Translations under genes and position numbers: made by a program | In this document: positions 1-64,000 of the stretch, in pieces | Layout of the letters: each line of letters starts with the position of its first letter | Numbering within the stretch: the stretch's first letter is position 1 | The notes under the pieces: generated by a model | What the model saw: only the letters and a program-made list of their open reading frames with translations | The model's database searches: none | What the model was told of the DNA's origin: nothing | Origin: a virus | Length of the DNA: 64,000 bases | IMG/VR virus record: IMGVR_UViG_3300037467_001050 | Coordinates: 1 to 64,000 of that record | Reading direction: 5' to 3' (one strand)

Positions 1-34
1 ATCCCGACTTTGTCGAGTTCAGCTTTGATGTCCA

Positions 35-1030
35 TCAGATTGCCGCCCTAGGCCGATCCGACTTCTTCAATCCGGCCTTGGCTTCGGCCTCAGCCCTGGC
101 CTTCACCGCCATCACCTCCCTGCGCGCTTCCCGCTCCAGCTGGATCAGCTTGTTCGGGAGGATCTGGAACCAGTTCTTGCCCTCGTCCTTGAGGCGCCCG
201 GCCCAGGCGGCCATGGAGTGCAGCTCTCCGGCGAGGTTGAGGGTCGGGTAGGCCTCCTTCCACTTCGCCCAGTCGGCTTCGTTGAGCTTGATCACGCCGT
301 ACTCGAAGGCGTAGCGGGGCTCGGCCGGAGCCGTCGTGGCAGCTTGGTCCGGCACGACGACGTCAGCAGGCTTTTCCGGCTCGTGCGCAGCCTTGGCGTC
401 CGCGGCCGGGGTCTCGAGCGCCTTGGCCGCGGCCTGCTTCACCGAGAGCCACAACAGGGTGTCGGGATCGTCGCCGGCGACGGCAACATCTTCTTCTCTC
501 CCTCTTCCATCCTTCCTCCTTCCTCCTTCCTCCTCCCTCTGGCAGGCTTCTTCGGAAGCACTTCCGAAGTCCTTCCGAACCACTTCGGAAGTCGGCTTGG
601 TTGAAGGGGCCTTCCTGGTGGAAGTCGGGCCACTTGGAGGACGGCCAGTTCCGCTCCGTGGGCGGTCACCTTCCGAAGTGAGGCCCACATAAACCCACAG
701 GACTTCCGGCAGTGGGTGGATGGTGTTCGGAAGTTTGGGGCGCTGGTACTTGGCGAAGTTCCGAACTGCGCCGTACTGACGGTCGCCCTCGGAGAAAGGC
801 CGGATCATGTTGGCCGTTTCCAGCTCGAGGAGCAGCGCCTGGATGTCGGCGAGCGTCTCGTTCTTGGCCGGACGCAGGCGCATCTTCAGCGTGATCGGCT
901 TCCACTCGAAGATGCCGTTGTCGTCGGCCTCGTTGAGCAGGCCGAGGTAGAGAAGGCTCGCGGCATCGGACAACCCGGCGAAGGCGTCGTCCGTCCAGAG
1001 CCCGGGGTGGATGCTACGGATGCGGGCCAT
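35..1030 (-). CDS. Phage replication initiator (replisome organizer-like)
   Basis: N-terminal MARIRSIHPGLWTDD...LLYLGLLNEADDNG motif typical of lambda-O-like initiators; low-complexity middle containing iteron-like repeats; next to RusA. Confidence 0.75.
   Translation of the reverse strand: MARIRSIHPGLWTDDAFAGLSDAASLLYLGLLNEADDNGIFEWKPITLKMRLRPAKNETLADIQALLLELETANMIRPFSEGDRQYGAVRNFAKYQRPKLPNTIHPLPEVLWVYVGLTSEGDRPRSGTGRPPSGPTSTRKAPSTKPTSEVVRKDFGSASEEACQREEEGGRRKDGRGREEDVAVAGDDPDTLLWLSVKQAAAKALETPAADAKAAHEPEKPADVVVPDQAATTAPAEPRYAFEYGVIKLNEADWAKWKEAYPTLNLAGELHSMAAWAGRLKDEGKNWFQILPNKLIQLEREARREVMAVKARAEAEAKAGLKKSDRPRAAI
551..591. repeat. Iteron-like array inside rep gene, 4 x TTC(C/G)GAA(G/C) at 11-bp period
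   Basis: Cores at 551, 562, 573, 584. Confidence 0.7.
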
Positions 1031-1219
1031 CGGAGAGACCTCAGGTGAGAGCGAACGGGCGCCGCCCGAGGGCCTTGCGACCCTCAGGTCAGGCGGTAGA
1101 CGGGGATGGCCACAGGCGTGGCTGATCGCGCCGGAAAGCGATCACGCCCTCCGGTCCATCTCGGCGGCCCGCTCATTTGCAGAATGGGCCGTCCTATGTC
1201 GTTTGCTTTCCTGCAAACG

Positions 1220-1621
1220 TCAAGCGGAAACTTCGACCGGCAGCAGTTCCAGGCGTGCGCCCCGTGGCGCCTTGCCCCACTCCACGACGACGCGGTTCTG
1301 GTACTTGTCGTCCTCGATCAGGCCGGCTTGTACAGCAAAATCCAAACAGGCCTTGATCCTGTTGTCGAGGTCCAGCTTGAACCGCTTCGCTTTGGTGATC
1401 GTGAGAATGACGTCGAACGGGCCGGTGATCTTCGGCCAGCGCTGGCCTGCCATTTGCTCTTTGAGCGCCTCGTCGGCTTTGGCCTTCCAGTTCTGGTAGC
1501 TTTTCGATAGGTAGGTCCAGGTGCGGCCGGTCGAACGCGCATGCCCGCGGCGCCAGATCCGGTTCGTCGACGTCGGCAACGGAAGATCAACCACAATGTG
1601 ATTTGCAGACTGCGAGTTCAT
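1220..1621 (-). CDS. rusA: RusA-like Holliday junction resolvase
   Basis: LPLPTSTN..W, DLDNRIKACLD and IEDDKY acidic motifs; ATG at 1621 chosen as start. Confidence 0.85.
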   Translation of the reverse strand: MNSQSANHIVVDLPLPTSTNRIWRRGHARSTGRTWTYLSKSYQNWKAKADEALKEQMAGQRWPKITGPFDVILTITKAKRFKLDLDNRIKACLDFAVQAGLIEDDKYQNRVVVEWGKAPRGARLELLPVEVSA

Positions 1622-2117
1622 TTGGCATGCTCCGTGGCATGCCAGAATGCAATCGACTGCAACATGGCACCAACGCACATGCACCGTCGTTCCAGTTTCT
1701 CTACATTCTCTTTAAAATAGAGTGGCTTACTGTCCCGAGCCCGGATTGTGGCACTTTCGTGGAAGCTGAAAAATGCCGGTTTTATTAGCAGTTTGTTCAT
1801 TTTTTTAGCGCTCTGGAGCTCGCACTGGAAGTCCGTGCATCACCCGAATTCAGTATCCGACCCTCTACGCACATAGACGCAAGCAAATCATTTGCAGAAT
1901 GTTGGCTTTTCCAGTTGCAAACCACATTGCGTCGCGTTAGGTGTGCGGCGTCGCCCATGCCATGGCATGTGCAATTTGCAGGGAACCTTTCTGCAAGTGT
2001 GGGCTTGTAGGATTGCAAGCGCAAGTGCAAAAGGCCCCTCGCGATGGGGAACCGCCGTCCATATGGACGGAGAGCAGCGGGTCGCGGGGCTAAGGGGACT
2101 TGGATTGGAGGATTGAG

Positions 2118-2867
2118 ATGAACATGGTGGTCGAGCAGCGCCAGACCGTCGTCGACGACGAGACCCATAAGAGGATCGCCCGGCAGGAGTTCATCTCGTG
2201 GGTTGACCACATCCTCGAACGCCGTCAGCAGGACGCGACGCATCTTGCTCTGGACAGCGATCTGTCCCCGTCCACGATCCTGCGGCTCCTGAACAACAAG
2301 AACCATACCTACCTGCCGTCGATGACGACGCTGCGGAAGATCGCGAACGGCTCCGGCTACCCGATCCCGCAGAAGCTCCTGCAGGCTTATGAGGTGCAGG
2401 TGACAGAGCCGGATGCCGCGCCACGGCCACGGCCGACCGCCAATGTGCGCGGCGGCCCTGCCGCTCAGCGGACCGTCGAAGTCGGCGCACCTCGGAAAGT
2501 CGCGGTTCGGCACGTTTCCACGCTCCCGAAGTCGCTCGCCCCGATCGTGCCGTCGGAGCAGAGGGTGGAGGTGCTCCCGATGCTGAAGGACGATACGACC
2601 GCGTTCGCGTTCAAGATGCCGGACGACAGCCTCGCGCCGGTCGTTCGGGGTGGCGCCATGGTGTTTGCTTCCAAGAGCCGTGACCCGGCTATCGACGACA
2701 TCGTGCTGATCGTCGACGAGAATGGCAGGGCCAAGGTTCGCGCGATCACGGGCGTCAATGAGGACGGCTACATCGTGTCGCCGGTGATGCGCCAGGACCA
2801 GACCGAGACCGTCGCCTTCGACGCGATCAAGGACTGGGGCATCATCGAGAACTTCAACCGCCGCTGA
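2118..2867 (+). CDS. CI-like repressor (XRE HTH plus S24-like C-terminal domain)
   Basis: HTH (LALDSDLSPSTILRLL...PSMTTLRKIA); C-terminal AFAFKMPDDSLAP..GG..V...P..DDIV; GGAGG RBS before ATG 2118; divergent from left arm. Confidence 0.75.
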   Translation: MNMVVEQRQTVVDDETHKRIARQEFISWVDHILERRQQDATHLALDSDLSPSTILRLLNNKNHTYLPSMTTLRKIANGSGYPIPQKLLQAYEVQVTEPDAAPRPRPTANVRGGPAAQRTVEVGAPRKVAVRHVSTLPKSLAPIVPSEQRVEVLPMLKDDTTAFAFKMPDDSLAPVVRGGAMVFASKSRDPAIDDIVLIVDENGRAKVRAITGVNEDGYIVSPVMRQDQTETVAFDAIKDWGIIENFNRR

Positions 2868-2947
2868 TCTCTCGTCCTGGCGTTAGCATAAATTCGCACG
2901 CCCGGACGCTTGCGCCAATGCAAACGACAGCGCAAACAACGCAAACG

Positions 2948-2976
2948 AAAAGGGCGCCCCGAGAGGCGCCCTTTTT
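2948..2976. terminator. Bidirectional intrinsic terminator
   Basis: AAAA-GGGCGCC-loop-GGCGCCC-TTTTT between convergent genes. Confidence 0.8.
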
Positions 2977-2995
2977 CGCGTGGTCCTGAGGAGGC

Positions 2996-3445
2996 TCAGA
3001 GGATCCCGGAGGCCGTGATCCCGATGTCGACGAGCCCCGGGGCATCGCAGTCGCTCACGACCGGCCAGATGGCAAACAGGGTGCACATCACGGCGAGTGG
3101 CTTGGCGACCGTCCGGCTCATGCGCTTGATGCCCTTGCTGGTGTATCCGAACAGCTCGGAGATGTCCGAATTCGGGATCATGACGCGGCCGACGCAGCCT
3201 TCCGCGATCCAGGCCTTCATCCACTTCGGCGTGCGGTCTTCCACGGCCTGAGCCGTCGTCGCACCGTCGGTTGCGCCGAGCAGCTCGTCGATCCCGGCGA
3301 TCAGGCCGGTCAGGGACATGCAGACGATATGCAGGGGGCCTTCCCCGTCGTCGGGCCCTTCCGCGATGAACTCGACGTCTGAGAGACGCTTGTCGCCGGT
3401 TTGTTCAGCGATCGTGAACCCTCTGTACGATAGCTCACCCTGCAC
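2996..3445 (-). CDS. Hypothetical protein
   Basis: 149-aa ORF (GTG start) with GGAGG upstream. Confidence 0.6.
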   Translation of the reverse strand: MQGELSYRGFTIAEQTGDKRLSDVEFIAEGPDDGEGPLHIVCMSLTGLIAGIDELLGATDGATTAQAVEDRTPKWMKAWIAEGCVGRVMIPNSDISELFGYTSKGIKRMSRTVAKPLAVMCTLFAIWPVVSDCDAPGLVDIGITASGIL

Positions 3446-3625
3446 GATCGTCCTCCACGGCAGCCAGCAATCAAAGCCGGTGTTTGCGAGTTAGGCCTAG
3501 GACGCCTAAACTGCAAGTAGAATTTCAGGCCTGTCTGGGACGGCTCGTTTGCAGTATCAGGACTGCATCGGTTTGCTGAACAGAGGTTCATGTCAGCATT
3601 CCTGCCACGCTTCTTGTGCGTCGGT

Positions 3626-3994
3626 TTATTTGCTGGATTGTTTCTCAAAAACCTCGAGAGAGGCGATCATGGCGTCAATGGCCCCGACGGATGCACCGAC
3701 AGCGTGGGTGGTATGCTGTTCGCGAATTGATCTGAGATGGTTCAGACGATCACGGAGCTTGGAGATCTCCTCGAGGTCGACTCGGGCCTGCCAGTCGGCC
3801 TTCTCGAGGCTCAGCTCGATCTTCTCGATCTCGTGCTCCAGCAAACTCTGAAGCTGAGCGACTTGATCCTCAAGCTCTCTGAGGTGCGGACCGATGGCAT
3901 GGCGCGTCAGCGCTGCCTTCTCTCTGATTGTCGGAAGGAACCTCATCATCGCCACCGTCAGTGGCTTCACGAGGGTCGTCGGGGAGTGTGGCAT
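3626..3994 (-). CDS. Hypothetical coiled-coil protein (start uncertain)
   Basis: Leu/Glu heptad-rich ORF. Confidence 0.5.
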   Translation of the reverse strand: MPHSPTTLVKPLTVAMMRFLPTIREKAALTRHAIGPHLRELEDQVAQLQSLLEHEIEKIELSLEKADWQARVDLEEISKLRDRLNHLRSIREQHTTHAVGASVGAIDAMIASLEVFEKQSSK

Positions 3995-4283
3995 CGGTTG
4001 GTTTGTTCTCCGAAGGTGGGTACTCGTTCGCGTCCGGTATGAGCCCTGTCCTGGCCCAATCCTCCCTCGTCGGCTGCCATGGAGACAGTCCGCGCTCGAT
4101 CGCGGCCAGGGCCAGGGCCTGTGTCCGCGTCAAGCCAACCTTGGCGTAATTCATGACTGAGTTCGGGTGGACACCAAGCCATTCGGCGATGTCATCGTAG
4201 GTCAGGTCGCGGCTGATCCGCCAAACCTGAAACTGCTTACCCGTCAGAAACTTATCGGCAGCGTTACGCTTCGGTGCAGGCAC
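3870..4283 (-). CDS. XRE-type HTH protein
   Basis: LTGKQFQVWRISRDLTYDDIAEWLGVHPNSVMNY HTH pattern. Confidence 0.7.
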   Translation of the reverse strand: MPAPKRNAADKFLTGKQFQVWRISRDLTYDDIAEWLGVHPNSVMNYAKVGLTRTQALALAAIERGLSPWQPTREDWARTGLIPDANEYPPSENKPTDATLPDDPREATDGGDDEVPSDNQREGSADAPCHRSAPQRA

Positions 4284-4369
4284 ATGATCCCCTTTGGCTG
4301 GCTTTGTTACATCTGTAACATGGCATGGTGAATAGACGGTTCAGAGGCTGTCGGAGTACCATCTTAGGT

Positions 4370-4642
4370 TTAATATTCGGCTTGGCCATAATCGCGTGCC
4401 TCCTGGAAGCTGCAGGGTTCGGTGATATCGACGTCACCATCGATCACCTCGATCCAGGCACGGGCTCCGCATGACAGCTGCGAATGGCTGCGCGGATCAA
4501 CGAGCTCGACCGTGCCTTTAATCCGCACGGCCTGCCCGTAGGTAACTTTCCCGTCCTGCCGGACAATGTACACCGGCCGCTGCCCACCGTCCTTGGCGTT
4601 CATCGACAGGTGCTGACGGTTCACATGCACGATCGCCTTCAT
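4370..4642 (-). CDS. Small conserved phage protein; same domain as C-terminus of 13158-15359
   Basis: IVHVNRQHLSMNAKDG..RPVY.VR...GARAWIEV pattern. Confidence 0.7.
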   Translation of the reverse strand: MKAIVHVNRQHLSMNAKDGGQRPVYIVRQDGKVTYGQAVRIKGTVELVDPRSHSQLSCGARAWIEVIDGDVDITEPCSFQEARDYGQAEY

Positions 4643-4950
4643 GGATCGCTCCGTGGAAGTCTGAGTGGAAGGCAGGGAAGGAGCCCGGGGATCGCCTGCA
4701 CGCCGCGACCGACGCGATAGCGGACAGCACGCAGCCAGTGCCTCTTAGCGTAGGAGCCACTGAAGCCGTCGGACATTGCCCGTCGAATGCAGGTGATCCC
4801 GAACTCACGCTCGTGTGCCTCGCGCCAACACGTCAGCACCGGGTCGAGATGGTCGGCCGGGATGCGTTTGATTGCAGCCGAACCGGCGTAATAGCGCTTG
4901 GAAAAGAGGCGGGCGGCGCGCCAAGCCGCCCTCCATTCTCGTCGGGTCAT
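4639..4950 (-). CDS. Hypothetical protein
   Basis: ATG preceded by GGAGG and a 14-bp motif copy. Confidence 0.6.
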   Translation of the reverse strand: MTRREWRAAWRAARLFSKRYYAGSAAIKRIPADHLDPVLTCWREAHEREFGITCIRRAMSDGFSGSYAKRHWLRAVRYRVGRGVQAIPGLLPCLPLRLPRSDP

Positions 4951-5153
4951 CTCAGAACCTCCGTTTGCATTCCTGCAAATGAGTGAACGCGCCGGATCAC
5001 TCCAGCGCGCCGTGGAACCGCTGGGCCACCTCGCGGGTGTCGTAGGGGCCGATCACGTCGTCGTAGGTGTCGGCGCCGGGTGTCGGCAGAACCAGATACC
5101 AGCCGGTCAGCTCCGGGTTCGTGTCCTGGTGCTGGACGATCCGCCAGTCGGTC

Positions 5154-5540
5154 TCAGCCATAGATGAGATCACCGAAGACGGCGCACTGGATGAAGATGT
5201 CGGCTGTGGCTGCATCGCCGTTCTCCGTCACGATGTTCGTGAGTTGCTCGGGGTACTTCTTGGCCATCAGGTCGAGGCCGCTCTGGATGTTCTGGGGCGT
5301 CAGCCAGACGCTCAGAGGTGCGTCGGGCTTGTGCGGCTCGATCTGGACGATCTCGATGGAGAAATCCTCCTCGAAGAGCTTCGGGTCCGAGTACCACGGC
5401 CGGCCGGTGAGCTTGTCGCCGCGCGGCTGGTGTGGGTTGGCGTCTGAGGCCCAGTAGGAGATCCCGCTCTCGAAGGCGGTGATCACCTGATCGGCGATCA
5501 TCTGCGAGGTGATCTCGGTCTTGGTGCTGTAGGTGATCAT
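5154..5540 (-). CDS. Conserved phage hypothetical protein
   Basis: GISYWA...DAATADIFIQCAVFGDLIYG, a recurrent phage protein pattern. Confidence 0.7.
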   Translation of the reverse strand: MITYSTKTEITSQMIADQVITAFESGISYWASDANPHQPRGDKLTGRPWYSDPKLFEEDFSIEIVQIEPHKPDAPLSVWLTPQNIQSGLDLMAKKYPEQLTNIVTENGDAATADIFIQCAVFGDLIYG

Positions 5541-5803
5541 GCGATCCCTCCTGGGAAGCGGTCCTGCAGGACCTTGCGGGTACCGTCGGTCATCCGGACG
5601 ATGACGCGATCGACGCGATGCCCGAGCAGGTGGTCGCCGCGGACATCGTAGATCGAGCGGGTGCCGCGCTCGCCGGTGGGGATGAAGTCGCGCGCCTCGC
5701 TGAGCAGAAGCTGCACGAAGGTTCTGTTCTTGCGCGCCCGGCGCTTCATCGTCTGGAGCCGCGAGGCGGTCGGGATCTTCCGAAGGGTGATTGGGTGCTT
5801 CAT
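5537..5803 (-). CDS. Hypothetical protein
   Basis: MKHPITLRK start overlapping upstream stop (ATGA). Confidence 0.55.
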   Translation of the reverse strand: MKHPITLRKIPTASRLQTMKRRARKNRTFVQLLLSEARDFIPTGERGTRSIYDVRGDHLLGHRVDRVIVRMTDGTRKVLQDRFPGGIA

Positions 5804-6036
5804 GCTGCTTCCCTGTGCTCCAATGTGCTCTTCCGGAAGACGACCATGCGCTCGAACCCGAGCGCGGCGGCGATCGACGTGCCGGCCGATTGCTTGCCGT
5901 TGATGACGTTGCTCACTTAGCCCTGCGAGAGGCCTGTCCGCCGAGCGAAGGCGTTCACGCCGCCGGATCTCTTGATCTCCTCGACGAGCTCTTTGAGCAG
6001 GCCCTGGTGGTCGATGATGGTGCTGGCCTCGATCAC
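5800..6036 (-). pseudogene. XRE HTH gene with in-frame TAA
   Basis: Frame reads VIEASTII...NAFARRTGLSQG*VSNVINGKQSAG; TAA at 5917-5919 falls in the recognition helix. Confidence 0.65.
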
Positions 6037-6106
6037 GGGATGCGCTTTCCTGATGATGGTTTCCTGCGGGCCGCACCGCCTGTGCGATGCGGCCGTGTGA
6101 CAGCCC

Positions 6107-6517
6107 CTACTTGTGGGGCGGCGGTGGAGGAGCGAGGGGAGGCGGTGTCGACTCCAGCTCGATGATGCCGGGCTGGATGGCCCCCTCCGGGCCGTAGAGG
6201 TTCAACAGCTTGGTGCAGTTGAGCGGCACGTCCCCGCGCAGGGTGTTCACCTGCTCACGAACGAGGCTCTGGTGGATGGGATTGTCCTTCCACTCCGGGT
6301 AGCCGCCGGAACGGTAGAAGATGTCCCGCGCCATCGGCTTGTTGATCCGCAAGCCGATGCAGTTCTGCTCGACGAAGGTCGACATGGCGAAGACCTGTAC
6401 GTCTGGCCGGGCCTCCTCCAAGGCGGGCAGACGCTGTGCGTGGGCCGTTTGGTCGTAAGCCGCAAACGGCAACACGAGGGCTGCGAGGTAGGCGAGAGCC
6501 GCAATTCTCAAGGTCAT
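6107..6517 (-). CDS. Secreted two-cysteine protein
   Basis: Sec-type signal peptide (AHA); paralog of 16228-16566. Confidence 0.65.
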   Translation of the reverse strand: MTLRIAALAYLAALVLPFAAYDQTAHAQRLPALEEARPDVQVFAMSTFVEQNCIGLRINKPMARDIFYRSGGYPEWKDNPIHQSLVREQVNTLRGDVPLNCTKLLNLYGPEGAIQPGIIELESTPPPLAPPPPPHK

Positions 6518-7020
6518 GGGTTCCTTTCGGATTGGATGTGGAACGGGCGGCCGTAGCCGCCCGCGTTCAGTGCTTGGTGGGCGGCACCTTCTCCGCCCGG
6601 GCGTGGCGCCCGTATCGCCACTGCGCGGCGACGGTCTTGACCGCCACGGCGCGGGTCACGGCCTCGGCCACTTTCTGCCAAGCCGGTCCGGGGTTCTTCA
6701 GGGCGTGAACGTCATACAGTTGCTCCTCTGACAGGGTAGCCTCTCCGTTTGAATTCGTGCAAGCGAGTTTGCATTGCACGGCGATCGGACCAGCATGTGT
6801 GGCCCGTGCGCTTCACCCCGGCCGTTGGCCGGATCTCGAAATCAGGCAGTCAGCTCTGCGAGAGCCGTGACCGGATCGCTCTGCATGAGCGCGGCTTGCT
6901 GCTCTGGCGTCATCATCGCCCAGGCAGCGCGCAGAAGGTCCTGCAGGTCACCGACCTCGTGGTCTGGTTCGCTGTCCTCGCCGTGCTGCTGCGCGACCAA
7001 GATGTACTCCTCGATGTCCT

Positions 7021-7320
7021 TCATTCCTCGTCATCCTCCTGACTGCCGACCTCACCATGGTCTTCGATGGCGCTCGCCATGTTCCAGGGACCGTGGATCG
7101 TCATGGCCGGAGAGAGGCTGATGTCGGGAAGGTCCGGGTCGTCGTAGCGACGGCCCGTGATCGGCACCTCTTGGTGCATGTCCTCGCGCAGCTCCAGGGC
7201 GTCGTACTTCATCTCCTTGGCGATCCGCAGCGCCTCGGCGGCGCTCCGGGCCTTGATGTACGCCGTAGCGGCGATCTTCACGTCAACGGCGAAAAGGTGA
7301 GGTTCTCTGAAACGCGGCAA
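7021..7320 (-). CDS. Hypothetical protein
   Basis: 99-aa ORF coupled to 6842-7024. Confidence 0.55.
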   Translation of the reverse strand: MPRFREPHLFAVDVKIAATAYIKARSAAEALRIAKEMKYDALELREDMHQEVPITGRRYDDPDLPDISLSPAMTIHGPWNMASAIEDHGEVGSQEDDEE

Positions 7321-7511
7321 GGTGATCTCCTTTCGAGGTCAGATGAACAGGTCGTCGATGTTCATGACCCACTCGTCGCCGCAGCATTCCCTCTGCGCAT
7401 CCTGACGAGTGGCGAACCGGCGAGCTTGCAGAACATGCCGCGTGTAGCTCGATGACAGTCCGGGGTAGGCGACGTACTTGCCGTTGCTGTTCTTGATGAT
7501 GAAGCCGTGCA

Positions 7512-7856
7512 TCACGCTGCCCTCATGTTGGTGGATCGGCCGAGCAGCCAGTAGTCGTGTTCGACCGGCTCGGCGTAGGACTGGAAGCCGAAGCTCTCGA
7601 CCCACTCGCGGGTGAGGGCGGCCGGCTCGTAGTTCTCGGCTGAGGATCGCTCCTGGATCGCCCAGGCGATCTCACGGCTGGCGTCTGTGACCGTACCGCC
7701 CTCGATGTCGACCAGGGAGACCCGCTCGATCTCCCCTGCGTACTGGCCCTGCATCAGGCCGCGGATCACGGTCTCCAGCGTGGAGGTGGCTGGCGTCGTC
7801 TCGTGGATGAATGAGACGTCGTCGAGCTTGCCGTGGACCATGTAGAACATGCTCAT
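7512..7856 (-). CDS. Hypothetical protein
   Basis: MSMFYMVHG start after 14-bp motif and GGAGG; ATGA overlap. Confidence 0.6.
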   Translation of the reverse strand: MSMFYMVHGKLDDVSFIHETTPATSTLETVIRGLMQGQYAGEIERVSLVDIEGGTVTDASREIAWAIQERSSAENYEPAALTREWVESFGFQSYAEPVEHDYWLLGRSTNMRAA

Positions 7857-8620
7857 GCCGCCTCCATTTGCATTCCTGCAAGTATGCGGGCGTAGTGCTT
7901 CGCGCCCGAGCCGTGGATGGTCTTGACGATGTCGGCCTTGGCCGGCTTGCGGTTGCCGCCGCAGAGCATGCAGCGGTTGCACTGGATCGTCTTGTCGAGC
8001 TCGTGAGGGCAGACGCCCTCATCCTTCAGGGCCGGACCGTCTTTGGATCGCGTCCGAAAGGTGCGGAAGCCCAAACGCTTCGCCTCCTCTCTTTCCTCGG
8101 GGCTGTCGACGGAGGCCATGCAGAAGTCAGCGAGCTGCGGGTACTCGCGCCAGCTGTGGGTGTAGCCGTTGATCTCGCGGACCTGATCGAGAGCCTTCTC
8201 GAGCACCTCGAACGGCACGGACGCCGGGTCGCCGTAGGCGCCGAGCCGCACCCGCATGCCCTTGAGGATCTTGCGGGCCTGACCCAGCGGCACCGTCTGG
8301 TAGCGGCCGTTCTTGTAGGTCTCGTAGACCATCCGCGGGCCATGCATCAGCGTGACGTAGCATCCGCGCTCGACGTTCTCGCGCTTGCCCGTCTCCTCGT
8401 TGACGACGATCTTCCCTCGAGCCTTACACATGGCGCAGATCGACACGTCCTCGCCGGACTGCACGGCCACCATCGGGTGGATGTCTGCGCGTAGGAAGTA
8501 GACCTGCACCATCGGACCAGTCTTCGAGTTCCGGCCGCCGTCCTTGAGCCCAGTCGCGATCATGACGATGGGCTTCCCGTCAATCACTGACGGGCCCTCG
8601 TAGAGGATGATGCCGTTCAT
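7853..8620 (-). CDS. Conserved Cys-rich phage protein (possible metal/Fe-S enzyme)
   Basis: NSKTGPMVQ, SICAMC, GCYV, RLGAYGDPA, C-terminal C..CNRCMLC motifs. Confidence 0.7.
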   Translation of the reverse strand: MNGIILYEGPSVIDGKPIVMIATGLKDGGRNSKTGPMVQVYFLRADIHPMVAVQSGEDVSICAMCKARGKIVVNEETGKRENVERGCYVTLMHGPRMVYETYKNGRYQTVPLGQARKILKGMRVRLGAYGDPASVPFEVLEKALDQVREINGYTHSWREYPQLADFCMASVDSPEEREEAKRLGFRTFRTRSKDGPALKDEGVCPHELDKTIQCNRCMLCGGNRKPAKADIVKTIHGSGAKHYARILAGMQMEAA

Positions 8621-8908
8621 GGCGTCTCCTTTCTGCAAATGAGAGTGAAATTCATGCAATCGAGCCGGCTCATTGGGTCTGCTGCTGGATTGCGCCCTGA
8701 TTAGCCGACACACTGAGCGACACCGCGATGAACTCGTCGCGATGCATGCCTATTCTCTTCGTTGTAGGTACCGAAGCACGGAAGGTCGTTGTCAGTCACA
8801 GAGAGTTAACTGAACAACCTACTCCGCCCCTCATGGTCATTCGCTACCGTAACGCTATCTATGTAGTAAGATGGCTTGACAAACTTCGGTCGAGGACCGT
8901 GCGTGAGA

Positions 8909-9571
8909 TCACGCGCGCAGATCCATAGCCTGTTCGTCTACTAGGCCGCCCCACTGCGAAGCCATGGCTTGTGCGATCCCGGTGAAGAAACGGGAGCGTT
9001 CCTTCCAGCGGTTCGGACCGGGCGGCATGCGGTGGACCCGCGCCTCGCGGCCCTCGACGATGTCGGTGGGGGTGAGGTTCGGCAGGTTCTTGAGCCATAG
9101 GCAGGTGCGCTTCACCTCGCCGTGCCCGAACTGCCAGGGCTGCACGCTCTGGGCGAACTCCGCGTAGTTCCGGATCCGCGCCTTGGCGTGCTTGTGCATG
9201 ATCGGGTTCTCGATCGCGATCCGCGGGATGCCGTGGTCACGGTCGGCGTTCCAGAAAGTCGAGAACAGAGCGGCGGCCTCGTCGAGCTCGGCCCAGATCT
9301 GCTCGCGTGTCTTTCCCGCCGGCGGCTCGGTCAACCAGCGCACGCCGGAATTACAGAGGCGAGTACATGGGGGGTGGGCGACCATGAGCAGGTCCCACCC
9401 CCAGCTAAGGATCTCCCGGGCATCGCCGACGTAGTGCCGGTTCGATCCGTCCTCGGCGGGGAGAAGGTCGCAGGACCACGCATCGTGGCCGAGCGCCGAG
9501 AAGGCGCGCCGCACAGTACCTGAGAATTCGCAGGCGACGAGGACGCGCAGAGGCTGATCGACGGTTTGCAT
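8909..9571 (-). CDS. Phage DNA cytosine methyltransferase-like protein
   Basis: RVLVACEFSG (motif I-like), AHPPC catalytic motif, IENP, KRTCLW. Confidence 0.8.
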   Translation of the reverse strand: MQTVDQPLRVLVACEFSGTVRRAFSALGHDAWSCDLLPAEDGSNRHYVGDAREILSWGWDLLMVAHPPCTRLCNSGVRWLTEPPAGKTREQIWAELDEAAALFSTFWNADRDHGIPRIAIENPIMHKHAKARIRNYAEFAQSVQPWQFGHGEVKRTCLWLKNLPNLTPTDIVEGREARVHRMPPGPNRWKERSRFFTGIAQAMASQWGGLVDEQAMDLRA

Positions 9572-9633
9572 TGCTCTCACTTTCCTTGAATTCCTGCAAG
9601 CGAGGGGGCGGCCGAAGCCGCCCCGCCGGTGGA

Positions 9634-10038
9634 TCAGCTCGCCTGGAGTTCCGCGATCCGCTTGAGGATGTCGTCCTTCGACATGCTGGAGAGCGCCGCC
9701 TCTTCCTTGCTCGCCAGCACCTCCGTGAGCTTCTTGAGCTCCGCGCTCCGCTCGGCCGCAGCCGCAGCGTCATGCTGCGCCTTCAACTTCACGGCGATGA
9801 TGTGCTTGAGGATCTCGAGCTTGAGCTCGAGATCCGGCTTGCGCGGATCGGGCTTGATGGCGACGAAGGACTCCTCCGTCACGCCCTTCAGCTCCGAGTT
9901 CACGCCCCGGGCGATCTGGTCGAGGTTGAAGGCGTTGGTGCTCGTGAGCGGCAGATCCCAGAGCTGCTCGGTGGTCAGGTCGCCCTTGGGCGAGGAGAAG
10001 CGCAGCTTCTTGCGGGAGGCTTGCTCGAACATGTTCAT
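9634..10038 (-). CDS. Conserved phage hypothetical protein
   Basis: MFEQASRKKLRF.SPKGDLTTEQLWDLPL; coupled to the 692-aa gene. Confidence 0.75.
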   Translation of the reverse strand: MNMFEQASRKKLRFSSPKGDLTTEQLWDLPLTSTNAFNLDQIARGVNSELKGVTEESFVAIKPDPRKPDLELKLEILKHIIAVKLKAQHDAAAAAERSAELKKLTEVLASKEEAALSSMSKDDILKRIAELQAS

Positions 10039-10049
10039 GATTGTGCTCC

Positions 10050-12128
10050 TCAGAACTGGATGGCGAACGACTTGTTGAGGCGGTTGCCCTTGACCACGAC
10101 CGTCGCCTTGTCGTGGCGGGTGGACGAGAACCCGACGCCAGAGAGCTGCTCCGTCGTGACGGGGCATTTCGACTTGGCGCCGAGAACCTCGAAGACCTTC
10201 CGGTGCGGCTCGAGTTCGCCCTTCAGGTATTCGTTGTAGATCCCGCGCGTCGGCTCGGGGTTGAGGCAGTCCTTCAGGATGAAGAACCAGTGCTTGTTGC
10301 CGATCTCCTGGCCGTCCCAGTGGTTCGGGCTGGCGAGAAGCGTGTTGACCGGCACGAGCGTCTGCGTATCGACGCCCCACTTCTTCTGGCTCGACGAGGT
10401 GGTCGGATGCAGGTGGCGGATCGAGAAGACGCCGTTCTTCAGCGTCACCACGGCGAGCGTCACCCACTCCTTGTTCTTGAGCGGCTGCGGGTGCTCGTAC
10501 TGGAAGACCTGCCCGGCGAACTCGATCTCGGCCTTGAAGCCTGAATTCGTCGGCGCGCGGAGCGCCCAGTTGTGGATCTTCATCACGTAGTCGCCCTCAG
10601 GCATGCGCCGGAGGTCTGGGAACGTGATGTTCTCGACCGGGATGTAGCCGGCCGGCGCCGCCGAGGTGTAGTCGACGTCCTGCACGCCGCCCGAGGAGAG
10701 GTCCTTGCGCCGGTTCCAGCCGACGCGCCGATCGTTCCCGTATCGGTCATTGGTCTCCGTCGCGGCGCTCGGGTTCTTCGTGAACTCGTGGCCCGGCATG
10801 AAGACGTGCAGGTCCATCAGGCTGGCGTTGCGCCCGGTGTCGTTCCACTGGTGGGTGAAGCGGAGAACGCCATCGACGCGCCCGCCGCGGGACTGGACGC
10901 GCTGGCGCATCGAGTCCGCCATCTCGCCGTCGTAGGACCACGCGAAACCGTTGTTCCACTTGAAGAGCTGGCCGGCATCGGGGTGGACCGGAGCGGTCAG
11001 GCTCATGAAGTTGCCGAGATGGCTGTTTTCCACGAGCAGCTCGATCGAGGACGCCCGCGGCACGATGCGATCGAGGAACTCCTCCATCGAGATCGGCTCG
11101 GCATCCTTGATGTCGACCGTCGCAGGCTTGACGCTGTCCGCGAGCAGCCCGGCGATGCCGCCCTTCATCTGGCCGCGAACCGTGTTGTCGACGAACAGGA
11201 CGTTGTTGACCGACACGTCGGACAGTCGCGCGAAGCGCCGCTCGATAGCGCTCTCGAGCCCGAGCTTGTTGAGCGTCGCGACCGCGTCGTCGACCATCTT
11301 CTGGGTGATGAGGGCGGTCGGCCTCTTATAGTTCTCGGGCGCGACCTTCGTCTCGAACGACCGGACGGCCTTCTCCAGCTCGACCCCGTCCGACAGGTCG
11401 GTGACCAGGGTGCCGATGGCCGTGTTGCGGAACCGGGCCGCCGGGCTGTCGAAGTTCGCCCAGGCGAACAGGCTGCGCGCCTCGTCGGAGTTGAGCGCGA
11501 GGTAGCCCCGCTGCAGCTCCCGGAAGCCGGCCACCGCCTTGCGGAACTCGGCGCCGCGATAGATGGCGTTGCTGTCGATCAGGTCGAGGACGGTGTCGAA
11601 GGCCGACGTGGTCAGCTCGACCAAGCCGCGCTCAAACACCTTCACGGTCGTGTTGATCTCGCCGCGATCCTTCTCGGGCGTCGCCGAGTAGTGGCGCTTG
11701 GCGACATATCCCCAGAAGTGGTCCCAGCGGTGGGTGGTGCCGTCGCGCAACTCGAGCGTGTTCTCGGTGCCGAACTTGTTCTCCTTGGTCCGGAACACCG
11801 AGGCGATCGTCTTCGAGCGGATGTGCGCGTCGAGGCGCTCCGCCACCACATCGTAGGGATGCGGCAGGTCCTTGAGATCCCAGACCGTCTGCATGACGCC
11901 ATCGACGATCGCGACGACCCGTCCGAGGTTGCGGATGAACTGCTTGTCGATTGATCCGTCGTGGTAGGTCCGGGTCCGGAAGATCGGGTTCGTGCCCTCC
12001 GGGAAGCTGGAAAGATAGAACTCGAAGATGTCGGGGAACTCGACGACGAACAGCTCGCTCTTTGCCAGCTTCTCGTAGCGAGCGTGGACGGCGTTTGCGA
12101 AGGACTTGAAGGGATCAGCGTTGCTCAT
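10050..12128 (-). CDS. Large conserved phage protein with YfaP/DUF2135-like central domain
   Basis: 692 aa; MDLHVFMPG...GGVQDVD...PVENITF...GDY motif. Confidence 0.7.
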   Translation of the reverse strand: MSNADPFKSFANAVHARYEKLAKSELFVVEFPDIFEFYLSSFPEGTNPIFRTRTYHDGSIDKQFIRNLGRVVAIVDGVMQTVWDLKDLPHPYDVVAERLDAHIRSKTIASVFRTKENKFGTENTLELRDGTTHRWDHFWGYVAKRHYSATPEKDRGEINTTVKVFERGLVELTTSAFDTVLDLIDSNAIYRGAEFRKAVAGFRELQRGYLALNSDEARSLFAWANFDSPAARFRNTAIGTLVTDLSDGVELEKAVRSFETKVAPENYKRPTALITQKMVDDAVATLNKLGLESAIERRFARLSDVSVNNVLFVDNTVRGQMKGGIAGLLADSVKPATVDIKDAEPISMEEFLDRIVPRASSIELLVENSHLGNFMSLTAPVHPDAGQLFKWNNGFAWSYDGEMADSMRQRVQSRGGRVDGVLRFTHQWNDTGRNASLMDLHVFMPGHEFTKNPSAATETNDRYGNDRRVGWNRRKDLSSGGVQDVDYTSAAPAGYIPVENITFPDLRRMPEGDYVMKIHNWALRAPTNSGFKAEIEFAGQVFQYEHPQPLKNKEWVTLAVVTLKNGVFSIRHLHPTTSSSQKKWGVDTQTLVPVNTLLASPNHWDGQEIGNKHWFFILKDCLNPEPTRGIYNEYLKGELEPHRKVFEVLGAKSKCPVTTEQLSGVGFSSTRHDKATVVVKGNRLNKSFAIQF

Positions 12129-12207
12129 TCACTCGTTCCTTTGAATTCATGCAAGCGAGTGGGCAGCACGAAGCCGCATGCCCGGGCGCATGGGTGGTGT
12201 CGGTAGG

Positions 12208-12375
12208 TCAGGCCTTGGGCGGGAAGGCATCGAGGACCGGGATCCCGCCCGGGATAGGGCACTCGATCCGGGTGATCTCGACCCCGTAGCAGCGCGGCGG
12301 GGCTGACCTGGGCTTCGGCCGCGCGTCAGACTTTCGCCGCGAGAGGAGCGCGGCGATCTTGGTTAGCAGCTTCAT
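12208..12375 (-). CDS. Small 55-aa ORF not in the ORF track
   Basis: ATG directly follows a 14-bp motif copy whose AGGA could act as SD; MKLLTKIAALL... Confidence 0.4.
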   Translation of the reverse strand: MKLLTKIAALLSRRKSDARPKPRSAPPRCYGVEITRIECPIPGGIPVLDAFPPKA

Positions 12376-12396
12376 TTGCATTCCTGCAAGTGGCGA

Positions 12397-12882
12397 TCAG
12401 GCCGCGAGGCGGCGGTAGGCCCGGTTCTGGTAGACGAGGGGCGAGCACGCCTCGTCGATGCGGTGGGCGATGATCTTGCCGACCATCACGACGCGGCCGG
12501 CGAGCTCGTTGCGGTCGAGCAGCTGGCAGTCGAGGCACATGGCGGCGTGCTGCAGGGTCGGGCAGCCGGTGTCGAGGTGATCCCAGCGTCCGAAGGCGAA
12601 GCGATCGACGCCGCTCACCCCGGTCCGGCCGGCGAACACGTCGGCGAGACCCTCGTCTTCCGCGCGGAGCATGTTCACACAGAAGGCGTCCGCCTCGCGC
12701 AGCCGGGCGGCCGAGCCGCTGTTGGCTGAGAACGAGACGATCACCGAGGGCGGATCGTCGCTGAAGGACGCGACCGAGGAGGCGGTCACGCCGATGCGCT
12801 CGATGCCGGTGCCCGTGGTCACGATGTGGACCGCGGCCGGCATCAGGGCCATGCAGGAGCGGAAGGCGGCGACGTCGATCAT
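12397..12882 (-). CDS. Flavin reductase-like protein (Flavin_Reduct/RutF-like)
   Basis: FRSCMALMPAAVHIVTT...GVTASSVASFSDDPPSV...FCVNML...LVYQNRAY. Confidence 0.9.
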   Translation of the reverse strand: MIDVAAFRSCMALMPAAVHIVTTGTGIERIGVTASSVASFSDDPPSVIVSFSANSGSAARLREADAFCVNMLRAEDEGLADVFAGRTGVSGVDRFAFGRWDHLDTGCPTLQHAAMCLDCQLLDRNELAGRVVMVGKIIAHRIDEACSPLVYQNRAYRRLAA

Positions 12883-12928
12883 GGGATGGGCTGTCCTTTC
12901 TGCTGAAGCTCGAAGATGACGGGGCGGC

Positions 12929-13150
12929 TCATCGTGCGCCTCCCCGTGGCTGTTGGCGGATGCGCGCCTTCTCGTATTCGGTGAGAGGGCGGTCCCATTC
13001 AGGGTTGGCGCCGCGGTACCAAGTCCAGCGCGGCGACTGGAGCCACTCGATCCGGCCGCCGCCGGTGTCCCAGCCGCCCCAGACCATCTCCTCCGGGTCC
13101 GCGCCGATGCTCTCGCAATAGGCGCGGGCCTCCTGTTCCTCTCTGCGCAT
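12929..13150 (-). CDS. Hypothetical protein
   Basis: 73-aa Trp-rich ORF in operon context. Confidence 0.5.
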   Translation of the reverse strand: MRREEQEARAYCESIGADPEEMVWGGWDTGGGRIEWLQSPRWTWYRGANPEWDRPLTEYEKARIRQQPRGGAR

Positions 13151-13157
13151 GACGGCC

Positions 13158-15359
13158 TCAGGCGGCGAGCAGGCGCGGCTGGGGAGCTTCGAGGACGATC
13201 GGCTCGCGGCCGTCGACCGTCAGCGTCAGCTTTGCGTCCGTCTCGACGAAGGCCACGCCGCGCCCTTCCGTGCCGGGGATCGGCGTCGTCGGCCGGTGGA
13301 CCATGCGGGTCGGCCCGGACCATTCCACCTTGCGGCAGAACACGACATCGTTCGCCCAGTCGGTGAAGGCCGAGCGCACCGCGATCACCGGGTCGTTTCG
13401 GCCCTCGCGGCGGTTGCGCATCAGCACCGGCGCCGCGATGTGGATCACGAACGCCCCGAGGATCGGATTGAACATCGGAGCGATCGGCCGGGCTTCGGCC
13501 GTGAGCACCTCCAGGGGCTGGCCGTCGAGCCAGCGGGTCAGCGGCCCGTCGGTCTCGATCCAGTTCTGGATGTCGGTGCCCTCGATCTTGAGGAACTCGT
13601 GGTGGACGAACCGGGAAGGTCCGTCCCACGCGAGCTCGCGGGCCATCAGCGTCTCGTCGATCTTGCGCAGCCGGCGCACGGCGACCACGGGGTCGTGCCG
13701 GCCCTGTGCCTTGTTGGCCAGGATCGTGGGCACGTCGACGTGGATCAGGAACTCGCCGCGCACCGCCGAGACGGGGGTGGCGGTTTCCGGGGCCGGCACG
13801 ATGTCGACGACCCGGTTGTTGTCGATCCACCAAACGGCGCCATTCTTGCCCTCATAGTCGATGGCGATGCGACGGCGGTCGAAGCCGTAGGTCTCCGTCA
13901 CCTTGAAGGTGCCGGCCGGGTGATCGATGCCGGCCTCGAGCTTCACCCAGTCACCCACCTTGGCGCGCTTCCAGGCCGGTTCCTCGACGACCGCGGGAAC
14001 GGGCGCCGGCTCACCGGCCTTCCGGACGATCGCCTTGATATGGTTGTTTTGGATCCACATCCGGCTCCCGTCCTTGCTGTCCTTCACCCGTAGGCGACTG
14101 CCATTGCCGCCTCTGGTCGAGACGACCTTGTGCTCTCCATTCGCGACCCAGCTGCTTTCCTCGACGCGGACGATGTCCCCGATCTCGGCCAGCTCGTAGG
14201 GCTCCTTCTTCGGCTCGACAGCGACGATGTGGTCGTTGCGGATCCAGCGCTTGAGGCCGTCCAGAGCGCTCACGACGCGGACCTGCCTGTGGCCTCGGCT
14301 CCGGTCGACCTCGACGACCTCATGGTCGCCGTCCTCGACCAAGGTGCTGCCATTCACGGTGACGCGACCGCCGACCTCCGCCAGCTCGTAGGGCTTCTTC
14401 TCGGTGACCGTGACCGCGGTCGAGGCGGTCCCACCGAAAGGCTTGCCATCTCGCTCGATGATCGCCTTGACGGTCTTGTTCTGGACCCAGCCGTGACCCT
14501 TCAGGCGAACGCCGATCCGATCCGGTCCGCCGGTGAGGGCGTGATCGGTGCGACCGACCTCATACGTTCCATCGTCGACGATACTAGAGCCCTCGATGCG
14601 GACTTTGTCTCCCGCGAGCACCTGCTCCCAGACCGGGCGGGTGTCGGCGGTGGTGTAGGGCCTGCCGTCCCGCTCGACGATCGCCGTCACGGCCTTGTTG
14701 TAGATCCAGATGGTCTCGCCATCTCTGTTCTCGACGAGGATAGCTGCGAGATCACCATCCCTGGCGGTGTCGTTGCCCTCGTCGACCTGGATGACCTTGT
14801 AGGTCCCATCCGAGATGTCCGGATCGTCCTCGACCTGAACGCGATCGCCGTCCTTGACCAGCTGCCACAACTGGCGATCAGCCTCATTCTCGTAGGGCTT
14901 GCCGTCGCGCTCGAGGATCGCCAGCAGCTTGTGCTCAGGGATCCAGCCGGCAGCGAGTCCGTCCTGCGAGACCAGGAAACGCAGGCCGTGTATCGGCTGA
15001 TCGAAGGTGTCGATGTCGGCTACGGTGTACTTGCCGGCCGCACGGGCGATGGACAACCCGGACATCTCCTTGGTCAGCTCCTTGGAGAGCGTCCGGGCGA
15101 CCTCGACTATGTCACCGCGACGCACATCGCGCCAGTTCACGGCGGCGTAGGGCTTGCCGTCGCGCTCAACGATGGCCTCGACGGAGTCGTTCCTGAGGTA
15201 AATGCCGCCAATCGCGGTGGTGTAGATGCCGACTGCGTCCGCGCCGCGCCTCAGATCGCTGTCGGTGTAGGCCACCTCGTAGGTGCCGGCGGGCACGTCG
15301 TCATATGCCTTCACCTTCACCTTGTCGCCAGCAAGAACCTGTTCCCAAAGAGGCTTCAT
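13158..15359 (-). CDS. Repeat protein: 7 SH3/KOW-like repeats plus 2 copies of a C-terminal domain
   Basis: Repeated W/Y..V..GD.V.V...G.Y.V...WI.N..V.AIVERDGKPY units; GAAAGG RBS before ATG 15359. Confidence 0.75.
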   Translation of the reverse strand: MKPLWEQVLAGDKVKVKAYDDVPAGTYEVAYTDSDLRRGADAVGIYTTAIGGIYLRNDSVEAIVERDGKPYAAVNWRDVRRGDIVEVARTLSKELTKEMSGLSIARAAGKYTVADIDTFDQPIHGLRFLVSQDGLAAGWIPEHKLLAILERDGKPYENEADRQLWQLVKDGDRVQVEDDPDISDGTYKVIQVDEGNDTARDGDLAAILVENRDGETIWIYNKAVTAIVERDGRPYTTADTRPVWEQVLAGDKVRIEGSSIVDDGTYEVGRTDHALTGGPDRIGVRLKGHGWVQNKTVKAIIERDGKPFGGTASTAVTVTEKKPYELAEVGGRVTVNGSTLVEDGDHEVVEVDRSRGHRQVRVVSALDGLKRWIRNDHIVAVEPKKEPYELAEIGDIVRVEESSWVANGEHKVVSTRGGNGSRLRVKDSKDGSRMWIQNNHIKAIVRKAGEPAPVPAVVEEPAWKRAKVGDWVKLEAGIDHPAGTFKVTETYGFDRRRIAIDYEGKNGAVWWIDNNRVVDIVPAPETATPVSAVRGEFLIHVDVPTILANKAQGRHDPVVAVRRLRKIDETLMARELAWDGPSRFVHHEFLKIEGTDIQNWIETDGPLTRWLDGQPLEVLTAEARPIAPMFNPILGAFVIHIAAPVLMRNRREGRNDPVIAVRSAFTDWANDVVFCRKVEWSGPTRMVHRPTTPIPGTEGRGVAFVETDAKLTLTVDGREPIVLEAPQPRLLAA

Positions 15360-15439
15360 CGTCGTCACCTTTCTGCGTCGGATCTGGTTTGCAATCTTTC
15401 CCACCATTGGCATTCCTGCAAACGGTAGGCAAGCGGAAT

Positions 15440-15811
15440 TCAAGCGGCGAGGGGCCGCTCGTGTCGGTAGCGCTGGGGCTTCGGCGCCTCGTACCAGAAG
15501 GCCACGCGGGGCGGCTCCTCGAAGGCGACCAACACCAGGGGATCGGCGTCGCGGTAGCGGCGGGCGGCCTTCTTCAGGGTCTCGCCGCTCTCGCGGGCCG
15601 TGTCGATGATGAGCGCCCGGCCGAGGTGGACCGGAGGCTCGGCGCCGAACGGGATGAACGGCACAGCCAGGATGTGTGAAGCGTAGACGGCCGCCACCGC
15701 GCCGGATCGCCCGGGCCCGGTGACGAAGCCGACCGCGTCGGTGTCAGCCGCCGCTAGGACGGCGCGCAGCCGCTCCTGAAACTCAGGCTCGGAGACGATG
15801 CGGATTGTCAT
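15440..15811 (-). CDS. Phosphoribosyltransferase-like protein
   Basis: GPGRSGAVAA and ALIIDTARESGET (PRPP-binding-loop-like). Confidence 0.7.
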   Translation of the reverse strand: MTIRIVSEPEFQERLRAVLAAADTDAVGFVTGPGRSGAVAAVYASHILAVPFIPFGAEPPVHLGRALIIDTARESGETLKKAARRYRDADPLVLVAFEEPPRVAFWYEAPKPQRYRHERPLAA

Positions 15812-16001
15812 GCTGCCTCAGAGAGTTGAGCGGATTGGGTGTCAGAAACTGCCGTCTCGCGGATCAGGTCCGCTACTGTGCGATCTAGCGGGGCGTTCCA
15901 CGGGATCTGTTGGGCGACCCAGTCCTGCTCGGCCTGGGTGAGGTGGGCCGTGATCGGGCCGCGGCCGATGTAGGCCAGCAGCTCGCGAGCGCGCTCGGGC
16001 G

Positions 16002-16226
16002 TCATGGTGGCTCCTTCTCGTCGAGGTCGTTGCCGTTGAACCGGGCCAGAGGCTGGTGCTCGTCGCCATCAGCGAAGATCACGATGTCGCCGGGCCCGAT
16101 GTCGCGCTGGGCTCGGATGTCCCAGCGGCGATGAAAGAACCGCGGCCCGCCGAAGATCCGGTAGGCGTTCCAGTACCGATCGTCCCGGAAACCGACGTAG
16201 TGGACGCACCGCGGTTCGTCGGACAT
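16002..16226 (-). CDS. Conserved small phage protein
   Basis: VHYVGFRDDRYWNA.RIFGGP.F.HR.WD.RA pattern; overlapping start/stop. Confidence 0.6.
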   Translation of the reverse strand: MSDEPRCVHYVGFRDDRYWNAYRIFGGPRFFHRRWDIRAQRDIGPGDIVIFADGDEHQPLARFNGNDLDEKEPP

Positions 16227-16227
16227 C

Positions 16228-16566
16228 TCAGTTGCGCTCGATGATGCCGGCGACTTCGGTCCCGTCCTTGCCGAACATGGTCCACATGGTGGAGCAGCCG
16301 ACCTTCGTGTCGCGCTTGAGCACGTTCACGTAGAGCTGGCCCTTCAACATCTGCCCGCTGTTGGCCGCGATCGTCTTGACGTTGACGCCCATGCCGTCGA
16401 GCGCGGCCATGACCATCATCATGTTGGGCTGCATGCCCGGGCAGAAGTCCTTCACGAACGCCGCGACGGCGACGAGCTTGACGGCGTTGTCCATCATGTC
16501 GTCGGCCCGGGCGGGCGCGGCGATGAGGGCGGCGAAGGCGGTGGCGGTGAGAATGATCTTCTTCAT
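16228..16566 (-). CDS. Secreted two-cysteine protein
   Basis: MKKIILTATAFAALIAAPARA signal; paralog of 6107-6517. Confidence 0.7.
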   Translation of the reverse strand: MKKIILTATAFAALIAAPARADDMMDNAVKLVAVAAFVKDFCPGMQPNMMMVMAALDGMGVNVKTIAANSGQMLKGQLYVNVLKRDTKVGCSTMWTMFGKDGTEVAGIIERN

Positions 16567-16612
16567 GTCAGGTCTCCGTTTGCATTCCTGCAAGTGAATG
16601 GGCCCGGCTCCA

Positions 16613-17080
16613 CTATTCGGAGGCCAGGATCTCCTTGATCGACGTGTTGGCGACGAAGCCGAAGTAATCGTCCTCCGACTCCACGTAGATGCGCTTGTCG
16701 ATGTCGCCGTTGTCGACATCCCCGACGGTGTACTCACCATCCGGTGCATCCTCGTCTCCCTCGACACGCACACGATCGCCGGGCTTGACGATCAGCACGC
16801 GGGTCGCATCCGGCTCGCGGAGCGCCTTCTGGCGCCACGCCTCCGGCAGGGCTTCACCGTCGACGGTCAGCGCGTCTTCGGAGATGCTCACCCGGCCGTC
16901 CGAGGCCTCGGAGACGGCCACCCGGACGTCGACCAGCTTGATCAGCCGGTCTTCGTCCTGGCAGCCGCCGACGAGCAGCTCGCGGACCTTGCCGAAGTTC
17001 GGGTGATCCGAGGCGAGGGACCAAGGCTGGCCCCGCGCCACGAAGATCACGGACGAGTTGGTGGCGTCGTAGGCGATCAT
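16613..17080 (-). CDS. rIIB N-terminal-like region fused to one SH3-like repeat
   Basis: Directly downstream of rIIA; SDHPNFGKVRELL motif; C-terminus matches repeats of 13158-15359. Confidence 0.6.
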   Translation of the reverse strand: MIAYDATNSSVIFVARGQPWSLASDHPNFGKVRELLVGGCQDEDRLIKLVDVRVAVSEASDGRVSISEDALTVDGEALPEAWRQKALREPDATRVLIVKPGDRVRVEGDEDAPDGEYTVGDVDNGDIDKRIYVESEDDYFGFVANTSIKEILASE

Positions 17081-19293
17081 GCTGCCTCCGCGAGGACATC
17101 GTCGTCCTCCAGCTGGTCGGTCTCGGCTGCCGTGGCGGGTTCCTCGACGGCCGGGGCGTAGGACAGGAGCTGCAGGTAGTATTCGAGCTGCCCGCTCTTC
17201 TCCTGGCGATCCCAGTTGTACCCGCTCGACGGGATGACGTAGTGCAGGAGCGGGTACTTCTTCCTGAGGTCGTCCCAGCGCTTGCCGATCGCCTCGATCG
17301 GGCACTCGAACTCGGGCACCTCGAAGGGCCGGCCGAGCGCCTTGAGCGCGGAGATCGCCAAATCCGTCGGCTGCGTGACGGTCTCGTTGCCGGACAGCCT
17401 CTGAAAGAGTGCCGTCAGGTCGAGGTCGAACTGCCTCAGATCCGCCGGGCCGCCCTCGAACGAGACGTGCTCGGCGATGATGCGCAGCGTCCGGTCCATG
17501 TTGTAGGTGGTCTTGTTGTTGAGACCGGAGAGGTGTCGGACGTTCACCTTGCGCTTCAGGCGCCGCTCGACCTTCTTTCCGAGCGGGATCCAGTTGTCCC
17601 CGAGCTCGTCGCTGTCGGCCTTCAGGAGGATGGGCGTGTCCAGCTCCAGGAGCTCGAGGTCGAAGCAGTTCTTCACAGCCCTGTCGAGGTCTCCCCACTC
17701 CACCGCGGTGCCGTCGGCGAACACCTGGTAGGTCGGATCGGCTCGGCGCCGCCGGTAGTAGTTGAGCGGCTCACCCTTGTGTTCGACGACGTAGAGGCCG
17801 CCGGCTGCGAGGTCGATCTCCTGCGTCATGCGATGCAGGCCGTGCCGCCTGACCACGAGCGTCCGCCGGTTGCGGATCATCTTGCGGGTCTTCTCACGAG
17901 GAGCCGCATCGACCTTGGTGTCATCGAGGACCGTGTACTCGGGGTTTCCGAGCATGGCCAACGCCTCGTCGAGCTGGTCCTTCTTCACCCGCACCCACAG
18001 GAGGTGCTTGCCGACAAGGCCGGCGGCGTCGAAGCGCTCCATCGAGTAGTAGGGCCGGTGCTCGACCACGACCTGTGCGCCCTTGAGGTAGGCCGGACGG
18101 GCAGGCTGGTTGGAGAACTTGTCGAAGGTCCGCCAGCCCTCGTTGAGGTGCATGAACTTGCACACCTCCGAGTTCTGGATGCTCTCGCGCATGGCGTGAC
18201 CCTGCCAGCGGATGAGGGGCCGCAGCCGCGCGGTCCGGTTGCCGAGGCGGCGCGCCTCCTGTTCGAAGACCGTGCAGGCCTCGAAGTAGGTGGTCGCCGC
18301 CGTGACCCGCTCCTGCACGGTGTCCGCCACCGCCGAGGCGAAGGTGGAGATCAGGGTGCTGAGCGTCGCCACGGTGCGCTCGTCGTAGGCCAGACCCTCG
18401 CGGGACAGGGTCACGCTGAGCGTACCGATGCCGGCGTCGAACAGGACCGGCTCATTGGCGTCGAGCAGGCCGCGGGCACCCTCGATCTGGTTGAGATCGA
18501 TCGGGTAGGTGACGCAGCCCATCCGGACCTGCGGGCCGTGGAACGGCAGGCGCGGGCCACTTCCGAACGGCGAGGTGGAGCCGCCGTAATAGGTCCAGCC
18601 CTCACCGCTCGCGAGCACCTCGTTCTCGGGCCACTCGAACTCGGGCGTGATCCGCGGCCGGGGGTCGAACGACCACAGGATGGTGCGCGCCCGGTTGTGG
18701 AAGGTCTGGATGTCCTCGCGCCGGACGTCAAACGAGACCTCGAGCCCGGTTTCCTCGGTCGTCTCCATGCTCATCAGCTCGCGCAGCACCGGCGTGCCGT
18801 TGCGGTTGATCGAGACGGTCCAGATCGTCTTCAGGCGCCGGCCGTCGGCCTCGTCGGCGATGCTGGTCACCCGGTAGGAGGCAGCACCCTCGCGGCCGAT
18901 CAGGTAGCCGAACGAGGAGAAGCGGCCGATGCCCCAGCCGCCGACCTCGTCTGACGACTCCCGCTTGGTCGAGGCGTACATCTGGCCGTAGACCGTCTCC
19001 ATCAGCTCGTGGTTCATGCCGAACCCGTAGTCGCGCACCCGGAAGATCGGCGTGAGCGACGTGGGCAGCGTCAGCTCGGGACGGCGATCATCGGGAACGT
19101 CCGCGCCGTAGCGCGCCCGGGTGGCGTCCCAGGCGTTCGTGTTCAGCTCCCGCATGGGGTAGCCGACCTTGTCCTCCGCCAGACCGGAGATCTGGGCGTA
19201 GAAGGCGACCGCGTTGGCCTGGAAGCCGATCGCGATCTCACGGGTCGCTCCGGCGGTGGCGGCGTTCTCGTTTCCGAAGGTGGCGAGCTTCAT
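17077..19293 (-). CDS. rIIA: rIIA-like protein (GHKL ATPase N-terminus)
   Basis: RELNTNAWDA, RVRDYGFGM, YASTKRES...GGWGIGRFS, ETGLEVSF. Confidence 0.85.
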   Translation of the reverse strand: MKLATFGNENAATAGATREIAIGFQANAVAFYAQISGLAEDKVGYPMRELNTNAWDATRARYGADVPDDRRPELTLPTSLTPIFRVRDYGFGMNHELMETVYGQMYASTKRESSDEVGGWGIGRFSSFGYLIGREGAASYRVTSIADEADGRRLKTIWTVSINRNGTPVLRELMSMETTEETGLEVSFDVRREDIQTFHNRARTILWSFDPRPRITPEFEWPENEVLASGEGWTYYGGSTSPFGSGPRLPFHGPQVRMGCVTYPIDLNQIEGARGLLDANEPVLFDAGIGTLSVTLSREGLAYDERTVATLSTLISTFASAVADTVQERVTAATTYFEACTVFEQEARRLGNRTARLRPLIRWQGHAMRESIQNSEVCKFMHLNEGWRTFDKFSNQPARPAYLKGAQVVVEHRPYYSMERFDAAGLVGKHLLWVRVKKDQLDEALAMLGNPEYTVLDDTKVDAAPREKTRKMIRNRRTLVVRRHGLHRMTQEIDLAAGGLYVVEHKGEPLNYYRRRRADPTYQVFADGTAVEWGDLDRAVKNCFDLELLELDTPILLKADSDELGDNWIPLGKKVERRLKRKVNVRHLSGLNNKTTYNMDRTLRIIAEHVSFEGGPADLRQFDLDLTALFQRLSGNETVTQPTDLAISALKALGRPFEVPEFECPIEAIGKRWDDLRKKYPLLHYVIPSSGYNWDRQEKSGQLEYYLQLLSYAPAVEEPATAAETDQLEDDDVLAEAA

Positions 19294-19306
19294 CGGTGGT
19301 CTCCTT

Positions 19307-20332
19307 TCAGGCGATCTTGCGTCGGGGGGTGAAGGACTGGTCGTCGGGGTCCTCGTCGCCGAACAGGCGGGGGAGGGGCTTGGCCCGCAGGGCGCGTTTG
19401 CGGGCGCGCTCGGCATCGACGAGGGGCTGGATCACCTCGAGGGTGACGCCTTCGGCCTCGAAGACCGCGGCGCATTCGTCGGGGTAGAGGTTGAACAGGT
19501 CGGACAGGGTCTTCGGCTCGAAGAATGACCCGAAGCTGCTGCCACCGCCGAGCAGGCTGCCGCCGCCGAACGAGGAGCGGCGGGTGCCGTAGCCCTGGTC
19601 GTACTCGGGCTTGCGCTCGATCACGAACCGCGAGGCGTCGATCTTCAGCATCGCGTCGCGCAGTTTGACGATGTGGCCGACGTCGAGCCGCTCGTCCGGC
19701 GAGTGCTCGCGTCGGTAGCCGACCGACACGTTGGTGCATTCGGGGACGAGCCCGCGATAGACCTTGGTGTCGGTGACGGTGCCGGTGTCGTCGAGCTTGA
19801 ACCCCGGCAGCTGCTCGGCCAGCGACAGGCCGAAGGCGTCCGAGCAGGTCCGCATACCCTGGTGGGTGATGACGGACGTGGTGCCGCGCCGGTCGAAGGC
19901 GATCGCCGCCTTGATGCCGTCGAGTACCTCGGGCGTCTCGGTGCGGATCTTATTCGCCCCGATCTGCCCGTGCTCCTCGCCGAAGTGGAAGATGTACAGG
20001 CCAGGGATCCTGGCCTTGATCATCTCCATCATGATCCAGTTGCCGGCGCCGCAATCCGCGCCCAGGCACCCGGACTTCGACTTGGCGGCGAGCCGGATCT
20101 GCCCGTCGACCAGCTCGATGTGCTGGTGGCCCTCGCTGCGGTGGACGGTGTCCGTGTGCGACGACCACAGGACGGTCGGCTTCTCGCCGATCGTCAGGTG
20201 GAGGTTGCCGAACTTGTCATCCTTGACGCCGAGCGGGCGAAGGTAGCGGTTGATGTATTCGCCCTCGGTCGGCCCGCCGTAGGGTCGCTTGAACGAGAGC
20301 ATGTCGTAGAGGGTCTGAATGTCTTTGTTCAT
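19307..20332 (-). CDS. M20/M28-family Zn peptidase-like protein
   Basis: SSHTDTVH, LGADCGAG, GEEHG, AFDRRG, GYRREH metal ligands. Confidence 0.8.
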   Translation of the reverse strand: MNKDIQTLYDMLSFKRPYGGPTEGEYINRYLRPLGVKDDKFGNLHLTIGEKPTVLWSSHTDTVHRSEGHQHIELVDGQIRLAAKSKSGCLGADCGAGNWIMMEMIKARIPGLYIFHFGEEHGQIGANKIRTETPEVLDGIKAAIAFDRRGTTSVITHQGMRTCSDAFGLSLAEQLPGFKLDDTGTVTDTKVYRGLVPECTNVSVGYRREHSPDERLDVGHIVKLRDAMLKIDASRFVIERKPEYDQGYGTRRSSFGGGSLLGGGSSFGSFFEPKTLSDLFNLYPDECAAVFEAEGVTLEVIQPLVDAERARKRALRAKPLPRLFGDEDPDDQSFTPRRKIA

Positions 20333-21396
20333 CACGCAGCCCTCAGCATGGGCGAGTAAAGTACAGCCTTCACGAGACCGCTCACGGCACTGGCCCTCAT
20401 CGGACCGTTGACGTTGTCGATCACGATAAATTCTCCGTCGTCGCGCACTGCTTGTGCCGAGTACGGAGAGCTGTGGTTGAGATCGATATGCGGCAGGACG
20501 AAGTGCGGCTCGCCGCGCAGGTCCTGGACGATGCGCAGCAGCCGAGCGCCATCGAAGTCGCGCTGGCCCGCGGGCTTGTAGCCGGCGGCATCCAGCAGTT
20601 TCTTGAGCCGGCCGCTGCCGTCCGAGTAGACGCCGGAGTGGACGAGCTTCTCCGGCCACACGACGCAGCGCTCGGCGACGTTGCCGGATTTGCCGGTGGT
20701 GTAGGCCACCGCCAGATCGCCGGCCCCGTAGACCCGAACCGGGTGGATCGTGGCGACGAACCCGGGGCGGCCCTGGCCCTTCTGGTAGGCCGTGGTCATG
20801 CACGACACCATCGAGCCCTTGGACTCGCTCTCGGTGCCGTTCTCGTAGACCCACTCGATCTCGTCGGGCGTGGTCGCGAAGTTGATATCGATGCCCTTGT
20901 CGATCAGGCCCGCGTAGCGCTTGCGGGCGTTCTCACCGAGGCGCCGACGCTCGGCGGCGATGTGTTCTTCGGTCGGCTCCTCGCCACCAAGGCGCTCGCG
21001 CAGGACGCCGAGGTCGAGCGGATCGCTGAGGTCCGGGTAGAACCGCATCAGGTAGGCGCCCGGACGGATCGTAGTGACCCGGTCGAGGATCCCTTGCGCA
21101 TCATCCGCCGTGAACGCGATCAGTGACGGGCTGCGCTTCGAGATGTGGGCGAAGTGGTCGGGGATCGGCGGTAGATCCCAGCCGGCGGGCAGGGGCGTGA
21201 GCTCGCCGCTCTCCAGGCGGCGCGCCTGCCGCTCTTTCCAGTTGGGGGCTTGGCGCATCCGGCGCGGCTGCACCTTCACGCCGAGCCTCTCGGTCAGCGC
21301 CTTGGCCTCGCGGGCGGCGTCTGGACCGGCTTCGTAGGGGCCGAACTCCGGGAGCGGCTTCTCGCCGTCGGGGTCAAGCCGGACGAGATAAAACAT
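20332..21396 (-). CDS. Hypothetical protein
   Basis: Long ORF, AGGAG RBS, motif copy upstream. Confidence 0.65.
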   Translation of the reverse strand: MFYLVRLDPDGEKPLPEFGPYEAGPDAAREAKALTERLGVKVQPRRMRQAPNWKERQARRLESGELTPLPAGWDLPPIPDHFAHISKRSPSLIAFTADDAQGILDRVTTIRPGAYLMRFYPDLSDPLDLGVLRERLGGEEPTEEHIAAERRRLGENARKRYAGLIDKGIDINFATTPDEIEWVYENGTESESKGSMVSCMTTAYQKGQGRPGFVATIHPVRVYGAGDLAVAYTTGKSGNVAERCVVWPEKLVHSGVYSDGSGRLKKLLDAAGYKPAGQRDFDGARLLRIVQDLRGEPHFVLPHIDLNHSSPYSAQAVRDDGEFIVIDNVNGPMRASAVSGLVKAVLYSPMLRAA

Positions 21397-21463
21397 CCGT
21401 TTGCACTCCTTTGTTGGCATTCCTGCAAATGAGGGCGCGCCGTGAAGCGCGCCCCCGGATGGC

Positions 21464-22213
21464 TCAGCGGATGCTGGCGTTGCGCGCCCAGTACGGGCCG
21501 GACCCGTCGCTGCACTGGACAAAGGCCTTGGCGTGCTGCTTGTCGGGCTGGTTGCGGAACTTCAGGATCGTGGCCTGCCGGTAGCCGTAGCCGCGCCGGT
21601 TGACCGTGATCTCCTGTCCGACCTTCAGGGTGCGGCCGTTGATGTGCATCTCCTGCGGGCCGCTGTCGTCCGCCTCCTCGATCTCCTCCTGCTCACCGTT
21701 CTGGTTGATCTGCGGGAGGCTGACCCGGTAGGTCGAGATGAACTCGAAGCCCTCGATCGGCGTGTCCTTGGCCTCCTGCTCGGTGGCGAAGACGCGGGTG
21801 TCGAAGATCAGGCTGTCGTCGATCACGCTGCGCAGGACGCGGCCGATCGCCACCGGCGGGATCGGCGGGATGTTCTCGATCCGGCGCTCCAGATCGGGAT
21901 CGTCGCCCATCAGGTTGTAGGCGACCGGGGTCTCGACGCCGTTGATCTTGACGAGGCAGACGACCGGGAAGTCGGGGTTGCCGGCACCGACGGTCAGCAC
22001 CCGCACCGGATGCCGGCCGACCACCGTGCGCAGCGGCTTGGTGAAGTCGGGGCCGACCGGGCCCTGCGGCTCCTCGATCACCTGCTCGGTGGTGTCGCCC
22101 GCCTCGCCGGCCTCCGTGACCTCGCCGGTCCCCTGCAGGTCGTCGGTCTCGTGCTCGTTCTCGACGCCCTCGGCGCTGAGACGGTCCTGGTAGCTCTGGG
22201 ACATCGGGTTCAT
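21464..22213 (-). CDS. Hypothetical protein with acidic N-terminus
   Basis: 249-aa ORF on the coding strand of the arm. Confidence 0.65.
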   Translation of the reverse strand: MNPMSQSYQDRLSAEGVENEHETDDLQGTGEVTEAGEAGDTTEQVIEEPQGPVGPDFTKPLRTVVGRHPVRVLTVGAGNPDFPVVCLVKINGVETPVAYNLMGDDPDLERRIENIPPIPPVAIGRVLRSVIDDSLIFDTRVFATEQEAKDTPIEGFEFISTYRVSLPQINQNGEQEEIEEADDSGPQEMHINGRTLKVGQEITVNRRGYGYRQATILKFRNQPDKQHAKAFVQCSDGSGPYWARNASIR

Positions 22214-22567
22214 GGTGTGCTCGCTGTCAGGCGCGCGGCATCGATCGCCTCACCCCAAAGAGGTGAGCCGGGCGCCATGGTTTGGGTTCGGGGTGAGTCG
22301 TTTGCTTGCGACGTTTGCAATTTGCCTTCCTGCAAACGGCCATGCAAGCGAAAAATCAAACGAGCGGTGTGGCCGGCACCATGAAGGCGCCGATCTTCTC
22401 GGCCTCGTCGAGCTGCGCGTCGGCAGCGGTCCTGAACGCGGTGACCCGATCGGCTTGCTCACCGAGGGCCAGCTCGACCCAGGTGGCGGCGTCCGTCAGG
22501 TCGTCGATGTTGCCGTCGCGGTCCTCGAAGTCCACGACGAGGATGACACGCTTCATGATGCGCTCCT

Positions 22568-23071
22568 TCACCAGTCGTAGACCGGCAGGGCCTCGATGGT
22601 GTCGGCCGCCTGATCGAGCATGATCCAAGTGCAGCCGTTCTCCTCGGCGAACCGGCGGATCTTCTGGAGGTCAGGCGTCCAGGCCCATCGCTCTTCCTCG
22701 TCGCCGTTCTCGAAGGGGATGATGGGGATGATCCAGCCGTGCTCGCCCTTTTTGTAGTGGAGCGGCGCCCTTCCGGACCTCTTGCCGTCGAGCCGCAGGC
22801 TGGTGCGGTACTCGATGTGCCCGGTGCTCAGCACAAGCATCCGCGGGGTTTCGAGGCTGGCCACCGGATCAGGCTGTCCGGTCACGAGGACCATGCCGCC
22901 CTGGCCCTGGCTGTTGCCGATCCGGAAGCCTGCGGCGACCTCGAACTCGTGACGCTCCAGACCGTCAGCCATCGCCGTGTAGGAGAGGCTACCCTCGAAG
23001 CTGTCGTCGGCCGCGACCGCTTCTCGCATGCGGTCGATCAGGGCCAGCAGCTCGTCCTTGCTCTTCTTCAT
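22568..23071 (-). CDS. Hypothetical protein
   Basis: AGAAGG-type RBS region; operon context. Confidence 0.55.
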   Translation of the reverse strand: MKKSKDELLALIDRMREAVAADDSFEGSLSYTAMADGLERHEFEVAAGFRIGNSQGQGGMVLVTGQPDPVASLETPRMLVLSTGHIEYRTSLRLDGKRSGRAPLHYKKGEHGWIIPIIPFENGDEEERWAWTPDLQKIRRFAEENGCTWIMLDQAADTIEALPVYDW

Positions 23072-23657
23072 GGCGCTCAATCCTTCTCAGGCAGCAGTTC
23101 GATGTAGACGCGGAAGTCGACGCCGGTCTCGGTGACGGGGATGCCGCGGATCCACTCTGCGGCCTTGGTGGCGGCTTCCTCACGAGAGGAGCACTCGAAC
23201 CCCTCGTCATTGCCGTTTGCGCTCATCGTCAGTGCGACACGCGGCTCACTCTGCATCAGTCGTCCTCCGTAGGCGGTGATGGATGTGGCGCTCGGCGCCA
23301 CCGGCTGATGCCAAGGCCCGTCGGACGTACTGGGTCGCCCTCGGGCAATGGGCTTGGGTCAGGAGGTTGCGCGCCTCGCGTAGCTTGCGAATGGCGGTGC
23401 GGACCTGATCCAGCTGCGCATGGGTGGCGGGGCGGATCTCGCGGCTCATAGCTGCGCCTCCAGGGCCTTGATCAGATCCGGGATGCGGGCGACCGGAACG
23501 ACCAGTCTGGCGGCATCCGACACCCTGCCGTCGCTGACCACGGCCTGCAGGAAGACTTCGTCGCCGACCTTCTGAGCGACGACGCCGCAAGCCTTCATCA
23601 GGCCGTTTCTGCCGCGATGGTTGAAGGAGGTCGGCGCCTCGTAGATGACCATCTTCA

Positions 23658-24209
23658 TCACGCAGCCTCCCTCAGGTCCGTGTTGTCGAACAGCTCGACG
23701 AGCCTCTCTTCTGGGAAGACGATGCCGGGATCGGCCTTGGGCAGGTTGTCGAACAGCACGTCCGACCAGTGCGGCTTGCCCAGGTAGAGGAAATTGTGGA
23801 CCGCCGCGGCGGCCTCGCGGGGCGTGATCAGCTCCCACGGGTAGTCGAGCGGCTCGCCGTCGGCGCGGACGATGGACGCACCGAACCGGGTGCGCAGCGG
23901 ACGGTAGAGCGTGGTGAGCGCCGGGCTGTGCCCGCTCTCGACGTAGAGGTCTGCCTTTACGGCATCGATGCGAATGACGCCGCTGCCCCAGGTCGGCTCA
24001 GGCCCCATCATCCCTGAGACGAACCCACCGATGCAGGCCCGGGCGCCGCTAAAGTCGCTCTCGCCGGACACGGCCATGTTGAGCTGGTTGCCGACCGGCT
24101 CCTCGGTCTCCTGATGGTGCCGGATCTCGCCGGACAGAAGCATGTCGTGAATGAACATGAGCGCTGTGCGCTCGGCTTCGGTGATCCTCAGTTGTGCTGC
24201 ACTACGCAT
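23658..24209 (-). CDS. Hypothetical protein
   Basis: GAGGA RBS and motif copy upstream. Confidence 0.6.
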   Translation of the reverse strand: MRSAAQLRITEAERTALMFIHDMLLSGEIRHHQETEEPVGNQLNMAVSGESDFSGARACIGGFVSGMMGPEPTWGSGVIRIDAVKADLYVESGHSPALTTLYRPLRTRFGASIVRADGEPLDYPWELITPREAAAAVHNFLYLGKPHWSDVLFDNLPKADPGIVFPEERLVELFDNTDLREAA

Positions 24210-24249
24210 GGTGGTCCTCGTTTGCTTTCCTGCAAGTGAATGGTCGAGC

Positions 24250-24483
24250 TCAATCGCAGCCGAAGCCGCACTTCCGACTGATGATGAAGGCGCGCTCCTG
24301 CCGCCGCAGCTGGCCGGCGCGGCGCTTGGCGAAGGGTTCGGGGTGGCGGCCGAGCGAGCGCTCGCCGATGATGGACAGAACCTGCTCGATGGTGAGCAGT
24401 TCGCCCCATTGGTACTTTCGCGAGGCTCGTGCGTGGTAGGTGATCAGTGGTTGCTTCTGTGGCTTCACATCCAGGGGTCTCAT
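24250..24483 (-). CDS. Hypothetical protein
   Basis: GGAG RBS; 77 aa. Confidence 0.5.
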   Translation of the reverse strand: MRPLDVKPQKQPLITYHARASRKYQWGELLTIEQVLSIIGERSLGRHPEPFAKRRAGQLRRQERAFIISRKCGFGCD

Positions 24484-24598
24484 AGGCGCACTCCGTTTGC
24501 ATTTTCGTCATGCCGCCTCGCGACGGCCATGCCAAGTGGAAATTGCAGGCCGCGTGATTACGTTTGCATTCTTGCAGCCCGGGGGAGAATGCAAACGG

Positions 24599-25072
24599 AT
24601 GGGTCAGAGGGTCGCCAGGAGAAAGTCGCTGTTCGGCCTTCCGTGGTTTGAGCTGCGCGCGGAGGAGCAGCTGTTCGGGGCGCAGAAGCTGGCCTGCGTC
24701 TATGCTGTGGGTCCGAAAGGTGCTGGTCGACCGTTGCAGGTCGGGGCGACGGCCGAGCCGGCACAGCGGCTCGCCGACATCCAGCTCGGACAGCCCGTCG
24801 AGATCGAGCTCGTGGATATCGTGTGGCTGGCTGGCACGCCGCTGGCGCGCCGGCTCGTGTCACAGGTTCATGAGATCCTCGGATCGAAGGTGCAGAGGCT
24901 GCACGGGGACTGGTTCGACGCGGGTCCGGCCGATGTGCTGCCAGCCATCCAGGCGGCGCTCGATCAGACCGGGCTCAAGGCCATGACGCACGACACCATG
25001 CTCGATCAGGTGCGGGCCGAGCATGAGCGGCGCACGCAGGCGGTGGTCCAGCGCGCCCTGCGCGCAGCTTGA
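24599..25072 (+). CDS. T5orf172/MUG113 (GIY-YIG-related) domain protein
   Basis: VYAVG...LQVGAT..P..RLADIQLG...GDWF pattern; GGGGAG RBS. Confidence 0.7.
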   Translation: MGQRVARRKSLFGLPWFELRAEEQLFGAQKLACVYAVGPKGAGRPLQVGATAEPAQRLADIQLGQPVEIELVDIVWLAGTPLARRLVSQVHEILGSKVQRLHGDWFDAGPADVLPAIQAALDQTGLKAMTHDTMLDQVRAEHERRTQAVVQRALRAA

Positions 25073-25209
25073 CGTCCCGCGAGGAAACTGGTACAGAACG
25101 TGAACAAGCGGAAGTCCGCTCACATGTAAGGACCGTCCGCTCTTCATAGCGAAGCTCTCGGGGTTGAGAGCCAGGGCCGCACTCAGAGGAGGGTGCGGCC
25201 CTTGTCATT

Positions 25210-25644
25210 TCAGGCGGCCTTTCCGTCGATCTTGGCCTGCAGATGCGCGATCACCTCGCGCTGCATCGCCAGCATCTCGAGCAGCATGCCCGTCTCGTTG
25301 CTCGCCTCGTCCCAGATGCGCAGCATCTCTGCCTGTCTGGCCGTGATGCCGCCATCCGATGCCGACGATGCCTCGAGCTCGGGTGCAGCGGGCTCCTCAG
25401 GATCTTCCTGGGTCTCGCCTGCATACTCCTCAGTGCCGGCCTGGAGCCGCCACTGCCGGGTATCGCGAAACCGCTCCAGGGCCTTGATCGCGGCTCCGCG
25501 GATCCGGTCTACGCCGGCCATCACCTCGACGGCCGTGAACTCGTAGGAGGGGCCGGACAGGTTCGACCAGATCCGGACAGCGTCCTCGATCGTCTCCAGG
25601 CGCTTCTCGGAGAGCCGGAGGAAGGCGGCGTACTTGTCCGACAT
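25210..25644 (-). CDS. Hypothetical protein
   Basis: KYAAFLRLSEKRL...NLSGPSYEFT helical motif. Confidence 0.6.
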   Translation of the reverse strand: MSDKYAAFLRLSEKRLETIEDAVRIWSNLSGPSYEFTAVEVMAGVDRIRGAAIKALERFRDTRQWRLQAGTEEYAGETQEDPEEPAAPELEASSASDGGITARQAEMLRIWDEASNETGMLLEMLAMQREVIAHLQAKIDGKAA

Positions 25645-25891
25645 CAGTCCCTCGGAGCGTTGACGCACTGGTTCATGCGCTGGGCCGTCTCGCACGGCGT
25701 CAGCATCTGGTGGCCGCAGTATTGGCAGCGGCCGGCTGGGTTGAGGTCATCGATCGCCTTGAGCTTGGCGGCCTGGACGCGGGCCTGTTCTTGCTCACGA
25801 GCCATGGCCTCGCGCGCCTCGACAGCCCGGTCGTAGGCGTCGAAGCGGTCGGCCTCGTCGCGGGCCATCTGGTGCATCTGGTAGTTCCGGC

Positions 25892-26155
25892 TCATGGATT
25901 GGCGCTCCCGATCTTCGCGAAGGTGTCGAGTTCGGTCGCGTCCATGACGGGCTCCAATCCCATCACGCGGGCCAACCGCACGAGTTCGTGCAGGCGGCCG
26001 GTCTTCGTCTTCCGGCGCATATTGCGCCGGTGGACCTCGACAGTGCGGGTGCTGAGATCGAGCTGCCGCGCTACCTCCTTGTTGCTGTAGCCAGCCGCAA
26101 GGTAGCGGAGGACCTCGGTCTCGCGGCGTGTTAGTGGGTGGCTGTCGCTGCTCAC
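25892..26155 (-). CDS. Stand-alone LuxR/FixJ-type HTH
   Basis: LTRRETEVLRYLAAGYSNKEVARQLDLSTRTVEVHRRNMRRK; GTGA overlap with upstream stop. Confidence 0.85.
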   Translation of the reverse strand: MSSDSHPLTRRETEVLRYLAAGYSNKEVARQLDLSTRTVEVHRRNMRRKTKTGRLHELVRLARVMGLEPVMDATELDTFAKIGSANP

Positions 26156-26469
26156 GACCGTCTCCTGATCTTTTCGTAGGGGAAGGGTGGTTGCTCGTCG
26201 GCGGTCTTCACCGGCACGCAGATGTCGATGGCCTCGAACCGCATGGACTCGCGGTTGAGTAGGCGGGCGCACGCCGTGCAGTAGTAGGCCAGCGTTGAAG
26301 TATTGAACCAGTTCTTACCAAGTATTGGAACTTGGCACGCAGTCCTGTTGCAGTTGCCGTCGAACTTGCCCTTCAGGGCCGCCCGGCGGTCCGCATCCGG
26401 GTCGCGGGCGACCACGGTCTCGTTGGGGTGGAGCAAGAGCCGATGCAGCCGTTCGCTGTAGGCGCCCAT
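26152..26469 (-). CDS. Small Cys-cluster phage protein
   Basis: GNCNRTAC...YYCTACA possible Zn finger. Confidence 0.6.
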   Translation of the reverse strand: MGAYSERLHRLLLHPNETVVARDPDADRRAALKGKFDGNCNRTACQVPILGKNWFNTSTLAYYCTACARLLNRESMRFEAIDICVPVKTADEQPPFPYEKIRRRS

Positions 26470-26893
26470 GTCAGAAATCCTCCTGGCCGTAGCGCTTTCT
26501 GATCTCGGCGATCAGGGCGCGGTCCTGCATGTGCTCGATGGTGCGCAGCTGCTGGAGCAGGACCACGATGTCGGTCAGAGCCTGCTCGACCGGAACCCGG
26601 GCAGCTGAGCGCTTGGCTTTCGCCAGCCACTTGGCGATCTGATCGGGACTTGGCGTGCTGAGCGCCATGTCAGACCTCCTCGTAGACAGAGATCGCGTCG
26701 TAGAGGTCAGCCCAGTCCTGGCCGGTCATGCGCCGGTTGGCCCATGCGTAGCCCTGGAGCTTGGCGAACTCGATGATGCCGCTCAGTCGGCGTCGAGCGC
26801 GCCGCAGGTCTGACAGAAGAGCCAGGATGGTGAGGGTCGCCGGCAGGGCGGCGACCAGGAAGCCGCACAGATACGGCCTGAGCTCGATCAGGG

Positions 26894-27487
26894 TCATTTC
26901 GGCTCTCCCTGCCAGTGCCGCATCATCCCCATCATCGCGAGCGGCATGGGGAACAGGTTCATCAGGAAGTGCCAGGTCACCCGGACGCCGACTGCGGCCT
27001 CGGTGCTCATCAGGCTCGTGCCACCGAACAGCGTGCTCAGACCCACCGGCTTCCCGAGCGTGAAGCAGGTCGCTGTGAGCATGAGGTGCTCGTAGAGGTG
27101 GAAGGTCTCGATCAGGACCGCCCACTTCACCCACCGGCCGCCGATCACCAGCCAGAGAGCGATCAGGCCGGACAGGAAGATCGAGTTTCCGGCGAGGTGC
27201 AGCAGCTCCATGCTGCGGGCCATCGCCACCTTGTAGGCCGCATCCGGCCACGCCCAGAGACCGAAGGTCTCGACGGCAGACGTGACCCACGGGGACATCC
27301 ACGGGGTGTCGCGCCCGCAGATGCCGGAAGCCGAGCCGAGCAGCCACACCGTGAACTGGGCGGCATGCTCGTAGAAGTGCCCGACCTGAAAGATCATGCT
27401 GCCGGACGCGACCAGGGCGAAAGCCGACCGGGCGCTGAACAGCGGAGAGGCTGGCTGGCGGATGGCGGCGAGAGCGGAGGCCATCAT
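26894..27487 (-). CDS. Multi-pass membrane protein with HxxEH motifs
   Basis: About 4 hydrophobic segments; GHFYEH, ELLHL, TFHLYEH. Confidence 0.65.
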   Translation of the reverse strand: MMASALAAIRQPASPLFSARSAFALVASGSMIFQVGHFYEHAAQFTVWLLGSASGICGRDTPWMSPWVTSAVETFGLWAWPDAAYKVAMARSMELLHLAGNSIFLSGLIALWLVIGGRWVKWAVLIETFHLYEHLMLTATCFTLGKPVGLSTLFGGTSLMSTEAAVGVRVTWHFLMNLFPMPLAMMGMMRHWQGEPK

Positions 27488-27488
27488 G

Positions 27489-27707
27489 TCAGGCGGCCTT
27501 CGCGAGCGAGTGCGGGATCTCGACAGCGCTGACCGAGATGTCGGTCACCACCGTTTCGAGGGACACGAAGTCCTGCCGACGCAGGCGCAGCTCGACCGCG
27601 GCCCGGACCTGGGCGAGCGCCATACGCATCTCGGCGTCGGACGGACATTCGCCGCCGTCGCCGGACAGCGTCATCTCGATGGTCATCCCGATCTTGCGCA
27701 TTTGCAT
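27489..27707 (-). CDS. Hypothetical protein
   Basis: GAGGAGG RBS before MQMRKIG. Confidence 0.55.
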   Translation of the reverse strand: MQMRKIGMTIEMTLSGDGGECPSDAEMRMALAQVRAAVELRLRRQDFVSLETVVTDISVSAVEIPHSLAKAA

Positions 27708-27793
27708 CCTCCTCTGGATCGCGCAACGGCGACTTGCATTCCTGCAAGCCCTCGGCGACACCCACCCCCGAAGGGATGGGTGGAACGAAGGGC

Positions 27794-28759
27794 TCAGGCT
27801 GCGTCGAGCATCTCGAACACGAGCTTGGACTGGCCGAGCACCTTGACCACGAGGATCTCGTCCTTCGGCGAGGCGAACTTGGCGAGCTCTGTCGCGTTCG
27901 ACTTGGCCCAACTCGCGTAGTCCTCGGTCGAGTACAGCTCGTAGTCGATGTTGCCGCTGTTGCGGCGCAGGACCATGAAGCCGTTCGGCTTGAACGGATC
28001 GGACGGCGGCGGAGCGACCGGCGCGGTAGCCTGCACCGGCAACCTCGAATGGAAGCCCTCGACCCAGTCCTTGGCCTCCTTCAGTCCCATGCCGGACAGG
28101 GCGCGCGTCTCCTTGATCGCCTCGATCTTCTTGGTCGGGATCAGGGACAGGATCAGGTTGAGCTTCTCCGCGATGTCGTTCTGCGAGAACAGCTTGATCG
28201 CGGGAGCAGGCGTCTCGACGCCGCCCGGGCCAAACGGCGTGCCGCGGCCGTGGTCGACGTTGCGCTGATCACGCGCCCGGAGGAGCTCCAGCGCACCCTC
28301 ACGGTTGCCGGAATTCACGAGGTGGATCATCCGGTCCAGCTCACCCTCCGCGCTCAGATTGACCGGATGGATGTCGGTCGCCGCTGGGTCGCTGACGTAG
28401 GAGGAGGTGGAAACGCTCTTCGATCCGCACATGGTGTGTGTCCCTTCCTTGGTTTTGCTGGTGATTTCGTCGAGGCGCTGCTTGGCGCTCTTGGCCTCGT
28501 CTTCCGTGACGTTGCCGGCCCATTTGCCGTCGAGGTCGAAGCGCAGAGCTCCTGCCTTGAGGCCGCGCAGGTACGTCGGACCGCCGGTGTAGTCGCGCAG
28601 CGCAGCGCGAACCTGATGGGTGAACAGGTCCGGCAGGCGCTCCAGGATGTCCCGATGAATGCCAACCTTCAGGGGCGGCTTTGCCCAGCCCTTGGGCTGG
28701 AACACATGCGGGAACTCCCGCACGAGCCGCTCGCGGATGCGGGTGGTTTCGTCAGACAC
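27794..28759 (-). CDS. ProQ/FinO domain fused to ribosomal bL12 (L7/L12) CTD-like domain
   Basis: FPHVF...PLKVGIHRDI...ALRDYT....YL.....GALRFDLDG (ProQ); KKIEAIKETRALSGMGLKEAKDWVE (bL12 CTD). Confidence 0.8.
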   Translation of the reverse strand: MSDETTRIRERLVREFPHVFQPKGWAKPPLKVGIHRDILERLPDLFTHQVRAALRDYTGGPTYLRGLKAGALRFDLDGKWAGNVTEDEAKSAKQRLDEITSKTKEGTHTMCGSKSVSTSSYVSDPAATDIHPVNLSAEGELDRMIHLVNSGNREGALELLRARDQRNVDHGRGTPFGPGGVETPAPAIKLFSQNDIAEKLNLILSLIPTKKIEAIKETRALSGMGLKEAKDWVEGFHSRLPVQATAPVAPPPSDPFKPNGFMVLRRNSGNIDYELYSTEDYASWAKSNATELAKFASPKDEILVVKVLGQSKLVFEMLDAA

Positions 28760-29210
28760 TGGCCACCCCGTTTGCATTCCTGCCAGTCTCCGGGGACACG
28801 GCATGGCGCTTGATGGTCTGCTCGCACAGCTCGATCACGGCCTCGCGTCCGATCCGACTCTCGCCGGCCTCGTCCACCACGAACGAACCGCGCTCGTTGA
28901 TGGACACCAGGGCCGCATCGCCGCCCGCCCGACCCATGTGGCGCAGGTGGATGAACGTCTCGACCATGGCATTCTCGATGCGAGGATCGACGGCGCCTTC
29001 CCCACCGAGATCACGGTCGACCTTCATGAGGCCGCCGAGCGCGCAGAAGCAGGTGGCGTGCTTGCTGACGACGAAGCACATTTCGCCATTGGCGTCCCTG
29101 GCCGCAGCACCTGTGGTGTGTTTGGCGGGGTCGTGGAACAGTTTGGACAGGCCGGACAGGATCTTGACCTGCCGGGGGTGGAGGGGAAACTCGGTACGGG
29201 GCAACGGCAC
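28752..29210 (-). CDS. Phage hypothetical protein (paralog pair with 29270-29650)
   Basis: G..ARD..G...ATCFCALGG matches G.YARDSDG...ACCRCSLGA. Confidence 0.6.
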   Translation of the reverse strand: MPLPRTEFPLHPRQVKILSGLSKLFHDPAKHTTGAAARDANGEMCFVVSKHATCFCALGGLMKVDRDLGGEGAVDPRIENAMVETFIHLRHMGRAGGDAALVSINERGSFVVDEAGESRIGREAVIELCEQTIKRHAVSPETGRNANGVASV

Positions 29211-29269
29211 GGGGCTGGCTCCTTCCTTTACGTGCGCCGCAGGCGCTGGCTGCGATTGTGGTTTGGCGG

Positions 29270-29650
29270 TCAGGCCTGGGCGCGCTCGATTGCGAGATCG
29301 AAGGCGGCCATCACGGCTTGGTGCTCGTTCATGTCGGGCACGCGCTCCTCACCGTCGTTCAGCTCGACGATGGAGACGAACGCGGCCAGCGGATGTTGTC
29401 GCTTCACCAGTTCGAGGGCGGCGGCATCGAGCAGGCGGATGGTCGTGGCCAGATCTGGGACGAAACCATTCGGATCGACGCCAGCGGCACAGCCGACAGC
29501 CCCGAGGCTGCACCGGCAGCATGCATCCTCATCAAGGGCGCCGGTCGGCAGTCCGTCACTGTCCCGGGCATAGTCGCCCTGGCACCAGTTCTCGGGGTTG
29601 GCGATCAGGGCCTTGGCCTCGATCAGGATCTGCTTCGGGGACTTGGACAC
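29270..29650 (-). CDS. Phage hypothetical protein (DUF6197-like, from memory)
   Basis: LIEAKALIANPENWCQG..ARD...C.CSLGA...FDLAIERA. Confidence 0.65.
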   Translation of the reverse strand: MSKSPKQILIEAKALIANPENWCQGDYARDSDGLPTGALDEDACCRCSLGAVGCAAGVDPNGFVPDLATTIRLLDAAALELVKRQHPLAAFVSIVELNDGEERVPDMNEHQAVMAAFDLAIERAQA

Positions 29651-29705
29651 GGGCGGTTCCTTTCAGACGTGCGCCGCAGGCGCTGGCTACGGGTGAGGGT
29701 GGAAG

Positions 29706-30278
29706 TCAGGCCGCGACGGCCTGAGCGGACTTGCGCCGCACCAGCATCGCGAGGATCACGGGGTCGACCTGATCGAGGTCGGGTAGGCCGCAGATGCGCT
29801 GACGGCCGGCGCGCACGTCGGCGAGCGACACGAACGCCCGACCCGGGACCAGCGGACGCGACTGCCCGATCCGGGCGTTCACGTTGTCGGTCTCGATGAC
29901 GGGAGAGCGACCCGGGGTGAGCCAAGTGACAGCTCTCCCGTACAGGCGCTCCATCGCCCGCCAGTCTGCCTCGATGACGCTGGCTGTCGTCGAGCACATC
30001 GACCCCGAGCACTCGAAGCCCTTGTGGCTCAGCAGCACGTCGTCGGCCGTCACGGGCCGCACGAACAGGAACGGCACGGTCGGCGGATTGGCCTGCCGGA
30101 AGGCCTCGTCCCGGTCGAAATACTCCGGGTGGAAGCGCCGGACCGGATGATGGGTGATCATCACCTCGACGGTCTCGCCGATTGTCGGCTGCGGGGCTCG
30201 ACGATCGAACAGGCACAGGATGCCGTCGATCTCGCAGATGGGATCGCCCTTGCGACCACGGATGACCTTCGCGAGCAT
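29706..30278 (-). CDS. Hypothetical protein
   Basis: GAGGAA RBS; 190 aa. Confidence 0.6.
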   Translation of the reverse strand: MLAKVIRGRKGDPICEIDGILCLFDRRAPQPTIGETVEVMITHHPVRRFHPEYFDRDEAFRQANPPTVPFLFVRPVTADDVLLSHKGFECSGSMCSTTASVIEADWRAMERLYGRAVTWLTPGRSPVIETDNVNARIGQSRPLVPGRAFVSLADVRAGRQRICGLPDLDQVDPVILAMLVRRKSAQAVAA

Positions 30279-31817
30279 GGGGCTTGTTCCTCTATCGTGC
30301 GCCGCAAGGCGCTGGTTACGGGAGGGGTTTGGCGAGAGGCTCAGAGAGCCTCGATCGCGGCGCGGACCTGCTCGATCTGGAGGGTGGCGGTGGTGATGCG
30401 GTTGAGCGCATCCTCCTGGCTCTCGCAGCCTTCATCCGCGCCCAGCTCGATCATGAGGAAGCGGAATAGGGTGTCGCCGCAGCCATCGAGCATCTGGACG
30501 AGGGGGATCTCCCGCTCGGCGATCATGTAGGCGAAGTCGCCGTCGGCGTAGGAACGGGCGCAGGCTTCCTGGAATGCGTTCATGACGCGAGCTCCTGGTG
30601 GATGTCAGTCGTCCCGGTGGATGCGAGGCACCCACCGCTTGCTGTCGAGGAATTGGCCGATCGCCATGCCGGACACGCAGGCGATGCCGAACCAGGTGAG
30701 CAGGAACTGGATCACGGGATCCTCCGGGGGACGGCGCGTCCCTTCGTTTGCAGGCCATACCGGATCTGTTCGCATTCCTGCAAGCGGCACCCCAAAAAAT
30801 AGGGGCGAAAAATCGGATCAGAGCGCCAAAAAGTCGGACGCCAGATCGAATAATGGGACAGGCCCCTGGTAGGGCTGGACGGGCCGCTGAGCCTGCTGCT
30901 GACCCTCCTCAGGGGAGATGGCCATGTCCACCACCAGCCGGACGAAGGGGCGTCCAGAGAGGGTGAGACGGTCACCCACGAGACGGCACAGATAGGGGAT
31001 CCGGGTGATCTCCGAGGCTCCGAACATGGACTCGGAAACGGTGTTGCCCGAGGCATCGATGGCACGGATAATCGGCTGTGCAATCATGGACTTAGACCCT
31101 TGTTGATGGGTGGAATTGGATCTCGGGCCGCAGGCAATGAATGCCCCTCACTCATAGGGGAACATGCCGGACCCATAGGGGGAGAGAAGGAAGAGACAGA
31201 CACCGGATTGGATGGTGATGCTGTCGGTTGGCTCGACGCTTCCACCTGGCCTGTCGGGAGGGGTGGGAGTGCGGATGGATTGGCTTTTTGGAGAATGGTG
31301 AAAGGTTGCCGTTTTGCCTGCAAATCCCCTCAAAAAGCAAATCTGACGGAAAATTCCGCTAAGCCCTTCCACTTGCAGGTGGAATTGGCCCTCAGTAGCG
31401 GCATCCGTGGTTCGGTTTGGCCTTCGGAGGCGCGAAACGCGGCCCCAGATAGACCCGAGTAGGGTCCGGCTCCCTCTGCTTCGAGGTCCAGACCTCTTCG
31501 TAGTAGCAGAGGCCCTGCTGGATCAGGAGGAAGCGCCGGTTCTCGGCGGTCTCCTCGGCCGACAGGACGCGGACAGGGCGTTTGCGGCCCGTGTAGGGCA
31601 CGGGGAGCGCCGAACGGGCCTTCTCGGGGGTCATTTGGGCCTGTTTGGCCTTCTCGGCCAGGGCGGAAGCGAGGTTTTCGAAGCCGCGGACGCGCATTTT
31701 AGCACCTCAGGTTGCAATTTGGGCGACCCGGACGGCCAAAATGGCGCCAGAACCGGGGTCTACATACGGCACAGCTTCCATCAGGTTGCATTTCTGCGCT
31801 GACAGAGGCCTGTCGGG

Positions 31818-31880
31818 TTCGGAAGGGGTTCGGAAGGACTTCCGAAGTGGTTCCGAAGGACTTCCGAAGTGGTTCGGAAG
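31818..31880. repeat. Iteron-like array, 6 x TTC(C/G)GAAG at 11-bp period
   Basis: Cores at 31818, 31829, 31840, 31851, 31862, 31873. Confidence 0.8.
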
Positions 31881-31934
31881 TGGACGGGGTTTGTCGGACA
31901 CCGCTGGGGAAGCGCGGTGCCCTGCAAACGCCGC

Positions 31935-32255
31935 TCAGCGGTAGGCTGACAGGCGGAATGACCGCGTGTTGCGGACGGGATCGAGCTTCGCCTCGATCTG
32001 GGCGCGAGACAGGACCCGCAGGATCTCCTCCAGCCAGGGCTTACCCTTGGTGTCGCGTGGCGCGTGGTGGAGGATGGCGGTCAGCGTCGACTCCGGCAGG
32101 TACGAGACGAGCTCGCGACCGGGCACGCTGGCGACCTGGGCCGATTTGTAGACGATGCGCGCCGCCAGGGGACGACGCGACTGGATCAGGAACCGGACGA
32201 TGGTCGACATCGTGACGGAGTTGGCGCGGATGGCGACGTGATGGATCTCGGACAT
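31935..32255 (-). CDS. Hypothetical protein
   Basis: GAGGAGG RBS; 106 aa. Confidence 0.6.
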   Translation of the reverse strand: MSEIHHVAIRANSVTMSTIVRFLIQSRRPLAARIVYKSAQVASVPGRELVSYLPESTLTAILHHAPRDTKGKPWLEEILRVLSRAQIEAKLDPVRNTRSFRLSAYR

Positions 32256-32745
32256 CGATCCCTCCTCAAGCCAGACGGTCGCGCAGCAGGTTTTCCACCC
32301 GGTAGGTGGAACCGGTCTCGTTGCGGTTGGCGTAGGCCAGGGCGCCGCACAGGTAGCGCGCGGCGTCGGACGCCCGGTTGAATGTGGCGATCACCCAGCG
32401 GGTGCCGTCGGTCTCGTATTCCACCACAGCCAGGAAATCGCGCATGGGGGTGCCTTCCATAGGTTGCCCGCCGCTCCGGTTGCGTGCCGGTCGGACGGTC
32501 GCCGGACGGTGCCGGTCGGACGGGTGAGGGGAGGGGCGCTTTCCACCTATGGGTGGAAGCGGTCACATGCCGGACTGCCGACATGACAAAGCCACCCGTT
32601 GGGTGCGCGTGGTGCGCCGGGTGGCTTGGCGATGTGGGCGAGGCTTTCCACCCTAGGGTGGAAGAAACCAGGAAAACGGACAGCCGAAAGCCCCCGGAGG
32701 ATTACCCTCCGGAGGGATCAGGCCAGATTGTGAGGCGCGCGTCGG

Positions 32746-33099
32746 CTACCAGACAGAGACGGTCGCGACACGCTGGCAAGCGCGAGACGGATCCGGCATG
32801 ATGCCGGGAAGGGTATAGGGCTCATCCGCCCCGCAATCGTGCCAGACCGTGACCCTTTCGCCAGTCTCGGCAACGTGGCGCTTAGCGGCGGAAATGGCGC
32901 ACCTATCATCGCCGGACAGGTATCCGCCGGTGAAACCGGACACGCAAACCGATCCCGCCATAAGGGCGCGCGCGTCGGCCATTTCCACCTGAATTGACCG
33001 GACGCGACCGCCGGCATTGCACCGGCGATAGGCCTTGATGTCCCATAGCAGGCTGGCGCGGCATTGGCGGTACAGGGCAAGGCGACTAGCTGCGGACAT
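32746..33099 (-). CDS. Hypothetical protein
   Basis: GGAG RBS; 117 aa; atypical codon usage. Confidence 0.55.
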   Translation of the reverse strand: MSAASRLALYRQCRASLLWDIKAYRRCNAGGRVRSIQVEMADARALMAGSVCVSGFTGGYLSGDDRCAISAAKRHVAETGERVTVWHDCGADEPYTLPGIMPDPSRACQRVATVSVW

Positions 33100-33222
33100 G
33101 GTGACGGCTCCGGACTAGGGGAGGAACGTGCCAGCGCACGGGAAACCGCCCCGCAGGGCGATTGCCGGTTCGCTAGACAGGAAGGGCAGGGCACCCCGCT
33201 AAGGGCGCCCTGTCTCGTTTGG

Positions 33223-34332
33223 TTAGGCCGCCTTGCGAGCGGCGCCCTTGCGCGCCTTGCGCACCACAACGACAGGAGCCGGAAGGGCAAGCGGCGCGGC
33301 GTCGGCTTCCACCGTCTCGGACACTTCCGAGAATTCAGCGTCCACCGTCTCCGCCGCTTCGCGCGCCTTGCGAGCCGCTTCGCCCGCCGCTTCCATCGCG
33401 GCGCGGGATGCCGCTTCGGCGTTGATCCGCTGAACAAGGCTATCGAACCCGAAAGCGGACAGTCCTTCGACGATGTCGAAAATCGCCTTGATCCGATCCG
33501 CATCGGTCGCGTCATTGGACAGGTGGAAGGGCGCCGCCGGGGCGTTCTCCGCCGCCGCGACAGCCTCAGGCGCAACCGTCTCGGCTTCCTTCGCCTTAGT
33601 CGCGCCCTTGTTGCCGCCCTTAGCCGCGCCCTTGCCCTTGTTGGGGTTGGCGTAGAGCGTTTCCAGCTTGTCCGACATCGCGGCGAAAGTATCGCCGAAC
33701 GTCGAAAGGACAGACTTGCGCCACGTCTGAGCACAGAGCTTGTGCTCGCCCTTGTCCTTAACCATCGCCGCGCAAGTGTTGATCAGAGCGGCGTTGTTAT
33801 CCCGCATGTAAGTTGCGAGCCGCATCCCATCCTGGCGGAGAAGGGCGAGACCCTTGGTGAGCTTGCGTCCCTTGCCAAACTTCATGACATACTCGGCGGC
33901 AAGGCTGCGCGCCTTGTTCATGTCACCGGCATCCCGCGCCGCGACAATCTCCGCCACCTTGTCGGCGCTGTCCGTTGTGTCCTTGGTGTTCCGGAAAATG
34001 ACCTTCCCGGACAGAGCGGCGTCGAAGTAGATCGAATTGAAAACGAATTCGTCCGTCTGCGGATCGATCAGGGCGATTGCGTTGACGCGGGCTTGCTTCA
34101 TGCAAAGCCGCAGGGCGACAGCCGAGACACCGTTGAACGTGGCGCGATCATGGGCGCCAATGGCAACGACGACGACGCGAGTGGTGTAATCTTCCAGCGA
34201 CACCGCGGCATCAAGCGCGGCATCTTGAGCGGCATCCGTAGCAGCCATTTCCTCCGCCGTCGGGAGCTTGGCCTCAATAGCGGCGGCCTGAGCTTCGGTA
34301 GCGGTGACGGTAGCGGTGTGAAGGTCGGACAT
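33223..34332 (-). CDS. Ala-rich hypothetical protein, first gene of left arm
   Basis: GAAAGG RBS before MSDLHTAT; 369 aa. Confidence 0.7.
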   Translation of the reverse strand: MSDLHTATVTATEAQAAAIEAKLPTAEEMAATDAAQDAALDAAVSLEDYTTRVVVVAIGAHDRATFNGVSAVALRLCMKQARVNAIALIDPQTDEFVFNSIYFDAALSGKVIFRNTKDTTDSADKVAEIVAARDAGDMNKARSLAAEYVMKFGKGRKLTKGLALLRQDGMRLATYMRDNNAALINTCAAMVKDKGEHKLCAQTWRKSVLSTFGDTFAAMSDKLETLYANPNKGKGAAKGGNKGATKAKEAETVAPEAVAAAENAPAAPFHLSNDATDADRIKAIFDIVEGLSAFGFDSLVQRINAEAASRAAMEAAGEAARKAREAAETVDAEFSEVSETVEADAAPLALPAPVVVVRKARKGAARKAA

Positions 34333-34599
34333 CGTATTGCCTTTCTGTGTGTGTCGTTTCGGTTGCTGTGTTCTAGGTTTCCACCGTAGGGTGGAAGGAA
34401 ACCGGAGTTTAGGCATAGCTTCGCCGGTAGGGTGAAACGCCCTCTGACTTGGCCTCTTCGCTATGTCTGCCGCCCGGTTGCCTTCGATCCCGCCTCGCTT
34501 TCCACCTAGGGGTGGAAGAAACCGCCCGTTTGGGCATAGCTTCGCCACCAGCGGGGGAAGCGCCCCCGCTCGCCCCCTGTCCGCCAGGGGAGCACAACC

Positions 34600-35330
34600 C
34601 TTAAACCCCAGACGTGTCTGGGTAAATACACATAGGTTAGTTTTCGCCAGAAAAATGCATTTCCAGTCGAGAAAAATGCAAATGGCTCTAGAATGCAAAT
34701 AAACAGGCTTGGAAAGCCCGCGCGAATTTTAGGCTAGGGTAGATCGGGAAAACGGTTCGATCCCGCTCATAGGCCAAATCTCGCAATTCTAGGCCCATTC
34801 CAGCCCTGACCCCTGGCCCCTTACGCGCGCAACGCGCGTGCCTTTCCTGGCCCTGGCCCTGGCCCTGGCAAAGCAGGGGAGAAAACGACGTGGCAAAAAT
34901 CGCCCTCGATGCACCGCAACAAATTGAGCAATTTCAACAGTTTAGCGCGCGCAAATGTGCGCTCCAGCTGCGGAAAAAAACGGCTCGAAAATGGCAGCTC
35001 AAGAGCGGTGCAACATAGCTTGTTGCAATGCAATAATTACACGCTTGTGAGAATGTTCGGCAAAGGTTGTGCCAAAGCACAGCTTCGAAGCTTAAAAATC
35101 ATGTCAAGTCAAAAATAATATGTTGAGAGCATTTCCTCGCAAAGAAATGTTGCGAGATCACATGTTCCCTAGAAGTCAACCCACCTAGGTTAGTTTCAAA
35201 GATTTAGTTTGTAAGTGTGATTTTTTTATTACAGTACCCCCCGGTGCATGGGGTAGCACCCATACAAAAATCACCCCTAAAAGACCCCTTTTTCCCACCC
35301 CCGTCAAGGACGACATCATGATCTACTCTT
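34600..35330. other. AT-rich non-coding junction between divergent arms
   Basis: No credible ORF; A/T tracts; (CCTGGC)4 at 34846-34869; TGCA half-sites. Confidence 0.7.
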
Positions 35331-35567
35331 TCGTGAAGCATCTCTGGTCAATCCTCTGCGAGCCGATCACCATCAGCCTCTCTGCTCAGATCCAGATCGA
35401 GAGCACCGAGACCCCGCCTTCTCCAATGGCACACCTCACTGACGAGCAGCGCGCCTCACTCCTCACCTGGGCAGGCCCTGCCGCAGCCTGAGACCCCCAC
35501 CCCATTCACCCCCCCGGCCTGTTTGGGGCCCCATCCCCATCCGGCGAGCCCTAAAAGGCCCGTTTCT

Positions 35568-35885
35568 ATGACCCTGCAGACCCCTGAGGAGGAGCGCGCT
35601 GAGCTGGCGCGCATCGAGCGCGAAATGGACGAAGCAGAGGCTGCCATCTTCGCGGAGCTACGACGCATCCGGCAGGAGGAAGACACTGCCCGAGAGGCCG
35701 CAGAGCAGCTGAAACCCCGCTACCGCTGCGATGAGTGCGGGCACGTCTGCCAGGAGCGCCACATGGAGAGCGACGAGGTGTTCAACGACTGGGATGAGGC
35801 GTGGTCCAGCCACATCTGCCCCAACTGCAAGTTTTGGCACGACGGGCTTCGCCCGGGAGAAGGATGGACGAGGGTCGAGCCGTGA
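35568..35885 (+). CDS. Small Zn-ribbon protein
   Basis: CDECGH...CPNC. Confidence 0.55.
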   Translation: MTLQTPEEERAELARIEREMDEAEAAIFAELRRIRQEEDTAREAAEQLKPRYRCDECGHVCQERHMESDEVFNDWDEAWSSHICPNCKFWHDGLRPGEGWTRVEP

Positions 35886-36782
35886 CCGCGCCCCGCAAGA
35901 TGATCGTCGCCTCCAGCCGGAGGTGGGCTCAGAACATCCGAGACAGCCTCGAGCTCGATCCGTCCGAGTGGGATGCCTTCGGCATAGGCGAGGGCCTGCC
36001 GGCCCGTCCCTACGACAAGATCCTGGTCTTCGCCGACCAGCTGGGCATCCGCCGCACGGAGACCGAGGTCGAGCATCAGCGCGCCTACATCAACATCAAC
36101 CTGCGCAACCGGCTCGCCGATGGCGGTGTCCTGAAGCTCCTCTGACACGTTTGCACTGCTTCGCTTGACTGACATTTGCAGGAATGCAAATGAGATCGAC
36201 GGAGAATGCAAATGAGCAAGCCTCAACAGTTCCGCGAGTGCCTGTTGACCCAGGACGGCCACCGGGCAACCGCCTGGATCCGCGCCGATCTCGCCGTCAT
36301 CGGAAACTCGGTGACCATCCCGGAAGTGTCCGGACGGTGGACGATCTTCGATGTCGGCCGCACCAAGGATGGCCTGCAGCTGCGCGCGATCGCCGCCGAT
36401 CAGCCGCCGCTGCCGCGCCCGCGCATCGAGCTGGCAAAGCCCCGCGATCCCTTCCCGGGCTTCGAGCCGCCCGCGCCCGATCCGATCGTCCCGCATCGCT
36501 CGCACTGGGTGCCGGCATGAGCATCACCTTCGAGGACGAGCTCACCAAGCTCATCCGGCGCATGGCGCCCGGCGAGACGCTCCTCTGGTCCCAGCCGCTC
36601 GGTAGGGCTCTCGAGGCCGTCGCCTACTCCGCTCAGCTCGACCGCCACAATGGCCGGTCGGAGGCCCGCTACGAGAAGATCTTCGAGCGCGTGAAGGCGA
36701 TCCTGTCGTCGAACGCCACGAAGTTCGAGCTCGGGCTGGCCGTCGGCATCGCTCTAGCACTCGCAACCGAAGGATCCATTCA

Positions 36783-37199
36783 ATGAACCGACGCAACCTC
36801 CTCATCGGCGCTGTGGCAGCGAGCGCCTGCGGCGCTGGTCTAGTGCCTGCAGCCGTCGCCGCTCAGCCGCAGCCGGGCCCGCACCCGCGCAGCCACTTGC
36901 GCCCGTTCTGGGACGCCGCTCGCGCCCACTACAAGGATCACCGCTACGGCATCGAGACCAACGAGGTGGTCAGCGGCCAGGTGCGGGCCTTCATGGCCGA
37001 GCACGGCATGACTTTCCCGATGGTCTTCCCAGGATCTCAGCCGGGCAGCTCCTTCACCATGCTCGGAATGCGCGAGCGCCGCCGCGACGACGGCGTGCTG
37101 GAACTCGGCATCAGCATCCACTCCGACGACATCGTCTTCCACCCGGAGAATTCTGGGACGCACTTCGAGATCATCAACACGGAGTACCCGCGCGCATGA
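36783..37199 (+). CDS. Putative Tat-exported protein
   Basis: MNRRNLL twin-arginine signal followed by hydrophobic stretch and AVAA. Confidence 0.55.
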   Translation: MNRRNLLIGAVAASACGAGLVPAAVAAQPQPGPHPRSHLRPFWDAARAHYKDHRYGIETNEVVSGQVRAFMAEHGMTFPMVFPGSQPGSSFTMLGMRERRRDDGVLELGISIHSDDIVFHPENSGTHFEIINTEYPRA

Positions 37200-37558
37200 A
37201 CGCGAAAGCCTTCTTCCTGGGGGCCTTCGCGCTCCTGTCCGTGTCGGCCTGCGATGTGATGGCTCCGGCACTAGCTGCCGGAACCTACAACTCGCAGATG
37301 CTGCTCGGCGCCTCGAAGATCGTCGAGAACGCCTACGCCGGTGGCGCTCGCAAGAGCGTCCAAGAGGTTCGCACCTCGCTGGAGAACTACCTGAAGGTCA
37401 TGAAGGTCAGCCTGCCGGCCACCTTCTCGGGCGACACCGGCACCATCACGGTGCTGCGCCTGGAACAGAAGGGCAACGAGCTGGTGGCGATCTACACCAC
37501 GCCGGACAGCCCGAGCGAGGGCCGCTTCAGCCTCTACACGGCGGGGAGCGTCCAGTGA
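37196..37558 (+). CDS. Putative lipoprotein
   Basis: Signal with VSAC lipobox-like sequence. Confidence 0.55.
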   Translation: MNAKAFFLGAFALLSVSACDVMAPALAAGTYNSQMLLGASKIVENAYAGGARKSVQEVRTSLENYLKVMKVSLPATFSGDTGTITVLRLEQKGNELVAIYTTPDSPSEGRFSLYTAGSVQ

Positions 37559-39103
37559 GCAAGCTCAACCTGCTCGTCCCGGAAGCCTCATCAGTCGAAT
37601 TCGCTCTGCTGATCCAGCGCGAGGTGAAAGGCCGGACTGTCTACTTAGCCCTCCAGCCCCTCACGGCCGGCGCCTTCGGCACCTACTGGACCACCGACCC
37701 GATGGTCGCGATCCGGTTCGTCTCGGCGAAGCTCGCCACGCAGATGATCGAGGACACCTTCGATCCGAGTGAGCGGGATAACGTCCGCTTCGAGAAGTAC
37801 ACCTTCGGCGACGAGCGCCTGCTCGCACTGGCGGCCCAGTCATGAGCCGCCTCTCCAGCCGCAGCTACACGGCCTTCATCCCGGGCCACGAACCCATGCG
37901 GGCCACCATGCAACTGCCGGAGCTGGCCCCGCCGCCGGCGCCGCTCCTCGACGAGATCCCGATGGAGATCACCTTCGAGATGGACGTGGTCGAGCGCCCG
38001 GCGCGCACACCCACGGAGCAGAAGGCCTCCGACGAGCGCGTCTCCCTGATGGAGATGATGAACGTCATCGCCGGCATCGCGCTGGCGCGCGGAGACGAGT
38101 TCACCTACCGGCGCGCCGATCGGCTCTTCGGCAAGGCCTACGTCGACGAGTTCTGGGACGGTTTCGGGAGGCGCTCGTGATCGACGACGCCGACGACATC
38201 GAGGCAAACGCCGAGAGCAGCCAGACCAAGGTGCATCCAGCACAGGCCGCCGGGGCCTACCTCCTCGTCGATCGCACCGTCAACCAGGGTCGACGGAAGC
38301 TGAAGCTGTTCGGCGCCGATCTGAACGCCTGGACGGTCCGCACTTTCGAGTCCGCAGGCACCGGCCGGCGCTTCGAGAAGATCGTCGTGGTCCTGCCGGA
38401 CCAGATGAGCGTCGACCTGATGAACCGGGTGCAGCATCTGCAGACCCTCCTCGCCATCAACGGCACGCTAGAATTCATCTAGCAGTCCAACAGAATACAT
38501 CTAATCAAGAAGGCGTCAACGCCCATGAAAACCCTTTCGATCGACCTCGTCGATCTCGACGAAGGTACGGTTCGACTGACGGATGGCACCGTTGTCGAGA
38601 TCGAGTTCTGGGAGGACCAGGACGGATTTCAGGACGATGAGCCGCTCGAAGAGCCCGCCGCCATCATCTTCCGCCTGCCGTGGCAACGCCCCGGCGAACA
38701 TGTCCGGCTCGAGATCGACGACCCGGACGCCGCCCACATCCTGCACTGAGAGGACACCACCATGCCCCGCATGAGCTCCGAGGAGCGCAAGTACCAAGCG
38801 ATGGACGATCTGCGCACGCTGACCCGCGCGCAGGAGATCCAGGCCGACCGCAGCCGCATGGCGGCCGTGAAGAGCCACGCCGCCTCGCAGGTGAAGACCC
38901 TGCAGGCCGTCACCGGCAGCCCGAAGCCGGCTGCGAAACCTCGGGCGAAGGGGAAGTAGCGCCGTGGACTACGCCGCCCGCTACGTCGCCATGCGGCTGA
39001 ACGTGCCGCTCAAGAAGGTCTACGAGATGGACCTCGAGGAGTTCATGCTCGTCTACAGGCTGCTCGTCGCCAACGACAACACCGGCATCGCGGAGCGGGC
39101 CTC

Positions 39104-39550
39104 GTGACGGAACCGCTCGCAGGTCAGATCTACCGGAGCGAGGCCACAGCCCGTGCCGAGGAGGCCTTCTACGGCACCCTGAAGGCCGGTGGCGATCTGA
39201 GCCAGGATCCGCCGGAACTGCCGCTGCCCACCAGCGTCCGCATCGGCCCGCACGTCTACACGATCCGTGAGATGTCGGAGGTCGATTACCTCAAGTCCGG
39301 CTTCATGGGCTCGCATCTCGCCTCGCAGCTCGAGATCGAGATCTACCCGAAGCAGCCGTTCCGAGTGAAGGGTGAGGTGCTCCTGCACGAGATCCTGCAC
39401 GGCTGCTACTTCATGGCCGGCCTGCGCCACGACGGCCCTCCGAATGAGGAGCGCACCGTCGACGGTCTCGGTCTTCAGCTCTTCGGCGTGCTGCGCGACA
39501 ACCCGGATGTCCTCGCATACATCGTGGCTGCCTCTAAGGCCCAACCATGA
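39104..39550 (+). CDS. HEXXH metallopeptidase-like phage protein
   Basis: GEVLLHEILHGC...NEERTV. Confidence 0.7.
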   Translation: MTEPLAGQIYRSEATARAEEAFYGTLKAGGDLSQDPPELPLPTSVRIGPHVYTIREMSEVDYLKSGFMGSHLASQLEIEIYPKQPFRVKGEVLLHEILHGCYFMAGLRHDGPPNEERTVDGLGLQLFGVLRDNPDVLAYIVAASKAQP

Positions 39551-40134
39551 ACGTTGTCGTCGCCGACAGCCGGCTGCACGCCGAGGCCATCATCCGCTGG
39601 GCCGGCCTGAACCCGGAGAACTGGGTTCCCGGCGCATACGGCAAGAAGCTCAACGGGCTCTACGATCAGGCCTTGCTGGTACGCCCGCTGGCCGGGATCA
39701 CCGAGGAGCACTCGGACTGGATCATCGGCTACCTCGTGCCGCGCGTTCTGCGCGAGAAGGGCATCAAGACCCACCCGTCGGATTGGCTCCCGGGTGAGGA
39801 AGAGATGGCCGAGAGAGACGGTCCAGAGGCCTACGAGGCTGAGAGCGTCTTCGCCTGATCACCCATATACCATCAACAATAACAACAGCTTAGATCGAGA
39901 CACATGCTCAAGCCCGAGAACGCGCGCCGCTTCAAGTGGGAGGGTCAGCCCGTCTCGGAATGGCCGAAATGGCTCGTCGGCAGGAACTACGCCACCGATG
40001 GCAAGAAGGTCGTGCTGCACTTCCTGATTGAGGGAACGCTGACCGCTGAACTCGGCGACACGATCGTGATCAGCACAGAGCAAGTCGTCTCGATCGAACG
40101 GTCCACCTAAAACCCCAACAAGAGGGTCAGTACC

Positions 40135-40859
40135 TTGGGCAGACGCAGACAGCAGGACGATCTGAGCAACTGGGCCGACAAGGTCCGCGAGCGACGGATC
40201 AAGGCCAAGGAATTCGAGGACCGCAAGCCGGATCCGATCCAACCCAAGACCGAGACCCAGGCCACCTACCTCCGGGCGCTGCGCTCCGAGGAGCAGATCG
40301 TGGTGCTCGGGCCGGCCGGCACCGGCAAGACCTTCCTCGCCGGAACCCACGCCGCCGATCAGCTGCGGTCGCGCAAGATCCGCAAGGTCGTCATCACCCG
40401 CCCCAACGTCCCCGGCGGCCGGAGCATCGGCTTCTTCCCCGGCACCCTCGAAGAGAAGATCGCCCCTGGGTGGTCCCGCTCACCGAGACCATGAAGGAGC
40501 GCATGGGGGTAGGGCCGTTCGAGATCGCCCTCAAGAACGGCGACATCGAGATCGTGCCCTTCGAGGTGATGCGCGGCCGGACTTTTCGCGATGCCATCGT
40601 GATCCTCGATGAGGCGCAGAACACCACGCCGGCCGAGATCAAGATGTTCCTCACCCGCATCGGCGAGGACGCCCAGGTGATCGTCAACGGCGACGTGTCC
40701 CAGACCGACCTGCGCGAGACCTCCGGTCTGCGCACCGCGATCCACCTGATCAAGAGCCAGGCCCTGCAGATCCCGATCATCGAGTTCAGCAAGGACGACA
40801 TCGTGCGCTCAGGCATCTGCGCCACCTGGGTCGACGCCTTCGACACCGCCGGGATCTGA
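40135..40859 (+). pseudogene. phoH: PhoH-like ATPase split by a 1-nt frameshift
   Basis: GPAGTGKT Walker A, ITRP, GFFPGTLEEK in one frame; MRGRTF..IILDEAQN...GDVSQTD in the next; break at 40463-40470. Confidence 0.8.
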
Positions 40860-40878
40860 ATGACAAGAGTTCCTGCCA

Positions 40879-41196
40879 TTGGCCGCAGCTATGGCAGGAA
40901 CTCCATACACAACAAGAAACAAGCAACACAAAATGCTAGACTGTCAACGTAGCGGTGCAATCATCATCTCGGTTGTCACGGTCCTCGGTTTCGCGATCGT
41001 GTGCGGGCTGACGTTCTTCATGCCGCGTCTCGACAACCAGCTCACGACCGTGATGCTCACCACCTACTCAGCTGGGTTCATCGCGGTCCTGAACTACTGG
41101 CTCGGCTCATCTGCCGGGTCGAAGGCCAAGGATCAGCAGATCGCCTCCTTGTCACAGAGCCTGACCGCACAGCCGGCAGAGCGAACCAACCAATAA
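40879..41196 (+). CDS. Holin-like membrane protein (start uncertain)
   Basis: Two TM segments followed by YWLGSSAGSKAKD motif. Confidence 0.6.
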   Translation: MAAAMAGTPYTTRNKQHKMLDCQRSGAIIISVVTVLGFAIVCGLTFFMPRLDNQLTTVMLTTYSAGFIAVLNYWLGSSAGSKAKDQQIASLSQSLTAQPAERTNQ

Positions 41197-41225
41197 GACC
41201 CCGGCCAACGGGGCGAGAGGAAACC

Positions 41226-41840
41226 ATGACGAAGCCCACCGGACGGCCGCGCGGCCGTCCCCGCAAGGACGCCGTCGAGCGTCCCGAGATCAGTGCCGAG
41301 AGCGAGAGCTGGCAGAGCCTGCCCTGGCGCCGGGTCTACGACATCATCGACGCCGACATGTCCGACGAAGACCAGGAGCGCATGCTCGATCAGGTCGACG
41401 ACGAGCAGTTCCTGAATTTCATCACGTCGCAGAACCCGAAGATCAACCCGCGGGCCAAGATCCAGATGAACCCGCTGACGCTGCGCACGCTCGCGGCGCT
41501 CGGCAAGCTCTTCTGCACCCAGCAGGAGGTCGCGGGCTATCTCGGCGTCTCGCGCGGCGCTCTGCAGAACTTCTTCGACCGCGAGCCCTACGCCCGCGAG
41601 GTGTTCGAGAACGGGCTGCAGCACGCCAAGATCTCACTGCGGCGCAAGCAGCTGGCGCTCGCCGACAAGAACGCGCCCGCCGCGATCTTCCTCGGCAAAA
41701 ACTATCTCGGCCAGCGCGACGAGCACCACAACACCACCACCAATGTGTCCGTCTCAAAGCTGTCGGACGCGGAGCTCGAAGAAATGGCACGGGCTGAAGC
41801 TGCCAAGGCAAAGGCCCAGACCAAGCAGTTCCACAGCTAA
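41226..41840 (+). CDS. terS: Terminase small subunit
   Basis: GRPRGRP N-terminus, HTH, AAIFLGKNYLGQRD; precedes TerL. Confidence 0.75.
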   Translation: MTKPTGRPRGRPRKDAVERPEISAESESWQSLPWRRVYDIIDADMSDEDQERMLDQVDDEQFLNFITSQNPKINPRAKIQMNPLTLRTLAALGKLFCTQQEVAGYLGVSRGALQNFFDREPYAREVFENGLQHAKISLRRKQLALADKNAPAAIFLGKNYLGQRDEHHNTTTNVSVSKLSDAELEEMARAEAAKAKAQTKQFHS

Positions 41841-41852
41841 GCAAGCACACCC

Positions 41853-43322
41853 ATGTCCAACAATGACGACGGCGGGAGCATCTCGCCGGCGACTGAGCTG
41901 CAACGCCGTCGGCGCGCACGCACGTCGCTCATCGGCTTTGCCGAATTCACCCTGGCCAAGTACAAGGCCGATCCCTTCCACTACAAGGTGGCGGAGAAGC
42001 TCGAAGCGGTCGAACGCGGCGAGATCAAGCGCCTGATGATCTTCGCGCCGCCGCGGCACGGCAAGTCCGAGCTGTCGACGCGCCGCTTCCCGGCTTGGTA
42101 CTTGGGTCGGAACCCGACCCACAACATCATCTCGGCCTCATACAACGCCGCGTTTGCCAAGGGCTTCGGCCGCAACGTCCGCGACATCGTCAACCAGGAG
42201 GAGTTCGGCGTCCTGTTCCCCGACGCCCGGGTGCGCGCCGATCTGCGCGCCGCGGATGAATGGGAGCTGGAGCAGGGCGGCCAATACTTCTCAGTGGGTG
42301 TCGGCTCAGGCACAACGGGCCGCGGTGCCAATCTATTTCTCATCGACGATCCAATCAAAGATAGAAAAGAGGCCGACTCCAAGACGTTCCGCGAGGATAT
42401 GTGGAACTGGTACCGAGACGTCGTCTACACCCGTCTCGAAGAAGACGCCCCGATCATCCTCACACTGACCCGGTGGCACTTCGACGACATCGCCGGCCGG
42501 CTTCTCGAGCTGCAGAAAACCGGCAAGGGTGAGCCGTGGGAGGTCCTACTCCTGCCGGCGCTCGCTACGCCGCGCAAGGACCCCGACACCGGAAAGCCCA
42601 TTCTCACGGAGGATGGCACCGTCCCGGGCGATCCGCTCAACCGCAAGCCCTTCGAGCCGCTGTCGCCGTCGCGCTTCTCCTACAAGGCCCTGAAGGACCG
42701 CGAGGAGGTTCTCGGCGAGCGCGGCTGGTCGGCCCTCTACCAGCAGAACCCCATCTCGGAAGAAGGTGGGATGTTCAAGTCCAGCTGGTTCGGGGTGGCC
42801 GACACGCTGCCCGCGCGCCGGCAGCGCGTGCGCGCCTGGGACTTCGGTGCCTCAATCGACGGCGACTGGACCGTCGGCGTCCTGATGAGCCGCGACAGCA
42901 ACGGCGTCTTCTACATCGAGGACGTGCGCCGGCTGCGCGGAACACCCCATGAGGTCGAGAAGCTGGTCTCGGAGACGGCCCGCGACGACGGCAAGGGCGT
43001 CCGGATCCGCATCCCCCAGGATCCGGGTCAGGCTGGTAAGGCTCAGAAGCTCAATTACATGAGGCTGTTGGCCGGCTACCGCGTGGAAGCCGAGCGGATC
43101 AGCGGAGACAAGAAAACCCGCGCCGAAGCCTTCGCGGCCCAAGCGCAGGGCGAGATGGTCAAGATCTACACCGGCGGCGTGGGCGGCTCCCACTGGCGGC
43201 AGGTGTTCTTGGACGAGCTCGCCACATTTCCCCTCGGAACCCACGACGACCAAGTCGACGCAGCCGCCGACGCTTTCAACGCCCTGCTCGGGCGGCGGAA
43301 GGCCGGCATCGCTGACTGGTGA
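41853..43322 (+). CDS. terL: Terminase large subunit
   Basis: APPRHGKS Walker A, LIDDP Walker B, RAWDFGA nuclease, HDDQVDA. Confidence 0.95.
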   Translation: MSNNDDGGSISPATELQRRRRARTSLIGFAEFTLAKYKADPFHYKVAEKLEAVERGEIKRLMIFAPPRHGKSELSTRRFPAWYLGRNPTHNIISASYNAAFAKGFGRNVRDIVNQEEFGVLFPDARVRADLRAADEWELEQGGQYFSVGVGSGTTGRGANLFLIDDPIKDRKEADSKTFREDMWNWYRDVVYTRLEEDAPIILTLTRWHFDDIAGRLLELQKTGKGEPWEVLLLPALATPRKDPDTGKPILTEDGTVPGDPLNRKPFEPLSPSRFSYKALKDREEVLGERGWSALYQQNPISEEGGMFKSSWFGVADTLPARRQRVRAWDFGASIDGDWTVGVLMSRDSNGVFYIEDVRRLRGTPHEVEKLVSETARDDGKGVRIRIPQDPGQAGKAQKLNYMRLLAGYRVEAERISGDKKTRAEAFAAQAQGEMVKIYTGGVGGSHWRQVFLDELATFPLGTHDDQVDAAADAFNALLGRRKAGIADW

Positions 43323-43353
43323 CTTGCAGGAAAGCAAATAGAGAAGCAAGAAA

Positions 43354-44892
43354 ATGGCTCAAACTGCAAATCCCGGCCTGTTCTCGGCTGCCTCCGCCTC
43401 GATGTCGGCACGGCGCGCGCTGATGCGCGCGGTCTACGGCGGCACAGAGACCCTGCGCGCCGCACGGGAAACCTACCTGCCGCGCTACGAGAACGAGAGC
43501 CCGACCCGCTACGAGACCCGGCTCGCCGCTGCCACGTCGCTGAACAAGCTCAGGGAGGCCGTCGACGCGGCTTCCGCGAAGCCGTTCAAGACGATGATCA
43601 AGTTGATCAACAACACCGACGCCGATCTCGATCAGTGGGTCCGTGACATCGATCTGACCGGCAACCATCTGCACATCTTCGCCCACCAGCACTTCAACGA
43701 CTCGCTGCTGATGGGGCAGGGGCACATCCTGGTGGATCACCCGACCACCTCGAACATGCCGAACCTCGGCGCTCAGCTCGCCTCAGGCGTTCGGCCGTTC
43801 ATGAAGTACATCCGCGACGACGACCTGCGCGCGGCCTACAGCGAGAACGTCGGCGGCGACATCCAGGTGACGCACGTCCGCATCTTCTCGACCCGCGTGG
43901 AGCGCGAGCCCGGCACCTTCAAGGAGAAGGTCTGGAACCAGATCTACGTGATCGAGAAGGAGGTCGGCGCCAACGCGGGCGTCGTGCAGGTCTGGGAGCA
44001 GGACGCGCAGGCCGGCGGCGACAGCTGGGATCTCATCTCCGAGAGCCCGCTCACCATGCCGGAAGTGCCGTTCGTGACGCTCTACGCGGGCGAGAAGGAG
44101 GGCGACTTCATCACCCGCCCGATCTTCCTCGACTTGGCGCACAAACAGGTGGAGCACTACCAGAGCTCGGCCGACCAGCGCTCGATCCTGTCCGCGGCGC
44201 GCTTCCCCATGCTCGCCGCCTCCGGCATTGAGTTCGACGAGGAGGAGATCTCGAAGTTCACGGTCGGCCCCTACAAGGCGCTGTTCTCCCCCGATCCGCA
44301 GGGCCGCTACTACTACGTCGAGCCGGCCGGACGGGCGATCAAGTCTGGCGCGGACGACCTCGCCGCCATGGAAATCCAGATGGACATGATGTCCCTCAAT
44401 CCCGTGGTCGGCACGCACCGGCAGTACGTGCCCGCCAACGAGCGCGACATCGCCGAGACGCGGGTGCATTCGGTGGTCCACGATCTGGCGCTGTCCGAGA
44501 AGGACGCGCTGGAGCGCGCGATCGGCTTCATGGGCACCTGGGTCAACCGGGACTTCTCGAACGTGGGCGTCGGCCTCAACTCCGACTTCACGAACACGAA
44601 GGACAAGATGATCCAGATGGGCGTCTTGTTGAACGCCTTCACCTCGAAGGCGATCTCGCTCGAGACCTTCCTGGAGCAGGCGCGCCGCCTCGATCTCGTG
44701 GACGACGAGTTCGACGTGAACGCCGAGGTCCAGCGGCTGGCCGCCGCCAACGCGGCGCTCGCGGACGAGGAGGATCCCAACGTCGACAACACCGGCCCGG
44801 TCGCCGGCTCGGCCTCCGACCCGGTACGTGCTTCGACCACGGCCCCGGTGGACTTCCCGAACGGCCGGACCCGCCCTAGATCTCAGATCTGA
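43354..44892 (+). CDS. Portal protein (DUF4055-like)
   Basis: YLPRYENES..RY..RL, follows TerL, 512 aa. Confidence 0.85.
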   Translation: MAQTANPGLFSAASASMSARRALMRAVYGGTETLRAARETYLPRYENESPTRYETRLAAATSLNKLREAVDAASAKPFKTMIKLINNTDADLDQWVRDIDLTGNHLHIFAHQHFNDSLLMGQGHILVDHPTTSNMPNLGAQLASGVRPFMKYIRDDDLRAAYSENVGGDIQVTHVRIFSTRVEREPGTFKEKVWNQIYVIEKEVGANAGVVQVWEQDAQAGGDSWDLISESPLTMPEVPFVTLYAGEKEGDFITRPIFLDLAHKQVEHYQSSADQRSILSAARFPMLAASGIEFDEEEISKFTVGPYKALFSPDPQGRYYYVEPAGRAIKSGADDLAAMEIQMDMMSLNPVVGTHRQYVPANERDIAETRVHSVVHDLALSEKDALERAIGFMGTWVNRDFSNVGVGLNSDFTNTKDKMIQMGVLLNAFTSKAISLETFLEQARRLDLVDDEFDVNAEVQRLAAANAALADEEDPNVDNTGPVAGSASDPVRASTTAPVDFPNGRTRPRSQI

Positions 44893-44916
44893 TTGGCAGG
44901 AATGCAAAGGTAGAAG

Positions 44917-45165
44917 GTGAGAGACACGTCGCTGGACTACACGATCGAGGTCTACGAATGCGAACTCTGCTCGATCCAGCAGGGCCGCCCTGTCGTGGAA
45001 CTCGTCCGCATGATCCCGGCGGCACTCACCTTCGCCGGAACCCTGATCGGCGACGAGGCGTGGTGCTGCCCGGTGTGCCGGACGGCCAAGTTCGATCTCA
45101 AGCGGCGCCGGATCGACCCGAACCGGCCCGCCAAGAGGCGGTCCCGACAGCGAAAAATGGCTTGA
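44917..45165 (+). CDS. Small Zn-finger protein
   Basis: CELC...CPVC; motif copy and AGAAGG upstream of GTG. Confidence 0.55.
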   Translation: MRDTSLDYTIEVYECELCSIQQGRPVVELVRMIPAALTFAGTLIGDEAWCCPVCRTAKFDLKRRRIDPNRPAKRRSRQRKMA

Positions 45166-45188
45166 CAGCGTTTGCATTTTCTGGGGTG

Positions 45189-45217
45189 TTGACATCCCGA
45201 AAGGAAAATGCTAATGG
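45189..45217 (+). promoter_or_regulatory. Sigma70-type promoter of the tRNA island
   Basis: TTGACA-17 nt-TAATGG (GCTAAT alphaproteobacterial-type -10), flanked by TGCA half-sites. Confidence 0.65.
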
Positions 45218-45489
45218 AATGGCATCCTGCAAAAGGTGTGAGTGAAGCATGTCCGTCGCGACGTCCCTTTCCCGCTGGGAGCTACCGACCTTCGGTGGCG
45301 TGGCGGCCGAGGATGTCCCGGCATGGATCGTCGAGGCGATGCTCCTCGGCGTCCTCACCGTGAACCGCCTCGGCGGGTTCACCCTCGACGATGCCCGCGG
45401 CACGAGCTGCATGGCAGGCGACATCGTGGTCCGACAGCCAGACGGCTCGATCACGTTCGAGAAGCAGGAGCAGGCCATCGCGGCCTGAT

Positions 45490-45581
45490 TGGAGCGTAGC
45501 TCAGTTGGTTAGAGCGCTGGCTTACCCCCGGTCTAACGGGGACGCCGGAGGCCACAGGTTCGAGCCCTGTCGCACCATCCA
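45490..45581 (+). ncRNA. tRNA-Asp-like RNA with 22-nt expanded anticodon loop
   Basis: Acceptor TGGAGCG/CGCACCA+T+CCA; D arm GCTC/GAGC; anticodon stem CTGGC/GCCGG; T arm ACAGG-TTCGAGC-CCTGT. Confidence 0.75.
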
Positions 45582-45663
45582 TCGGGAGCTGATCTGAAAG
45601 CCGCGATCAACAGGCTGGCGGCAGCTGGCCCTCCCGGCCAATTTCGCCCGAAATTGGGCACGG

Positions 45664-45740
45664 TAGGGTGTAGCTCAGCGGTCTAGAGCGCGGGTCTCCA
45701 AAACCCGGTGTCGCAGGTTCAAATCCTGCCTCCCTAGCCA
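45664..45740 (+). tRNA. trnW: tRNA-Trp(CCA)
   Basis: Full cloverleaf; anticodon arm CGGGT-CTCCAAA-ACCCG; encoded 3' CCA. Confidence 0.9.
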
Positions 45741-45779
45741 ATAGTTAGCCCGCAAGGGTGTTTTTGGAGAGCGAAAAGC

Positions 45780-46349
45780 TTGACCACGTACAGCATTTTC
45801 GATCACGGCTCTTGGGAGTCCTACATCAAGCCCGATAGCTTCGGGTCCATCCGACAGATCGGAACCGGGATCGACTGGTACGACTACCGGCAGAATGCCG
45901 CGAACTTCCACGGTGGCGTTCTTGTCACCCTGATGCAGGATTATGCGAACCCGGACGGCTTCCTGTCGGCGGCGCCAAACACCGATGTGTCGATGGTGTC
46001 CCCCTTCGGACGACTGATCGAGATCTTGGACTACGCTGGCTCCACACCTTCCGGTCCCAACAGCGATCTGGCCAACGCTCAGGTCGTCATCAGCGGCAAT
46101 ACCGCGACGTTCACGAAGCCTTACACCCTGACCTCTCGCACGGTTGTGAACCGCATGACCGACGCTGAGATGTACGCCGCCTACATGGCCGACCAGCTGC
46201 AGCCGCTGCGGTCTCGCCTCACAGGGACCGCCGTGCTGCTGACGAGCTTCACGGCACAGAGCGGGACCTCACAGTTCAGCCTGATCAAGGCGGCCTTCGC
46301 CAACCTGTTCGGTGCAGCTCGCGCCGAGACGCTGACAGCGGCCCCGTAG
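45780..46349 (+). CDS. Tail-fibre-assembly-like protein inserted in the tRNA island
   Basis: TTG start with GGAG RBS; DHGSW..Y.P N-terminus and helical C-terminus resemble alphaproteobacterial phage fibre chaperones. Confidence 0.45.
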   Translation: MTTYSIFDHGSWESYIKPDSFGSIRQIGTGIDWYDYRQNAANFHGGVLVTLMQDYANPDGFLSAAPNTDVSMVSPFGRLIEILDYAGSTPSGPNSDLANAQVVISGNTATFTKPYTLTSRTVVNRMTDAEMYAAYMADQLQPLRSRLTGTAVLLTSFTAQSGTSQFSLIKAAFANLFGAARAETLTAAP

Positions 46350-46447
46350 TCGCCAGACGAGAACGAGATCGGCCGGCCCGCGTGGCCGGCCCACAATCAT
46401 GCTCTACCCCAGAGCGCATTCCCTACGGGCACCAGCCCTGAAAAACG

Positions 46448-46473
46448 TTGACGCCCCAGGTTAGGCCTACCAC
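46448..46473 (+). promoter_or_regulatory. Second candidate sigma70 promoter
   Basis: TTGACG followed by CCTACCAC at -10-like spacing, upstream of the structured RNA block. Confidence 0.4.
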
Positions 46474-46645
46474 CCCCTTCGAGGGGGAACTCGAGCCCTC
46501 GTATGCGGCTCGAGTGGCGGTACTATGGTCGGATTAAGTAGGCGGGGAATTGCGAGGCAAGGAAGGTGGCGAGAGCCCCGGGTTCCGGTGCGAAAGCACG
46601 ACTGGACCGGCCAGACCGACGGGTCGCAAATGGGTGCCAATTCGA
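46473..46645 (+). ncRNA. Candidate structured ncRNA
   Basis: 9-bp stem ACTCGAGCC/GGCTCGAGT; GNRA hairpins GGC-GAGA-GCC and GTGC-GAAA-GCAC closed by TTGCGA/TCGCAA. Confidence 0.45.
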
Positions 46646-46648
46646 GAT

Positions 46649-46745
46649 CGACGACGTGGTGGCTGAGAGGCTGAAGGCACCACAGAAATGGGGCACGGCC
46701 TGCGGGTCGTCGGGGGTTCAAATCCCTCCCACGTCGTCGTTTCCA
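46649..46745 (+). ncRNA. tRNA-Ser-like RNA lacking an anticodon
   Basis: Ser-type D loop, 6-bp variable arm, T arm, G73; anticodon arm 14 nt (CCACA-GAAA-TGGGG); terminal stem extends to 11 bp. Confidence 0.7.
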
Positions 46746-46747
46746 TG

Positions 46748-46824
46748 CCCGGTGTAGCTCAGTCTGGTAGAGCATGTGGTTCATGCCCACGGAGCCGCTG
46801 GTTCAAATCCAGCCACCGGCACCA
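46748..46824 (+). tRNA. tRNA(CAT), Met/fMet/Ile2 class
   Basis: Cloverleaf; TGTGG-TTCATGC-CCACG; C1:C72 mismatch; A73 and CCA. Confidence 0.85.
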
Positions 46825-46941
46825 ACTTTCGAGGCGTGGACCCCTCGGGACCTCTCCGGTCCTAAGGCCTCGATCCCACCACGGTCGTGCTCGAACCGTG
46901 GTCCCTGCGCATGCGGGATACGATGAAGGGAAGGGGTGTCC

Positions 46942-47051
46942 GGGAGGGCATGAGGGCGGAGAGCCCCATCGGGCGCGTCGAGCTGAGCGTGCTCAGCTTC
47001 ACCGGCCCGATGCCTTTTGGCTTGGCGGTGAAAATCCAGCCCCTCCCACCA
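46942..47051 (+). ncRNA. 110-nt tRNA-shaped RNA with long central helix
   Basis: GGGAGGG/CCCTCCC+A+CCA; GGGC/GCCC hairpin; CATCGGGC/GCCCGATG and AGCTGAG/CTCAGCT stems; TGAAAAT T-loop-like. Confidence 0.6.
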
Positions 47052-47056
47052 GTTTC

Positions 47057-47140
47057 GAGTGAGATGCCCGGGTGGACGGGCGGGAGGCTGTAACCCTCCT
47101 GGCTATGCCGTGGTGGGTTCGAGCCCTGCCTCACTCACCA
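47057..47140 (+). tRNA. trnY: tRNA-Tyr(GTA)
   Basis: GAGTGAG/CTCACTC+A+CCA; GGAGG-CTGTAAC-CCTCC; long variable arm. Confidence 0.9.
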
Positions 47141-47165
47141 AAATTCAAACCTATCCGAGGGCTTC

Positions 47166-47387
47166 ATGGCCACCATCAGCACCACCGTCCATAAGCTCTT
47201 CGTCTCCGACATCACCTCGATCGTCGTGACCGACATCGTCGAGCAGGAGGACGGCTCGTTCGTTCGCGCCGTGCGCTTCTATGGCGACGATGACGCCGGC
47301 AACAAGGACCAGCTCATCGTCGAGGTGAAGGTCACTGCCGCCACCAAGGCGGGCGTTCAGATCCCAGTTCCAGCCTCGGGTTTCTGA
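47166..47387 (+). CDS. Small hypothetical protein
   Basis: GAGG RBS; 73 aa. Confidence 0.65.
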   Translation: MATISTTVHKLFVSDITSIVVTDIVEQEDGSFVRAVRFYGDDDAGNKDQLIVEVKVTAATKAGVQIPVPASGF

Positions 47388-47578
47388 GGCTCATTCAATC
47401 CCCATCGCGCTCCCGGCTCATCCCCGGTTGAGCGCGATCGCGACGGCCCCAGCCTGCAGCATCCCCGGCACAAGACGGGCAGGGATACCAAAGAGCGCGC
47501 CCCCGCACCTCGCGCCGCCGTCCATCGATCGCGAACCGGCTCCAAGACCGCGTCGCGTCGGCCCATAGGCCGCCACTG

Positions 47579-47606
47579 AGCCCCGGCTTCGCGCCGGGGC
47601 TTTTTT
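47579..47606 (+). terminator. Intrinsic terminator
   Basis: AGCCCCGGC-TTCGC-GCCGGGGCT followed by T tract. Confidence 0.85.
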
Positions 47607-47626
47607 CTTGCCCAAGATCAGGCGGG

Positions 47627-48559
47627 ATGCCTGATCGTATTTCCGGGATGGAAATGGCACTTCACGCAATTGTCACCGACATCAATACTGTTCCCGAAGC
47701 ACTCCGCACCGAATACACCGAGAAGGACGGGAAGTTCTTCCTCAATGTAGAGCCGGTCGACGGGTTCAAGCTCGAGAACGTGGATGGGCTCGTCAACGCC
47801 CTGAGCGCCGAGCGCACCCTCAAGGACCGAGCCGAAGCTGCTCTCAAGCAGTTCAAGGACATCGATCCGAAGACCGCGCGCTCCGCCATCGAGGCGATCA
47901 CCGCCTACGGTGACCTCACCCCGCAGCAGGTCCAGGCCCTCCAAGAGGAGGTCGCCAATCTGCGCGCCATCGACCCGACCAAGGAAGCCGGCAAGCTCGC
48001 CGAGGCCCAGGTCAGCGCTGCGGTCGCCGCCGCCAAGGCTGAAGCCGAGCGCGTGTTCGGCACCGAGAAGACCACGCTCGCAGAGCAGCTCAACGGCCTC
48101 ACGGCGCTCAACGAGGGCCTGAAGGGTCAGCTCAAGGATCTGCTCGTCGGCAATCAGGTGAAGGCGGAAATCGCCCGCCTGAAGGTCGTGCCCGGCCTCG
48201 AGCCGGCCGCCGAGATGCTCGCCTCCCAGTCGATCCGCACGGTCGAGAAGGACAACGCCTTCCAGGTCGTGGTCATCGACAAGGACGGCAACCCGCGCAT
48301 GAAGCTCGGCGAGAACAACTCGCTCGTGCCGTTCACGGTCACGGACCTGATGGACGAGCTCAAGAAGACCACCCCCGGCCTCTTCCAGGCGGAAGACAAG
48401 GGCGGTGTTGGCATCCAGCCCGGGCGTCACGCTCCGGGCACCGGGGGCATCTCGAACCCCTGGTCGAAGGAGGCCTGGAACCAGACGGAGCAAGCCAAGC
48501 TCCGGCTCTCGAACCCCACCCTAGCCGCTCAGCTCAAGGCCCAGGCCGGCGTCTCCTGA
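47627..48559 (+). CDS. Capsid scaffolding protein (start may be 47654)
   Basis: Coiled-coil; NPWSKEAWNQTEQAKL C-terminus; precedes MCP. Confidence 0.8.
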   Translation: MPDRISGMEMALHAIVTDINTVPEALRTEYTEKDGKFFLNVEPVDGFKLENVDGLVNALSAERTLKDRAEAALKQFKDIDPKTARSAIEAITAYGDLTPQQVQALQEEVANLRAIDPTKEAGKLAEAQVSAAVAAAKAEAERVFGTEKTTLAEQLNGLTALNEGLKGQLKDLLVGNQVKAEIARLKVVPGLEPAAEMLASQSIRTVEKDNAFQVVVIDKDGNPRMKLGENNSLVPFTVTDLMDELKKTTPGLFQAEDKGGVGIQPGRHAPGTGGISNPWSKEAWNQTEQAKLRLSNPTLAAQLKAQAGVS

Positions 48560-48621
48560 TGCCGGCATGACCCTGGCTCGTGCCGGGACGAGGGTGAACC
48601 TCAACAAGAAGAAGAAAACGA

Positions 48622-49608
48622 ATGGCTATTGAGATCACCCAGCTCAAGGACATGATCGTCCCGGAGGAGTGGAACTCCTACATCGAGCTGACCACGACCC
48701 AGAAGAGCGAACTGTTCACCTCGGGCATCGTCCAGGATCTGTCGGCGGAAGTCGGCAATCAGCTGGAAGGCCCGCTGGTCCACATGCCCTACTTCGACGA
48801 CCTCGACAGTGACGACGATCACGAAGAGCAGCAGCTCGACGACGAGGACGACATCGTGGTGGACGGCATCACCACGGGCATGGACGTCGCGGTCAAGACC
48901 GCGCGCGCCAAGTCCTTCGGTTCGACCGACCTCGCCGCCGACCTCTCGGGCGCCGACCCGATCGCCGCGATCCAGAACAAGTTCGCTGGCTGGTGGGCCC
49001 GTCGGTACCAGACCGCTCTGCTCTCCGTGCTCGAGGGCGCGATGGGTTCGGTCGGTATGGAGTCCAACGTGCTCGACATCTCCGGCCTGACCGGCGATGC
49101 CGCGAAGTTCGCGCCTGTCCCCTTCGTCGAGGCCGCGTTCCTCCTGGGTGACGCCGCCGGTGGCCTGACCGCCCTGGCCGTCCACAGCCAGACGCTGAAG
49201 TCGATGGTCCTGGCCGACATGATCACGGTCGTGAAGGACTCGACCACGAACCTCGACATCCCGACGTACATGGGCAAGCGCATCATCGTCGACGACTCCA
49301 TGCCGGTCACCGGCACGGGCGTGGACCGCGTCTACACCAGCTACCTGTTCGGGCCGGGCGCCATCGGCTACGCCACCAAGCCGCTGAAGGTGCCGGTCGA
49401 GGTGGGCCGCAACGCCCTCAAGACCATGGGTCAGGACTACGTCGTCAACAGGAAGCAGTGGGTGCTCCACCCGCGCGGCATCGCCTGGAAGGGCAATGCG
49501 GTGAAGAAGTCCGGTCCGGTCAACGCCGAGCTCAAGAACCCGGCCAACTGGAACCGCGTGTACGACCACAAGCTGATCCGGCTCGTGGCGTTCAAGCACA
49601 AGAACTAA
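48622..49608 (+). CDS. Major capsid protein
   Basis: TQLKDMIVPE, SELFTSGIV, MPYFDDL, LHPRG..W, NW.RVYD.KLIRLVAFKH. Confidence 0.9.
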   Translation: MAIEITQLKDMIVPEEWNSYIELTTTQKSELFTSGIVQDLSAEVGNQLEGPLVHMPYFDDLDSDDDHEEQQLDDEDDIVVDGITTGMDVAVKTARAKSFGSTDLAADLSGADPIAAIQNKFAGWWARRYQTALLSVLEGAMGSVGMESNVLDISGLTGDAAKFAPVPFVEAAFLLGDAAGGLTALAVHSQTLKSMVLADMITVVKDSTTNLDIPTYMGKRIIVDDSMPVTGTGVDRVYTSYLFGPGAIGYATKPLKVPVEVGRNALKTMGQDYVVNRKQWVLHPRGIAWKGNAVKKSGPVNAELKNPANWNRVYDHKLIRLVAFKHKN

Positions 49609-49621
49609 CTTGCAGGAATGT

Positions 49622-49651
49622 GAACGGGGACTTCGGTCCCCGTTCCTTTTT
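49622..49651 (+). terminator. Intrinsic terminator after MCP
   Basis: GAACGGGGAC-TTCG-GTCCCCGTTC followed by TTTTT. Confidence 0.85.
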
Positions 49652-49698
49652 GCAAGCGACATCATGGCCTGCGCGCCGACATTCAGACGGAAGAATTT

Positions 49699-50079
49699 AT
49701 GTTCATGGAAAAGGGTTGGCGCGCACGCCATGCTGCCGCGATGGCGCGAAATGCAAACCGCGCCTCTAACTCCGGCGCCAGCGCCGAACTCACCGCCCTC
49801 CTGCACGAGCGCGAGCTGAAGCTCGCCGCCGCCCGTGAGGCCGAGCGGGCCGGCAAGGCCCCCGTCGGTATGACCACGGCCGCCACGATGCTCGGCGCCG
49901 ACAAGGCGCAGGAGACCGAGGCGCAGGAAGCCGCTCAGGAGGCCCAGGAGGCCGCTCCCGAGGCGCTCGCTTCCGAGACACCGGCCGAGCCAGCCGCGCC
50001 CGCTGTCGAGGCGCCTACCGCCACTGAGGCCGCCACTGCCGCCCCGGCCAAGGGTCGCGGTCGCAAGGCTCACACCTAA
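49699..50079 (+). CDS. Ala/Glu-rich hypothetical virion-module protein
   Basis: Position after MCP. Confidence 0.55.
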   Translation: MFMEKGWRARHAAAMARNANRASNSGASAELTALLHERELKLAAAREAERAGKAPVGMTTAATMLGADKAQETEAQEAAQEAQEAAPEALASETPAEPAAPAVEAPTATEAATAAPAKGRGRKAHT

Positions 50080-50094
50080 TCACCGGAGGAGACC

Positions 50095-50520
50095 GTGGCG
50101 CATTACGCGACCGAGGAGGATATTGTCGCCCTCTACGGGATGGCGCAGCTCGTCATGGTCTCCGACCGGGACAACGACCGCCAGCCCGACCCGGGCGTCG
50201 TCGATGCCGGCCTCCAAGCTGCCGACGACACGATCAACCAGTACCTGTCGTCCCAGTACACCGTGCCGATCACGCCGGTCCCCGGCTCCCTGCGCAAGCT
50301 GGCCATCGACATCGCCCTCTACACCATGGCCCTCGGGCGCGCGGTTCGCACCGAAGAGATGCGGATCCGCTACGAGGACGCCATCGCCACGCTGAAGCTG
50401 ATGGCCAAGGGCACGATCGGCATCGGCTTGCCGCCCGTCGACAGCGACGGCGACGGCACCCCGGACACCAATCCGAACCGCACCCGCAGGGGCCGCGTGA
50501 TCGACATCGGCCGCGGGTAA
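50095..50520 (+). CDS. Head-tail connector, Mu gp36/DUF1320-like
   Basis: YATEED...IN.YL...Y..P...L.....DIALY...RYEDA...LK..AKG. Confidence 0.85.
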   Translation: MAHYATEEDIVALYGMAQLVMVSDRDNDRQPDPGVVDAGLQAADDTINQYLSSQYTVPITPVPGSLRKLAIDIALYTMALGRAVRTEEMRIRYEDAIATLKLMAKGTIGIGLPPVDSDGDGTPDTNPNRTRRGRVIDIGRG

Positions 50521-50523
50521 GCC

Positions 50524-51060
50524 ATGGCCGAGCAAGGTTCGCTCCTGAAGGTCAGGATCGACACCCGGGCGCTTCAGAAGTTCAGCAACAAGATCGGCGA
50601 GCTCGCCAAGCGGCTCAACGACTACGAGCCCTTCGTCGACGACGCAGCCGCGTACATGGTCAACGTGACCAGAAACCGGATCCTGCGCTCGAAGCGAGGA
50701 CCCGACGGGGAGGCCTGGGCTCCGCTCTCCGAGCTGACCAAGGACCTGAAGGGGTCGAGCACGATCCTGTTCGACAGCGGCGAGCTGGCGCGGTCGATCT
50801 TCGACCAGAAGACGCGGCGCGGCTTCGAGATCGTGGCCGGTGCCGACTACGCCCCGTACATGCACTACGGCGTCAGGCCGGAGAAGCACGGCGGCTCGCT
50901 CCTCAACAAGGAAGGACGGCGCGTTCAACCGCGCGGCGGCATTCCTGCACGCCCATTCATGGGCCTCTCCCCCGAGAACGTCCGGCGCATCACCAAGATG
51001 CTGCGCGGGCACATCGCCGGCGAAGAAGAGGCCTCCGCCTACGGCGAGGGTTTTGAATGA
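50524..51060 (+). CDS. Virion morphogenesis/tail completion protein (Mu gpG-like)
   Basis: GPDGEAWAPLS, ILFDSGEL, YA..MHYG, IPARPFMGLS. Confidence 0.85.
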   Translation: MAEQGSLLKVRIDTRALQKFSNKIGELAKRLNDYEPFVDDAAAYMVNVTRNRILRSKRGPDGEAWAPLSELTKDLKGSSTILFDSGELARSIFDQKTRRGFEIVAGADYAPYMHYGVRPEKHGGSLLNKEGRRVQPRGGIPARPFMGLSPENVRRITKMLRGHIAGEEEASAYGEGFE

Positions 51061-51647
51061 TCGACGACATAGACGCCAACGGCGCGATCGTCGGCTACCG
51101 CACGCGCGTGGTCGAGGCGATCCGCGCTCAGTTTCCCGACTTCGTGACGGTCGACTGGTACGACGGCCTCTTCGACGAGGACGACGTGCGCCAGTGGGGC
51201 GGCGGCGCGCCGGCCTGCTACGTGGCCGTGCTGAACGTGCCGACCACGCACCACACCACGGGCGAGACCAACGGCAACGTGCGCGTCGTGTGCGCGGTCA
51301 TCACCGCAGACCGGGATTACCCGCGTCAGCACGACCCCGAGAACTACAGGTTTCTCGAAGGCATCCACACCTTCGCCAACCTCAACAAGTTCGGCGACCC
51401 GAACGCGGGCGCGGCCACCAACGGCTCGTTCAAGCGTCTGCGCCACCCGCAGATGCGCCGCGAGGGGATCGGCATCGGTGTCGTCGAGTGGGAGAGCAAC
51501 CTCACCTTCGGGGTGAACACCGCCCTGGAGCGCGACAGCATCCGCGACGAGGACGGTGCGCTGATCCCGATGCCGAAGGACATGGACGCGCAGATGCGCG
51601 ACTACCTCGGCTACAGCGAGACCTACACCTTCGATCCTGAGGAGTAG
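51057..51647 (+). CDS. Tail terminator-like protein (Mu gp37-like)
   Basis: Synteny; APACYVA motif. Confidence 0.55.
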   Translation: MIDDIDANGAIVGYRTRVVEAIRAQFPDFVTVDWYDGLFDEDDVRQWGGGAPACYVAVLNVPTTHHTTGETNGNVRVVCAVITADRDYPRQHDPENYRFLEGIHTFANLNKFGDPNAGAATNGSFKRLRHPQMRREGIGIGVVEWESNLTFGVNTALERDSIRDEDGALIPMPKDMDAQMRDYLGYSETYTFDPEE

Positions 51648-51650
51648 CCG

Positions 51651-52313
51651 ATGCGCCAGCTCCTCTCGATCCAGCGGCAGATCCAGGATCTGTTCGCGAT
51701 GGTGTTCAACCAGCGCCGGGTCGGCAAGATCACCGAGGTCAAGTTCGACCAGGAGAAGAAGCGCTGGTTCGCCAAGTTCCAGTCCGGCAAGGGCGACGAG
51801 AACGAGACCTTCAAGAGCGACTGGCGGCCGTGGAAGAGTTTTTCCAACGGCACGATCAAGATCTCGCTGCCGCCCCGCGTCGGCCAGATCGTGGCGCTGA
51901 CCGCGCTCGGCGGCCGTCCTGAGCTCGGGATCCTCGAGCCCTACCACAACGACCCGGACAACGTCTCGCCTCACGACAAGGAGGACGAGCTGTTCCTGCG
52001 CATCGAGAAGCCCTCGAAGGGCTCCGAGAGCGGCAAGACCAAGGACGAGACCCTCGACCTCCACTTCACCAAGGACGGCTCGAAGATCTCGATCGGATCG
52101 ACCCAGCACGGGCTCACCAAGGACGCCCAGTCGATCAAGACCAAGAACGACAGCATCGACACCGAGACCCACACCGCCAAGGCCTCCAAGAGCCACTCCG
52201 TCACGACCAAGGAGCATGCGGTGAAGGCGCAGAACCGGACCGTCGAGGCCGGCACCACCACCATCAAGAGCGGCACCTACAGCCTGACAGGGAAGACGCT
52301 CATCAACTGCTGA
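51651..52313 (+). CDS. Baseplate spike gpV-like
   Basis: RVGKITEV...SDWRPW...PPRVGQIV; beta-repeat C-terminus. Confidence 0.8.
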   Translation: MRQLLSIQRQIQDLFAMVFNQRRVGKITEVKFDQEKKRWFAKFQSGKGDENETFKSDWRPWKSFSNGTIKISLPPRVGQIVALTALGGRPELGILEPYHNDPDNVSPHDKEDELFLRIEKPSKGSESGKTKDETLDLHFTKDGSKISIGSTQHGLTKDAQSIKTKNDSIDTETHTAKASKSHSVTTKEHAVKAQNRTVEAGTTTIKSGTYSLTGKTLINC

Positions 52314-52322
52314 AGGAGCGTC

Positions 52323-53162
52323 ATGGCCGGGTTCATCACGTTGCCGCAAGCGATCATGTCGGTTGTGGGCGGGATCCCGGTCCAGCCCGCAGGCCCGATG
52401 ACGATCATCGAGAAGCTGCGCGCCGCCAAGAGCATGCTGCCCGGCGACATCAGCGGCATTCTCGCCAAGGTCCTCCAAGAGGGGCCGCAGGCGCTGCTGC
52501 AGAACCCGATCGCCAGCATCACGGGCCAGCTGCAGGGCCAGCTCGGCGGACTGGTCAGCCAGATCCAAGGGCTCTCCGGCATGGGCCTCGGCGGCCTGCT
52601 CTCGGCGATCTCGGGAACCGGCGGCCTCCAGTCCGCGCTCGGTAACCTGACAGGCGTGGCCAACTCCCTATCCGGTCTTGCCGGATCCGGGCCGTTCTCG
52701 TTGATCGATGCGATCGGCCACGCGAACATCGTCGGCATGCTCGGCTCGGCCATGCCGGCCAATCTGAGCATCGCCAACGCGATGGGCCCGGTCCTGATGG
52801 GCTCCGGCCTCAACTCCATGCTGGGTCAGGTCCAGGGCATCGCCTCGGCGATCACCGCCGGCACCATCGACCCCGTCGCCGCCGTCGCGCAGGTGACGGG
52901 CATGACCAGCACCATCAACGGCGTACTCGATGCCAGCGCCTACGCCTTCAGCACCGTCCAGAACGCGGTGGTCGGCATCGCCCAGACCGCCGGCCTGATC
53001 TCGCTGGTCGCGTCCGGCCCGGCCGATTTCGGTCAGATCGCCAACATGCTGATCCGCGACGAGATGAAGCCGGCCATCCAGGCCGCGATGGACGAGCAGA
53101 TCCGGCCCGTGGACACGCCCATCGACCTGGGTCTCGGCGACGACGGCGACTGGGGTGGCTGA
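52323..53162 (+). CDS. Gly/Ala-rich hypothetical baseplate-module protein
   Basis: 279 aa between gpV and gpW. Confidence 0.65.
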   Translation: MAGFITLPQAIMSVVGGIPVQPAGPMTIIEKLRAAKSMLPGDISGILAKVLQEGPQALLQNPIASITGQLQGQLGGLVSQIQGLSGMGLGGLLSAISGTGGLQSALGNLTGVANSLSGLAGSGPFSLIDAIGHANIVGMLGSAMPANLSIANAMGPVLMGSGLNSMLGQVQGIASAITAGTIDPVAAVAQVTGMTSTINGVLDASAYAFSTVQNAVVGIAQTAGLISLVASGPADFGQIANMLIRDEMKPAIQAAMDEQIRPVDTPIDLGLGDDGDWGG

Positions 53163-53520
53163 ACGAAACACCGGCCGACAGGCCCAACAAGAAGAAAACG
53201 CCATGGAACTGAAGGACTACATCACCATCGCGGTGATCCACCGGCATGGCATCCGGATCGAGCCGGGCACGCGCCTGCAGCTCTCCGACGCCGAGGTGAA
53301 GTACCAGCGCCACGCGCTGCTCGAGATCACCGACGAGGTGCCCGAGGAGCACCGCGCCGAGTTCGAGGCGCTCGAAGTGCAGGGGCTTGCCGAAGAGGCC
53401 GGCGCCGTCGAGGCGTCCGAGCCGGAGCCCGCTCCCGAGCCCGTGAAGCCGCACCGCTCCCGCAAGAAGGTCCACGAGGCCAAGGCGATCGAGGCCGCGG
53501 ATGGCGACGACCAGCACTGA
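53155..53520 (+). CDS. Hypothetical protein
   Basis: Short domain plus acidic tail; start may be 53203. Confidence 0.55.
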   Translation: MAERNTGRQAQQEENAMELKDYITIAVIHRHGIRIEPGTRLQLSDAEVKYQRHALLEITDEVPEEHRAEFEALEVQGLAEEAGAVEASEPEPAPEPVKPHRSRKKVHEAKAIEAADGDDQH

Positions 53521-53863
53521 TGAGCCGATCATCGATGTCGACCGCGACACCGGCGAGCTGATCTCGGGCTGGCCGCGCGTCCGCAAGAGCATCTTCACGA
53601 TCCTTCGCACCCGCCTGAAGACGCGCCTGATGCGTCTGTGGTGGGGCTCGGACTTCCTCGACCTGCAGGACAAGCCCGGCAACGACGAGGTGATCTTCAA
53701 GTCACTCGGCGCAGCGATCGTCGCGGTCAACGACTACGAGCCGGAATTCAAGATCACGCGCCTGATAGTCGGCGGTAACCGCGTCGCGGGCCAGACCGAC
53801 ATCACCGTGGAGGGGTCTTACAAGTTCGACGGCGTGCCCCGGAAAATCAAAGACACGATGTAG
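53501..53863 (+). CDS. Baseplate wedge gpW/gp25-like
   Basis: DRDTGELISGW..V..SI..IL.T....RLMR..WGS...YEPEF. Confidence 0.85.
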   Translation: MATTSTDEPIIDVDRDTGELISGWPRVRKSIFTILRTRLKTRLMRLWWGSDFLDLQDKPGNDEVIFKSLGAAIVAVNDYEPEFKITRLIVGGNRVAGQTDITVEGSYKFDGVPRKIKDTM

Positions 53864-53896
53864 CGCTTGCGGACACGCAAACGCCAAGGGTTTGCA

Positions 53897-54838
53897 ATGT
53901 CCTCATTCGACTACTCCTCCTACTCTGGATCGCCCGCGCTCTACATCGACTTCTCTCGCCTCCCGCCACCGAAGGTGATCGAGGAGATCGACTACGAGAA
54001 ACTCCTCGCGATCTACCAGGGTCGCGTCGTCAACAAGCTCCCTACGCTGGAGCGCGCGACCAAGCTCGAGCAATCGCCGACAAACGTCATTTTGCAGACG
54101 GAGGCCTATGGCGAGATGATGGTGCGCGCCCGCGTCAATGCGGCGGCGCGCGCGATCATGCTGCCGTTCGCCACCGGCTCGGACCTCGACGTGCTCGCAG
54201 CCTTCTATGACGAGGCGCGTCCAGCCCTCGTCGATACCCCGCGCGGGACCGTCGATGAGTACCCGGAAGACTGGCTCGATGATGCGAGCTTCCGGCGCAT
54301 CGTGCAGCTCTCACCGGAGAGCTTCTCCACCGCGGGTGCCGAAGGCGCCTACATCTATCACTGCCTGAAGGCAGATCCGGCCAACATCCTCGACGCCTCA
54401 GCCAGCCGCGTGGATCTGCGTGGCGGCGTGCGCTGCGCCCTGATGGGTCGGAACGCGAACCCGGCGGTCACGCCCGAGACGATCGCCAAGGTCCGCGAGC
54501 GCCTCAACCGCAAGAACATCAAGCCGCTGACCGACACGCCCTACGTGGTCGGCGCCAAGGTCGTGCCGGTCGAGATCGACGCCCTCGTCACACTGTTCGA
54601 CGGCCCCGACGCCGCGCTGGTGAAGGCCGACATCGTCGCGGCCTTCCAGAACCTGCGCCAGCGCGTGGCTCTGCTCGGCCGGGATCTCACCCGGGCCGCG
54701 ATCGACCGGGCACTGATGCAGGAGGGCGCCCAGAACGCCCGGATCAAGTCGCCGCTCACCGACACCGTCGTCGGCAATGATGCCTGCGTCTGGATCACCA
54801 AGGCGACCGTCAACTTCGAGACATTTCGGGCGAGCTAA
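53897..54838 (+). CDS. Baseplate J-like protein
   Basis: IDFSRLPPP..IEEIDYE, FATGSDLD, STAGAEGAY, PLTD. Confidence 0.9.
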   Translation: MSSFDYSSYSGSPALYIDFSRLPPPKVIEEIDYEKLLAIYQGRVVNKLPTLERATKLEQSPTNVILQTEAYGEMMVRARVNAAARAIMLPFATGSDLDVLAAFYDEARPALVDTPRGTVDEYPEDWLDDASFRRIVQLSPESFSTAGAEGAYIYHCLKADPANILDASASRVDLRGGVRCALMGRNANPAVTPETIAKVRERLNRKNIKPLTDTPYVVGAKVVPVEIDALVTLFDGPDAALVKADIVAAFQNLRQRVALLGRDLTRAAIDRALMQEGAQNARIKSPLTDTVVGNDACVWITKATVNFETFRAS

Positions 54839-54841
54839 GCC

Positions 54842-56050
54842 ATGACCGCACCCGTTCGTGATCTCGACCACATCCTGCCCAAGAGCGCCAGCGCCTACGA
54901 GCGCGTGCTCGGTCTGAATGTCGAACGCCTCCTGGAACTCGACACCGACCGCATCCGCAACCTGTGGAACCCGTGGACCTGTGATGCTGACGATCTGCCC
55001 TACCTCGCGTGGGCGTTGTCGGTCGACGTTTGGGACACACGCTGGCCGCTGACCAAGAAGCGCTCGGTCGTCGCCAACGCCTTGAAGCATCACCGCATCA
55101 AGGGCACGCAGGCCGGCATCGAGACTTATCTCGGTCTCGTCGACACCAAGGTCGTCCAGACCATCACGCCGGGTGTGAAGCTGTTCTCCGGGCCGTCGCT
55201 CACGCGCGAGCAGCGCGAGGCATGGCTCTCGAAGCTGCCGCAGATCCGGATCTACCGAGCCTACAGCCGCGGCACTCCGGGGTCGCGCCTGTTCTCGGGT
55301 GGACAGCTCCAGAGCCGGTTTCGCGAGGGACGCTTTCCGCAACCCTCAGAGGCCGCCAAGCGGCTGCGACCGCGCGTCGACTGGGTGGTCAACGACGCTG
55401 CCACCGACGCCACGGTGCTGCCCCTGGACGTCAACACATACCAGATCTTCATCAACACCAAGGATCAGGGTTCGATCTTCTCGAACCAGTCCCCGAAGCG
55501 GAAGCGGTTCTTCCTGCCATCGAAGGCCGCGAAGCGGATCCTGACGGTCACGCCGGTATCGACGTCACCGTGGCGCACAGCGATCGGTCCGACGCTGACC
55601 CCGATCTCGTCGGAGCCCGAGCTCGTCGCCCAGCGACACCAGGCCGGACCCGGCGTCTTCACCGGAACCCGACCGAAGAAGCACATCCTCGTGCCCTCGC
55701 GCGCCCGCTTCCACCTGTACCAGCGGTTCGCTGTCGATGACGGATCGGCGCCGGCTAAGCGCCCGTCGATCCGGTTCTCAGGTGTTGGTCGCTACGGCTA
55801 CCCGGGTCACAAGGCCGAGTTGACCTTGCAGCTGCGGGCTCCGATCGACACGCGCAAGGCGCGCATCGGCGGCCAACCGACCGCGGCTCAGCGCTTCCTG
55901 ATGCCTCACAACGGCGAGCCGTTACGGCGCGCCAAGGCGGCCATCGTCGCCTCCAAGAGGCTCTCGGACAAGATCGTCGTCCGCACCGACACCTCGCGCG
56001 GGATCACCGCCGGCCTGCCTTTCTACGCCGGCGACACGTACCTCGCCTGA
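54842..56050 (+). CDS. Phage tail protein I (P2 gpI-like)
   Basis: LWNPWTC....LPYLAWALSVDVWD, HRIKGT..GI. Confidence 0.9.
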   Translation: MTAPVRDLDHILPKSASAYERVLGLNVERLLELDTDRIRNLWNPWTCDADDLPYLAWALSVDVWDTRWPLTKKRSVVANALKHHRIKGTQAGIETYLGLVDTKVVQTITPGVKLFSGPSLTREQREAWLSKLPQIRIYRAYSRGTPGSRLFSGGQLQSRFREGRFPQPSEAAKRLRPRVDWVVNDAATDATVLPLDVNTYQIFINTKDQGSIFSNQSPKRKRFFLPSKAAKRILTVTPVSTSPWRTAIGPTLTPISSEPELVAQRHQAGPGVFTGTRPKKHILVPSRARFHLYQRFAVDDGSAPAKRPSIRFSGVGRYGYPGHKAELTLQLRAPIDTRKARIGGQPTAAQRFLMPHNGEPLRRAKAAIVASKRLSDKIVVRTDTSRGITAGLPFYAGDTYLA

Positions 56051-56127
56051 TCCATCCGTTCACCGCCAACCACCGACCCGGGGATCCAACCCCGGGCGGT
56101 CGCGCATGCGTGCGCCTAGAGGAACCC

Positions 56128-58413
56128 ATGAAGAAGGTCATTTTCCGGGATTACCAGGAGGAGGTCGCCGACGACCATAACAACCTCCAGGACTACATCT
56201 ACGAGCAGCTCGACGACGTCACGTCGGATACCGTCTCCACCGGCCGCCGGTACGCTGGCATGCTGGTCCAGAAGACGGGTCAGGTCGAGGTGACGGTTGG
56301 CGTCGGCCGCATCTACGATGGCGGTCTCGTCTACAAGCGCCGCACCTCGTTCACGCAGTCGATGTCTCAGTACACGACCGCCGCGGCCAAGCGCATCGTC
56401 GCCATCACGGCCTACGGCAACGAGAATTTCACGGACGAGAACGAGCGGGACTTCCTCGTCGACGTCGACAACAACACCGTCGAGCCGCAGCAGGTCTCGA
56501 TGTCCACGTCCCGCGACGTGCAGCTGGTCTTCACGGCCGGTGCCGAAGCGGCAGATCCTCAGCCCCCGCCCGTACCGGCAACTCACGTTCTGATCGCCTA
56601 CGTCGTGATGGACACGACCCAGGTCATCTCGGTCACGATGCTGGTCGACAACCAGGTGGTCAGCACCGACAGCCTCGCCACCCGCGCCAAGGCCCTCGAA
56701 ACCTTCAAAAGCCAAATCGAGCCGCGCGTCGGTTCACTTGGCGCCGACCTCGCCGACCTCGCCAACCAGCTGCGCAGCTTCGCGAGCCCCGAGACGCTCG
56801 CCCGCGTCTACCTCGACGTTGCACGCCTGAAGTCGGCCCTGAAGTTCCCGACCAACTCGTCTGGCTACGGCTCCTTCCCCTACCTCGACCTGTCCTACTC
56901 GGACACGACCAACGCGGCGCAGCTCGGCTACGACGCCCGCGTCGAAGAGGGTATTCGCTTCCCGGTTGCCAACGCCGACAAGAAGGCGATCAACATCTTC
57001 GCGGCGAACGACCCGAACGCCAAGATCACAAGCGGCATCCTGCTGCCGGCATACACCGAGGAGCTGAAGCTCCAGACCGGCGACTTCTACTCCGAGTTGG
57101 GCATCGCCCAGTACGGCTTCCAGACGCTCACGACCAAGACCGGCTACATGAGCCGCTCGCGCATCCGCTACGGCGGGTCGCAGACGGTCTGCACCAACGG
57201 CACATGGTGGGGCACCACCGGCCAGCCGATGCCGGAAGCTGGTCTCTACGAGCCAGAAAGCGTCCCGATCCAGTTCCAGGACGACGTCTCGAAATACTAC
57301 CATGGCGTCAACGCCGGTCTTGGCGAGGTGATCCGCACCGACACCTACTGGTTCGACACCTGGCAGGAGCCGTTCAACTACACGGTTACGGTCGACAACA
57401 CGATCACCGGTGCTCAGGTCGCTCAGACCCTGCTGGTCTCGAACGACATGTGGGCGACGAAACTCGGCTTCTACATCACCGCCAAGGGCGCGAACGAAGA
57501 CATCAAGCTGATGGTCACCGAGGTGACCAATGGCCAGCCAGACCTCTCCAAGGTCATGATGAACGCGACGTATCCGCAGGCCTCGATCGTGGCTGGCTGG
57601 AACTACGTCCCGATCAAGCCGACCTTCTTCCAGAAGGGCAAGCGTCTCGCGATCGTCCTCGTCTCGAACGCCAACCACAAGATCGGCATGACGAGCGGTC
57701 AGTCCTACGTCGACGGCACGTTCTTCTACTCGACCGACAGCATCTACTACCAGGGCGACCTGACCAAGGACATGATGCTGCAGGTGTTCGGCGCGAAGTT
57801 CGCCGCATCGCAGGTCACAATCCCGTTCGCGGCGCTCAACCTCGACGGCGGCATCCGAGACCTCGACATCATCGCCGAGATGTGGGTGCCCTCGAGCACC
57901 CAGCTGATCTTCGAGATCCGCCCGAATGGCTCGGGCGAGTGGCTCGCGATCACCGATAACGACGTCACGAACCTCGCCGGCGCCCCGCCGCTCTGCGAGT
58001 TCCGCGGCCGGTTCATCGGCACCAAGGACATGATGCCCGCGCTCAACCTGAACGCGGCCACCGTCAAGATGTCCCGGCCGAAGACGGCCTTCAAGCACGT
58101 CTCGCTGGTCGAGGTTGTGCCGAGTACGTCGTCGATCACCGTCAAGGTCCTGTTGGAGCGCTTCAACGACCTGCCGCACGACTACGATCTGTCGCTCTAC
58201 ATCACGGCCGGACCCTCCGGCACGCTGCCCCGCATGGAGACGGCGGACTCTGTGGTCACGAAGCTCATCGACGCCAACGCCGGCCGCTACGAGCGGACCT
58301 TCGTCTTCAACCTGGATGCTCCCGCAACGGGACTGCGCTTCGTGCAGACCGGCCAGACGAACTCGCCGACCTCGACCTACCACGTCGCGGAGCTCGACTA
58401 CTACGTCGTCTGA
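56128..58413 (+). CDS. Large baseplate/tail-fibre-proximal protein
   Basis: 761 aa after gpI; beta-rich; GAGGAA RBS. Confidence 0.65.
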   Translation: MKKVIFRDYQEEVADDHNNLQDYIYEQLDDVTSDTVSTGRRYAGMLVQKTGQVEVTVGVGRIYDGGLVYKRRTSFTQSMSQYTTAAAKRIVAITAYGNENFTDENERDFLVDVDNNTVEPQQVSMSTSRDVQLVFTAGAEAADPQPPPVPATHVLIAYVVMDTTQVISVTMLVDNQVVSTDSLATRAKALETFKSQIEPRVGSLGADLADLANQLRSFASPETLARVYLDVARLKSALKFPTNSSGYGSFPYLDLSYSDTTNAAQLGYDARVEEGIRFPVANADKKAINIFAANDPNAKITSGILLPAYTEELKLQTGDFYSELGIAQYGFQTLTTKTGYMSRSRIRYGGSQTVCTNGTWWGTTGQPMPEAGLYEPESVPIQFQDDVSKYYHGVNAGLGEVIRTDTYWFDTWQEPFNYTVTVDNTITGAQVAQTLLVSNDMWATKLGFYITAKGANEDIKLMVTEVTNGQPDLSKVMMNATYPQASIVAGWNYVPIKPTFFQKGKRLAIVLVSNANHKIGMTSGQSYVDGTFFYSTDSIYYQGDLTKDMMLQVFGAKFAASQVTIPFAALNLDGGIRDLDIIAEMWVPSSTQLIFEIRPNGSGEWLAITDNDVTNLAGAPPLCEFRGRFIGTKDMMPALNLNAATVKMSRPKTAFKHVSLVEVVPSTSSITVKVLLERFNDLPHDYDLSLYITAGPSGTLPRMETADSVVTKLIDANAGRYERTFVFNLDAPATGLRFVQTGQTNSPTSTYHVAELDYYVV

Positions 58414-58449
58414 TCCGACGCTTGCAGGAATGCAAACGACAGATCCTGA

Positions 58450-58476
58450 GGGTCGCCCAACCGGGCGGCCCTTTTT
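58450..58476 (+). terminator. Intrinsic terminator
   Basis: GGGTCGCCC-AACC-GGGCGGCCC-TTTTT. Confidence 0.75.
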
Positions 58477-58500
58477 CATTCCGAACATGGGACAGGCCTG

Positions 58501-58668
58501 ATGCCCGCCAACAACATCGATCCGGAGAAGCAGTACCGGGTCAAGCTCAGCAAGGTCGTCGAACTCACTCCGCATGTGTTCGCGCGCCCTCACGACGCCC
58601 TCGTGGTGAAGGGCAAGGTTCTCAGCACGATCCTCGACAGCGTCGAGGCCTACGAGCCGGTGGAGTAA
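58501..58668 (+). CDS. Small 55-aa tail-module protein (below ORF-track cutoff)
   Basis: MPANNIDPEKQYRVKL...VE* fills the gap; GGA/AGG upstream. Confidence 0.6.
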   Translation: MPANNIDPEKQYRVKLSKVVELTPHVFARPHDALVVKGKVLSTILDSVEAYEPVE

Positions 58669-58674
58669 CGCCGG

Positions 58675-59424
58675 ATGAGCAGGCGCTATGAAACGATCTA
58701 CAGGGTCAAGCGCCGCGATAACCTCGGCGATCCTGACTACTGGAATGTGCGCCTCGAGGACATCGACCGGCGCGTAGATGCCAACGAGGCCGCCCTCACG
58801 AACCTCGATGATGTCGCGGCCCGTGTCGAGGGCGCCGCCTTCGACCGCATCAACAACGTCATCACTCCCATCGTTGTGGAGACGATCAACAGAGTGGCGA
58901 CGATCGCCAACCTGTTCTCAGCCACCTCGGCAACAGAGAACACGCTGGCCTTCGGGCAGACGGTCTTCGTGGTCGATGCCGGACAGCGCGAGACGTTCGC
59001 GCACCAGAACTACGTCTCGATCACCCCTGCCGACACCCGATCGGCAGGTCTGCTGGCTCCGGTCCTCTCCTACGACCGGACGACGGGCGCGCTGGTGATC
59101 GACCCTGAGGTCGTCTGGGGTTCCGGCACCTACGCGAGCTGGCTGATCTCCGCATCGCAGCCCGCCGACGCGCACGTCCTGCGCAAGGACAACCCGCACG
59201 AGACCACGGCCGCTCAGGTGGGTGCCTACACCCAGGCGCAGGTCGACAAGATCGTCTCCGATGCAGTCGCCGCTGCCGTCTTGAAGCTCATCGGCAACGC
59301 CTCCGTCAACGGCGACACCCTCGGCGAACTCGAAGCGCTCATCGCCGGCCTATCCGCGACCGTCGCAGCCAACGCCGCCGCAGCAACAGAAGAAGCCGTC
59401 GCCATGGCGATCGCGCTCGGATGA
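58675..59424 (+). CDS. Tail-associated protein
   Basis: DNPHETTAAQVG and GDTLGELEA motifs seen in fibre-associated proteins. Confidence 0.6.
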   Translation: MSRRYETIYRVKRRDNLGDPDYWNVRLEDIDRRVDANEAALTNLDDVAARVEGAAFDRINNVITPIVVETINRVATIANLFSATSATENTLAFGQTVFVVDAGQRETFAHQNYVSITPADTRSAGLLAPVLSYDRTTGALVIDPEVVWGSGTYASWLISASQPADAHVLRKDNPHETTAAQVGAYTQAQVDKIVSDAVAAAVLKLIGNASVNGDTLGELEALIAGLSATVAANAAAATEEAVAMAIALG

Positions 59425-59433
59425 GGTGACCTC

Positions 59434-59763
59434 ATGGCAGTCGATTTTCCGAACTACAGCGACGCGGCGCTCCCCGCCGGTCGCACGAACCTCACCGGCT
59501 ACGTCCCGGCGGGCCACAAGTGGGTGGTGACGGGCTTCGTCATCGCCAACGGCGATACCGCCCCACAGACCGTCGTGGTCGAGAAGTTCACCGGCACGAA
59601 GTGGGTGAAGCTGCACCCCGGCCTGACGATCCTCGCCGGCCAGTCGTTCAACTTCCCTGGCGACGGCGCCAAGCTCAACCTGATGCCCGGTCAACTTCTC
59701 GCGCTGACGCCGAGCAAGGCCGGCGTCTTCGATTTCGACCTCTCGGTGATGGATAAGAGCTGA
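59434..59763 (+). CDS. Small beta-rich tail-associated protein
   Basis: GAGG RBS; coupled to next gene. Confidence 0.6.
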   Translation: MAVDFPNYSDAALPAGRTNLTGYVPAGHKWVVTGFVIANGDTAPQTVVVEKFTGTKWVKLHPGLTILAGQSFNFPGDGAKLNLMPGQLLALTPSKAGVFDFDLSVMDKS

Positions 59764-60875
59764 TGGGCGCGATCGGCTTTCTCCCGGCCACCGCGCCGCT
59801 CTCGGCCGAGCAGCTCGCGGTCGGCGACAAGCGCTTCGATCGGCTCGACGGGGGCAATCGCAGCCTGCACGTCTTCCCAAACGCGCTCATCAACTCGAGC
59901 TTCGACCATTGGCAGCGCGGCAACGGGCCGTTTGCTTTGACTGGCGGTGGCAGCATTTACGGACCGGACAGGTGGCGCCTGTTTAACGTCGGACCGAACG
60001 GTTCCGTGACGATCACGCGCCAGCCGCTTTCATTCGGCGACTGGCCGTCTCAGAGCCGCCTATCCGTGATCTTCGGTGGCTCGGGGAACACGGCGACGGC
60101 TGATGGGATCGTATTTCAGCAACCGATCGAGGGCGTGGACACCTTCGCCGGCAAGCGCGTGGTTGTTCGCGGCGGGATCCGTTTAGTCTCCGGCGCGGCG
60201 GGAAGCAAAGTCTCTGTTGAACTGGTGCAGAATTTCGGCACCGGAGGCTCCGCTTCGGTGTATACCGACGCTGGTCGTGTCGCTCTTAGTGGCGTGTTAA
60301 CGCCATTTGCTGCGATTGTTGATGTGCCGTCGATGGCCGGAAAGGTCATCGGCTCGGCCGGAGATTTCCTGGGCCTGCAATTCTGGTGTTCTTCCGGATC
60401 TGACTATGCTGCCCGCACCGGAAATCTCGGTTTTCAGGCAATCACCGTTCAGCTCGTCGACGTCGAGGTGAAGGAGGTCAAACCCGGCTACGGCGACCAG
60501 TATCCGGGGTTTGAGCGAGTTCCACGTGAGACGGACTACGATCGCTGCCTGAGGTTCTATGAGCAATCGTGGCTCACTGAAGTTGATATCGTGGGACTGA
60601 ATACTGCGGTAGGATTTGGTACGGTTCACCCGACCGGAGCTTGTCGTATCGCGGTGCGATACAGGAAGCGCAAGCGCATCAACCCTGTACTCGCTATTGC
60701 CGACACTAATCTGATACGCGGAGCCGTCTCCATCTACTACACCAGCAGTAACAGTTGGGTCGGCGGCCAGGGATACTCCCTGCTGTCCGGTTCGGCGGAA
60801 GGCTTTTATTTTGGCCATAACAACCCCAGCTCGATCGAGACGCAGGGCCACTACATCGCAAGCGCGGATTACTAA
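59763..60875 (+). CDS. Tail fibre/receptor-binding-like protein 1
   Basis: NALINSSFDHWQRG...PDRW jelly-roll motif; C.RFYE; ends IASADY. Confidence 0.7.
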   Translation: MGAIGFLPATAPLSAEQLAVGDKRFDRLDGGNRSLHVFPNALINSSFDHWQRGNGPFALTGGGSIYGPDRWRLFNVGPNGSVTITRQPLSFGDWPSQSRLSVIFGGSGNTATADGIVFQQPIEGVDTFAGKRVVVRGGIRLVSGAAGSKVSVELVQNFGTGGSASVYTDAGRVALSGVLTPFAAIVDVPSMAGKVIGSAGDFLGLQFWCSSGSDYAARTGNLGFQAITVQLVDVEVKEVKPGYGDQYPGFERVPRETDYDRCLRFYEQSWLTEVDIVGLNTAVGFGTVHPTGACRIAVRYRKRKRINPVLAIADTNLIRGAVSIYYTSSNSWVGGQGYSLLSGSAEGFYFGHNNPSSIETQGHYIASADY

Positions 60876-61020
60876 TCATTGGCATCCAGGGCGGTAATGC
60901 CGGGCTGATTGAGCCTGCGCCCTGGCACTCCGCCGCCTGGCTGACCGCCAACCGCAATCCCGCGCCCGCCGGCTTCGCCGCGCGGCTCGATCCCGCGCGC
61001 CACCTTCGGAGCAATCACCT

Positions 61021-62358
61021 ATGGGTTACATCGGACAGGCTCCCGGCCTCGGCCAGGAGCTTGCGTTCCGCTTTGTCGGCGTGGCCGGTCAAGGCGTGAT
61101 CGCCGGCCGCGACATGCGCGGCTTACCCCTCGTCTTCGTCCCCCGCTACGTCGAACTCTACCGCAACGGTCACCGCCTCACAGAGGGCGACGACTACACG
61201 ACCGACGACGGCTCGCAGATCTTCCCGCAGGGCTGGAGCATTCAGGCCGACGACGAGCTCATCGTCGTCGCGAAGGCGCCCTTCAGCCCGGCCGACACCT
61301 ACTCGCGGGCCGAGGCGGATGCGAGCTTCAACCGGCGGCGCAACCGCAGCCTCGATCCGGGGTGCCGCGTCGCGCAGCAATTTGGCACCACCTCGATCCC
61401 GCTCACAACCTCGTCGGGCATCTACTATGTCTCGGACGGCATGGTTGTGCAGCGCGGCGGTACGGTCGGCATGGCGTCGGCGCAGCGTATCGCGTCGCCA
61501 ACACCGGGCGGGTCCGGTTTCCGCAACCGGATCACCGTCACGACCGCGAACCCGACCCCCGGCGCGCAAGACATCCTGCGTGTCGCGTTTCCCGTCGAGG
61601 GCAATGAGATCGCGGACCTCAAGTGGGGCACGGCTGCGGCTCGGCCATTGCTGAAGCGGTTCGGGTTCAAGTCACCTATCGCCGGCACATTCCCGGTGTC
61701 GGTGGTGAATGCCTCGGGAACGCAGTCTTATGTTGCTGCTACGGTCACGGTGCAGCCCGGCGAGGTCAATTCAGATCTGGTACGCTGGATCGTCATCCCT
61801 GGTCCGACTACTGGATTGTGGCCGAGCGACAATGGGCTGTCTTTCACGATCAGCATCGCTCTTCTAGCTGGGCCTAGCTACCAAGGCGTAGCTGGCTGGC
61901 AAAACGGCGTGTTCTACGGCCTCTCGACCGGCATCAATGGCATGCAGACTGCCGGACTGAGCTTCGACGTCTTTGACTTTGGGATGTACGACGTTTCGGA
62001 CATCACGAACCCCGCTCCGTTCCGGTTTGAACTGGCGCCGCAACGGGACGATGAGTTCGCTTGTTTTCGGTACTACTGGCAGGCTGATAGCGCCAATAAC
62101 GCAATGTATACCGTTTCTACCGGCGGTCGAATGATGAACCAGGGGTCAATAACGCAGTCGTGCTATGCAGCCATCAAGCATGCGCGAAAGATGCGGATCG
62201 CCCCCAACACCACCATAACTTACGATATCAGCGACGGGGGTGAGCAAACCGCGTCAGGACAGCAAAGTTCGACGGACTTGACGATTTGGGGTGTAACCGT
62301 GCCGCCGCAAAACTTCCTCGATATCCATAATTTCACCGCCAGCGCGAGGATGATCTGA
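61021..62358 (+). CDS. Tail fibre/receptor-binding-like protein 2
   Basis: MGYIGQAP anchor; N..LDPGCRVAQ; CFRYY; ends FTASARM. Confidence 0.7.
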   Translation: MGYIGQAPGLGQELAFRFVGVAGQGVIAGRDMRGLPLVFVPRYVELYRNGHRLTEGDDYTTDDGSQIFPQGWSIQADDELIVVAKAPFSPADTYSRAEADASFNRRRNRSLDPGCRVAQQFGTTSIPLTTSSGIYYVSDGMVVQRGGTVGMASAQRIASPTPGGSGFRNRITVTTANPTPGAQDILRVAFPVEGNEIADLKWGTAAARPLLKRFGFKSPIAGTFPVSVVNASGTQSYVAATVTVQPGEVNSDLVRWIVIPGPTTGLWPSDNGLSFTISIALLAGPSYQGVAGWQNGVFYGLSTGINGMQTAGLSFDVFDFGMYDVSDITNPAPFRFELAPQRDDEFACFRYYWQADSANNAMYTVSTGGRMMNQGSITQSCYAAIKHARKMRIAPNTTITYDISDGGEQTASGQQSSTDLTIWGVTVPPQNFLDIHNFTASARMI

Positions 62359-63425
62359 TGACCCGGTCCGCAGAACAGGCCGGCATTCAGGCCGGCGACC
62401 TTCAGGGCATGGCCATGGCCAACATGGCCGTGAACTCATTCTGCGAGATCAGCCAGGAGAGGGGCAGCAGTGTTGTGTCGACCCCGAACGCCTCGGCGTA
62501 TCCGGTCGACCAGAACTGTTTCACCTCCCTCGGGAGCATGGTCATCACGGCGCAGCAGGTCGCCAACCCGTTCCCAACGGTGCCGAACCTGCTCAACGCC
62601 GTGAAGCTGACCGTGACGACCGCGCAGGCGACGCTCGGCGCGAACGATCTCATTCAGTGGTATCAGCCGATCGAGGGTGTGCGCGTCAAGAAGCTCGGCT
62701 GGGGAAGCCCGCTGGCGCTACCGCTCACCAGCGCCCGCTTGTTCCGGGCCCTTCAGAACACGACGATTTACGTTTGCATTCAGGACAAAGACAGCACCCG
62801 CAGTCGGTTCAAGCGCGTGTTCCTGCCGGCCAATCAAGACGTGCTCGTGTCGAACGTCTTTCTGCCGGACACGGGCGGGACATATCCGAGAGACAAAAAC
62901 GCCAGTATCTTTGATCTCGTCATTCTGGGGGCGGGTTCGAACTACCAAGGGACGCCTGAGATCCTGAATACGTCGGGCAACAAGAAGTGCGGCGCGGATG
63001 TGGGCAACTTCGCGGCGACGGTCGGCAACACCCTCTACGTGTCCGGCCCGGTGATGTTCGCCGGTATCGTTCCGATCAGCAAGGAGACGTTCGCGCTCAT
63101 CAATCGGCACGTCTCGGACGAGTACCGTCTGTGCAAGCGGTACTGGCGGCAGAACCCGGTAGGTTTTGGTCTGGGTGGGGGCACGACTTCGTGGCAGGGC
63201 TATGCCCGCTTGGAGGAGCCGATGCGCGACACACCTACCGCGTCGATCAATGGAAGCTCAAACCAGATCATATTCAACTGGATCCAGTTTGCTACGCTTA
63301 CCAGTATTACGGGCATCGCTATGAACGGTGACGACTTAAACTTTCAAGGCACCGGATCCGGCATGGTCGATAGAGTTATGGGAGCGCTTGTGCCGGGCGC
63401 TCTCAGTCTGAACGCGAGGTTCTAA
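62358..63425 (+). CDS. Tail fibre/receptor-binding-like protein 3
   Basis: N.AVNSFCEISQE; WYQPIEG; CKRYW; ends LNARF. Confidence 0.7.
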   Translation: MTRSAEQAGIQAGDLQGMAMANMAVNSFCEISQERGSSVVSTPNASAYPVDQNCFTSLGSMVITAQQVANPFPTVPNLLNAVKLTVTTAQATLGANDLIQWYQPIEGVRVKKLGWGSPLALPLTSARLFRALQNTTIYVCIQDKDSTRSRFKRVFLPANQDVLVSNVFLPDTGGTYPRDKNASIFDLVILGAGSNYQGTPEILNTSGNKKCGADVGNFAATVGNTLYVSGPVMFAGIVPISKETFALINRHVSDEYRLCKRYWRQNPVGFGLGGGTTSWQGYARLEEPMRDTPTASINGSSNQIIFNWIQFATLTSITGIAMNGDDLNFQGTGSGMVDRVMGALVPGALSLNARF

Positions 63426-63427
63426 TC

Positions 63428-64000
63428 ATGGCGATCACCGCAAAGTACAGCAACGCCGGCAAGACCAACGTCAACGTGACCCTGGAGCCGGGCGATCACC
63501 TCGCCTCGCTCAACGTCCAGGCCGAGCACACCATCCCCGGCTACACCATCCCGGCGCACACAGTGCCGTCCTTCGTGCTGGATGGGGTGACCTATCCAGC
63601 GCGTGACGTGCCGGCCGAGGACGTGCCCGAGCAGCACATCCCGGCAGGGAAGACCACGACCTACAGCGTGCCGTGCGATGACGCGAACCCGGTGTGGGTC
63701 GCGCTGAAGGCGCTCGTCGACGCCGGAGAGGTGGTCATCGCCGACTTCGAGCCGCCGCCTCCGACGGTCGTGGAGGAGATCAGCGACCGGCAGTTCTTCC
63801 AGCAGCTGGCGATTGAGGGCGACATCACCGAAGATGAGGCGCTCGCGGCGGTCCAGACCGGCGCGATCCCCTCGGATCTTCAGGCGGTGATCGCCACGCT
63901 CCCGGCCGACCAGCAGTTCAACGCCAGGATGCTATTGGCCGGCGCGACCGTGTTCAAATTCTCCAACCCGCTCACCGCAGCCCTCGCAGCCGCGCTGACG
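63428..64000 (+). CDS. Tail fibre assembly/chaperone-like protein (runs off window)
   Basis: ISDRQFFQQLA..G.ITEDEALAAV..G.IP...QFNARMLL.GAT.F. Confidence 0.6.
   Translation, partial: MAITAKYSNAGKTNVNVTLEPGDHLASLNVQAEHTIPGYTIPAHTVPSFVLDGVTYPARDVPAEDVPEQHIPAGKTTTYSVPCDDANPVWVALKALVDAGEVVIADFEPPPPTVVEEISDRQFFQQLAIEGDITEDEALAAVQTGAIPSDLQAVIATLPADQQFNARMLLAGATVFKFSNPLTAALAAALT

Follow-up and report, generated by a model that had tools for sequence, protein, structure and literature searches.

In the genome of a 123-kb temperate myophage of Methylobacterium/Bradyrhizobium-type (alphaproteobacterial) bacteria, a short DNA word recurs between genes and points in the direction of transcription, which raises the question of what reads it and what it does. 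The phage is considered temperate based on the presence of an integrase (at 97291 to 98532, the only integrase-family protein found, adjoining the reported attP) and of relatives integrated in Bradyrhizobium chromosomes. The window analyzed is the first 64 kb of the 122,894-bp virus record. A first-pass annotation of this window described a 14-bp element, TTGCA-GGAA-TGCAA, repeated genome-wide and co-oriented with transcription, and interpreted it as a stoperator-like repression system; the observation is confirmed, and the interpretation is partly supported. There are 30 matches to TTGCAGGAATGCAA at ≤3 mismatches in the window, versus 2.68 ± 1.84 (maximum, 7) in shuffled sequences, and 22 copies at ≤2 mismatches. 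The 16 copies annotated as reading on the minus strand are all recovered at ≤2 mismatches, between 1203 and 30770. Six copies had been counted in the plus arm, and five good ones (≤2 mismatches) are found there within the window (36176, 43324, 44894, 49610, and 58422). An additional copy at 2005 does read on the plus strand, 5' of the plus-strand CI-like gene. Anti-oriented matches (1639, 28305, 50937, and 51777) are few, have 3 mismatches each, lie mostly within genes, and are about as numerous as expected by chance. The copies and the features around them are as follows.

1203 to 1216, minus: copy with 1 mismatch, in the gap that separates the stop of RusA from the replication-initiator gene
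1685 to 2117: divergent control region between RusA (minus) and the CI-like gene (plus), with many TTGCA/TGCAA half-sites
2005 to 2018, plus: degenerate copy inside this control region
2118 to 2867, plus: CI/LexA-type repressor gene, antisense to its neighbors; best candidate binder
2910 to 2923, plus: weak copy (3 mismatches), 42 nt past the CI stop
2948 to 2975: bidirectional terminator, after the weak copy
3870 to 4283, minus: gene for a small HTH protein, second candidate binder (possibly Cro-like)
4965 to 4978, minus: perfect copy; the order is stop, 18 nt, motif, acGGAGG, ATG
6749 to 6762, minus: TTGCACGAATTCAA variant copy
7868 to 7881, minus: perfect copy, ATG 11 nt further on
9586 to 9599, minus: GAATTC-variant copy, directly after a GC hairpin and before a methyltransferase gene
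12141 to 12154, minus: copy; a 692-aa gene begins 12 nt on
12376 to 12389, minus: perfect copy, ATG directly abutting
15408 to 15421, minus: copy with -35-like cgcTTGCCT upstream
16580 to 16593, minus: perfect copy, ATG 13 nt on
21415 to 21428, minus: copy preceded by a GC hairpin
22322 to 22335, minus: copy preceded by cgcTTGCAT and followed by several GCAAAC half-sites
24222 to 24235, minus: copy, ATG 12 nt on
24564 to 24577, minus: copy with 2 mismatches, inverted half-site GTTTGCATT upstream
27734 to 27747, minus: perfect copy preceded by a strong hairpin
28772 to 28785, minus: copy at the 5' end of the ProQ/FinO-L12 gene
30770 to 30783, minus: copy with 1 mismatch
36176 to 36189, plus: perfect copy, preceded by TTGACT and overlapping the spacer/-10 region, with GTTTGCAC upstream and GAATGCAAATG downstream
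43324 to 43337, plus: copy at the junction of terminase stop and portal start
44894 to 44907, plus: copy 1 nt past the portal stop
49610 to 49623, plus: degenerate copy with 2 mismatches, flanked by the stop of the capsid gene and an intrinsic terminator
58422 to 58435, plus: perfect copy, 8 nt past the stop of a 767-aa gene

The polarity seen in the window extends to the whole genome. At ≤1 mismatch the 122,894 bp contain 31 copies (~40 at looser thresholds), and 31/31 are co-oriented with their gene arm: 9/9 forward copies lie within the plus arm (36 to 80 kb), and 22/22 reverse copies lie within the two minus blocks (1 to 31 kb and 91 to 121 kb). With the pattern reversed as a control, the count is 0/0 in the whole genome at this threshold. 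Relatives show the same relation between motif and transcription. The motif is present in all 28 of the CI loci examined, where 138 copies point opposite to CI, and the exception is a conserved copy, co-oriented with CI, that precedes a locally inverted geneX-CI operon. Since the inverted operon carries an inverted copy, motif polarity tracks local transcription rather than genome arm or replication. The first-pass annotation had asked for conserved placement in related phages; motif and polarity are kept among them, while the positions of individual sites are conserved in part only. For example, the terminase/portal junction of phage BDU-MI-1 does not have the copy seen here at 43324.

The conserved element is longer than the 14 bp first described. 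It is ~20 bp, CRY-TTGC-NNGAAT-KCAA-RYG, spanning -3 to +16, with outlying half-sites in addition, and variants such as TTGCTTGAATGCAA occur in BDU-MI-1, in IMG/VR phages, and in Bradyrhizobium prophages. Its flanks (CRY and RYG) are dyad-symmetric and its center is asymmetric, so that the 20-bp site is an imperfect palindrome with extra ATGCAAA half-sites nearby. Inverted half-sites (TTGCAT/TTTGCA) are enriched upstream of the motif (9 to 11 versus ~1.5 to 1.9 expected), and the direct half-site ATGCAA is enriched downstream (27 versus 1.45 expected). A T/G signal at -11/-10 is largely due to stop codons, for which 8 nt is the preferred spacing.

On paper, UUGCA-GGAA-UGCAA folds into a 5-bp stem capped by a GNRA loop. 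One alternative is that the word is read in mRNA, as a linear or weakly structured element through which the gene that follows is controlled at the level of translation, mRNA stability, or processing. Its reader would be a phage RNA-binding protein (the ProQ/FinO-L12 fusion, for example) or a nuclease that cuts there. The polarity of the word follows transcription, its sites lie in transcribed junctions adjoining ribosome-binding sites, and the phage has genes for a ProQ/FinO-domain protein, an RtcB, and a Thg1-like enzyme, all of which would suit such a role. However, the stem is often broken. The variable "stem" positions of 105 sites show no covariation, with pairing at the level expected from independence, and G10-to-T breaks the C:G pair in 25/105 sites without compensation, which bears out the earlier preference for a DNA site over a hairpin. 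In relatives the loop is not GNRA, and Rfam has no match at the motif sites. A hairpin with a GNRA loop (boxB-like or a processing site) was rejected because pairing is not maintained and the loop is not GNRA in relatives. An unstructured mRNA word fares little better: upstream inverted half-sites are meaningful on double-stranded DNA only, and an RNA reader is not expected to produce a pattern of inverted half-sites upstream and direct ones downstream. In addition, conserved copies are found within promoter spacers, before the point where transcription probably begins; BDU-MI-1 carries the motif and no ProQ homologue was found in it; and the word is not used by host genomes. The element is thus a DNA-level signal and not an RNA hairpin, and we regard control at the mRNA level as the least probable of the explanations considered.

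The element is also specific to the phage. In four host genomes of 4 to 9 Mb, 51/53 exact matches are on a prophage contig, indicating that the motif is not a host regulon. The host CRP/FNR (FixK2-type) box has the consensus TTG(A/C)-N6-(T/G)CAA. Identity with this box was rejected, as exact matches are not spread over a host regulon. In the distant relative G006, only one half of the site has diverged (TTGCAT-TA-ATTCGAA), a pattern more in line with a bipartite or heteromeric reader than with a simple homodimer.

The sites were annotated as sitting at gene junctions, and this holds in three genomes, in which only 5/105 sites are in coding-like frames, compared with ~70% of random positions. 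The median distance is 22 nt from the stop codon to the site and 17 nt from the site to the next start. The start is ≤20 nt away in 54/98 sites (overall range, 0 to 186 nt), and a recurrent layout is motif, 2 nt, GGAG, ~7 nt, ATG, in which the Shine-Dalgarno sequence is separate from the motif. Most copies are in short gene junctions with no recognizable promoter, and a minority overlap promoters of the host (sigma70) type. TTGAC within -32 to -5 of a site is found 15 times versus 2.05 expected, and copies at these conserved TTGAC-type promoters either fill the spacer or overlap the -10, in variable register. The TTGACT reported before the copy at 36176 is present. At 1203, TTGAC begins 7 nt upstream (cgcTTGACgt + motif), which places the motif in a 17-bp promoter spacer. 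One promoter, TTGAC(C/T), 2 nt, motif, 1 nt, TAG..., with a spacer of exactly 17 bp, is common to 3/3 complete phages, and TTGACN-N16-18-TAT|TTGC..., in which the -10 overlaps the motif, is found in 22/28 loci. The divergent region between the arms (34.7 to 35.3 kb) is where one might look for early promoters, yet no good copy lies there.

Proximity to start codons and Shine-Dalgarno sequences (about half of the copies are 0 to 20 nt before a start) would also suit a transcription-start signal, as it would an mRNA-level one. The motif might be a phage-specific promoter or an activator-dependent start that recruits host RNA polymerase via an unrecognized phage factor, with transcription starting at the motif 3' end (a conserved A at +14) and ~40 genes consequently having short-leader or leaderless mRNAs. 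Sets of T4 middle or late promoters have a similar copy number. The strict polarity and the short distance to the next start agree with this, as do the six sites at which ATG directly abuts the motif and the GC hairpins that precede ~1/4 of sites, although upstream hairpins are no commoner than in the genome background. In contrast, overlap with TTGAC-type promoters occurs at many registers (-7 to -26), which is incompatible with a fixed promoter element. The motif logo has no match to the essential -10 A(-11), and the spacing misfits sigma54. Copies also occur immediately before terminators, both at 49610 and in the same arrangement in relative G001 (at 69426), and genes for replication, structural genes, and the repressor operon all have this one motif in front of them. 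A promoter role would also leave the dyad symmetry and the inverted half-sites unexplained. Moreover, unlike T7-like or T4 late-like promoter systems, the phage was not found to encode its own RNA polymerase or sigma factor: there is no DxDGD motif, and its large proteins were identified as other things; there is no Sigma70_r2 match, and there are only weak r4-like HTH matches, a search that very divergent enzymes or factors could escape. We consider a promoter function unlikely.

The candidate that most probably binds the site, based on its association with the motif, is the CI/LexA-type repressor encoded at 2118 to 2867, as the first-pass annotation proposed. This protein has a Pfam HTH_26 match and is a "transcriptional repressor" in PHROG; domain searches and the predicted model give it an HTH N-terminal domain and an S24-peptidase-like C-terminal domain. 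The model matches 186 CI, lambda CI, and LexA, with 186 CI the best structural match. The protein is family-specific: a set of 5.8 billion proteins contains only 63 homologues, encoded on the contigs that also carry portal homologues, and the motif accompanies it in every locus examined. Despite overall identities of 31 to 56%, the recognition helix L-[AS]-PST-[IV]-LR is invariant in the family, which matches the conserved TTGC/GCAA half-sites. In repressors of this type a catalytic Ser/Lys dyad serves RecA-stimulated self-cleavage. This phage and BDU-MI-1 have DDS-L and AK-VR, but the S24-like catalytic Ser is not conserved in the family (Ala in G001 and variable across the alignment). The small HTH protein (3870 to 4283) is kept ~1.2 kb past the CI 3' end in 25/28 relatives. 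It could be the binder instead of, or alongside, CI, and it is possibly a Cro-like protein that shares the site with CI. A weak copy similar to that at 2910 is also found 3' of the CI gene in the distant relative G006.

A DNA site for a phage protein need not serve to repress elongation. The copies might form a cooperative reservoir or looping network that strengthens repression at a few promoters, as the flanking sites of 186 CI do, or they might be read by a Cro-like lytic regulator or by a nucleoid-organizing or replication-linked factor. Everything that points to a dyad-symmetric, phage-specific site at the DNA level applies here. 186 CI assembles into multimeric wheels and makes use of flanking sites at a distance, and it is the best structural match of the candidate, next to which a second HTH protein is conserved. 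However, looping, reservoir, and nucleoid roles need neither strict polarity nor intergenic placement, and in the inverted geneX-CI operon, too, it is local transcription and not the direction of replication that the polarity follows. We view such a principal role as unlikely on the whole and as the most credible of the alternatives.

The reading that we prefer, and to which we give about an even chance, is that the array consists of operators and stoperator-like sites for the phage's own repressor. A sequence-specific regulator encoded by the phage would bind the element as a DNA site. Copies do occupy operator positions and do co-occur with the repressor family; those that fill a -35/-10 spacer or cover the -10 and the transcription start would act as classical operators. 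Copies in promoter-less junctions within operons, with their uniform polarity, may be polar roadblocks or a repressor reservoir, which would silence the 123-kb prophage much as stoperators do in mycobacteriophages. From these arrangements we infer the identity of the binder, repression upon binding, and the stopping of elongating polymerase at promoter-less copies. The strict polarity of the sites would take more than a symmetric dimer to explain.

The array thus resembles the genome-wide "stoperator" silencing of mycobacteriophages, built from different parts. Temperate Cluster A phages (L5 gp71, Bxb1 gp69, and TipsytheTRex) have >20 copies of a short site per genome, as operators at promoters and also in short gaps between genes, in an orientation that strictly follows transcription; the site is an asymmetric 13-mer, and the repressor is monomeric, with an N-terminal HTH and a "stoperator domain" (PMC9283540, PMC6550527). 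The proposed likeness to L5/Bxb1 holds for copy number (also >20), placement at promoters and in short gene junctions, and orientation. It does not extend to the asymmetric 13-bp site or to a gp71-type repressor: the site here is a largely dyad-symmetric 14- to 20-mer with asymmetry in the center or one half only, and the candidate repressor is predicted to have lambda/186/LexA architecture. The alphaproteobacterial host and 123-kb myophage also differ, and the elongation block is putative here. With lambda CI, 186 CI, and LexA the system shares the candidate's predicted fold, dyad-symmetric half-sites 10 bp apart, their clustering in the control region beside the repressor gene, and putative operators overlapping promoter core elements. 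In contrast with their few operators at two or three promoters, there are ~40 polar copies here, mostly in promoter-less junctions, and the S24-like Ser is not conserved.

The SPbeta repeated element (SPBRE) of Bacillus phage SPbeta was first found in silico, and ChAP-seq later identified it as the site of the master repressor MrpR/YopR; it lies in the promoter regions of ~10 genes, MrpR has a tyrosine-recombinase fold, and the host is a Firmicute (PMC10516654). Both are repeated intergenic elements in large temperate phages (SPbeta is ~130 kb), but SPBRE has no sequence relation to this motif, whose host is alphaproteobacterial. Phage P1, a large temperate myophage of Proteobacteria, has a C1 repressor that controls many operons via >12 dispersed asymmetric operators, which are associated with promoters and are not known from junctions within operons. 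P1 is thus similar in phage type and in dispersing one site over many operons, but C1 and its 17-bp site are unrelated to the protein and site described here. The start-associated sequences (SAS) of Cluster K phages are an oriented repeat just before many start codons; they contain the ribosome-binding site and lie 3 to 8 bp from the start codon (PMC3203893). The motif in this phage is likewise oriented, repeated, and shortly upstream of many starts, but it is separate from the Shine-Dalgarno sequence and its distance to the start is far from fixed.

Within the window, the word TTGCAGGAATGCAA is matched 30 times when ≤3 mismatches are allowed, compared with 2.68 ± 1.84 in shuffles. The window covers the initial 64 kb of a 122,894-bp IMG/VR virus record that is 100% complete according to CheckV. 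The whole genome has 31 motif matches at ≤1 mismatch: 9 forward matches, confined to the plus arm, and 22 reverse matches, confined to the minus blocks; a reversed control word has 0/0 matches in the whole genome. This bears out the first-pass annotation, which had described a repeated element co-oriented with transcription. Crude gene calling by GC3 gives a minus block at 1 to 35 kb, a plus block at 35 to 83 kb, and a second minus block that starts at 83 kb and takes up the rest of the genome. Virion genes, among them those for terminase, portal, capsid, sheath, and tube, lie in the plus block. The genome also encodes a replication initiator, RusA, rIIA, a DNA methyltransferase, a ProQ/FinO-L12 fusion, DnaE, a class II ribonucleotide reductase, RtcB, a Thg1-like enzyme, thymidylate synthase, a primase-helicase, and a tyrosine integrase. 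Features of the window are as follows.

1220-1684 (strand opposite to the repressor gene): RusA resolvase
1685-2117: region upstream of the repressor gene, crowded with TTGCA/TGCAA half-sites
2118-2867 (+): gene for the candidate CI/LexA-type repressor, antisense to its neighbors
2948-2975: perfect bidirectional terminator (AAAAGGGCGCC-TCTC-GGCGCCCTTTT) that separates the CI-like gene, at its 3' end, from the lytic operon running toward it
3870-4283 (-): second small helix-turn-helix (HTH) protein
13158-15443 (-): 761-aa protein with ~8 repeats ending in ...AIVERDGKPY, without a Pfam or PHROG match; not a polymerase
27794-28804 (-): fusion protein of a ProQ/FinO domain and a ribosomal L7/L12 C-terminal-like domain (Pfam E values, 2e-23 and 9e-9)
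34700-35320: 600-bp lower-GC noncoding region where two gene arms diverge, without a good motif copy; possibly an origin or the site of early promoters
45490-47100 (+): tRNA island within the virion arm, with three Rfam tRNA matches

Among deposited phages, the only nucleotide-level relative is the Bradyrhizobium myophage BDU-MI-1 (121 kb), whose terminase gene is 74.5% identical. Neither the motif string nor BDU-MI-1 turned up anything relevant in literature searches. Homologues of the portal protein are found on contigs of 95 to 160 kb and also within Bradyrhizobium chromosomes of 8 to 9 Mb, and we therefore conclude that the phage family is temperate. The closest homologues of both the portal and the repressor are from Methylobacterium.

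The sites are concentrated at gene junctions. In the window phage and two complete relatives, only 5 of 105 sites fall in coding-like open frame, compared with ~70% of random positions. Sites follow the stop codon before them at a median of 22 nt, with a preference for 1, 4, and 8 nt, and precede the next start by a median of 17 nt (≤20 nt in 54 of 98 cases). A typical layout is a stop codon, a few nucleotides, the motif, ac, GGAG, ~7 nt, and ATG. One copy lies within the first codons of the ProQ/FinO-L12 gene as called, and the true start of this gene is thus probably downstream of 28772. The large divergent inter-arm region at 34.7 to 35.3 kb is without a good copy. The expectation that site positions would be conserved in related phages holds only in part: two of the comparisons between relatives gave odds ratios of 6.3 and 8.0 (p = 0.019 and 0.007), but the third gave 2.8 (p = 0.34), and the copy at the terminase-portal junction of the window phage is absent in BDU-MI-1.

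The logo from 105 sites reads C(-3) R(-2) Y(-1) TTGC NN GAAT K CAA R(14) Y(15) G(16), in which the flanks CRY and RYG are mirror images and the center, NNGAAT, is asymmetric. The form in BDU-MI-1 is TTGCTTGAATGCAA. G001, a 108.9-kb IMG/VR relative, has 29 copies of TTGC[ATG][TC]GAAT[GT]CAA at ≤1 mismatch, and their orientation flips with the gene arms. A more distant relative, G006 (loci L096 to L100; portal 46% identical), has the variant cgtTTGCATTAATTCGAAcg. It carries the oriented motif TTGCATTAATTCGAA together with three inverted pairs, GTTTGCAT-N17-28-ATGCAAAC, at 20927/20963, 37678/37704, and 79959/79987, which may be the primary operators of this lineage. The G006 site has diverged in one half only, which hints that its reader is bipartite or heteromeric. 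The idea that the strong half-site is always downstream was dropped, since G006 has the opposite arrangement.

The mirror-image arms could also pair in a hairpin with a GGAA (GNRA) loop, which had been raised as an alternative. However, Watson-Crick or GU pairs across the 105 sites occur as expected for independent columns (observed versus expected, 60 versus 62.4 for -2/15, 62 versus 61 for -1/14, 78 versus 78.1 for 3/10, and 59 versus 63 for 4/9), and the loop in relatives is not GNRA. The earlier remark that mismatches are mostly noncompensated is upheld by the G10-to-T change in 25 of 105 sites, which disrupts the C3:G10 pair and has no compensating change at any site. We therefore rejected an RNA or DNA hairpin. 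An Rfam search over the window found tRNAs only and nothing at the motif. The motif is superficially like a host FixK2-type box. In four host genomes of 4.3 to 8.8 Mb that carry a related prophage (Bradyrhizobium and a Methylobacteriaceae metagenome-assembled genome), 51 of 53 exact matches to TTGCNNGAATKCAA are on the prophage-bearing contig, which rules out a host regulon, including a FixK2/CRP-type box, and suggests that the partner of the motif is made by the phage. We conclude that the array is a family-wide, phage-specific set of DNA-level sites.

The 2118-2867 protein is a candidate for this partner. Its profile matches are to Cro/C1-type HTH and to the PHROG annotation "transcriptional repressor," and its AlphaFold model (pLDDT 85) resembles phage 186 CI, lambda CI, and LexA. 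Among 5.8 billion proteins there are 63 homologues at an E value below 1e-5, and these are on the same contigs as portal homologues. In 25 sequences with 31 to 56% identity, the recognition helix, L-[AS]-PST-[IV]-LR-[LIM], is essentially invariant, in agreement with the invariant TTGC/GCAA half-sites. The repressor is present in all 11 near-complete relatives (≥95 kb) with a portal at least 51% identical, and G006 has a diverged copy. For the most distant homologues, contexts were drawn from IMG/VR loci, and the motif is present in all 28 of those that encode the repressor. These loci have 138 copies opposite to the repressor strand and 31 on it; the latter are mostly the copy at the promoter of the geneX-CI pair (a RuvC-like gene plus the repressor gene), indicating that polarity follows local transcription and not the arm or the direction of replication. 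In the reading that we consider most likely, at about an even chance, the array represents operators and stoperator-like sites of the candidate CI/LexA-type repressor, which is not an L5-type repressor. The second HTH protein (3870-4283) is conserved ~1.2 kb from the repressor in 25 of 28 loci and might compete for these sites in the manner of Cro. In relatives, the RuvC-like gene (GIDPSLRNWG...) immediately precedes the repressor gene and is read in the same direction (L031:9140-9755 and 25 other repressor loci; in BDU-MI-1, 16004-16639, minus strand). The window phage is without it and has the RusA gene at the equivalent place.

A minority of copies overlap probable promoters. The -35-like sequence TTGAC occurs 15 times at -32 to -5 of the motif, compared with 2.05 expected, in registers -7, -8, -11, -12, -15, -19, -22, and -26; at -7 and -8, the 14-mer exactly fills a 17-bp promoter spacer. 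One such promoter is kept before orthologous genes in all three complete phages (TTGACC-gc-motif-g-TAGGAC at 111120 in the window phage genome, TTGACT-gt-motif-a-TAGGAA in BDU-MI-1, and TTGACC-at-motif-t-TAGTCA in G001). The geneX-CI pair is preceded by TTGACN-N16-18-TAT|TTGCAYGAATGCAA in 22 of 28 loci (18 distinct sequences), with a -10 hexamer that consists of the motif flank and the first three motif bases. A consensus promoter scan gave no match in this GC-rich DNA, a result that carries little weight. Additional half-sites flank the motif: the sense half-site ATGCAA occurs 27 times within 55 nt downstream, compared with 1.45 expected, and twice upstream, while the inverted half-site TTGCAT/TTTGCA occurs 9 to 11 times upstream, compared with ~1.5 to 1.9 expected, and 2 to 3 times downstream. 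The mirrored half-sites and the variable -35 register fit an oligomerizing DNA-binding repressor and not a fixed promoter element or RNA motif.

Half of the copies are close against ribosome-binding sites, which keeps in play a role for the motif as a phage-specific promoter or activator-dependent start, which we consider improbable, or as an RNA word in mRNA processing, stability, or translation, which we consider quite improbable. As a start signal, the motif would also have to account for copies directly before terminators, as at 49610 and, in G001, after the capsid gene. Searches of the phage genome for sigma70 region 2 and for an RNA polymerase were negative, and the TTGAC registers vary from -7 to -26; both speak against the promoter-element alternative of the first-pass annotation. 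The large open reading frames considered as T7-like or YonO-like RNA polymerases encode the repeat protein (761 aa), class II ribonucleotide reductase (1216 aa), and DnaE (1161 aa). A sigma54 promoter (TGGCAC-N5-TTGCA) was rejected because the GC-element spacing is unsuitable and, in the logo, GG is not conserved; a sigma70 extended -10 (TGC plus NNGAAT), because the hexamer is without the essential A at position two; and an ECF-type -35 (GGAAT/TGAAT), because the -10 is not conserved and the start codon occupies its position. The apparent conservation of T/G at -11/-10 was rejected as a promoter element, being due to stop codons at the preferred 8 nt and a few TTGAC boxes. A "terminator plus promoter" cassette was discarded, since strong upstream hairpins occur at 24% of sites and in 24% of random genome windows. 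An mRNA role through ProQ is opposed by BDU-MI-1, which carries the motif without a homologue of the ProQ/FinO-L12 protein; G001 has one.

To our knowledge, experimental demonstration of genome-wide repressor-site arrays is limited to Cluster A mycobacteriophages and to SPbeta, where the sites are promoter-bound. Like the Cluster A operator/stoperator arrays (PMC9283540), the sites in the window phage have many copies, at promoters and gene junctions, with polarity following transcription, and to this extent the proposed stoperator-like system is retained. In contrast to the Cluster A system, the site is not an asymmetric monomer site and the candidate repressor is not a two-domain protein of the type of gp71, the L5 repressor, and the L5-type part of the comparison fails. 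The candidate repressor shares its fold and dyad operators with lambda and 186 CI, whose operators, unlike these sites, are limited to few promoters. The SPBRE/MrpR system of SPbeta (PMC10516654) is an analogue with a protein unrelated to the candidate repressor. Cluster K start-associated sequences differ in that they contain the ribosome-binding site.

By analogy with these systems, we tentatively propose that a dimeric lambda/LexA-type repressor, bound at ~40 polar, imperfect palindromes, might silence the entire 110- to 125-kb prophage of these large temperate alphaproteobacterial myophages. Most copies, being inside operons, would act on elongating RNA polymerase. A symmetric dimer gives no explanation for the strict polarity of the sites, which in this proposal would come from the palindrome being imperfect in a conserved way. 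The array might, more doubtfully than not, mean that stoperator-type control arose independently outside Actinobacteria on a classical CI scaffold. If so, large temperate phages of Proteobacteria would have arrived at this solution by way of an ordinary CI/LexA-type protein, and the array would offer a tractable case for polar action of a nearly symmetric dimer site on RNA polymerase and an orthogonal repressor-operator pair for the genetics of alphaproteobacteria. The signature CGY-TTGC-N3-AAT-K-C-R-AA would find and delimit a ~120-kb prophage family in genomes of Bradyrhizobium and Methylobacterium, which are agriculturally relevant symbionts.

Two further observations concern symmetry. In L030 to L054, a short inverted repeat lies ~26 nt before the motif at ~9000, in the 17-bp spacer of the conserved promoter of the geneX-CI pair; its pairing is kept while its sequence varies between loci (CCCGCTTAGCGGG, CACCGTCGCGGGG, and CCCCAAAACCGGG). 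G001 has perfectly palindromic 18-mers at 23017-23034 and 52657-52674 (TAGCTTGAATTCAAGCTA and TCGCTTGAATTCAAGCGA), which match the motif on both strands.

Follow-up and report, generated by a model that had tools for sequence, protein, structure and literature searches.

The viral record that holds the locus is 122,894 bp long (122.9 kb), has a G+C content of ~65% and is rated complete by CheckV. The window, the whole stretch of DNA analysed here, is its first 64 kb. The record contains the phage-type genes for a large terminase, a portal, a major head protein and an rIIA-like protein, and it also encodes a cluster of tRNA genes. The public sequencing runs that hold DNA of this phage are soil metagenomes, and no RNA runs are listed among them.

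The gene described here is found in the left arm of the phage, within a block of leftward genes. It occupies positions 27794..28759 of the minus strand and combines a ProQ/FinO domain with an L12-like unit in a protein of 321 aa, which runs from a GTG at 28759 to a stop codon at 27794-27796. The initial annotation had described a single open frame containing a ProQ/FinO domain, a linker and a bL12-type part, and this is borne out: the minus-strand frame extends over 346 aa between its flanking stops, both Pfam matches fall inside it, and there are zero internal stops. The GTG at 28759, already taken as the start in that annotation, is judged to be right because a copy of a repeated motif lies 11 nt upstream, the database gene call (P0002) is also 321 aa with the same GTG start, and the length of the N-termini of the homologues agrees with it. 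Residues of the fusion protein are numbered throughout from the ATG at 28804.

The motif ahead of the gene (28771..28786, minus strand) is a promoter-like or regulatory element that matches the 16-nt sequence CTTGCAGGAATGCAAR with two mismatches. The 122.9-kb genome has 27 copies of this sequence, each in the orientation of the genes and lying in the interval from a stop codon to the following start, 10-13 nt ahead of the start codon. A reading of the repeated motif as a sigma-54 promoter was discarded because the GG/GC spacing does not fit. At the other end of the gene, a motif scan finds a perfect copy of the repeated motif, CTTGCAGGAATGCAAG (27733..27748, minus strand), before the next gene, at the end of the fusion transcription unit. 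Folding prediction places a long interrupted stem-loop with a UUCG loop at 27743..27795 (minus strand), opening at the stop codon, with an MFE of -51.8 kcal/mol over 111 nt and a z of -2.67. A homologous hairpin lies behind the stop codon of the fused gene in a Methylobacterium contig (L001; z -3.0); the intergenic DNA of the window and of the Methylobacterium contig is 78% identical, and one A-U pair is replaced by G-C. Other gene junctions of the phage have a similar order of hairpin and then motif. The fusion gene appears to be transcribed as a unit by itself, with a stable hairpin at the 3' end. This stem-loop is probably a terminator or a stabilizer of the 3' end; it may also represent the type of RNA end that is recognized by FinO domains, and is as such a candidate ligand.

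A conserved in-frame fusion in a small phage family

Word-indexed and exhaustive HMMER searches recover the in-frame arrangement of ProQ, L12 and C-terminal parts in at least seven other protein clusters (P0003-P0007, P0030 and P0154). These fused homologues are 305-328 aa long, share 33-47% identity with the query, and come from isolates as well as from other metagenomes. One of them, WP_147750863.1 of Methylobacterium sp. WL120, is encoded on a 55-kb contig that is viral according to IMG/VR and is syntenic with the window, with a DUF6197 gene upstream and a gene for a DUF6008 membrane protein downstream of the fusion. A stop codon between the domains in homologues, named in the initial annotation as the mark of an artefact, was looked for, and the homologues were found to be fused in frame. 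Since the same architecture recurs in other clusters, one of them in the syntenic Methylobacterium contig, the fusion is not an artefact of assembly. A 42-kb contig of a public run also crosses the fusion gene with 0 differences; as this run may be the source sample, the contig is not independent evidence. The fusion is genuine and is conserved in a small phage family.

The family is very rare, with one or two members per 90%-identity cluster among ~15 billion proteins, and its members are named in the databases merely as "ribosomal protein L7/L12" or "sRNA-binding protein". By tblastn the fused gene has no match in 50,697 phage records and none among plasmid records, where the matches are confined to the ProQ part. 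The full module has no match in 401 sampled genomes from the order of a Bradyrhizobium. A metagenome scan with the N-terminal alignment returned two stand-alone ProQ-only genes and nothing else, and viral scans queried with P0004, P0005 and P0008 gave no additional fused members. A scan of genome contigs with the family alignment was dominated by true rplL genes, its patterns being derived from the L12 motif. PADLOC gives no defence-system match for the fusion. The initial annotation knew of no described fusion of this kind, and a search of the literature likewise found no paper describing a FinO-bL12 fusion.

Domain organization of the fusion protein

The N-terminal part of the protein is a FinO/ProQ RNA-binding domain (28445..28747, minus strand), recognized by Pfam, AF2 and Foldseek. 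The ProQ profile (PF04352) matches aa 20-120 over profile positions 4-105 of 109, with an E of 2e-23 and 82.8 bits, well above the curated cut-off of 27; in the genome scan the domain is found with an E of 2.1e-25. The FinO fold is predicted with confidence, the AF2 model of residues 18-121 having a pLDDT of ~90. In Foldseek this model matches RocC (7rgt/7rgs) with an E of 5e-7 to 2e-6, a TMt of 0.77-0.86 and an rmsd of 1.5-1.7 A, and its matches also include ProQ, FinO and NMB1681. The N-terminal assignment of the initial annotation is thus upheld. Genetics has given RNA-binding roles to K35, K54, R58, Y70, L71 and R80 on the concave face of E. coli ProQ (PMC7192607). In the HMMER alignment to 5nb9, K35, R58, Y70, L71 and R80 are conserved in the fusion and K54 is replaced, so that key RNA-binding residues are retained in the FinO domain.

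Judged from these profiles, the fusion protein belongs to the FinO/ProQ family but is not ProQ proper: its score with the NCBIfam ProQ equivalog NF003434, which matches the N-terminal domain alone, is 71.7 bits (cut-off 127), and it also falls under the cut-off of the NCBIfam FinO equivalog. In common with E. coli ProQ, L. pneumophila RocC, F-plasmid FinO and N. meningitidis NMB1681 it has a FinO fold with RNA-binding residues, and it shares with ProQ a layout in which a flexible linker and one more folded domain come after the FinO domain. It differs from these proteins in the loss of K54, in an extension that is an L12-like module, and in having no Tudor domain; the C-terminal domain is predicted to be β-β-α-β(-β) and not the all-β Tudor fold. 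FinO/ProQ proteins with varied lineage-specific extensions are known (PMC9977716). A further difference is that the fusion is encoded by a phage, in the lineage of the Alphaproteobacteria, which are said to have imported FinO proteins recently (PMC9977716).

Beyond the FinO domain lies a helical middle region (28241..28351, minus strand) that belongs to no known family. AF2 places helices at residues 152-164 and 168-188 with a pLDDT of 57-68, and the alignment shows a conserved RD..N...G motif, of which R178, D179, N182 and G186 are invariant.

The L12-like unit follows (28043..28189, minus strand). It is delineated by PF00542, hhalign and AF2 and is predicted to consist of three helices, helix 0 and the equivalents of α4 and α5 of bL12. 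The bL12 signature KKIEAIKETRALSGMGLKEAKDWVE reported in the initial annotation is present, and Ribosomal_L12 (PF00542) matches aa 216-252 with an E of 9e-9 and 36 bits (cut-off 25.9). The match spans profile positions 2-38 of 67, which correspond to β1-α4-α5; because it is limited to these positions, the L12 part of the fusion is not a whole bL12 C-terminal domain (CTD). Comparison of the family with 39 true bL12 proteins by hhalign gives one alignment of 41 columns (98.7%, E 3.9e-16; bL12 58-98 of 124), and no second alignment to the β2-α6-β3 part of these 39 proteins. TIGR00855 (bL12) reaches 29 bits against a cut-off of 84.4. The bL12 N-terminal dimerization and uL10-binding domain (PF16320) gives a sub-threshold 13.6 bits (cut-off 25), in a stretch that overlaps α5 and the hinge. 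The AF2 model of residues 200-336, made from an 11-row alignment (mean pLDDT 82, pTM 0.46), has helices at 208-221, 226-237 and 241-254 with a pLDDT of ~90, and thus a helix at the position of bL12 strand β1.

bL12 catches EF-G, EF-Tu, IF2 and RF3 through its α4-α5 surface. Residues 53-93 of E. coli bL12 align ungapped with the L12-like unit, such that I227, E228, A229, K231, L241 and E243 of the fusion correspond to V66, A67, V68, K70, L80 and E82 of bL12. Across the family all six are invariant, as are the positions next to them and R234. In bL12, V66-V68, K70, L80 and E82 are reported to make contacts with the G' subdomain of EF-G (PMC5887453). Nowhere in the protein is conservation higher than in the L12-like motif, whose 30 residues have a mean pairwise identity of 0.66 across the family; the FinO domain follows with 0.47, the end domain with 0.34, the middle region with 0.28 and the hinge with 0.22. 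This pattern indicates that the bL12-derived α4-α5 surface is under strong constraint in the family.

A Pro/Ala-rich hinge (27983..28042, minus strand; pLDDT 64-72, no secondary structure, conservation 0.22) joins the L12-like unit to a small C-terminal α/β domain of no known family (27806..27982, minus strand; AF2 pLDDT ~92). The further domain that the initial annotation placed after KKIEAIKETRALSGMGLKEAKDWVE is therefore found, and it is conserved across all family members. Its fold is predicted to be β-β-α-β, with a fifth strand appearing in the full-length model. Fold matches to this domain are weak, with scores typical of common arrangements, the top match in VIA-align being PaaB (Z 5.7), with ClpS at a Z of ~4; the protein atlas gives no usable match for it. 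The L12-like unit and C-terminal domain taken together have no match at E <= 0.001 in the PDB or BFVD, and the bL12 CTD is not among the top structural matches listed for them. The pTM of 0.46 suggests that in the model the two are independent domains. A reading of the C-terminal domain as the missing β2-α6-β3 of a split bL12 CTD seems less likely, since hhalign does not support it and AF2 does not pack the parts together.

Compared with ribosomal bL12 (L7/L12), the fusion is homologous at β1-α4-α5, keeps the positions that contact EF-G and EF-Tu, and has these next to a Pro/Ala hinge. It differs in having neither the N-terminal dimerization and uL10-binding domain nor β2-α6-β3, and in that its L12 part is predicted to be all-helical. 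The fusion protein cannot serve as a component of the ribosomal stalk.

Relatives of the L12-like unit and a candidate internal start

An exhaustive search with the ProQ-less half of the fusion finds 746 proteins at E <= 0.001. Among the 150 best of these 746 matches, a majority contain 2-6 copies of the same ~30-residue motif, 52-69 residues apart with Pro/Ala linkers between them, and some L12-like repeat proteins have an N-terminal hydrophobic segment. Since every copy is preceded by a helix of its own, the repeat unit corresponds to the three-helix unit of the fusion. These tandem L12-like repeat proteins (PF00542 matches with overlap to DUF6793) share with the fusion the unit ..LL..G.KIEAIK..R..TG.GLKEAKD.VE.. 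and the Pro/Ala linkers, but contain 2-6 units and have neither a FinO domain nor the C-terminal α/β domain. All nine units of the fusion family score 54-69 bits against an HMM of the repeat class and 41-53 bits against an HMM of the true bL12 unit, a comparison that is biased, as both sets were collected through their similarity to the fusion family. On these scores the L12 unit of the fusion looks more like the widespread non-ribosomal L12-like repeat than like rplL. The name 'bL12 C-terminal domain' used in the initial annotation accordingly does not hold for a unit that covers the β1-α4-α5 portion only, is predicted to have three helices and resembles non-ribosomal repeats. Because the unit is present in hundreds of unrelated non-ribosomal proteins, its conserved surface in the fusion may serve another partner.

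bL12 domains have been described in phages, both stand-alone and embedded in larger proteins, and have been proposed to be interfaces for translation factors (Mizuno et al. 2019, PMC6375957), which bears out the statement of the initial annotation that bL12-like domains occur in phages. The fusion resembles these proteins: it is an above-threshold PF00542 match within a larger phage-encoded polypeptide (321 aa), and like them it has a bL12-derived segment whose flanking parts have relatives that lack or rearrange the segment. In contrast, no FinO/ProQ partner is reported for the earlier examples, which are from Salmonella, Erwinia, Ralstonia and roseophages (PMC6375957), and the L12 unit of the fusion is the short three-helix form. 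Small single-unit phage proteins also exist; one ORF of 124 aa (L003) consists of the unit and a weakly similar end domain.

At the boundary between the two halves of the fusion gene there is a Shine-Dalgarno-like AAGGAAGGGA followed by an in-frame ATG (28430-28432; feature 28430..28450, minus strand), a candidate start for a ProQ-less isoform of 212 aa. The initial annotation had noted an internal AAGGAAGG and ATG (MCGSK), and these are present, with the ATG at 28432. At the DNA level the site was compared in two loci, the gene in the window and that of L001; in the Methylobacterium homologue, too, an ATG falls on this domain boundary, with AAGAAGGAA before it at equal distance. A methionine occupies the boundary in 7 of the 8 fused members (valine in P0007), and codons of Lys-Glu type occur a few residues upstream of it in fused members. 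Two relatives have no FinO domain and start at this boundary: P0008 (Methylobacterium, 191 aa), which begins exactly there, and P0140 (264 aa), which has two L12-like units. A second, ProQ-less isoform is plausible given the Shine-Dalgarno-like site and ATG in both loci and the ProQ-less relatives that start at the same point. The internal site thus gains comparative support from L001, the boundary methionine and P0008, and the 212-aa product of such an internal ribosome-binding site, as first suggested, stands as a plausible candidate read from the sequence. As the architectures of the relatives show, the FinO half and the L12-like half are separable modules.

Possible roles of the fusion protein

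The best explanation of these features, which we hold tentatively and with less than even confidence, is that the protein is an RNA-anchored adaptor linking bound RNA to the translation machinery. The fusion would be a modular phage protein of the beads-on-a-string type. Its FinO/ProQ domain would anchor the protein on structured RNA, most likely on 3' hairpins with a short tail; this anchoring follows from the membership of the domain in the FinO family and from the conserved RNA-binding residues. A flexible linker would then lead to the second module, composed of the helical region, the three-helix L12-like unit, the Pro/Ala hinge and the small α/β domain, which occurs alone in relatives and is probably also made separately here by means of the internal ribosome-binding site and ATG. 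The L12-like unit would interact with either a translational GTPase or the ribosome's GTPase-associated centre, and in this way tie the bound RNA to translation. Such a contact is the most likely job of the unit as it has the same conserved α4-α5 surface as ribosomal bL12. The initial annotation had proposed that translation factors are recruited or sequestered, and the test applied to this idea, a complex prediction, gives a weak pass.

A predicted complex of the L12-like unit with residues 1-300 of Methylobacterium EF-G scores 0.50, the best of three controls scoring 0.02, and this pass may reflect memory of solved complexes. At least 80% of the contacts are shared between the runs, and the pLDDT of the partner is at least 73. 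Of 80 solved complexes, 58 attain the mark used for the complex score, and of 110 mismatched pairs, 2 do so. Those that attain it with a score of 0.60 or less comprise just 7 of the 80 solved complexes and both passing mismatches; the score of 0.50 falls in a range in which most passes are wrong. As ribosome structures with the bL12 CTD on EF-G exist, the pass may merely show likeness to these solved complexes. Even on the ribosome, bL12 contacts its factors weakly and transiently.

An alternative that is only slightly less probable than the adaptor is that the protein acts simply as an RNA chaperone of the phage. Its FinO domain would bind RNA, and the remainder would be a lineage-specific accessory that aids duplexing or oligomerization with no link to translation factors, similar to the linker and Tudor domain of enterobacterial ProQ. 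FinO/ProQ proteins have repeatedly gained unrelated extensions that supply chaperone activity (PMC9977716), and this reading agrees also with the truncated three-helix form of the L12-like unit, its grouping with non-ribosomal repeats, and fold searches that gave no specific function for the C-terminal domain. However, the L12-like surface is nearly invariant and is conserved beyond the level of the FinO domain, which is not usually expected of a simple spacer or of the tail of a chaperone. Moreover, the module occurs with no FinO domain at all in P0008, P0140 and L003, and for this reason is likely to have a function of its own.

It is also conceivable, if improbable, that the module acts as a decoy of the stalk. 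The module, and especially the ProQ-less isoform, would mimic the bL12 surface and titrate EF-G, EF-Tu or IF2 off host ribosomes, damping or reprogramming host translation, and the FinO-linked form would localize or regulate this activity. The conserved factor-contact residues, the weak pass of the EF-G complex (0.50 against 0.02 for the control), the plausible internal isoform, and the known phage bL12-domain proteins with their proposed role as factor interfaces (PMC6375957) are all consistent with a decoy. On the other hand, one low-affinity unit per chain would make a poor competitor. A decoy would compete with four to eight copies of bL12 per ribosome, and EF-Tu is very abundant. Lastly, a chimeric assembly or a frameshifted gene pair read as one, which the metagenomic origin of the sequence and the existence of ProQ-less forms might bring to mind, is effectively refuted by the independent homologues from isolates and other metagenomes with the same in-frame architecture, by the frame free of stops, and by the identical 42-kb contig, for what a run that is maybe the source sample can add, and deserves hardly any weight.

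The RNA-anchored adaptor can be extended to a bolder proposal, which we consider unlikely as a whole, of a portable, RNA-anchored piece of the stalk. The FinO domain would dock onto the 3' hairpins of phage transcripts or onto the tRNA-like RNAs that the phage itself encodes at 45.5-47.1 kb, the L12-like unit would recruit EF-G, EF-Tu or IF2, and the ProQ-less isoform would tune this recruitment or compete with it. By extension, the three-helix unit, which hundreds of bacterial proteins contain, frequently as tandem copies anchored in the membrane, would represent an undescribed, general extra-ribosomal binder of translational GTPases.

Ribosomes and tRNAs have been found in recurrent association with ProQ proteins (PMC9977716), an association with no known physical link. 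In the fusion family a FinO domain is joined to the GTPase-catching surface of the stalk, and this surface is kept nearly invariant. The homologue in Methylobacterium sp. WL120 (WP_147750863.1) provides a culturable system. If the unit does bind translation factors, the fusion would offer a small, naturally occurring means of coupling specific RNAs to the translation machinery, and it would give a first functional handle on the large uncharacterized class of L12-like repeats.

Gene neighbourhood of the fusion gene

The gene for the ProQ/FinO and L12-like fusion protein lies in a leftward gene block that also contains a gene for a LuxR/GerE-type helix–turn–helix regulator (window 25892-26272, minus strand). 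Downstream of the fusion gene is the gene for a membrane protein of the DUF6008 type that carries His-rich motifs (26894-27487, minus strand). Upstream is a DUF6197 gene (29270-29650, minus strand), and an unassigned 152-residue open reading frame (28752-29210, minus strand) separates it from the fusion gene. Both the DUF6197 and DUF6008 genes are syntenic with the viral contig of Methylobacterium sp. WL120, and the DUF6008 proteins of the phage and this contig share 67% identity.

A repeated motif at gene junctions

The motif CTTGCAGGAATGCAAR is present in 27 copies across the whole phage genome, allowing up to 2 mismatches. All of the copies match the gene direction and each sits between a stop codon and the following start, the distance to the Shine–Dalgarno sequence and ATG usually being 10-13 nt. 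Examples within the window are found at 4964, 7867, 9585, 12375, 16579, 24221, 27733, 28771 and 30769 on the minus strand, and at 36175, 43323 and 58421 on the plus strand. CTTGCAGGAATGCAAR is probably a promoter of the phage's own or a regulator site.

Many of the genes downstream of CTTGCAGGAATGCAAR open with a second, partial copy, GGAATGCAAATG, which creates an ATG-CAA-ATG (Met-Gln-Met) double start context (window 27713 and the 36200 region; genome regions 74250, 91000 and 116240). At several gene junctions GC-rich hairpins with a UUCG tetraloop, lacking a U-tract, are located directly upstream of CTTGCAGGAATGCAAR (window 9600-9630, 24240-24265 and 27752-27793, minus strand). These hairpins are candidate terminators or 3'-end stabilizers.

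L12-like proteins beyond the fusion

The L12 motif of the fusion gene (window 28059-28133) attracts a pile-up of numerous short contigs, derived from soil metagenomes in two studies, at 80-90% DNA identity, demonstrating that its conservation extends to the DNA level. The contigs presumably represent rplL or L12-like genes from other organisms.

A large, uncharacterized bacterial class consists of 2-6 tandem three-helix L12-like units per protein, joined by Pro/Ala linkers (proteins P0027, P0029, P0031, P0055, P0130, P0150, P0167 and ~140 more). In several of these proteins a hydrophobic anchor is present at the N-terminus, and the L12-like motif is overlapped by Pfam DUF6793. The large proteins P0028, P0050, P0077 and P0104 each contain 2-6 complete bL12 C-terminal domains, with additional LRV/HEAT repeats in P0028 and P0077, and a PNP_UDP phosphorylase domain and pentapeptide repeats in P0104.

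A small phage protein, encoded by a 124-residue open reading frame (L003, IMGVR_UViG_3300037466_002435), consists of one L12-like unit and an end domain weakly similar to that of the fusion protein (E 0.04, within a small set). This protein may represent a minimal version of the L12-like and end-domain module of the fusion protein.

What the first reader, a model, noticed from the sequence alone, without database searches (positions are those of the whole stretch)
45490..45581. tRNA-Asp-like body whose GUC anticodon is lifted onto an extra GC hairpin
Seen: the D, anticodon-stem, variable and T regions resemble alphaproteobacterial tRNA-Asp (from memory). The 7-nt loop is replaced by 22 nt, TTAC-CCCCG-GTCTAA-CGGGG-AC, with GTC retained in the new 6-nt loop. 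The discriminator is U rather than the Asp identity G73, and CCA is encoded. Restoring TT-GTC-AC would need two excisions, so this is not a simple intron. Inference: a purpose-built elongated mimic.
Basis: partly seen in the sequence, partly recalled or inferred. Interest (0 to 1): 0.75.

Follow-up and report, generated by a model that had tools for sequence, protein, structure and literature searches.

The report
Phage aspartate-tRNA look-alike that cannot decode
A 123-kb soil phage carries a gene copied from an aspartate tRNA whose codon-reading loop has been replaced by a stalk with an extra GC hairpin, so it cannot read codons; it is either a kept tRNA-shaped decoy (one of three in the same gene cluster) or a recently disabled tRNA gene, and only this one copy is known.

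Summary
Window 45490-45581 (+) is a tRNA-shaped gene: Rfam tRNA scores 52 bits (cut-off 29), with 20 nt where the model has 5.

- **Body.** It matches cellular tRNA-Asp(GTC) at 60 of 70 positions.
- **Loop.** The 7-nt anticodon loop is replaced by 22 nt, UUAC-CCCCG-GUCUAA-CGGGG-AC.
- **3' end.** The discriminator is U and CCA is encoded.
- **Assembly.** A second assembler's contig (43x, probably the same sample) carries the identical sequence.
- **ARAGORN.** Its tRNA-Val(UAC) fold is about 9 kcal/mol worse than cloverleaf plus inner hairpin.

No single excision restores an Asp loop. There is no bulge-helix-bulge motif and no splicing endonuclease, so an intron is unlikely, although the phage encodes RtcB and a Thg1-like enzyme.

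I found no homologue carrying the insertion. Related BDU-MI-1-like phages hold ordinary tRNAs (Asn, Lys, Gln) in the same slot.

My best reading (about 0.45) is a non-decoding tRNA mimic kept for an off-ribosome role. Two neighbouring tRNA-like genes are also altered only in the anticodon arm. The main rival (about 0.35) is a young pseudogene.

The scan has noted non-decoding phage tRNA mimics on other DNA; those notes are unchecked by me. Interest is moderate.

The parts
45490..45581 (+). Whole tRNA-Asp-derived gene (92 nt), including the encoded CCA
   Evidence: Rfam RF00005 at 52 bits; ARAGORN hit; best cellular matches are tRNA-Asp(GTC)
45490..45496 (+). Acceptor stem, 5' strand UGGAGCG. 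It pairs with 45571-45577 (CGCACCA); position 4 (A) is mismatched with A69.
   Evidence: Sequence; cmscan marks the non-standard pair; ARAGORN drawing
45499..45514 (+). D arm GCUC-AGUUGGUUA-GAGC with G18 G19
45517..45521 (+). Anticodon stem, 5' strand CUGGC. It pairs with 45544-45548 (GCCGG).
45522..45543 (+). 22-nt element replacing the 7-nt anticodon loop: UUAC / inner hairpin / AC
   Evidence: cmscan shows a 20-nt insertion against 5 model positions; sequence
45526..45541 (+). Inner hairpin CCCCG-GUCUAA-CGGGG (5 G-C pairs; apical 6-nt loop at 45531-45536 containing GUC)
   Evidence: Present in the MFE and centroid folds. It adds about 12 kcal/mol to the cloverleaf. Shuffle test p about 0.002-0.01.
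45549..45570 (+). Variable loop AGGCC and T arm ACAGG-UUCGAGC-CCUGU
45571..45581 (+). Acceptor stem 3' strand CGCACCA, discriminator U (45578), encoded CCA (45579-45581)
   Evidence: Sequence
45249..45488 (+). 79-aa ORF whose stop codon ends 1 nt before the gene. It is a homologue of the 95-aa ORF that lies upstream of tRNA-Asn in phage BDU-MI-1.
45189..45217 (+). Promoter-like TTGACA-17 nt-TAATGG upstream of the 79-aa ORF; a possible start of the island's transcript
   Evidence: Read directly. The consensus scan did not call it because the -10 hexamer lacks the final T.
45664..47140 (+). Rest of the RNA island: tRNA-Trp (45664-45740), 189-aa ORF (45780-46349), Ser-like RNA (46649-46745), CAU tRNA (46748-46824), Tyr-like RNA with a closed, extended anticodon arm (46942-47051), tRNA-Tyr (47057-47140)
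47578..47602 (+). Intrinsic terminator-like hairpin with a U run; the first one downstream of the island

Best explanation
The gene descends from a proteobacterial-type tRNA-Asp(GUC). It was taken into the tRNA slot that BDU-MI-1-like phages keep between the portal and scaffold genes.

The anticodon trinucleotide region was replaced by 18 nt. The anticodon arm is now a 5-bp stem, a 4x2 internal loop, a 5-bp G-C helix and a 6-nt loop. The acceptor, D and T arms, the core tertiary nucleotides and the CCA end stay tRNA-like.

Shown:
- the anatomy
- the Asp ancestry
- the stability of the inner hairpin
- the absence of any route by one excision to an Asp loop

Inferred:
- The RNA is transcribed with the island, then trimmed by RNase P and 3' exonucleases to a stable L-shaped RNA whose anticodon arm is roughly one helical half-turn too long for the ribosome.
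- AspRS is unlikely to charge it, because it has U73 and a displaced GUC.
- It is therefore a non-decoding tRNA mimic, kept together with the Ser-like and Tyr-like RNAs of the same island.
- Its role would be to occupy a protein that recognises the tRNA body (elbow, acceptor end), most plausibly a host tRNA-targeting defence or toxin enzyme, or a phage tRNA-handling enzyme such as RtcB or the Thg1-like protein.
For: - **Canonical body.** Rfam scores 52 bits despite a 15-nt surplus, against 64 and 60 bits for the normal Trp and CAU tRNAs next to it. 60 of 70 non-loop positions equal the best cellular tRNA-Asp. Of the five stem pairs that differ from it, four still pair: 1:72 G-C to U-A, 51:63 G-C to A-U, 49:65 G.U to A-U, 28:42 C-G to U.G (read).
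- **Stable, non-random hairpin.** The cloverleaf with hairpin folds at -32.3 kcal/mol, against -20.2 without it. Shuffle p is about 0.002-0.01.
- **Not a dispersed repeat.** The hairpin is not repeated in the phage or in 401 sampled Pseudomonadota genomes.
- **Same design next door.** The Tyr-like RNA at 46942-47051 has an outer stem, an internal loop and an 8-bp inner hairpin in place of its anticodon loop. The Ser-like RNA has a 6-nt loop. That makes three anticodon-arm lesions with intact bodies in 1.65 kb.
- **Phage tRNA enzymes.** The phage encodes RtcB and a Thg1-like enzyme.
- **Published background.** Phage tRNAs are proposed to counter host anticodon nucleases (PMC10264068).
Against: - It is a singleton. 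No homologue with the insertion turned up in IMG/VR patterns, GTDB genomes, isolate phages or the portal-linked relatives. There is therefore no conservation or covariation.
- The A4.A69 mismatch and U73 could be decay.
- Detection is biased: tRNA finders tolerate loop insertions, so lesions elsewhere would go unseen.
- Other IMG/VR tRNA genes with loop insertions include clearly broken ones, for example L027 with a disrupted acceptor stem.
- Known anticodon nucleases recognise the anticodon loop, which this RNA lacks (established knowledge). A decoy would therefore need a body-recognising target that has not been identified.
- There are no expression data.
Confidence: 0.45

Rival explanations
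1. Young pseudogene. A phage tRNA-Asp gene was knocked out by a palindromic insertion or replacement in the anticodon loop, for instance by template switching at the stem-loop or as a scar of a site-specific event. It has not yet been deleted and has no function.
For: - It is a singleton with no conserved relatives.
- The acceptor stem has an A4.A69 mismatch and a non-Asp discriminator.
- Relatives carry ordinary tRNAs, or nothing, in this slot, so its content turns over fast.
- Similar loop-expanded genes elsewhere in IMG/VR include obviously degenerate ones.
Against: - The body is otherwise intact, scores as a good tRNA, and keeps all core tertiary positions and CCA.
- A perfect 5-bp G-C hairpin is not a typical random lesion.
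- Three anticodon-arm-specific lesions in one island, two with the same design, need either repeated coincidence or a shared cause.
- Phage genomes usually lose useless DNA quickly (established knowledge).
Confidence: 0.35
2. Interrupted but functional tRNA. The extra nucleotides are removed from the transcript by a nuclease making 2',3'-cyclic phosphate and 5'-OH ends, and the phage RtcB reseals the halves. This yields a decoding tRNA with loop UUGGGAC, UUACGAC or UUACCAC.
For: - The phage encodes RtcB, the ligase class used in archaeal and animal tRNA splicing and in anticodon-loop repair.
- Removing 15 contiguous nt can leave 7-nt loops with U33 and A37 (enumeration from the sequence).
- U73 together with C35 C36 would fit glycine identity rules (established knowledge).
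Against: - None of the possible products is an Asp loop, although the body is Asp-like.
- Restoring UU-GUC-AC needs two excisions.
- The fold has a 4x2 internal loop, not a bulge-helix-bulge motif.
- The phage has no splicing endonuclease, and none was found in the bacterial control genomes.
- 15-18 nt is far too short for a group I intron, and Rfam finds none.
- A34 anticodons ACC and AGG are not used by bacteria (established knowledge).
Confidence: 0.06
3. It folds as ARAGORN draws it: a tRNA-Val(UAC) with anticodon stem G27-U43, loop CUUACCC and a 21-nt variable arm. It would then decode GUA/GUG.
For: - ARAGORN calls tRNA-Val(tac) with this fold.
- Class-I-bodied phage tRNAs with long variable arms exist, for example the tRNA-Ile(TAT)-like genes in L015, L017, L025 and L039.
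Against: - This fold scores -23.4 kcal/mol, against -32.3 for cloverleaf plus inner hairpin.
- It has two G.U pairs in the stem, no nucleotide 26, and C at position 37, where a purine is nearly universal.
- Both the MFE and centroid predictions keep the inner hairpin.
- The flanks AC-GCCGG-AGGCC align base for base with tRNA-Asp.
Confidence: 0.05

Closest known systems
Bacterial tRNA-Asp(GUC) (Rfam RF00005), as found in Pseudomonadota genomes (loci L054-L082)
   Same: The acceptor length, D arm, G26, anticodon stem, the AC end of the loop, the variable loop and the T arm align without gaps. 60 of 70 non-loop positions are identical to the best match.
   Different: - The 7-nt loop YUGUCAC is replaced by 22 nt.
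- The discriminator is U, not G.
- The first pair is U1-A72, not G1-C72.
- There is an A4.A69 mismatch.
Phage-encoded tRNAs with anticodon-loop changes, proposed to escape host anticodon nucleases (van den Berg et al. 2023, PMC10264068)
   Same: It is a phage tRNA-cluster gene whose difference from the host-type tRNA is concentrated in the anticodon loop. The phage also carries an RNA ligase.
   Different: Those tRNAs keep a 7-nt loop and still decode. This one has lost the loop geometry and cannot.
Intron-containing tRNAs (archaeal/eukaryal bulge-helix-bulge introns; bacterial group I introns in tRNA anticodon loops)
   Same: There is extra sequence inside the anticodon loop that pairs into a helix extending the anticodon arm, and an RtcB-type ligase is present in the genome.
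   Different: - No BHB motif.
- No endonuclease gene.
- Too short for a ribozyme.
- No single excision gives the cognate loop.
Stable tRNA-cluster RNAs of phage T4 (RNA C and RNA D, 'species 1 and 2'). Cited from my own knowledge; not re-read here.
   Same: Small RNAs encoded inside a phage tRNA cluster, tRNA-like at the ends, non-decoding, function unknown.
   Different: - No sequence relation was tested.
- The T4 RNAs are longer (about 120-140 nt).
- They are conserved among T-even phages, whereas this gene is a singleton.
tRNA-like modules with a long helix in place of the anticodon arm (tmRNA; bacterial Y RNA YrlA with Ro/Rsr, often beside rtcB)
   Same: The tRNA elbow and acceptor-like features are combined with an elongated, closed 'anticodon' helix.
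   Different: - ARAGORN finds no tmRNA.
- There is no G3.U70.
- The only YrlA match (25 bits against a cut-off of 69) lies elsewhere and spans two adjacent tRNA genes.
- The phage has no Ro/TROVE gene.

Membership tests
tRNA (Rfam RF00005), structural membership | Cloverleaf with a 7-bp acceptor stem, D arm with G18 G19, T arm with UUCRA, and a score above the gathering threshold | tested here: met
   52.0 bits against a cut-off of 29, model positions 1-71 all matched
tRNA (functional decoder) | 7-nt anticodon loop with U33, the anticodon at 34-36 and a purine at 37 | tested here: not met
   22-nt loop with an inner 5-bp hairpin
tRNA-Asp | Body most similar to tRNA-Asp among cellular tRNAs | tested here: met
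   The top ~30 whole-genome BLAST matches in 401 genomes are tRNA-Asp(gtc); 60 of 70 positions identical
tRNA-Asp | GUC at positions 34-36 and discriminator G73 (AspRS identity set, established knowledge) | tested here: not met
   GUC lies in the apical loop of the added hairpin; the discriminator is U
BHB-intron tRNA | Two 3-nt bulges on opposite strands, separated by a 4-bp helix | tested here: not met
   The predicted arm is a 5-bp stem, a 4x2 internal loop, a 5-bp helix and a 6-nt loop
BHB-intron tRNA | A splicing endonuclease is available | tested here: not met
   PF01974 is absent from the phage and rings only in the archaeal control genomes. The host genome was not available.
BHB-intron tRNA | Excision restores a loop cognate to the body | tested here: not met
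   The possible 15-nt excisions that keep U33 give UUGGGAC, UUAGGAC, UUACGAC, UUACCAC or UUACCCC; none gives an Asp loop (sequence)
Group I intron in tRNA | Ribozyme core of about 200 nt or more | tested here: not met
   Only 15-18 extra nt; no intron family found in Rfam at E<=1
Long-variable-arm tRNA-Val(UAC) (ARAGORN call) | The proposed fold is the stable one and has a canonical loop | tested here: not met
   -23.4 against -32.3 kcal/mol; C at position 37 and no nucleotide 26
tmRNA / YrlA-type tRNA mimics | Family model match and partner features (tag ORF, G3.U70; Ro protein) | tested here: not met
   No tmRNA; no Rfam match at the locus; no TROVE gene
Phage non-decoding tRNA-cluster RNAs (tRNA mimics) | Encoded inside a phage tRNA cluster, with a tRNA-like acceptor/T arm, a CCA end and no usable anticodon loop | tested here: met
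Phage non-decoding tRNA-cluster RNAs (tRNA mimics) | Conserved among related phages, with structure-preserving changes | tested here: not met
   No homologue with the insertion in any collection searched.
Phage non-decoding tRNA-cluster RNAs (tRNA mimics) | Accumulates as a stable processed RNA | not testable with these tools
   No RNA run holds the stretch

The most novel reading that the evidence does not exclude
The gene is one of three co-transcribed, anticodon-disabled tRNA mimics (Asp-, Ser- and Tyr-derived). Together they would form a phage RNA module working off the ribosome. The mimics would bind and block, or divert, a host enzyme that recognises tRNA bodies (a defence nuclease, or a CCA-end- or acceptor-modifying toxin). 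Alternatively, they would serve as dedicated substrates or guides for the phage's RtcB and Thg1-like enzymes.
Probability: 0.35. Interest if true: 0.75.

Novelty: new variant of a known kind. Interest (0 to 1): 0.45.

Why it matters
Why phages carry tRNA genes is still debated. The current idea is that they replace host tRNAs destroyed by defence nucleases.

A phage that keeps tRNA-shaped RNAs that cannot decode would point to a second use of the tRNA fold in this conflict: as a decoy or ligand rather than an adaptor. It would also give a simple handle for finding the host or phage protein that recognises the tRNA body, by pull-down with a 92-nt RNA.

If the gene is only a fresh pseudogene, it still shows how fast the tRNA slot of BDU-MI-1-like phages turns over. 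It also warns that ARAGORN's 'tRNA-Val' call here is wrong.

Tried and rejected
**Searches for a second copy**
1. Exact-pattern scans of IMG/VR gave only chance matches in coding DNA, or nothing:
   - D stem + anticodon stem with a free loop
   - anticodon stem + UUAC/AC flanks with a free hairpin
   - both acceptor strands with a free interior
2. The same kind of pattern in 185,579 GTDB genomes found only normal tRNA-His and tRNA-Asp genes.
3. BLAST against isolate phages matched only generic D-arm stretches.
4. Synteny route. Portal relatives (53-63% identity) from IMG/VR, GenBank (BDU-MI-1) and metagenomes carry tRNA-Asn, Lys/Asn/Gln, Trp elsewhere, or nothing. None carries an Asp-like gene.
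5. The 189-aa island ORF has three metagenomic homologues.

**Expression**
6. No RNA holder is listed for the stretch. Runs X2 and X3 hold only fragments of other organisms' tRNAs and of the ORF. One Rfam call failed on a size limit.

**Origin of the insert**
7. Mobile or REP-like repeat: rejected. There is one copy in the phage. In 401 Pseudomonadota genomes there is 1 three-mismatch hit against 10 in the reversed control.
8. The insert starts right after TTAC, which recalls an IS608-type target. I treat this as coincidence: there is no transposase and no element ends.

**Other readings**
9. Amber-suppressor reading of the apical loop (U-CUA-A): rejected. The arm is too long for the ribosome, the loop has 6 nt, and the phage's large genes are intact under the standard code.
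10. The phage has no AspRS-type, CCA-adding, splicing-endonuclease or Ro gene.

**Literature and data status**
11. Searches found no paper describing hairpin-extended anticodon arms in phage tRNA genes.
12. The unpublished genome G384 was among those searched; no claim here rests on it.

Full report
**Setting.** The window is the first 64 kb of an IMG/VR virus record of 122,894 bp with 64.6% G+C, rated complete by CheckV. Its gene order is:
- large terminase, 41853-43322
- portal, 43354-44892
- two small ORFs
- a 1.65-kb RNA island, 45490-47140
- a 73-aa ORF
- a terminator-like hairpin, 47578-47602
- scaffold, 47627-48559
- major capsid protein, 48622-49608

The nearest isolate is Bradyrhizobium phage BDU-MI-1, with 55% portal identity.

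**Check of the observation.** Rfam's tRNA model matches 45490-45578 end to end at 52.0 bits (cut-off 29). It places 20 nt where the model has 5 in the anticodon loop.

All other parts are canonical:
- a 7-bp acceptor stem, with one A4.A69 mismatch
- U8, A14, G15 with C48, and G18 G19
- a 4-bp D stem and G26
- a 5-bp anticodon stem, CUGGC/GCCGG
- the variable loop AGGCC
- the T arm ACAGG-UUCGAGC-CCUGU
- discriminator U and an encoded CCA

The loop is UUAC-CCCCG-GUCUAA-CGGGG-AC.

BLAST of the 92 nt against 401 whole Pseudomonadota genomes returned gapped full-length matches as its best hits. ARAGORN calls these tRNA-Asp(gtc) in about 30 loci. The best is identical at 60 of 70 non-loop positions.

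Against that Asp sequence, five stem pairs differ and four of them still pair:
- 1:72, G-C to U-A
- 51:63, G-C to A-U
- 49:65, G.U to A-U
- 28:42, C-G to U.G
- 4:69, G.U to A.A, which is broken

The parental loop is YUGUCAC. The present loop keeps the first U-U (or C-U) and the last A-C, and has 18 nt in place of GUC.

**Which fold.** ARAGORN reports tRNA-Val(tac). It shifts the anticodon stem by one base, reads CUUACCC as the loop, and turns the rest into a 21-nt variable arm. Energies:

| Fold | kcal/mol |
|---|---|
| ARAGORN tRNA-Val fold | -23.4 |
| Cloverleaf with inner hairpin | -32.3 |
| Cloverleaf without the hairpin | -20.2 |

The unconstrained MFE and centroid structures both contain the C37-G52 hairpin. 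The ARAGORN fold also lacks nucleotide 26 and has C at position 37. I therefore treat the Val call as an artefact of the program's model.

**Is the hairpin chance?** Only 0.2% of shuffles of the 22 nt, and 1% of random 22-mers of genome composition, fold as stably. The hairpin is real.

That GUC sits in the apical loop is much weaker evidence, with a chance probability of about 0.07. It fills loop positions 1-3 of a 6-nt loop preceded by G. The loop therefore does not have the U33-anticodon-R37 layout that enzymes reading an Asp anticodon loop expect. That expectation is established knowledge and was not tested here.

**Artefact?** Logan's independent assembly of run X1 has an 11,136-nt contig at depth 43 covering 45300-47300 with no difference. 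X1 is probably the sample the record came from. This excludes an error of one assembler but is not an independent observation.

**Intron?** The phage encodes RtcB (468 aa, about 111.2-112.6 kb, minus strand) and a Thg1-like enzyme (about 95.2-95.6 kb). A cut-and-reseal route therefore had to be considered. It fits poorly:
- Restoring UU-GUC-AC needs two excisions.
- A single 15-nt excision can give only UUGGGAC, UUAGGAC, UUACGAC, UUACCAC or UUACCCC, and none is cognate to the Asp body.
- The arm has a 4x2 internal loop rather than a bulge-helix-bulge.
- The phage has no splicing endonuclease, and that family rang only in the archaeal control genomes.
- The insert is an order of magnitude too short for a group I intron, and Rfam reports none.

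I give this route about 6%.

**Relatives.** I found no second copy. Pattern scans of IMG/VR gave chance hits in coding DNA or nothing. A pattern scan of the GTDB genome set gave only normal tRNA-His and tRNA-Asp genes. BLAST against isolate phages matched only the generic D arm.

Phages with 53-63% identical portals, and what they carry:

| Locus | tRNA genes found |
|---|---|
| BDU-MI-1 (L046), L087, L089 | tRNA-Asn(GUU), between portal and scaffold |
| L088 | tRNA-Lys, tRNA-Asn, tRNA-Gln, downstream of the portal |
| L085, L086 | tRNA-Trp upstream of the portal, not in this slot |
| L010, L083, L084 | none |

In BDU-MI-1 the 95-aa ORF homologous to our 79-aa ORF precedes the tRNA-Asn. The slot is therefore a variable tRNA site of this phage group, and the Asp-derived gene is specific to this phage as far as the data reach.

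The hairpin is not a dispersed repeat:
- The phage has one copy.
- In 401 bacterial genomes there was one three-mismatch hit, against ten for the reversed control.
- A similar hairpin, CCCCGG-CC-AACGGGG, lies in an intergenic spacer at 41199. I cannot say whether that is more than coincidence.

**Context that favours a kept RNA.** The island holds three usable tRNAs and two further tRNA-like genes altered in the anticodon arm.

Usable tRNAs:
- Trp(CCA)
- a CAU tRNA
- Tyr(GUA)

Altered tRNA-like genes:
- At 46649-46745, a Ser-type body with a 6-nt loop and an over-long acceptor helix.
- At 46942-47051, a Tyr-type body ending in ACCA. Its anticodon arm is a 7-bp stem, an internal loop and an 8-bp inner hairpin closed by a tetraloop.

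The Tyr-type RNA has the same design as the gene studied here. Earlier notes of this scan had flagged the two other genes and the RtcB/Thg1 pair. I re-derived the folds and the two enzymes myself but did not repeat their comparative work.

Three lesions confined to the anticodon arm, with the bodies intact, in 1.65 kb of a phage genome is more than I would expect from neutral decay. However, tRNA finders and human readers detect exactly this kind of lesion and miss others, so the argument is weakened by ascertainment bias.

**Context that favours decay.** A scan of IMG/VR for one common D arm and T loop separated by 34-50 nt returned 35 loci. Apart from giant-virus tRNAs with ordinary introns, and class-I bodies with long variable arms, it found about ten phage tRNA-array genes with 8-36 extra nt in the anticodon loop, often forming a hairpin. 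These follow no common rule. Some, such as L027, also have broken acceptor stems. Loop-expanded tRNA genes are thus a recurrent form of damaged or altered phage tRNA gene, not a unique design.

**What it most likely does.** The island has a promoter-like TTGACA-17-TAATGG at 45189-45217 (read; the consensus scan did not call it). Its first terminator lies at 47578-47602. The gene starts 1 nt after the stop codon of the 79-aa ORF.

I infer the following steps:
- The gene is co-transcribed with the island and released by RNase P and 3' trimming.
- The product would be an L-shaped RNA with a normal elbow and CCA end.
- Its anticodon arm would be about 12 stacked layers long instead of 5 bp plus a loop, so it cannot reach a codon.
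- With U73 and a displaced GUC it should not be a substrate of AspRS.

My best reading (0.45) is a non-decoding tRNA mimic. It would act, with its two neighbours, as a ligand or decoy for a protein that recognises the tRNA body or 3' end. Candidates are a host tRNA-directed defence or toxin enzyme, or the phage's own RtcB or Thg1-like enzyme. The published frame is the proposal that phage tRNAs exist to counter host tRNA nucleases (PMC10264068). Those tRNAs, however, keep a working loop.

The main rival (0.35) is a young pseudogene. Splicing or repair to a decoder (0.06) and the ARAGORN Val fold (0.05) are minor.

**Comparison and novelty.** Structurally the gene is a member of the tRNA family, and by descent a tRNA-Asp. 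It fails the defining functional features of both: the 7-nt loop, GUC at 34-36 and G73. It fails every tested feature of intron-bearing tRNAs, tmRNA and Y-RNA-type mimics.

It resembles in kind the stable non-decoding RNAs of phage tRNA clusters. T4 RNA C and D are the example I know of; I did not re-read the literature on them. It also resembles the tRNA mimics that this scan has noted in other phages, which are unchecked notes. It lacks the conservation that defines a family.

I rate it a new variant of a known kind, of moderate interest. It is worth an RNA-level experiment together with its two neighbours, but not yet evidence of a designed mimic.

Noticed in passing
window 46942-47051 (+): A Tyr-type tRNA-like RNA ending in ACCA. 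Its anticodon arm is a 7-bp stem, an internal loop and an 8-bp inner hairpin with a tetraloop. It lies directly upstream of a normal tRNA-Tyr(GUA) at 47057-47140. Its fold z-score is -2.8.
   Followed up: partly
window 46649-46745 (+): A Ser-type (long variable arm) tRNA-like RNA with a 6-nt anticodon loop and an acceptor helix that can extend to 10-11 bp. ARAGORN reports a two-letter anticodon.
   Followed up: partly
window 45664-45740 and 46748-46824 (+): The usable island tRNAs also carry acceptor-stem mismatches: U6.U67 in tRNA-Trp and C1.C72 in the CAU tRNA. The phage encodes a Thg1-like 3'-5' polymerase (G000 about 95.2-95.6 kb).
   Followed up: no
window 48434-48531 (-): ARAGORN's 98-nt 'tRNA-Ala(ggc)' lies antisense inside the scaffold gene and has several mismatches. 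It is almost certainly a false positive.
   Followed up: no
window 41199-41213 (+): An intergenic hairpin, CCCCGG-CC-AACGGGG, lies between a stop codon and the next ribosome-binding site. It closely resembles the hairpin inserted in the tRNA-like gene (CCCCGG-TCT-AACGGGG).
   Followed up: no
window 45780-46349 (+): A 189-aa ORF inside the RNA island has no Pfam or PHROG match. It has three metagenomic homologues (56-77% identity) with a conserved C-terminal half. Their genomic contexts could not be fetched.
   Followed up: partly
window 44893-44907 and 45222-45232: Copies of the TTGCAGGAATGCAA-like word flank the promoter-like TTGACA-17-TAATGG (45189-45217) upstream of the island. This suggests the island's transcription is under the phage repressor noted by other readers.
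   Followed up: no
IMG/VR loci L021, L023, L027, L029, L030, L031, L034, L036, L037, L042: Phage tRNA-array genes with 8-36 extra nt in the anticodon loop. In several (L042 Gly, L036 Ile, L034 Pro) the insert lies 5' of an intact anticodon and pairs with it. No common rule was evident.
   Followed up: partly
IMG/VR loci L015, L017, L025, L039: tRNA-Ile(TAT)-like genes with a class I D arm but a roughly 20-nt stem-loop variable arm. They recur in contigs of 37-420 kb.
   Followed up: no

Follow-up and report, generated by a model that had tools for sequence, protein, structure and literature searches.

A non-decoding derivative of tRNA-Ser(CGA), truncated by three nucleotides in its anticodon loop, in the RNA island of a soil phage

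A soil phage carries, within an island of RNA genes next to its capsid genes, a tRNA-Ser-like element from which exactly three nucleotides of the anticodon loop are missing. The element is certainly a derivative of an alphaproteobacterial-type tRNA-Ser(CGA) that is unable to decode: it has no anticodon and U33 is absent. The three missing nucleotides and the inability to decode had been put forward in a preliminary description made from the sequence alone. We estimate at about 0.5 the probability that it is a retained non-decoding tRNA look-alike, one of three in the RNA island of this phage, because its lesions are confined, its tRNA body is untouched, two siblings adjoin it and the design recurs in other phages.

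The phage record (IMG/VR) is 122,894 bp long, has a G+C content of 64.6% and is rated complete; the window, i.e., the whole stretch of DNA that was analysed, is its first 64 kb. The nearest cultured relative is Bradyrhizobium phage BDU-MI-1, whose terminase is 67% identical. A search for the host with the attP region returned matches of about 70-76% only, probably to the integrase, and the host genus was not confirmed in this way. The Ser-like element lies inside a 2.7-kb RNA-rich interval with the portal gene on one side and the scaffold and major capsid genes on the other (Table 1). It is probably co-transcribed with the tRNA(CAT) gene that follows it. The nearest bodies to that of tRNA(CAT) are those of cellular tRNA-Pro(UGG/CGG), at 74-77%; C1 and C72 are mismatched and position 73 is A, and the gene looks like a proline-type body with a methionine/isoleucine-type anticodon. 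The noncoding stretch at 47396-47527, just upstream of the scaffold gene, is 74-83% conserved in at least 12 related phage or prophage loci, which include BDU-MI-1 and two Bradyrhizobium contigs and in which the adjoining tRNA cargo varies; weak sRNA-type Rfam matches overlap its 3' side, and it may be a leader or a small RNA.

Table 1. Features of the RNA island and its flanks, with the parts of the Ser-like element (positions in the window)
Feature	Coordinates	Strand	Remarks
Portal gene	43354-44892		
Asp-like look-alike gene	45490-45581	+	tRNA-Asp-derived; 15-nt insertion only in the anticodon loop, from alignment with two cellular tRNA-Asp(GTC) genes
tRNA-Trp	starts at 45664		in the RNA island, after the Asp-like gene
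Island ORF, 189 aa	45780-46349		between tRNA-Trp and the structured noncoding stretch
Structured noncoding stretch	about 46465-46642		directly before the Ser-like element in island order
Ser-like element, 5' leader	46649-46652	+	pairs with 46736-46739, extending the acceptor helix to 11 bp; fold and 37-gene survey
Ser-like element, core from G1 to G73, 84 nt	46653-46736	+	RF00005; ARAGORN; 74-82% identity to cellular tRNA-Ser(CGA)
Ser-like element, truncated anticodon arm	46680-46693	+	C32, U33 and C34 absent; three-column alignment gap and register energies
Ser-like element, long variable arm (class II hallmark)	46695-46710	+	46695-46700 with 46705-46710; 6 bp, 4-nt loop
Ser-like element, T arm	46712-46728	+	within 21 nt identical to the closest cellular tRNA-Ser(CGA)
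Ser-like element, 3' trailer and spacer to the next tRNA	46737-46747	+	no CCA after G73
Canonical tRNA(CAT)	46748-46824	+	RF00005, 59.9 bits; ARAGORN; 11 nt downstream of the Ser-like element
Tyr-like look-alike RNA	46942-47051	+	CCA-ended, tRNA-shaped; helix of ~20 bp replaces the anticodon arm; fold and sequence
tRNA-Tyr (real)	47057-47140		adjoins the Tyr-like RNA
ORF, 73 aa			between tRNA-Tyr and the terminator
Intrinsic terminator, strong	47578-47602	+	ends the RNA island ahead of the scaffold gene
Scaffold gene	47627-48559		
Major capsid gene	48622-49608		

The Rfam model RF00005 matches positions 46653-46736 with 36.7 bits, above its gathering score of 29 (E value of 2e-7 for the whole phage), and the deviation of the element from the model is limited to the anticodon and the variable region. 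The tRNA-Ser-like features that the preliminary description had recognized at this place are thus present. The cloverleaf consists of a 7-bp acceptor stem (46653-46659 with 46729-46735), U8 and G9 (46660-46661), a 3-bp D stem with an 11-nt loop (46662-46664 with 46676-46678), A26 (46679), a 5-bp anticodon stem that includes an A29.G41 mismatch (46680-46684 with 46689-46693) and is closed by the loop GAAA (46685-46688), the long variable arm, the T arm and G73 (46736). The universal tertiary nucleotides are all present, with U8, A14, GG and TTCAAAT kept. CCA is not encoded, and in the precursor G73 is paired with position -1. A CCA triplet is found at 46743-46745, 6 nt past G73 in the 11-nt spacer before tRNA(CAT), and its presence there may be coincidental.

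ARAGORN calls the element 'tRNA-?(Ser|Phe)(ga)', with a 6-nt loop that is obtained through a shifted register and that spoils the D stem. The register dictated by homology, in which the anticodon arm is capped by GAAA as initially described, has a predicted energy of -31.4 kcal/mol versus -27.8 kcal/mol for the ARAGORN register, and is thus better by 3.6 kcal/mol. Both are populated in the predicted ensemble (0.53 for the GAAA cap and 0.33 for the 6-nt loop). The 7-nt loop, U33 and three-base anticodon of a canonical tRNA are absent from the element, and the alternative 6-nt register is also without U33. The truncated anticodon arm is weak, at -2.1 kcal/mol versus -6.4 kcal/mol for the arm of cellular tRNA-Ser(CGA), and, mismatched as it is, lacks the reinforcement that is present in both sibling look-alikes.

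A BLAST search of 201 genomes of the Bradyrhizobium order returned eight best matches that are all tRNA-Ser(CGA) genes (E value of 1.8e-12); 73 nt of the Ser-like element align to 76 nt of the cellular target. When the element was aligned by MAFFT with nine cellular tRNA-Ser(CGA) genes, the sole gap comprised three columns opposite C32, U33 and C34, which confirms the loss of exactly three nucleotides. Relative to the closest cellular gene, 20 substitutions are found in 84 aligned positions. The 10 substitutions in stems are arranged as five double changes over the four standard stems and leave one broken pair: Watson-Crick swaps at acceptor positions 2:71, 3:70 and 5:68, one double change in the D stem that gives U.G, and the double change at 29:41 that gives the A.G mismatch. 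When 10 random substitutions were placed in 40 stem positions, one or no broken pair was obtained in 2 of 10,000 trials (2e-4). The variable arm differs from that of the cellular gene by 9 substitutions, with its six pairs still formed. Together, the paired stem changes, the unchanged T arm and the kept tertiary nucleotides suggest that the body evolved under structural constraint.

The changes that damage the element as a tRNA are located elsewhere. In the anticodon arm, these are the C32-U33-C34 deletion and the 29:41 mismatch; at the 3' end, G73-CCA has become G73-TCG, with CCA encoded by every one of the five remaining tRNA-type genes in the island. Roughly 50 constrained positions of the body carry no lesions. 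We infer that the placement of the lesions, in these two regions only, is non-random (rough p of 0.01-0.05). The overall divergence from cellular homologs, at about 80% identity, resembles that of the working tRNAs of the island, and the compensatory changes may therefore all predate the deletion.

The acceptor helix of 11 bp noted in the preliminary description is real (46649-46659 with 46729-46739), with the new 3' bases pairing with the 5' leader; its strength as a signal did not hold up. Cellular tRNA-Ser(CGA) genes commonly pair -1:73 and -2:74 already (loci L226, L235, L240 and L242), so the phage helix extends only ~2 bp beyond the usual. In a survey of cellular tRNA genes of the Bradyrhizobium order, 9 contiguous acceptor pairs were present in 13 of 37. 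An extension by 1-2 bp being normal among cellular homologs, we rejected the 11-bp helix as a strong signal; pairing of -1 and -2 in precursors should be allowed for before an extended acceptor helix is called unusual.

Two neighbours of the Ser-like element are altered at the same place. The gene at 45490 corresponds to a cellular tRNA-Asp(GTC) into which a hairpin has been inserted in the anticodon loop only, with the acceptor stem rewritten and the discriminator changed, and the RNA at 46942 is predicted to fold as a cloverleaf with a long helix where the anticodon arm would be. There are thus three tRNA-shaped genes (Asp-, Ser- and Tyr-like) altered at the anticodon within 1.65 kb. Such a trio is hard to explain by three independent decays, each at the anticodon, with the caveat that look-alikes damaged outside the anticodon would have gone unnoticed.

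Similar truncations occur in unrelated phages. In a 38-kb Mu-like contig (L246), GAAA directly caps the stem of a Ser-type gene whose alignment to the Rfam model has an identical gap of three positions. In a 65-kb phage (L302), a Ser(CGA)-type gene with a 6-nt loop, i.e., with 1 nt missing, is located right after a real tRNA-Ser(UGA); here, too, real tRNAs and look-alikes altered at the anticodon share one island. Both truncations affect the same 5' side of the anticodon loop and leave GAAA, as in the Ser-like element, and A2:U71 is found in all three genes. A search for kin with the L246 example retrieved only itself. These sequences are independent singletons; they show recurrence of the design and do not amount to evidence of a conserved family. 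Further irregular genes were seen at these loci. The L246 example is one of two tandem irregular Ser-type genes downstream of a transposition ATPase gene (L246:5749-5962, minus strand), neither of which encodes CCA; the second is Ser(GCU)-like and has a poorly paired anticodon arm. The L302 cluster (L302:6100-7500) also contains a tmRNA and two over-long matches to the tRNA model (6182-6282 and 7205-7295). In a 252-kb phage with a 20-tRNA array (L300), there is a tRNA-shaped RNA at ~642-700 (minus strand) with a long anticodon-arm helix capped by GCAA; sub-threshold matches to the YrlA model are located at 495-628 and 2692-2829 of this locus (43.7 and 32.2 bits versus a cut-off of 69).

The preliminary description had suggested examining covariation in homologs, and none with the same deletion was retrieved from the IMG/VR pattern scans, the genomes or the relatives compared. 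IMG/VR contained no match to an exact or degenerate pattern running from the D loop to the anticodon arm; an acceptor-stem pattern gave 30 matches, none of them a tRNA, and patterns combining the T loop with a capped stem retrieved unrelated examples only. By BLAST, the 201 genomes of the Bradyrhizobium order and 27 genomes of the best-matching family contained normal tRNA-Ser(CGA) only. Relatives found through their portal, capsid and scaffold proteins do not have the Ser-like gene, these relatives excluding the contigs of scaffold homologs P0002 and P0004-P0006, which are the closest ones (scaffold 54-59% identical). Only one copy of this disabled gene is therefore known from the IMG/VR pattern scans and the genomes and relatives compared.

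When the island was compared by BLAST with 2.2 Mb of relatives and other fetched loci, conservation was limited to the island flanks. At the same site, BDU-MI-1 and two Bradyrhizobium contigs carry tRNA-Asn; a 152-kb metagenomic relative (L147) carries Leu, Ser, Ser and Phe tRNAs between portal and scaffold, and other relatives carry none. Since the tRNAs of the relatives differ and only the island flanks are conserved, the site appears to be a cargo slot with fast turnover. Some of this cargo is itself irregular. One of the L147 genes (L147:6291-6377) is a tRNA-Ser(CGA) with a D arm of the Sec/allo type (5-bp stem, small loop) and a 4-bp T stem, which is not scored by the general tRNA model and is matched by RF01852 only, at 25.8 bits. 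In BDU-MI-1, a CCA-ended tRNA of the Glu/Arg type (L013:1501-1577; KY940711 114085-114158) has an anticodon arm that is one base too long and that fits two drawings, one with 6 bp in the stem and 6 nt in the loop, the other with 5 bp and 8 nt.

What the element could still do depends in part on whether it can be charged. Serine identity does not depend on the anticodon and resides chiefly in the variable arm, with further determinants in G73 and the acceptor stem (PMC9976931), in agreement with the earlier statement that SerRS recognizes the former and not the anticodon, in this case the variable arm. From this recognition, the preliminary description proposed that the RNA could be serylated, to serve as a seryl donor or as a sponge for SerRS and EF-Tu. 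The element does keep its long variable arm and G73, along with G1:C72 and C11:G24. In such a scheme, host processing and CCA addition would be followed by charging by SerRS through the variable arm and G73, and the product would sequester SerRS or EF-Tu or donate serine to a non-ribosomal transferase. However, in most bacterial tRNA-Ser the conservation of G1:C72 and G2:C71 is described as absolute (PMC9976931), and only the first of these two pairs is kept here, 2:71 being A:U; 3:70 is C:G, and positions 1-3 are GGA in 9 of 9 cellular homologs. On sequence grounds, serylation is doubtful because CCA is lost, G73 is paired and G2:C71 has been replaced by A:U; charging would be possible only after processing in the host, and its efficiency would probably be low. 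In addition, profile searches of the phage revealed no class II synthetase (SerRS-type) core, no CCA-adding enzyme and no members of the FemAB, LPG synthase (MprF-type) or L/F aminoacyl-tRNA transferase families, which leaves the donor and sponge proposals unsupported, and we regard a seryl carrier as very unlikely. An assembly or sequencing artefact hiding a true 7-nt loop is barely credible, since the deletion is accompanied by independent changes (29:41, the loss of CCA and 2:71) that would not arise from an assembly slip. We give as little credence to a decoder of two-base codons that would shift the reading frame by means of the 6-nt register. ARAGORN does propose this loop with 'ga', and it accounts for about one-third of the predicted ensemble; against it, the D stem is broken in this register, the energy is worse by 3.6 kcal/mol and U33 is missing, and a review of non-canonical tRNAs contains no functional 4- or 6-nt anticodon loop (PMC7609411).

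The weightiest alternative, which the preliminary description had not weighed, is an inert pseudogene of recent date, i.e., a phage tRNA-Ser(CGA) that was knocked out by the 3-nt deletion and then acquired a few further changes (position 41 and CCA), its intact body being a relic of its past life as a tRNA. We consider this quite possible, at somewhat less than an even chance. It would agree with the singleton status of the element among the IMG/VR scans and relatives compared, with the hypervariable cargo site and with a small deletion being the simplest inactivating event. The absence of a homolog with the same deletion, the variable cargo, the weak and mismatched anticodon arm and the loss of CCA in this gene alone of the tRNA-type genes of the island all speak against retention. 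A divergence like that of working tRNAs, with all compensatory changes possibly preceding the deletion, is likewise what a pseudogene would show, and the annotation of BDU-MI-1 includes a tRNA pseudogene. On the other hand, at least 3-4 tRNA-damaging changes have accumulated with none in the body, indicating that the inactivation is not brand new; two other look-alikes altered only at the anticodon lie within the same 1.65 kb; and truncation on the 5' side of the loop is also seen in Ser-type genes of two unrelated phages. These observations lead us to prefer a retained look-alike.

If the element is retained, the Ser-like RNA would still be made, together with the neighbouring tRNAs, and would act through its tRNA shape and not through decoding nor, probably, aminoacylation. 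Most likely, it would engage a host protein with affinity for class II or serine tRNAs, a candidate target being a tRNA-cutting defence or toxin nuclease of the VapC type. VapC-type enzymes cut tRNA-Ser at the G35-A36 step (PMC10264068); this step is kept in the Ser-like element, inside the closed tetraloop. Real tRNAs of the phage and the host would thereby be spared, with an RtcB repair ligase alongside. The nuclease decoy mentioned in the preliminary description would be the most plausible active role. We propose a trans-acting competitor or decoy tentatively, as one share of the retained look-alike reading and with odds well short of even. A more specific version appears unlikely to us: a decoy made from a class II tRNA, with a GAAA-capped loop and with G2:C71 changed to A:U so as to block charging, that would soak up an enzyme directed at tRNA-Ser (a VapC-like nuclease or a MenT/AbiE-like 3'-end modifier) as part of the Asp/Ser/Tyr trio combined with RtcB repair. 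A cis-acting RNase P handle for the flanking RNAs would be a less likely variant.

Enzymes of the RtcB type reseal tRNAs after anticodon nucleases have cut them. An RtcB RNA ligase gene of the phage is located outside the window, at positions 111162-112568 of the record on the minus strand (L279:7163-8569; PF01139, 98.8 bits); its neighbours are a class II ribonucleotide reductase, a YqaJ recombinase-type nuclease and an RNase T-family exonuclease. No TROVE/Ro60 protein, RNA ligase PF09414 or tRNA-intron (splicing) endonuclease was found in the phage, and no peptidyl-tRNA hydrolase, PF01981 (Pth2) and PF01195 (Pth) being without a match anywhere. As a binding partner for the Ser-like RNA, the candidate ORF of the island (45780-46349) has no match in Pfam, PHROG or Atlas, and its AlphaFold model has a pLDDT of 38. 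Two other ideas were rejected: an attP fragment, as the Ser-like gene, unlike L245, is a complete cloverleaf, and a GAAA receptor, for which the motifs are at chance level (by eye only).

Compared with cellular tRNA-Ser(CGA) of Hyphomicrobiales (e.g., L235), the element has in common the cloverleaf, the variable arm, G73, G1:C72 and C11:G24; it differs in having no anticodon or U-turn, a mismatched 29:41 and no encoded CCA, in the replacement of G2:C71 and A3:U70, and in a helix that runs 4 bp into the flanks. Eukaryotic mascRNA and the viral tRNA-like RNAs of MHV68 are tRNA-shaped processing handles. The element resembles them in being tRNA-shaped and non-decoding and in adjoining a structured RNA that RNase P could release, but a precursor in which -1 to -4 are paired with 73 to 76 would not be a favourable substrate for RNase P, and assignment to mascRNA was rejected (RF01684, 23 bits versus a cut-off of 42.5). 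Assignment to tRNA-Sec (8/5, 6-bp D stem, UCA) was rejected as well: the element has a 3-bp D stem, an 11-nt loop and no anticodon, and no RF01852 match is listed at the locus. Y RNAs of the YrlA type (RF02553) are non-decoding, mimic the D arm, T arm and acceptor of tRNA, and are found in phages and near RtcB operons; their topology is reversed, with the RNA ends at the place of the anticodon arm forming the Ro60-binding stem and the 'acceptor' being a closed hairpin (PMC4201824). The YrlA model was rejected at 25.4 bits versus a cut-off of 69, with a match that is mis-registered across two genes and no TROVE gene in the phage.

Allo-tRNAs and irregular tRNA polycistrons from soil metagenomes have 8/4 or 9/3 acceptor/T stems and 7-nt anticodon loops (Mukai et al. 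2017, via PMC7609411); some are non-functional in translation, and a link to mobile elements or toxin-antitoxin systems has been proposed (PMC7609411). Like the element, they have a class II body of the Ser type, and their anticodon does not fit serine. The element was nevertheless rejected as an allo-tRNA, being of the 7/5 type (7-bp acceptor by homology, 5-bp T stem) with a 4-nt loop. We found no natural 4-nt anticodon loop described (PMC7609411).

The current view of phage tRNAs is mainly that they stand in for host tRNAs which immune nucleases have destroyed. Nuclease-resistant phage tRNAs rescue translation from tRNases of the PARIS, retron Ec78, P2-OLD, VapC and PrrC types (PMC10264068, PMC11464382, PMC11555353, PMC12445682), and in the published phage-host tRNA conflicts (the same four papers and PMC13056530) the anti-defence phage tRNAs all still decode; competitor action was not found among them. 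Like these tRNAs, the Ser-like element is encoded by a phage, belongs to a tRNA cluster and has a changed anticodon arm; its phage has RtcB besides. It has no functional anticodon with which to replace a cleaved host tRNA, and, unlike tRNAs that act by decoding, could act only as a competitor. Should it prove to be merely a dead tRNA, it would be a caution that an intact-looking body reflects recent history and that single-copy 'mimics' of variable tRNA islands are not to be over-read. If functional, it would be a new form of tRNA mimicry. Three such RNAs, each of a different identity and all in the same operon, would keep the tRNA body while giving up decoding, a tactic other than tRNA replacement: RNA mimicry aimed at tRNA-binding enzymes, an idea that is directly testable.
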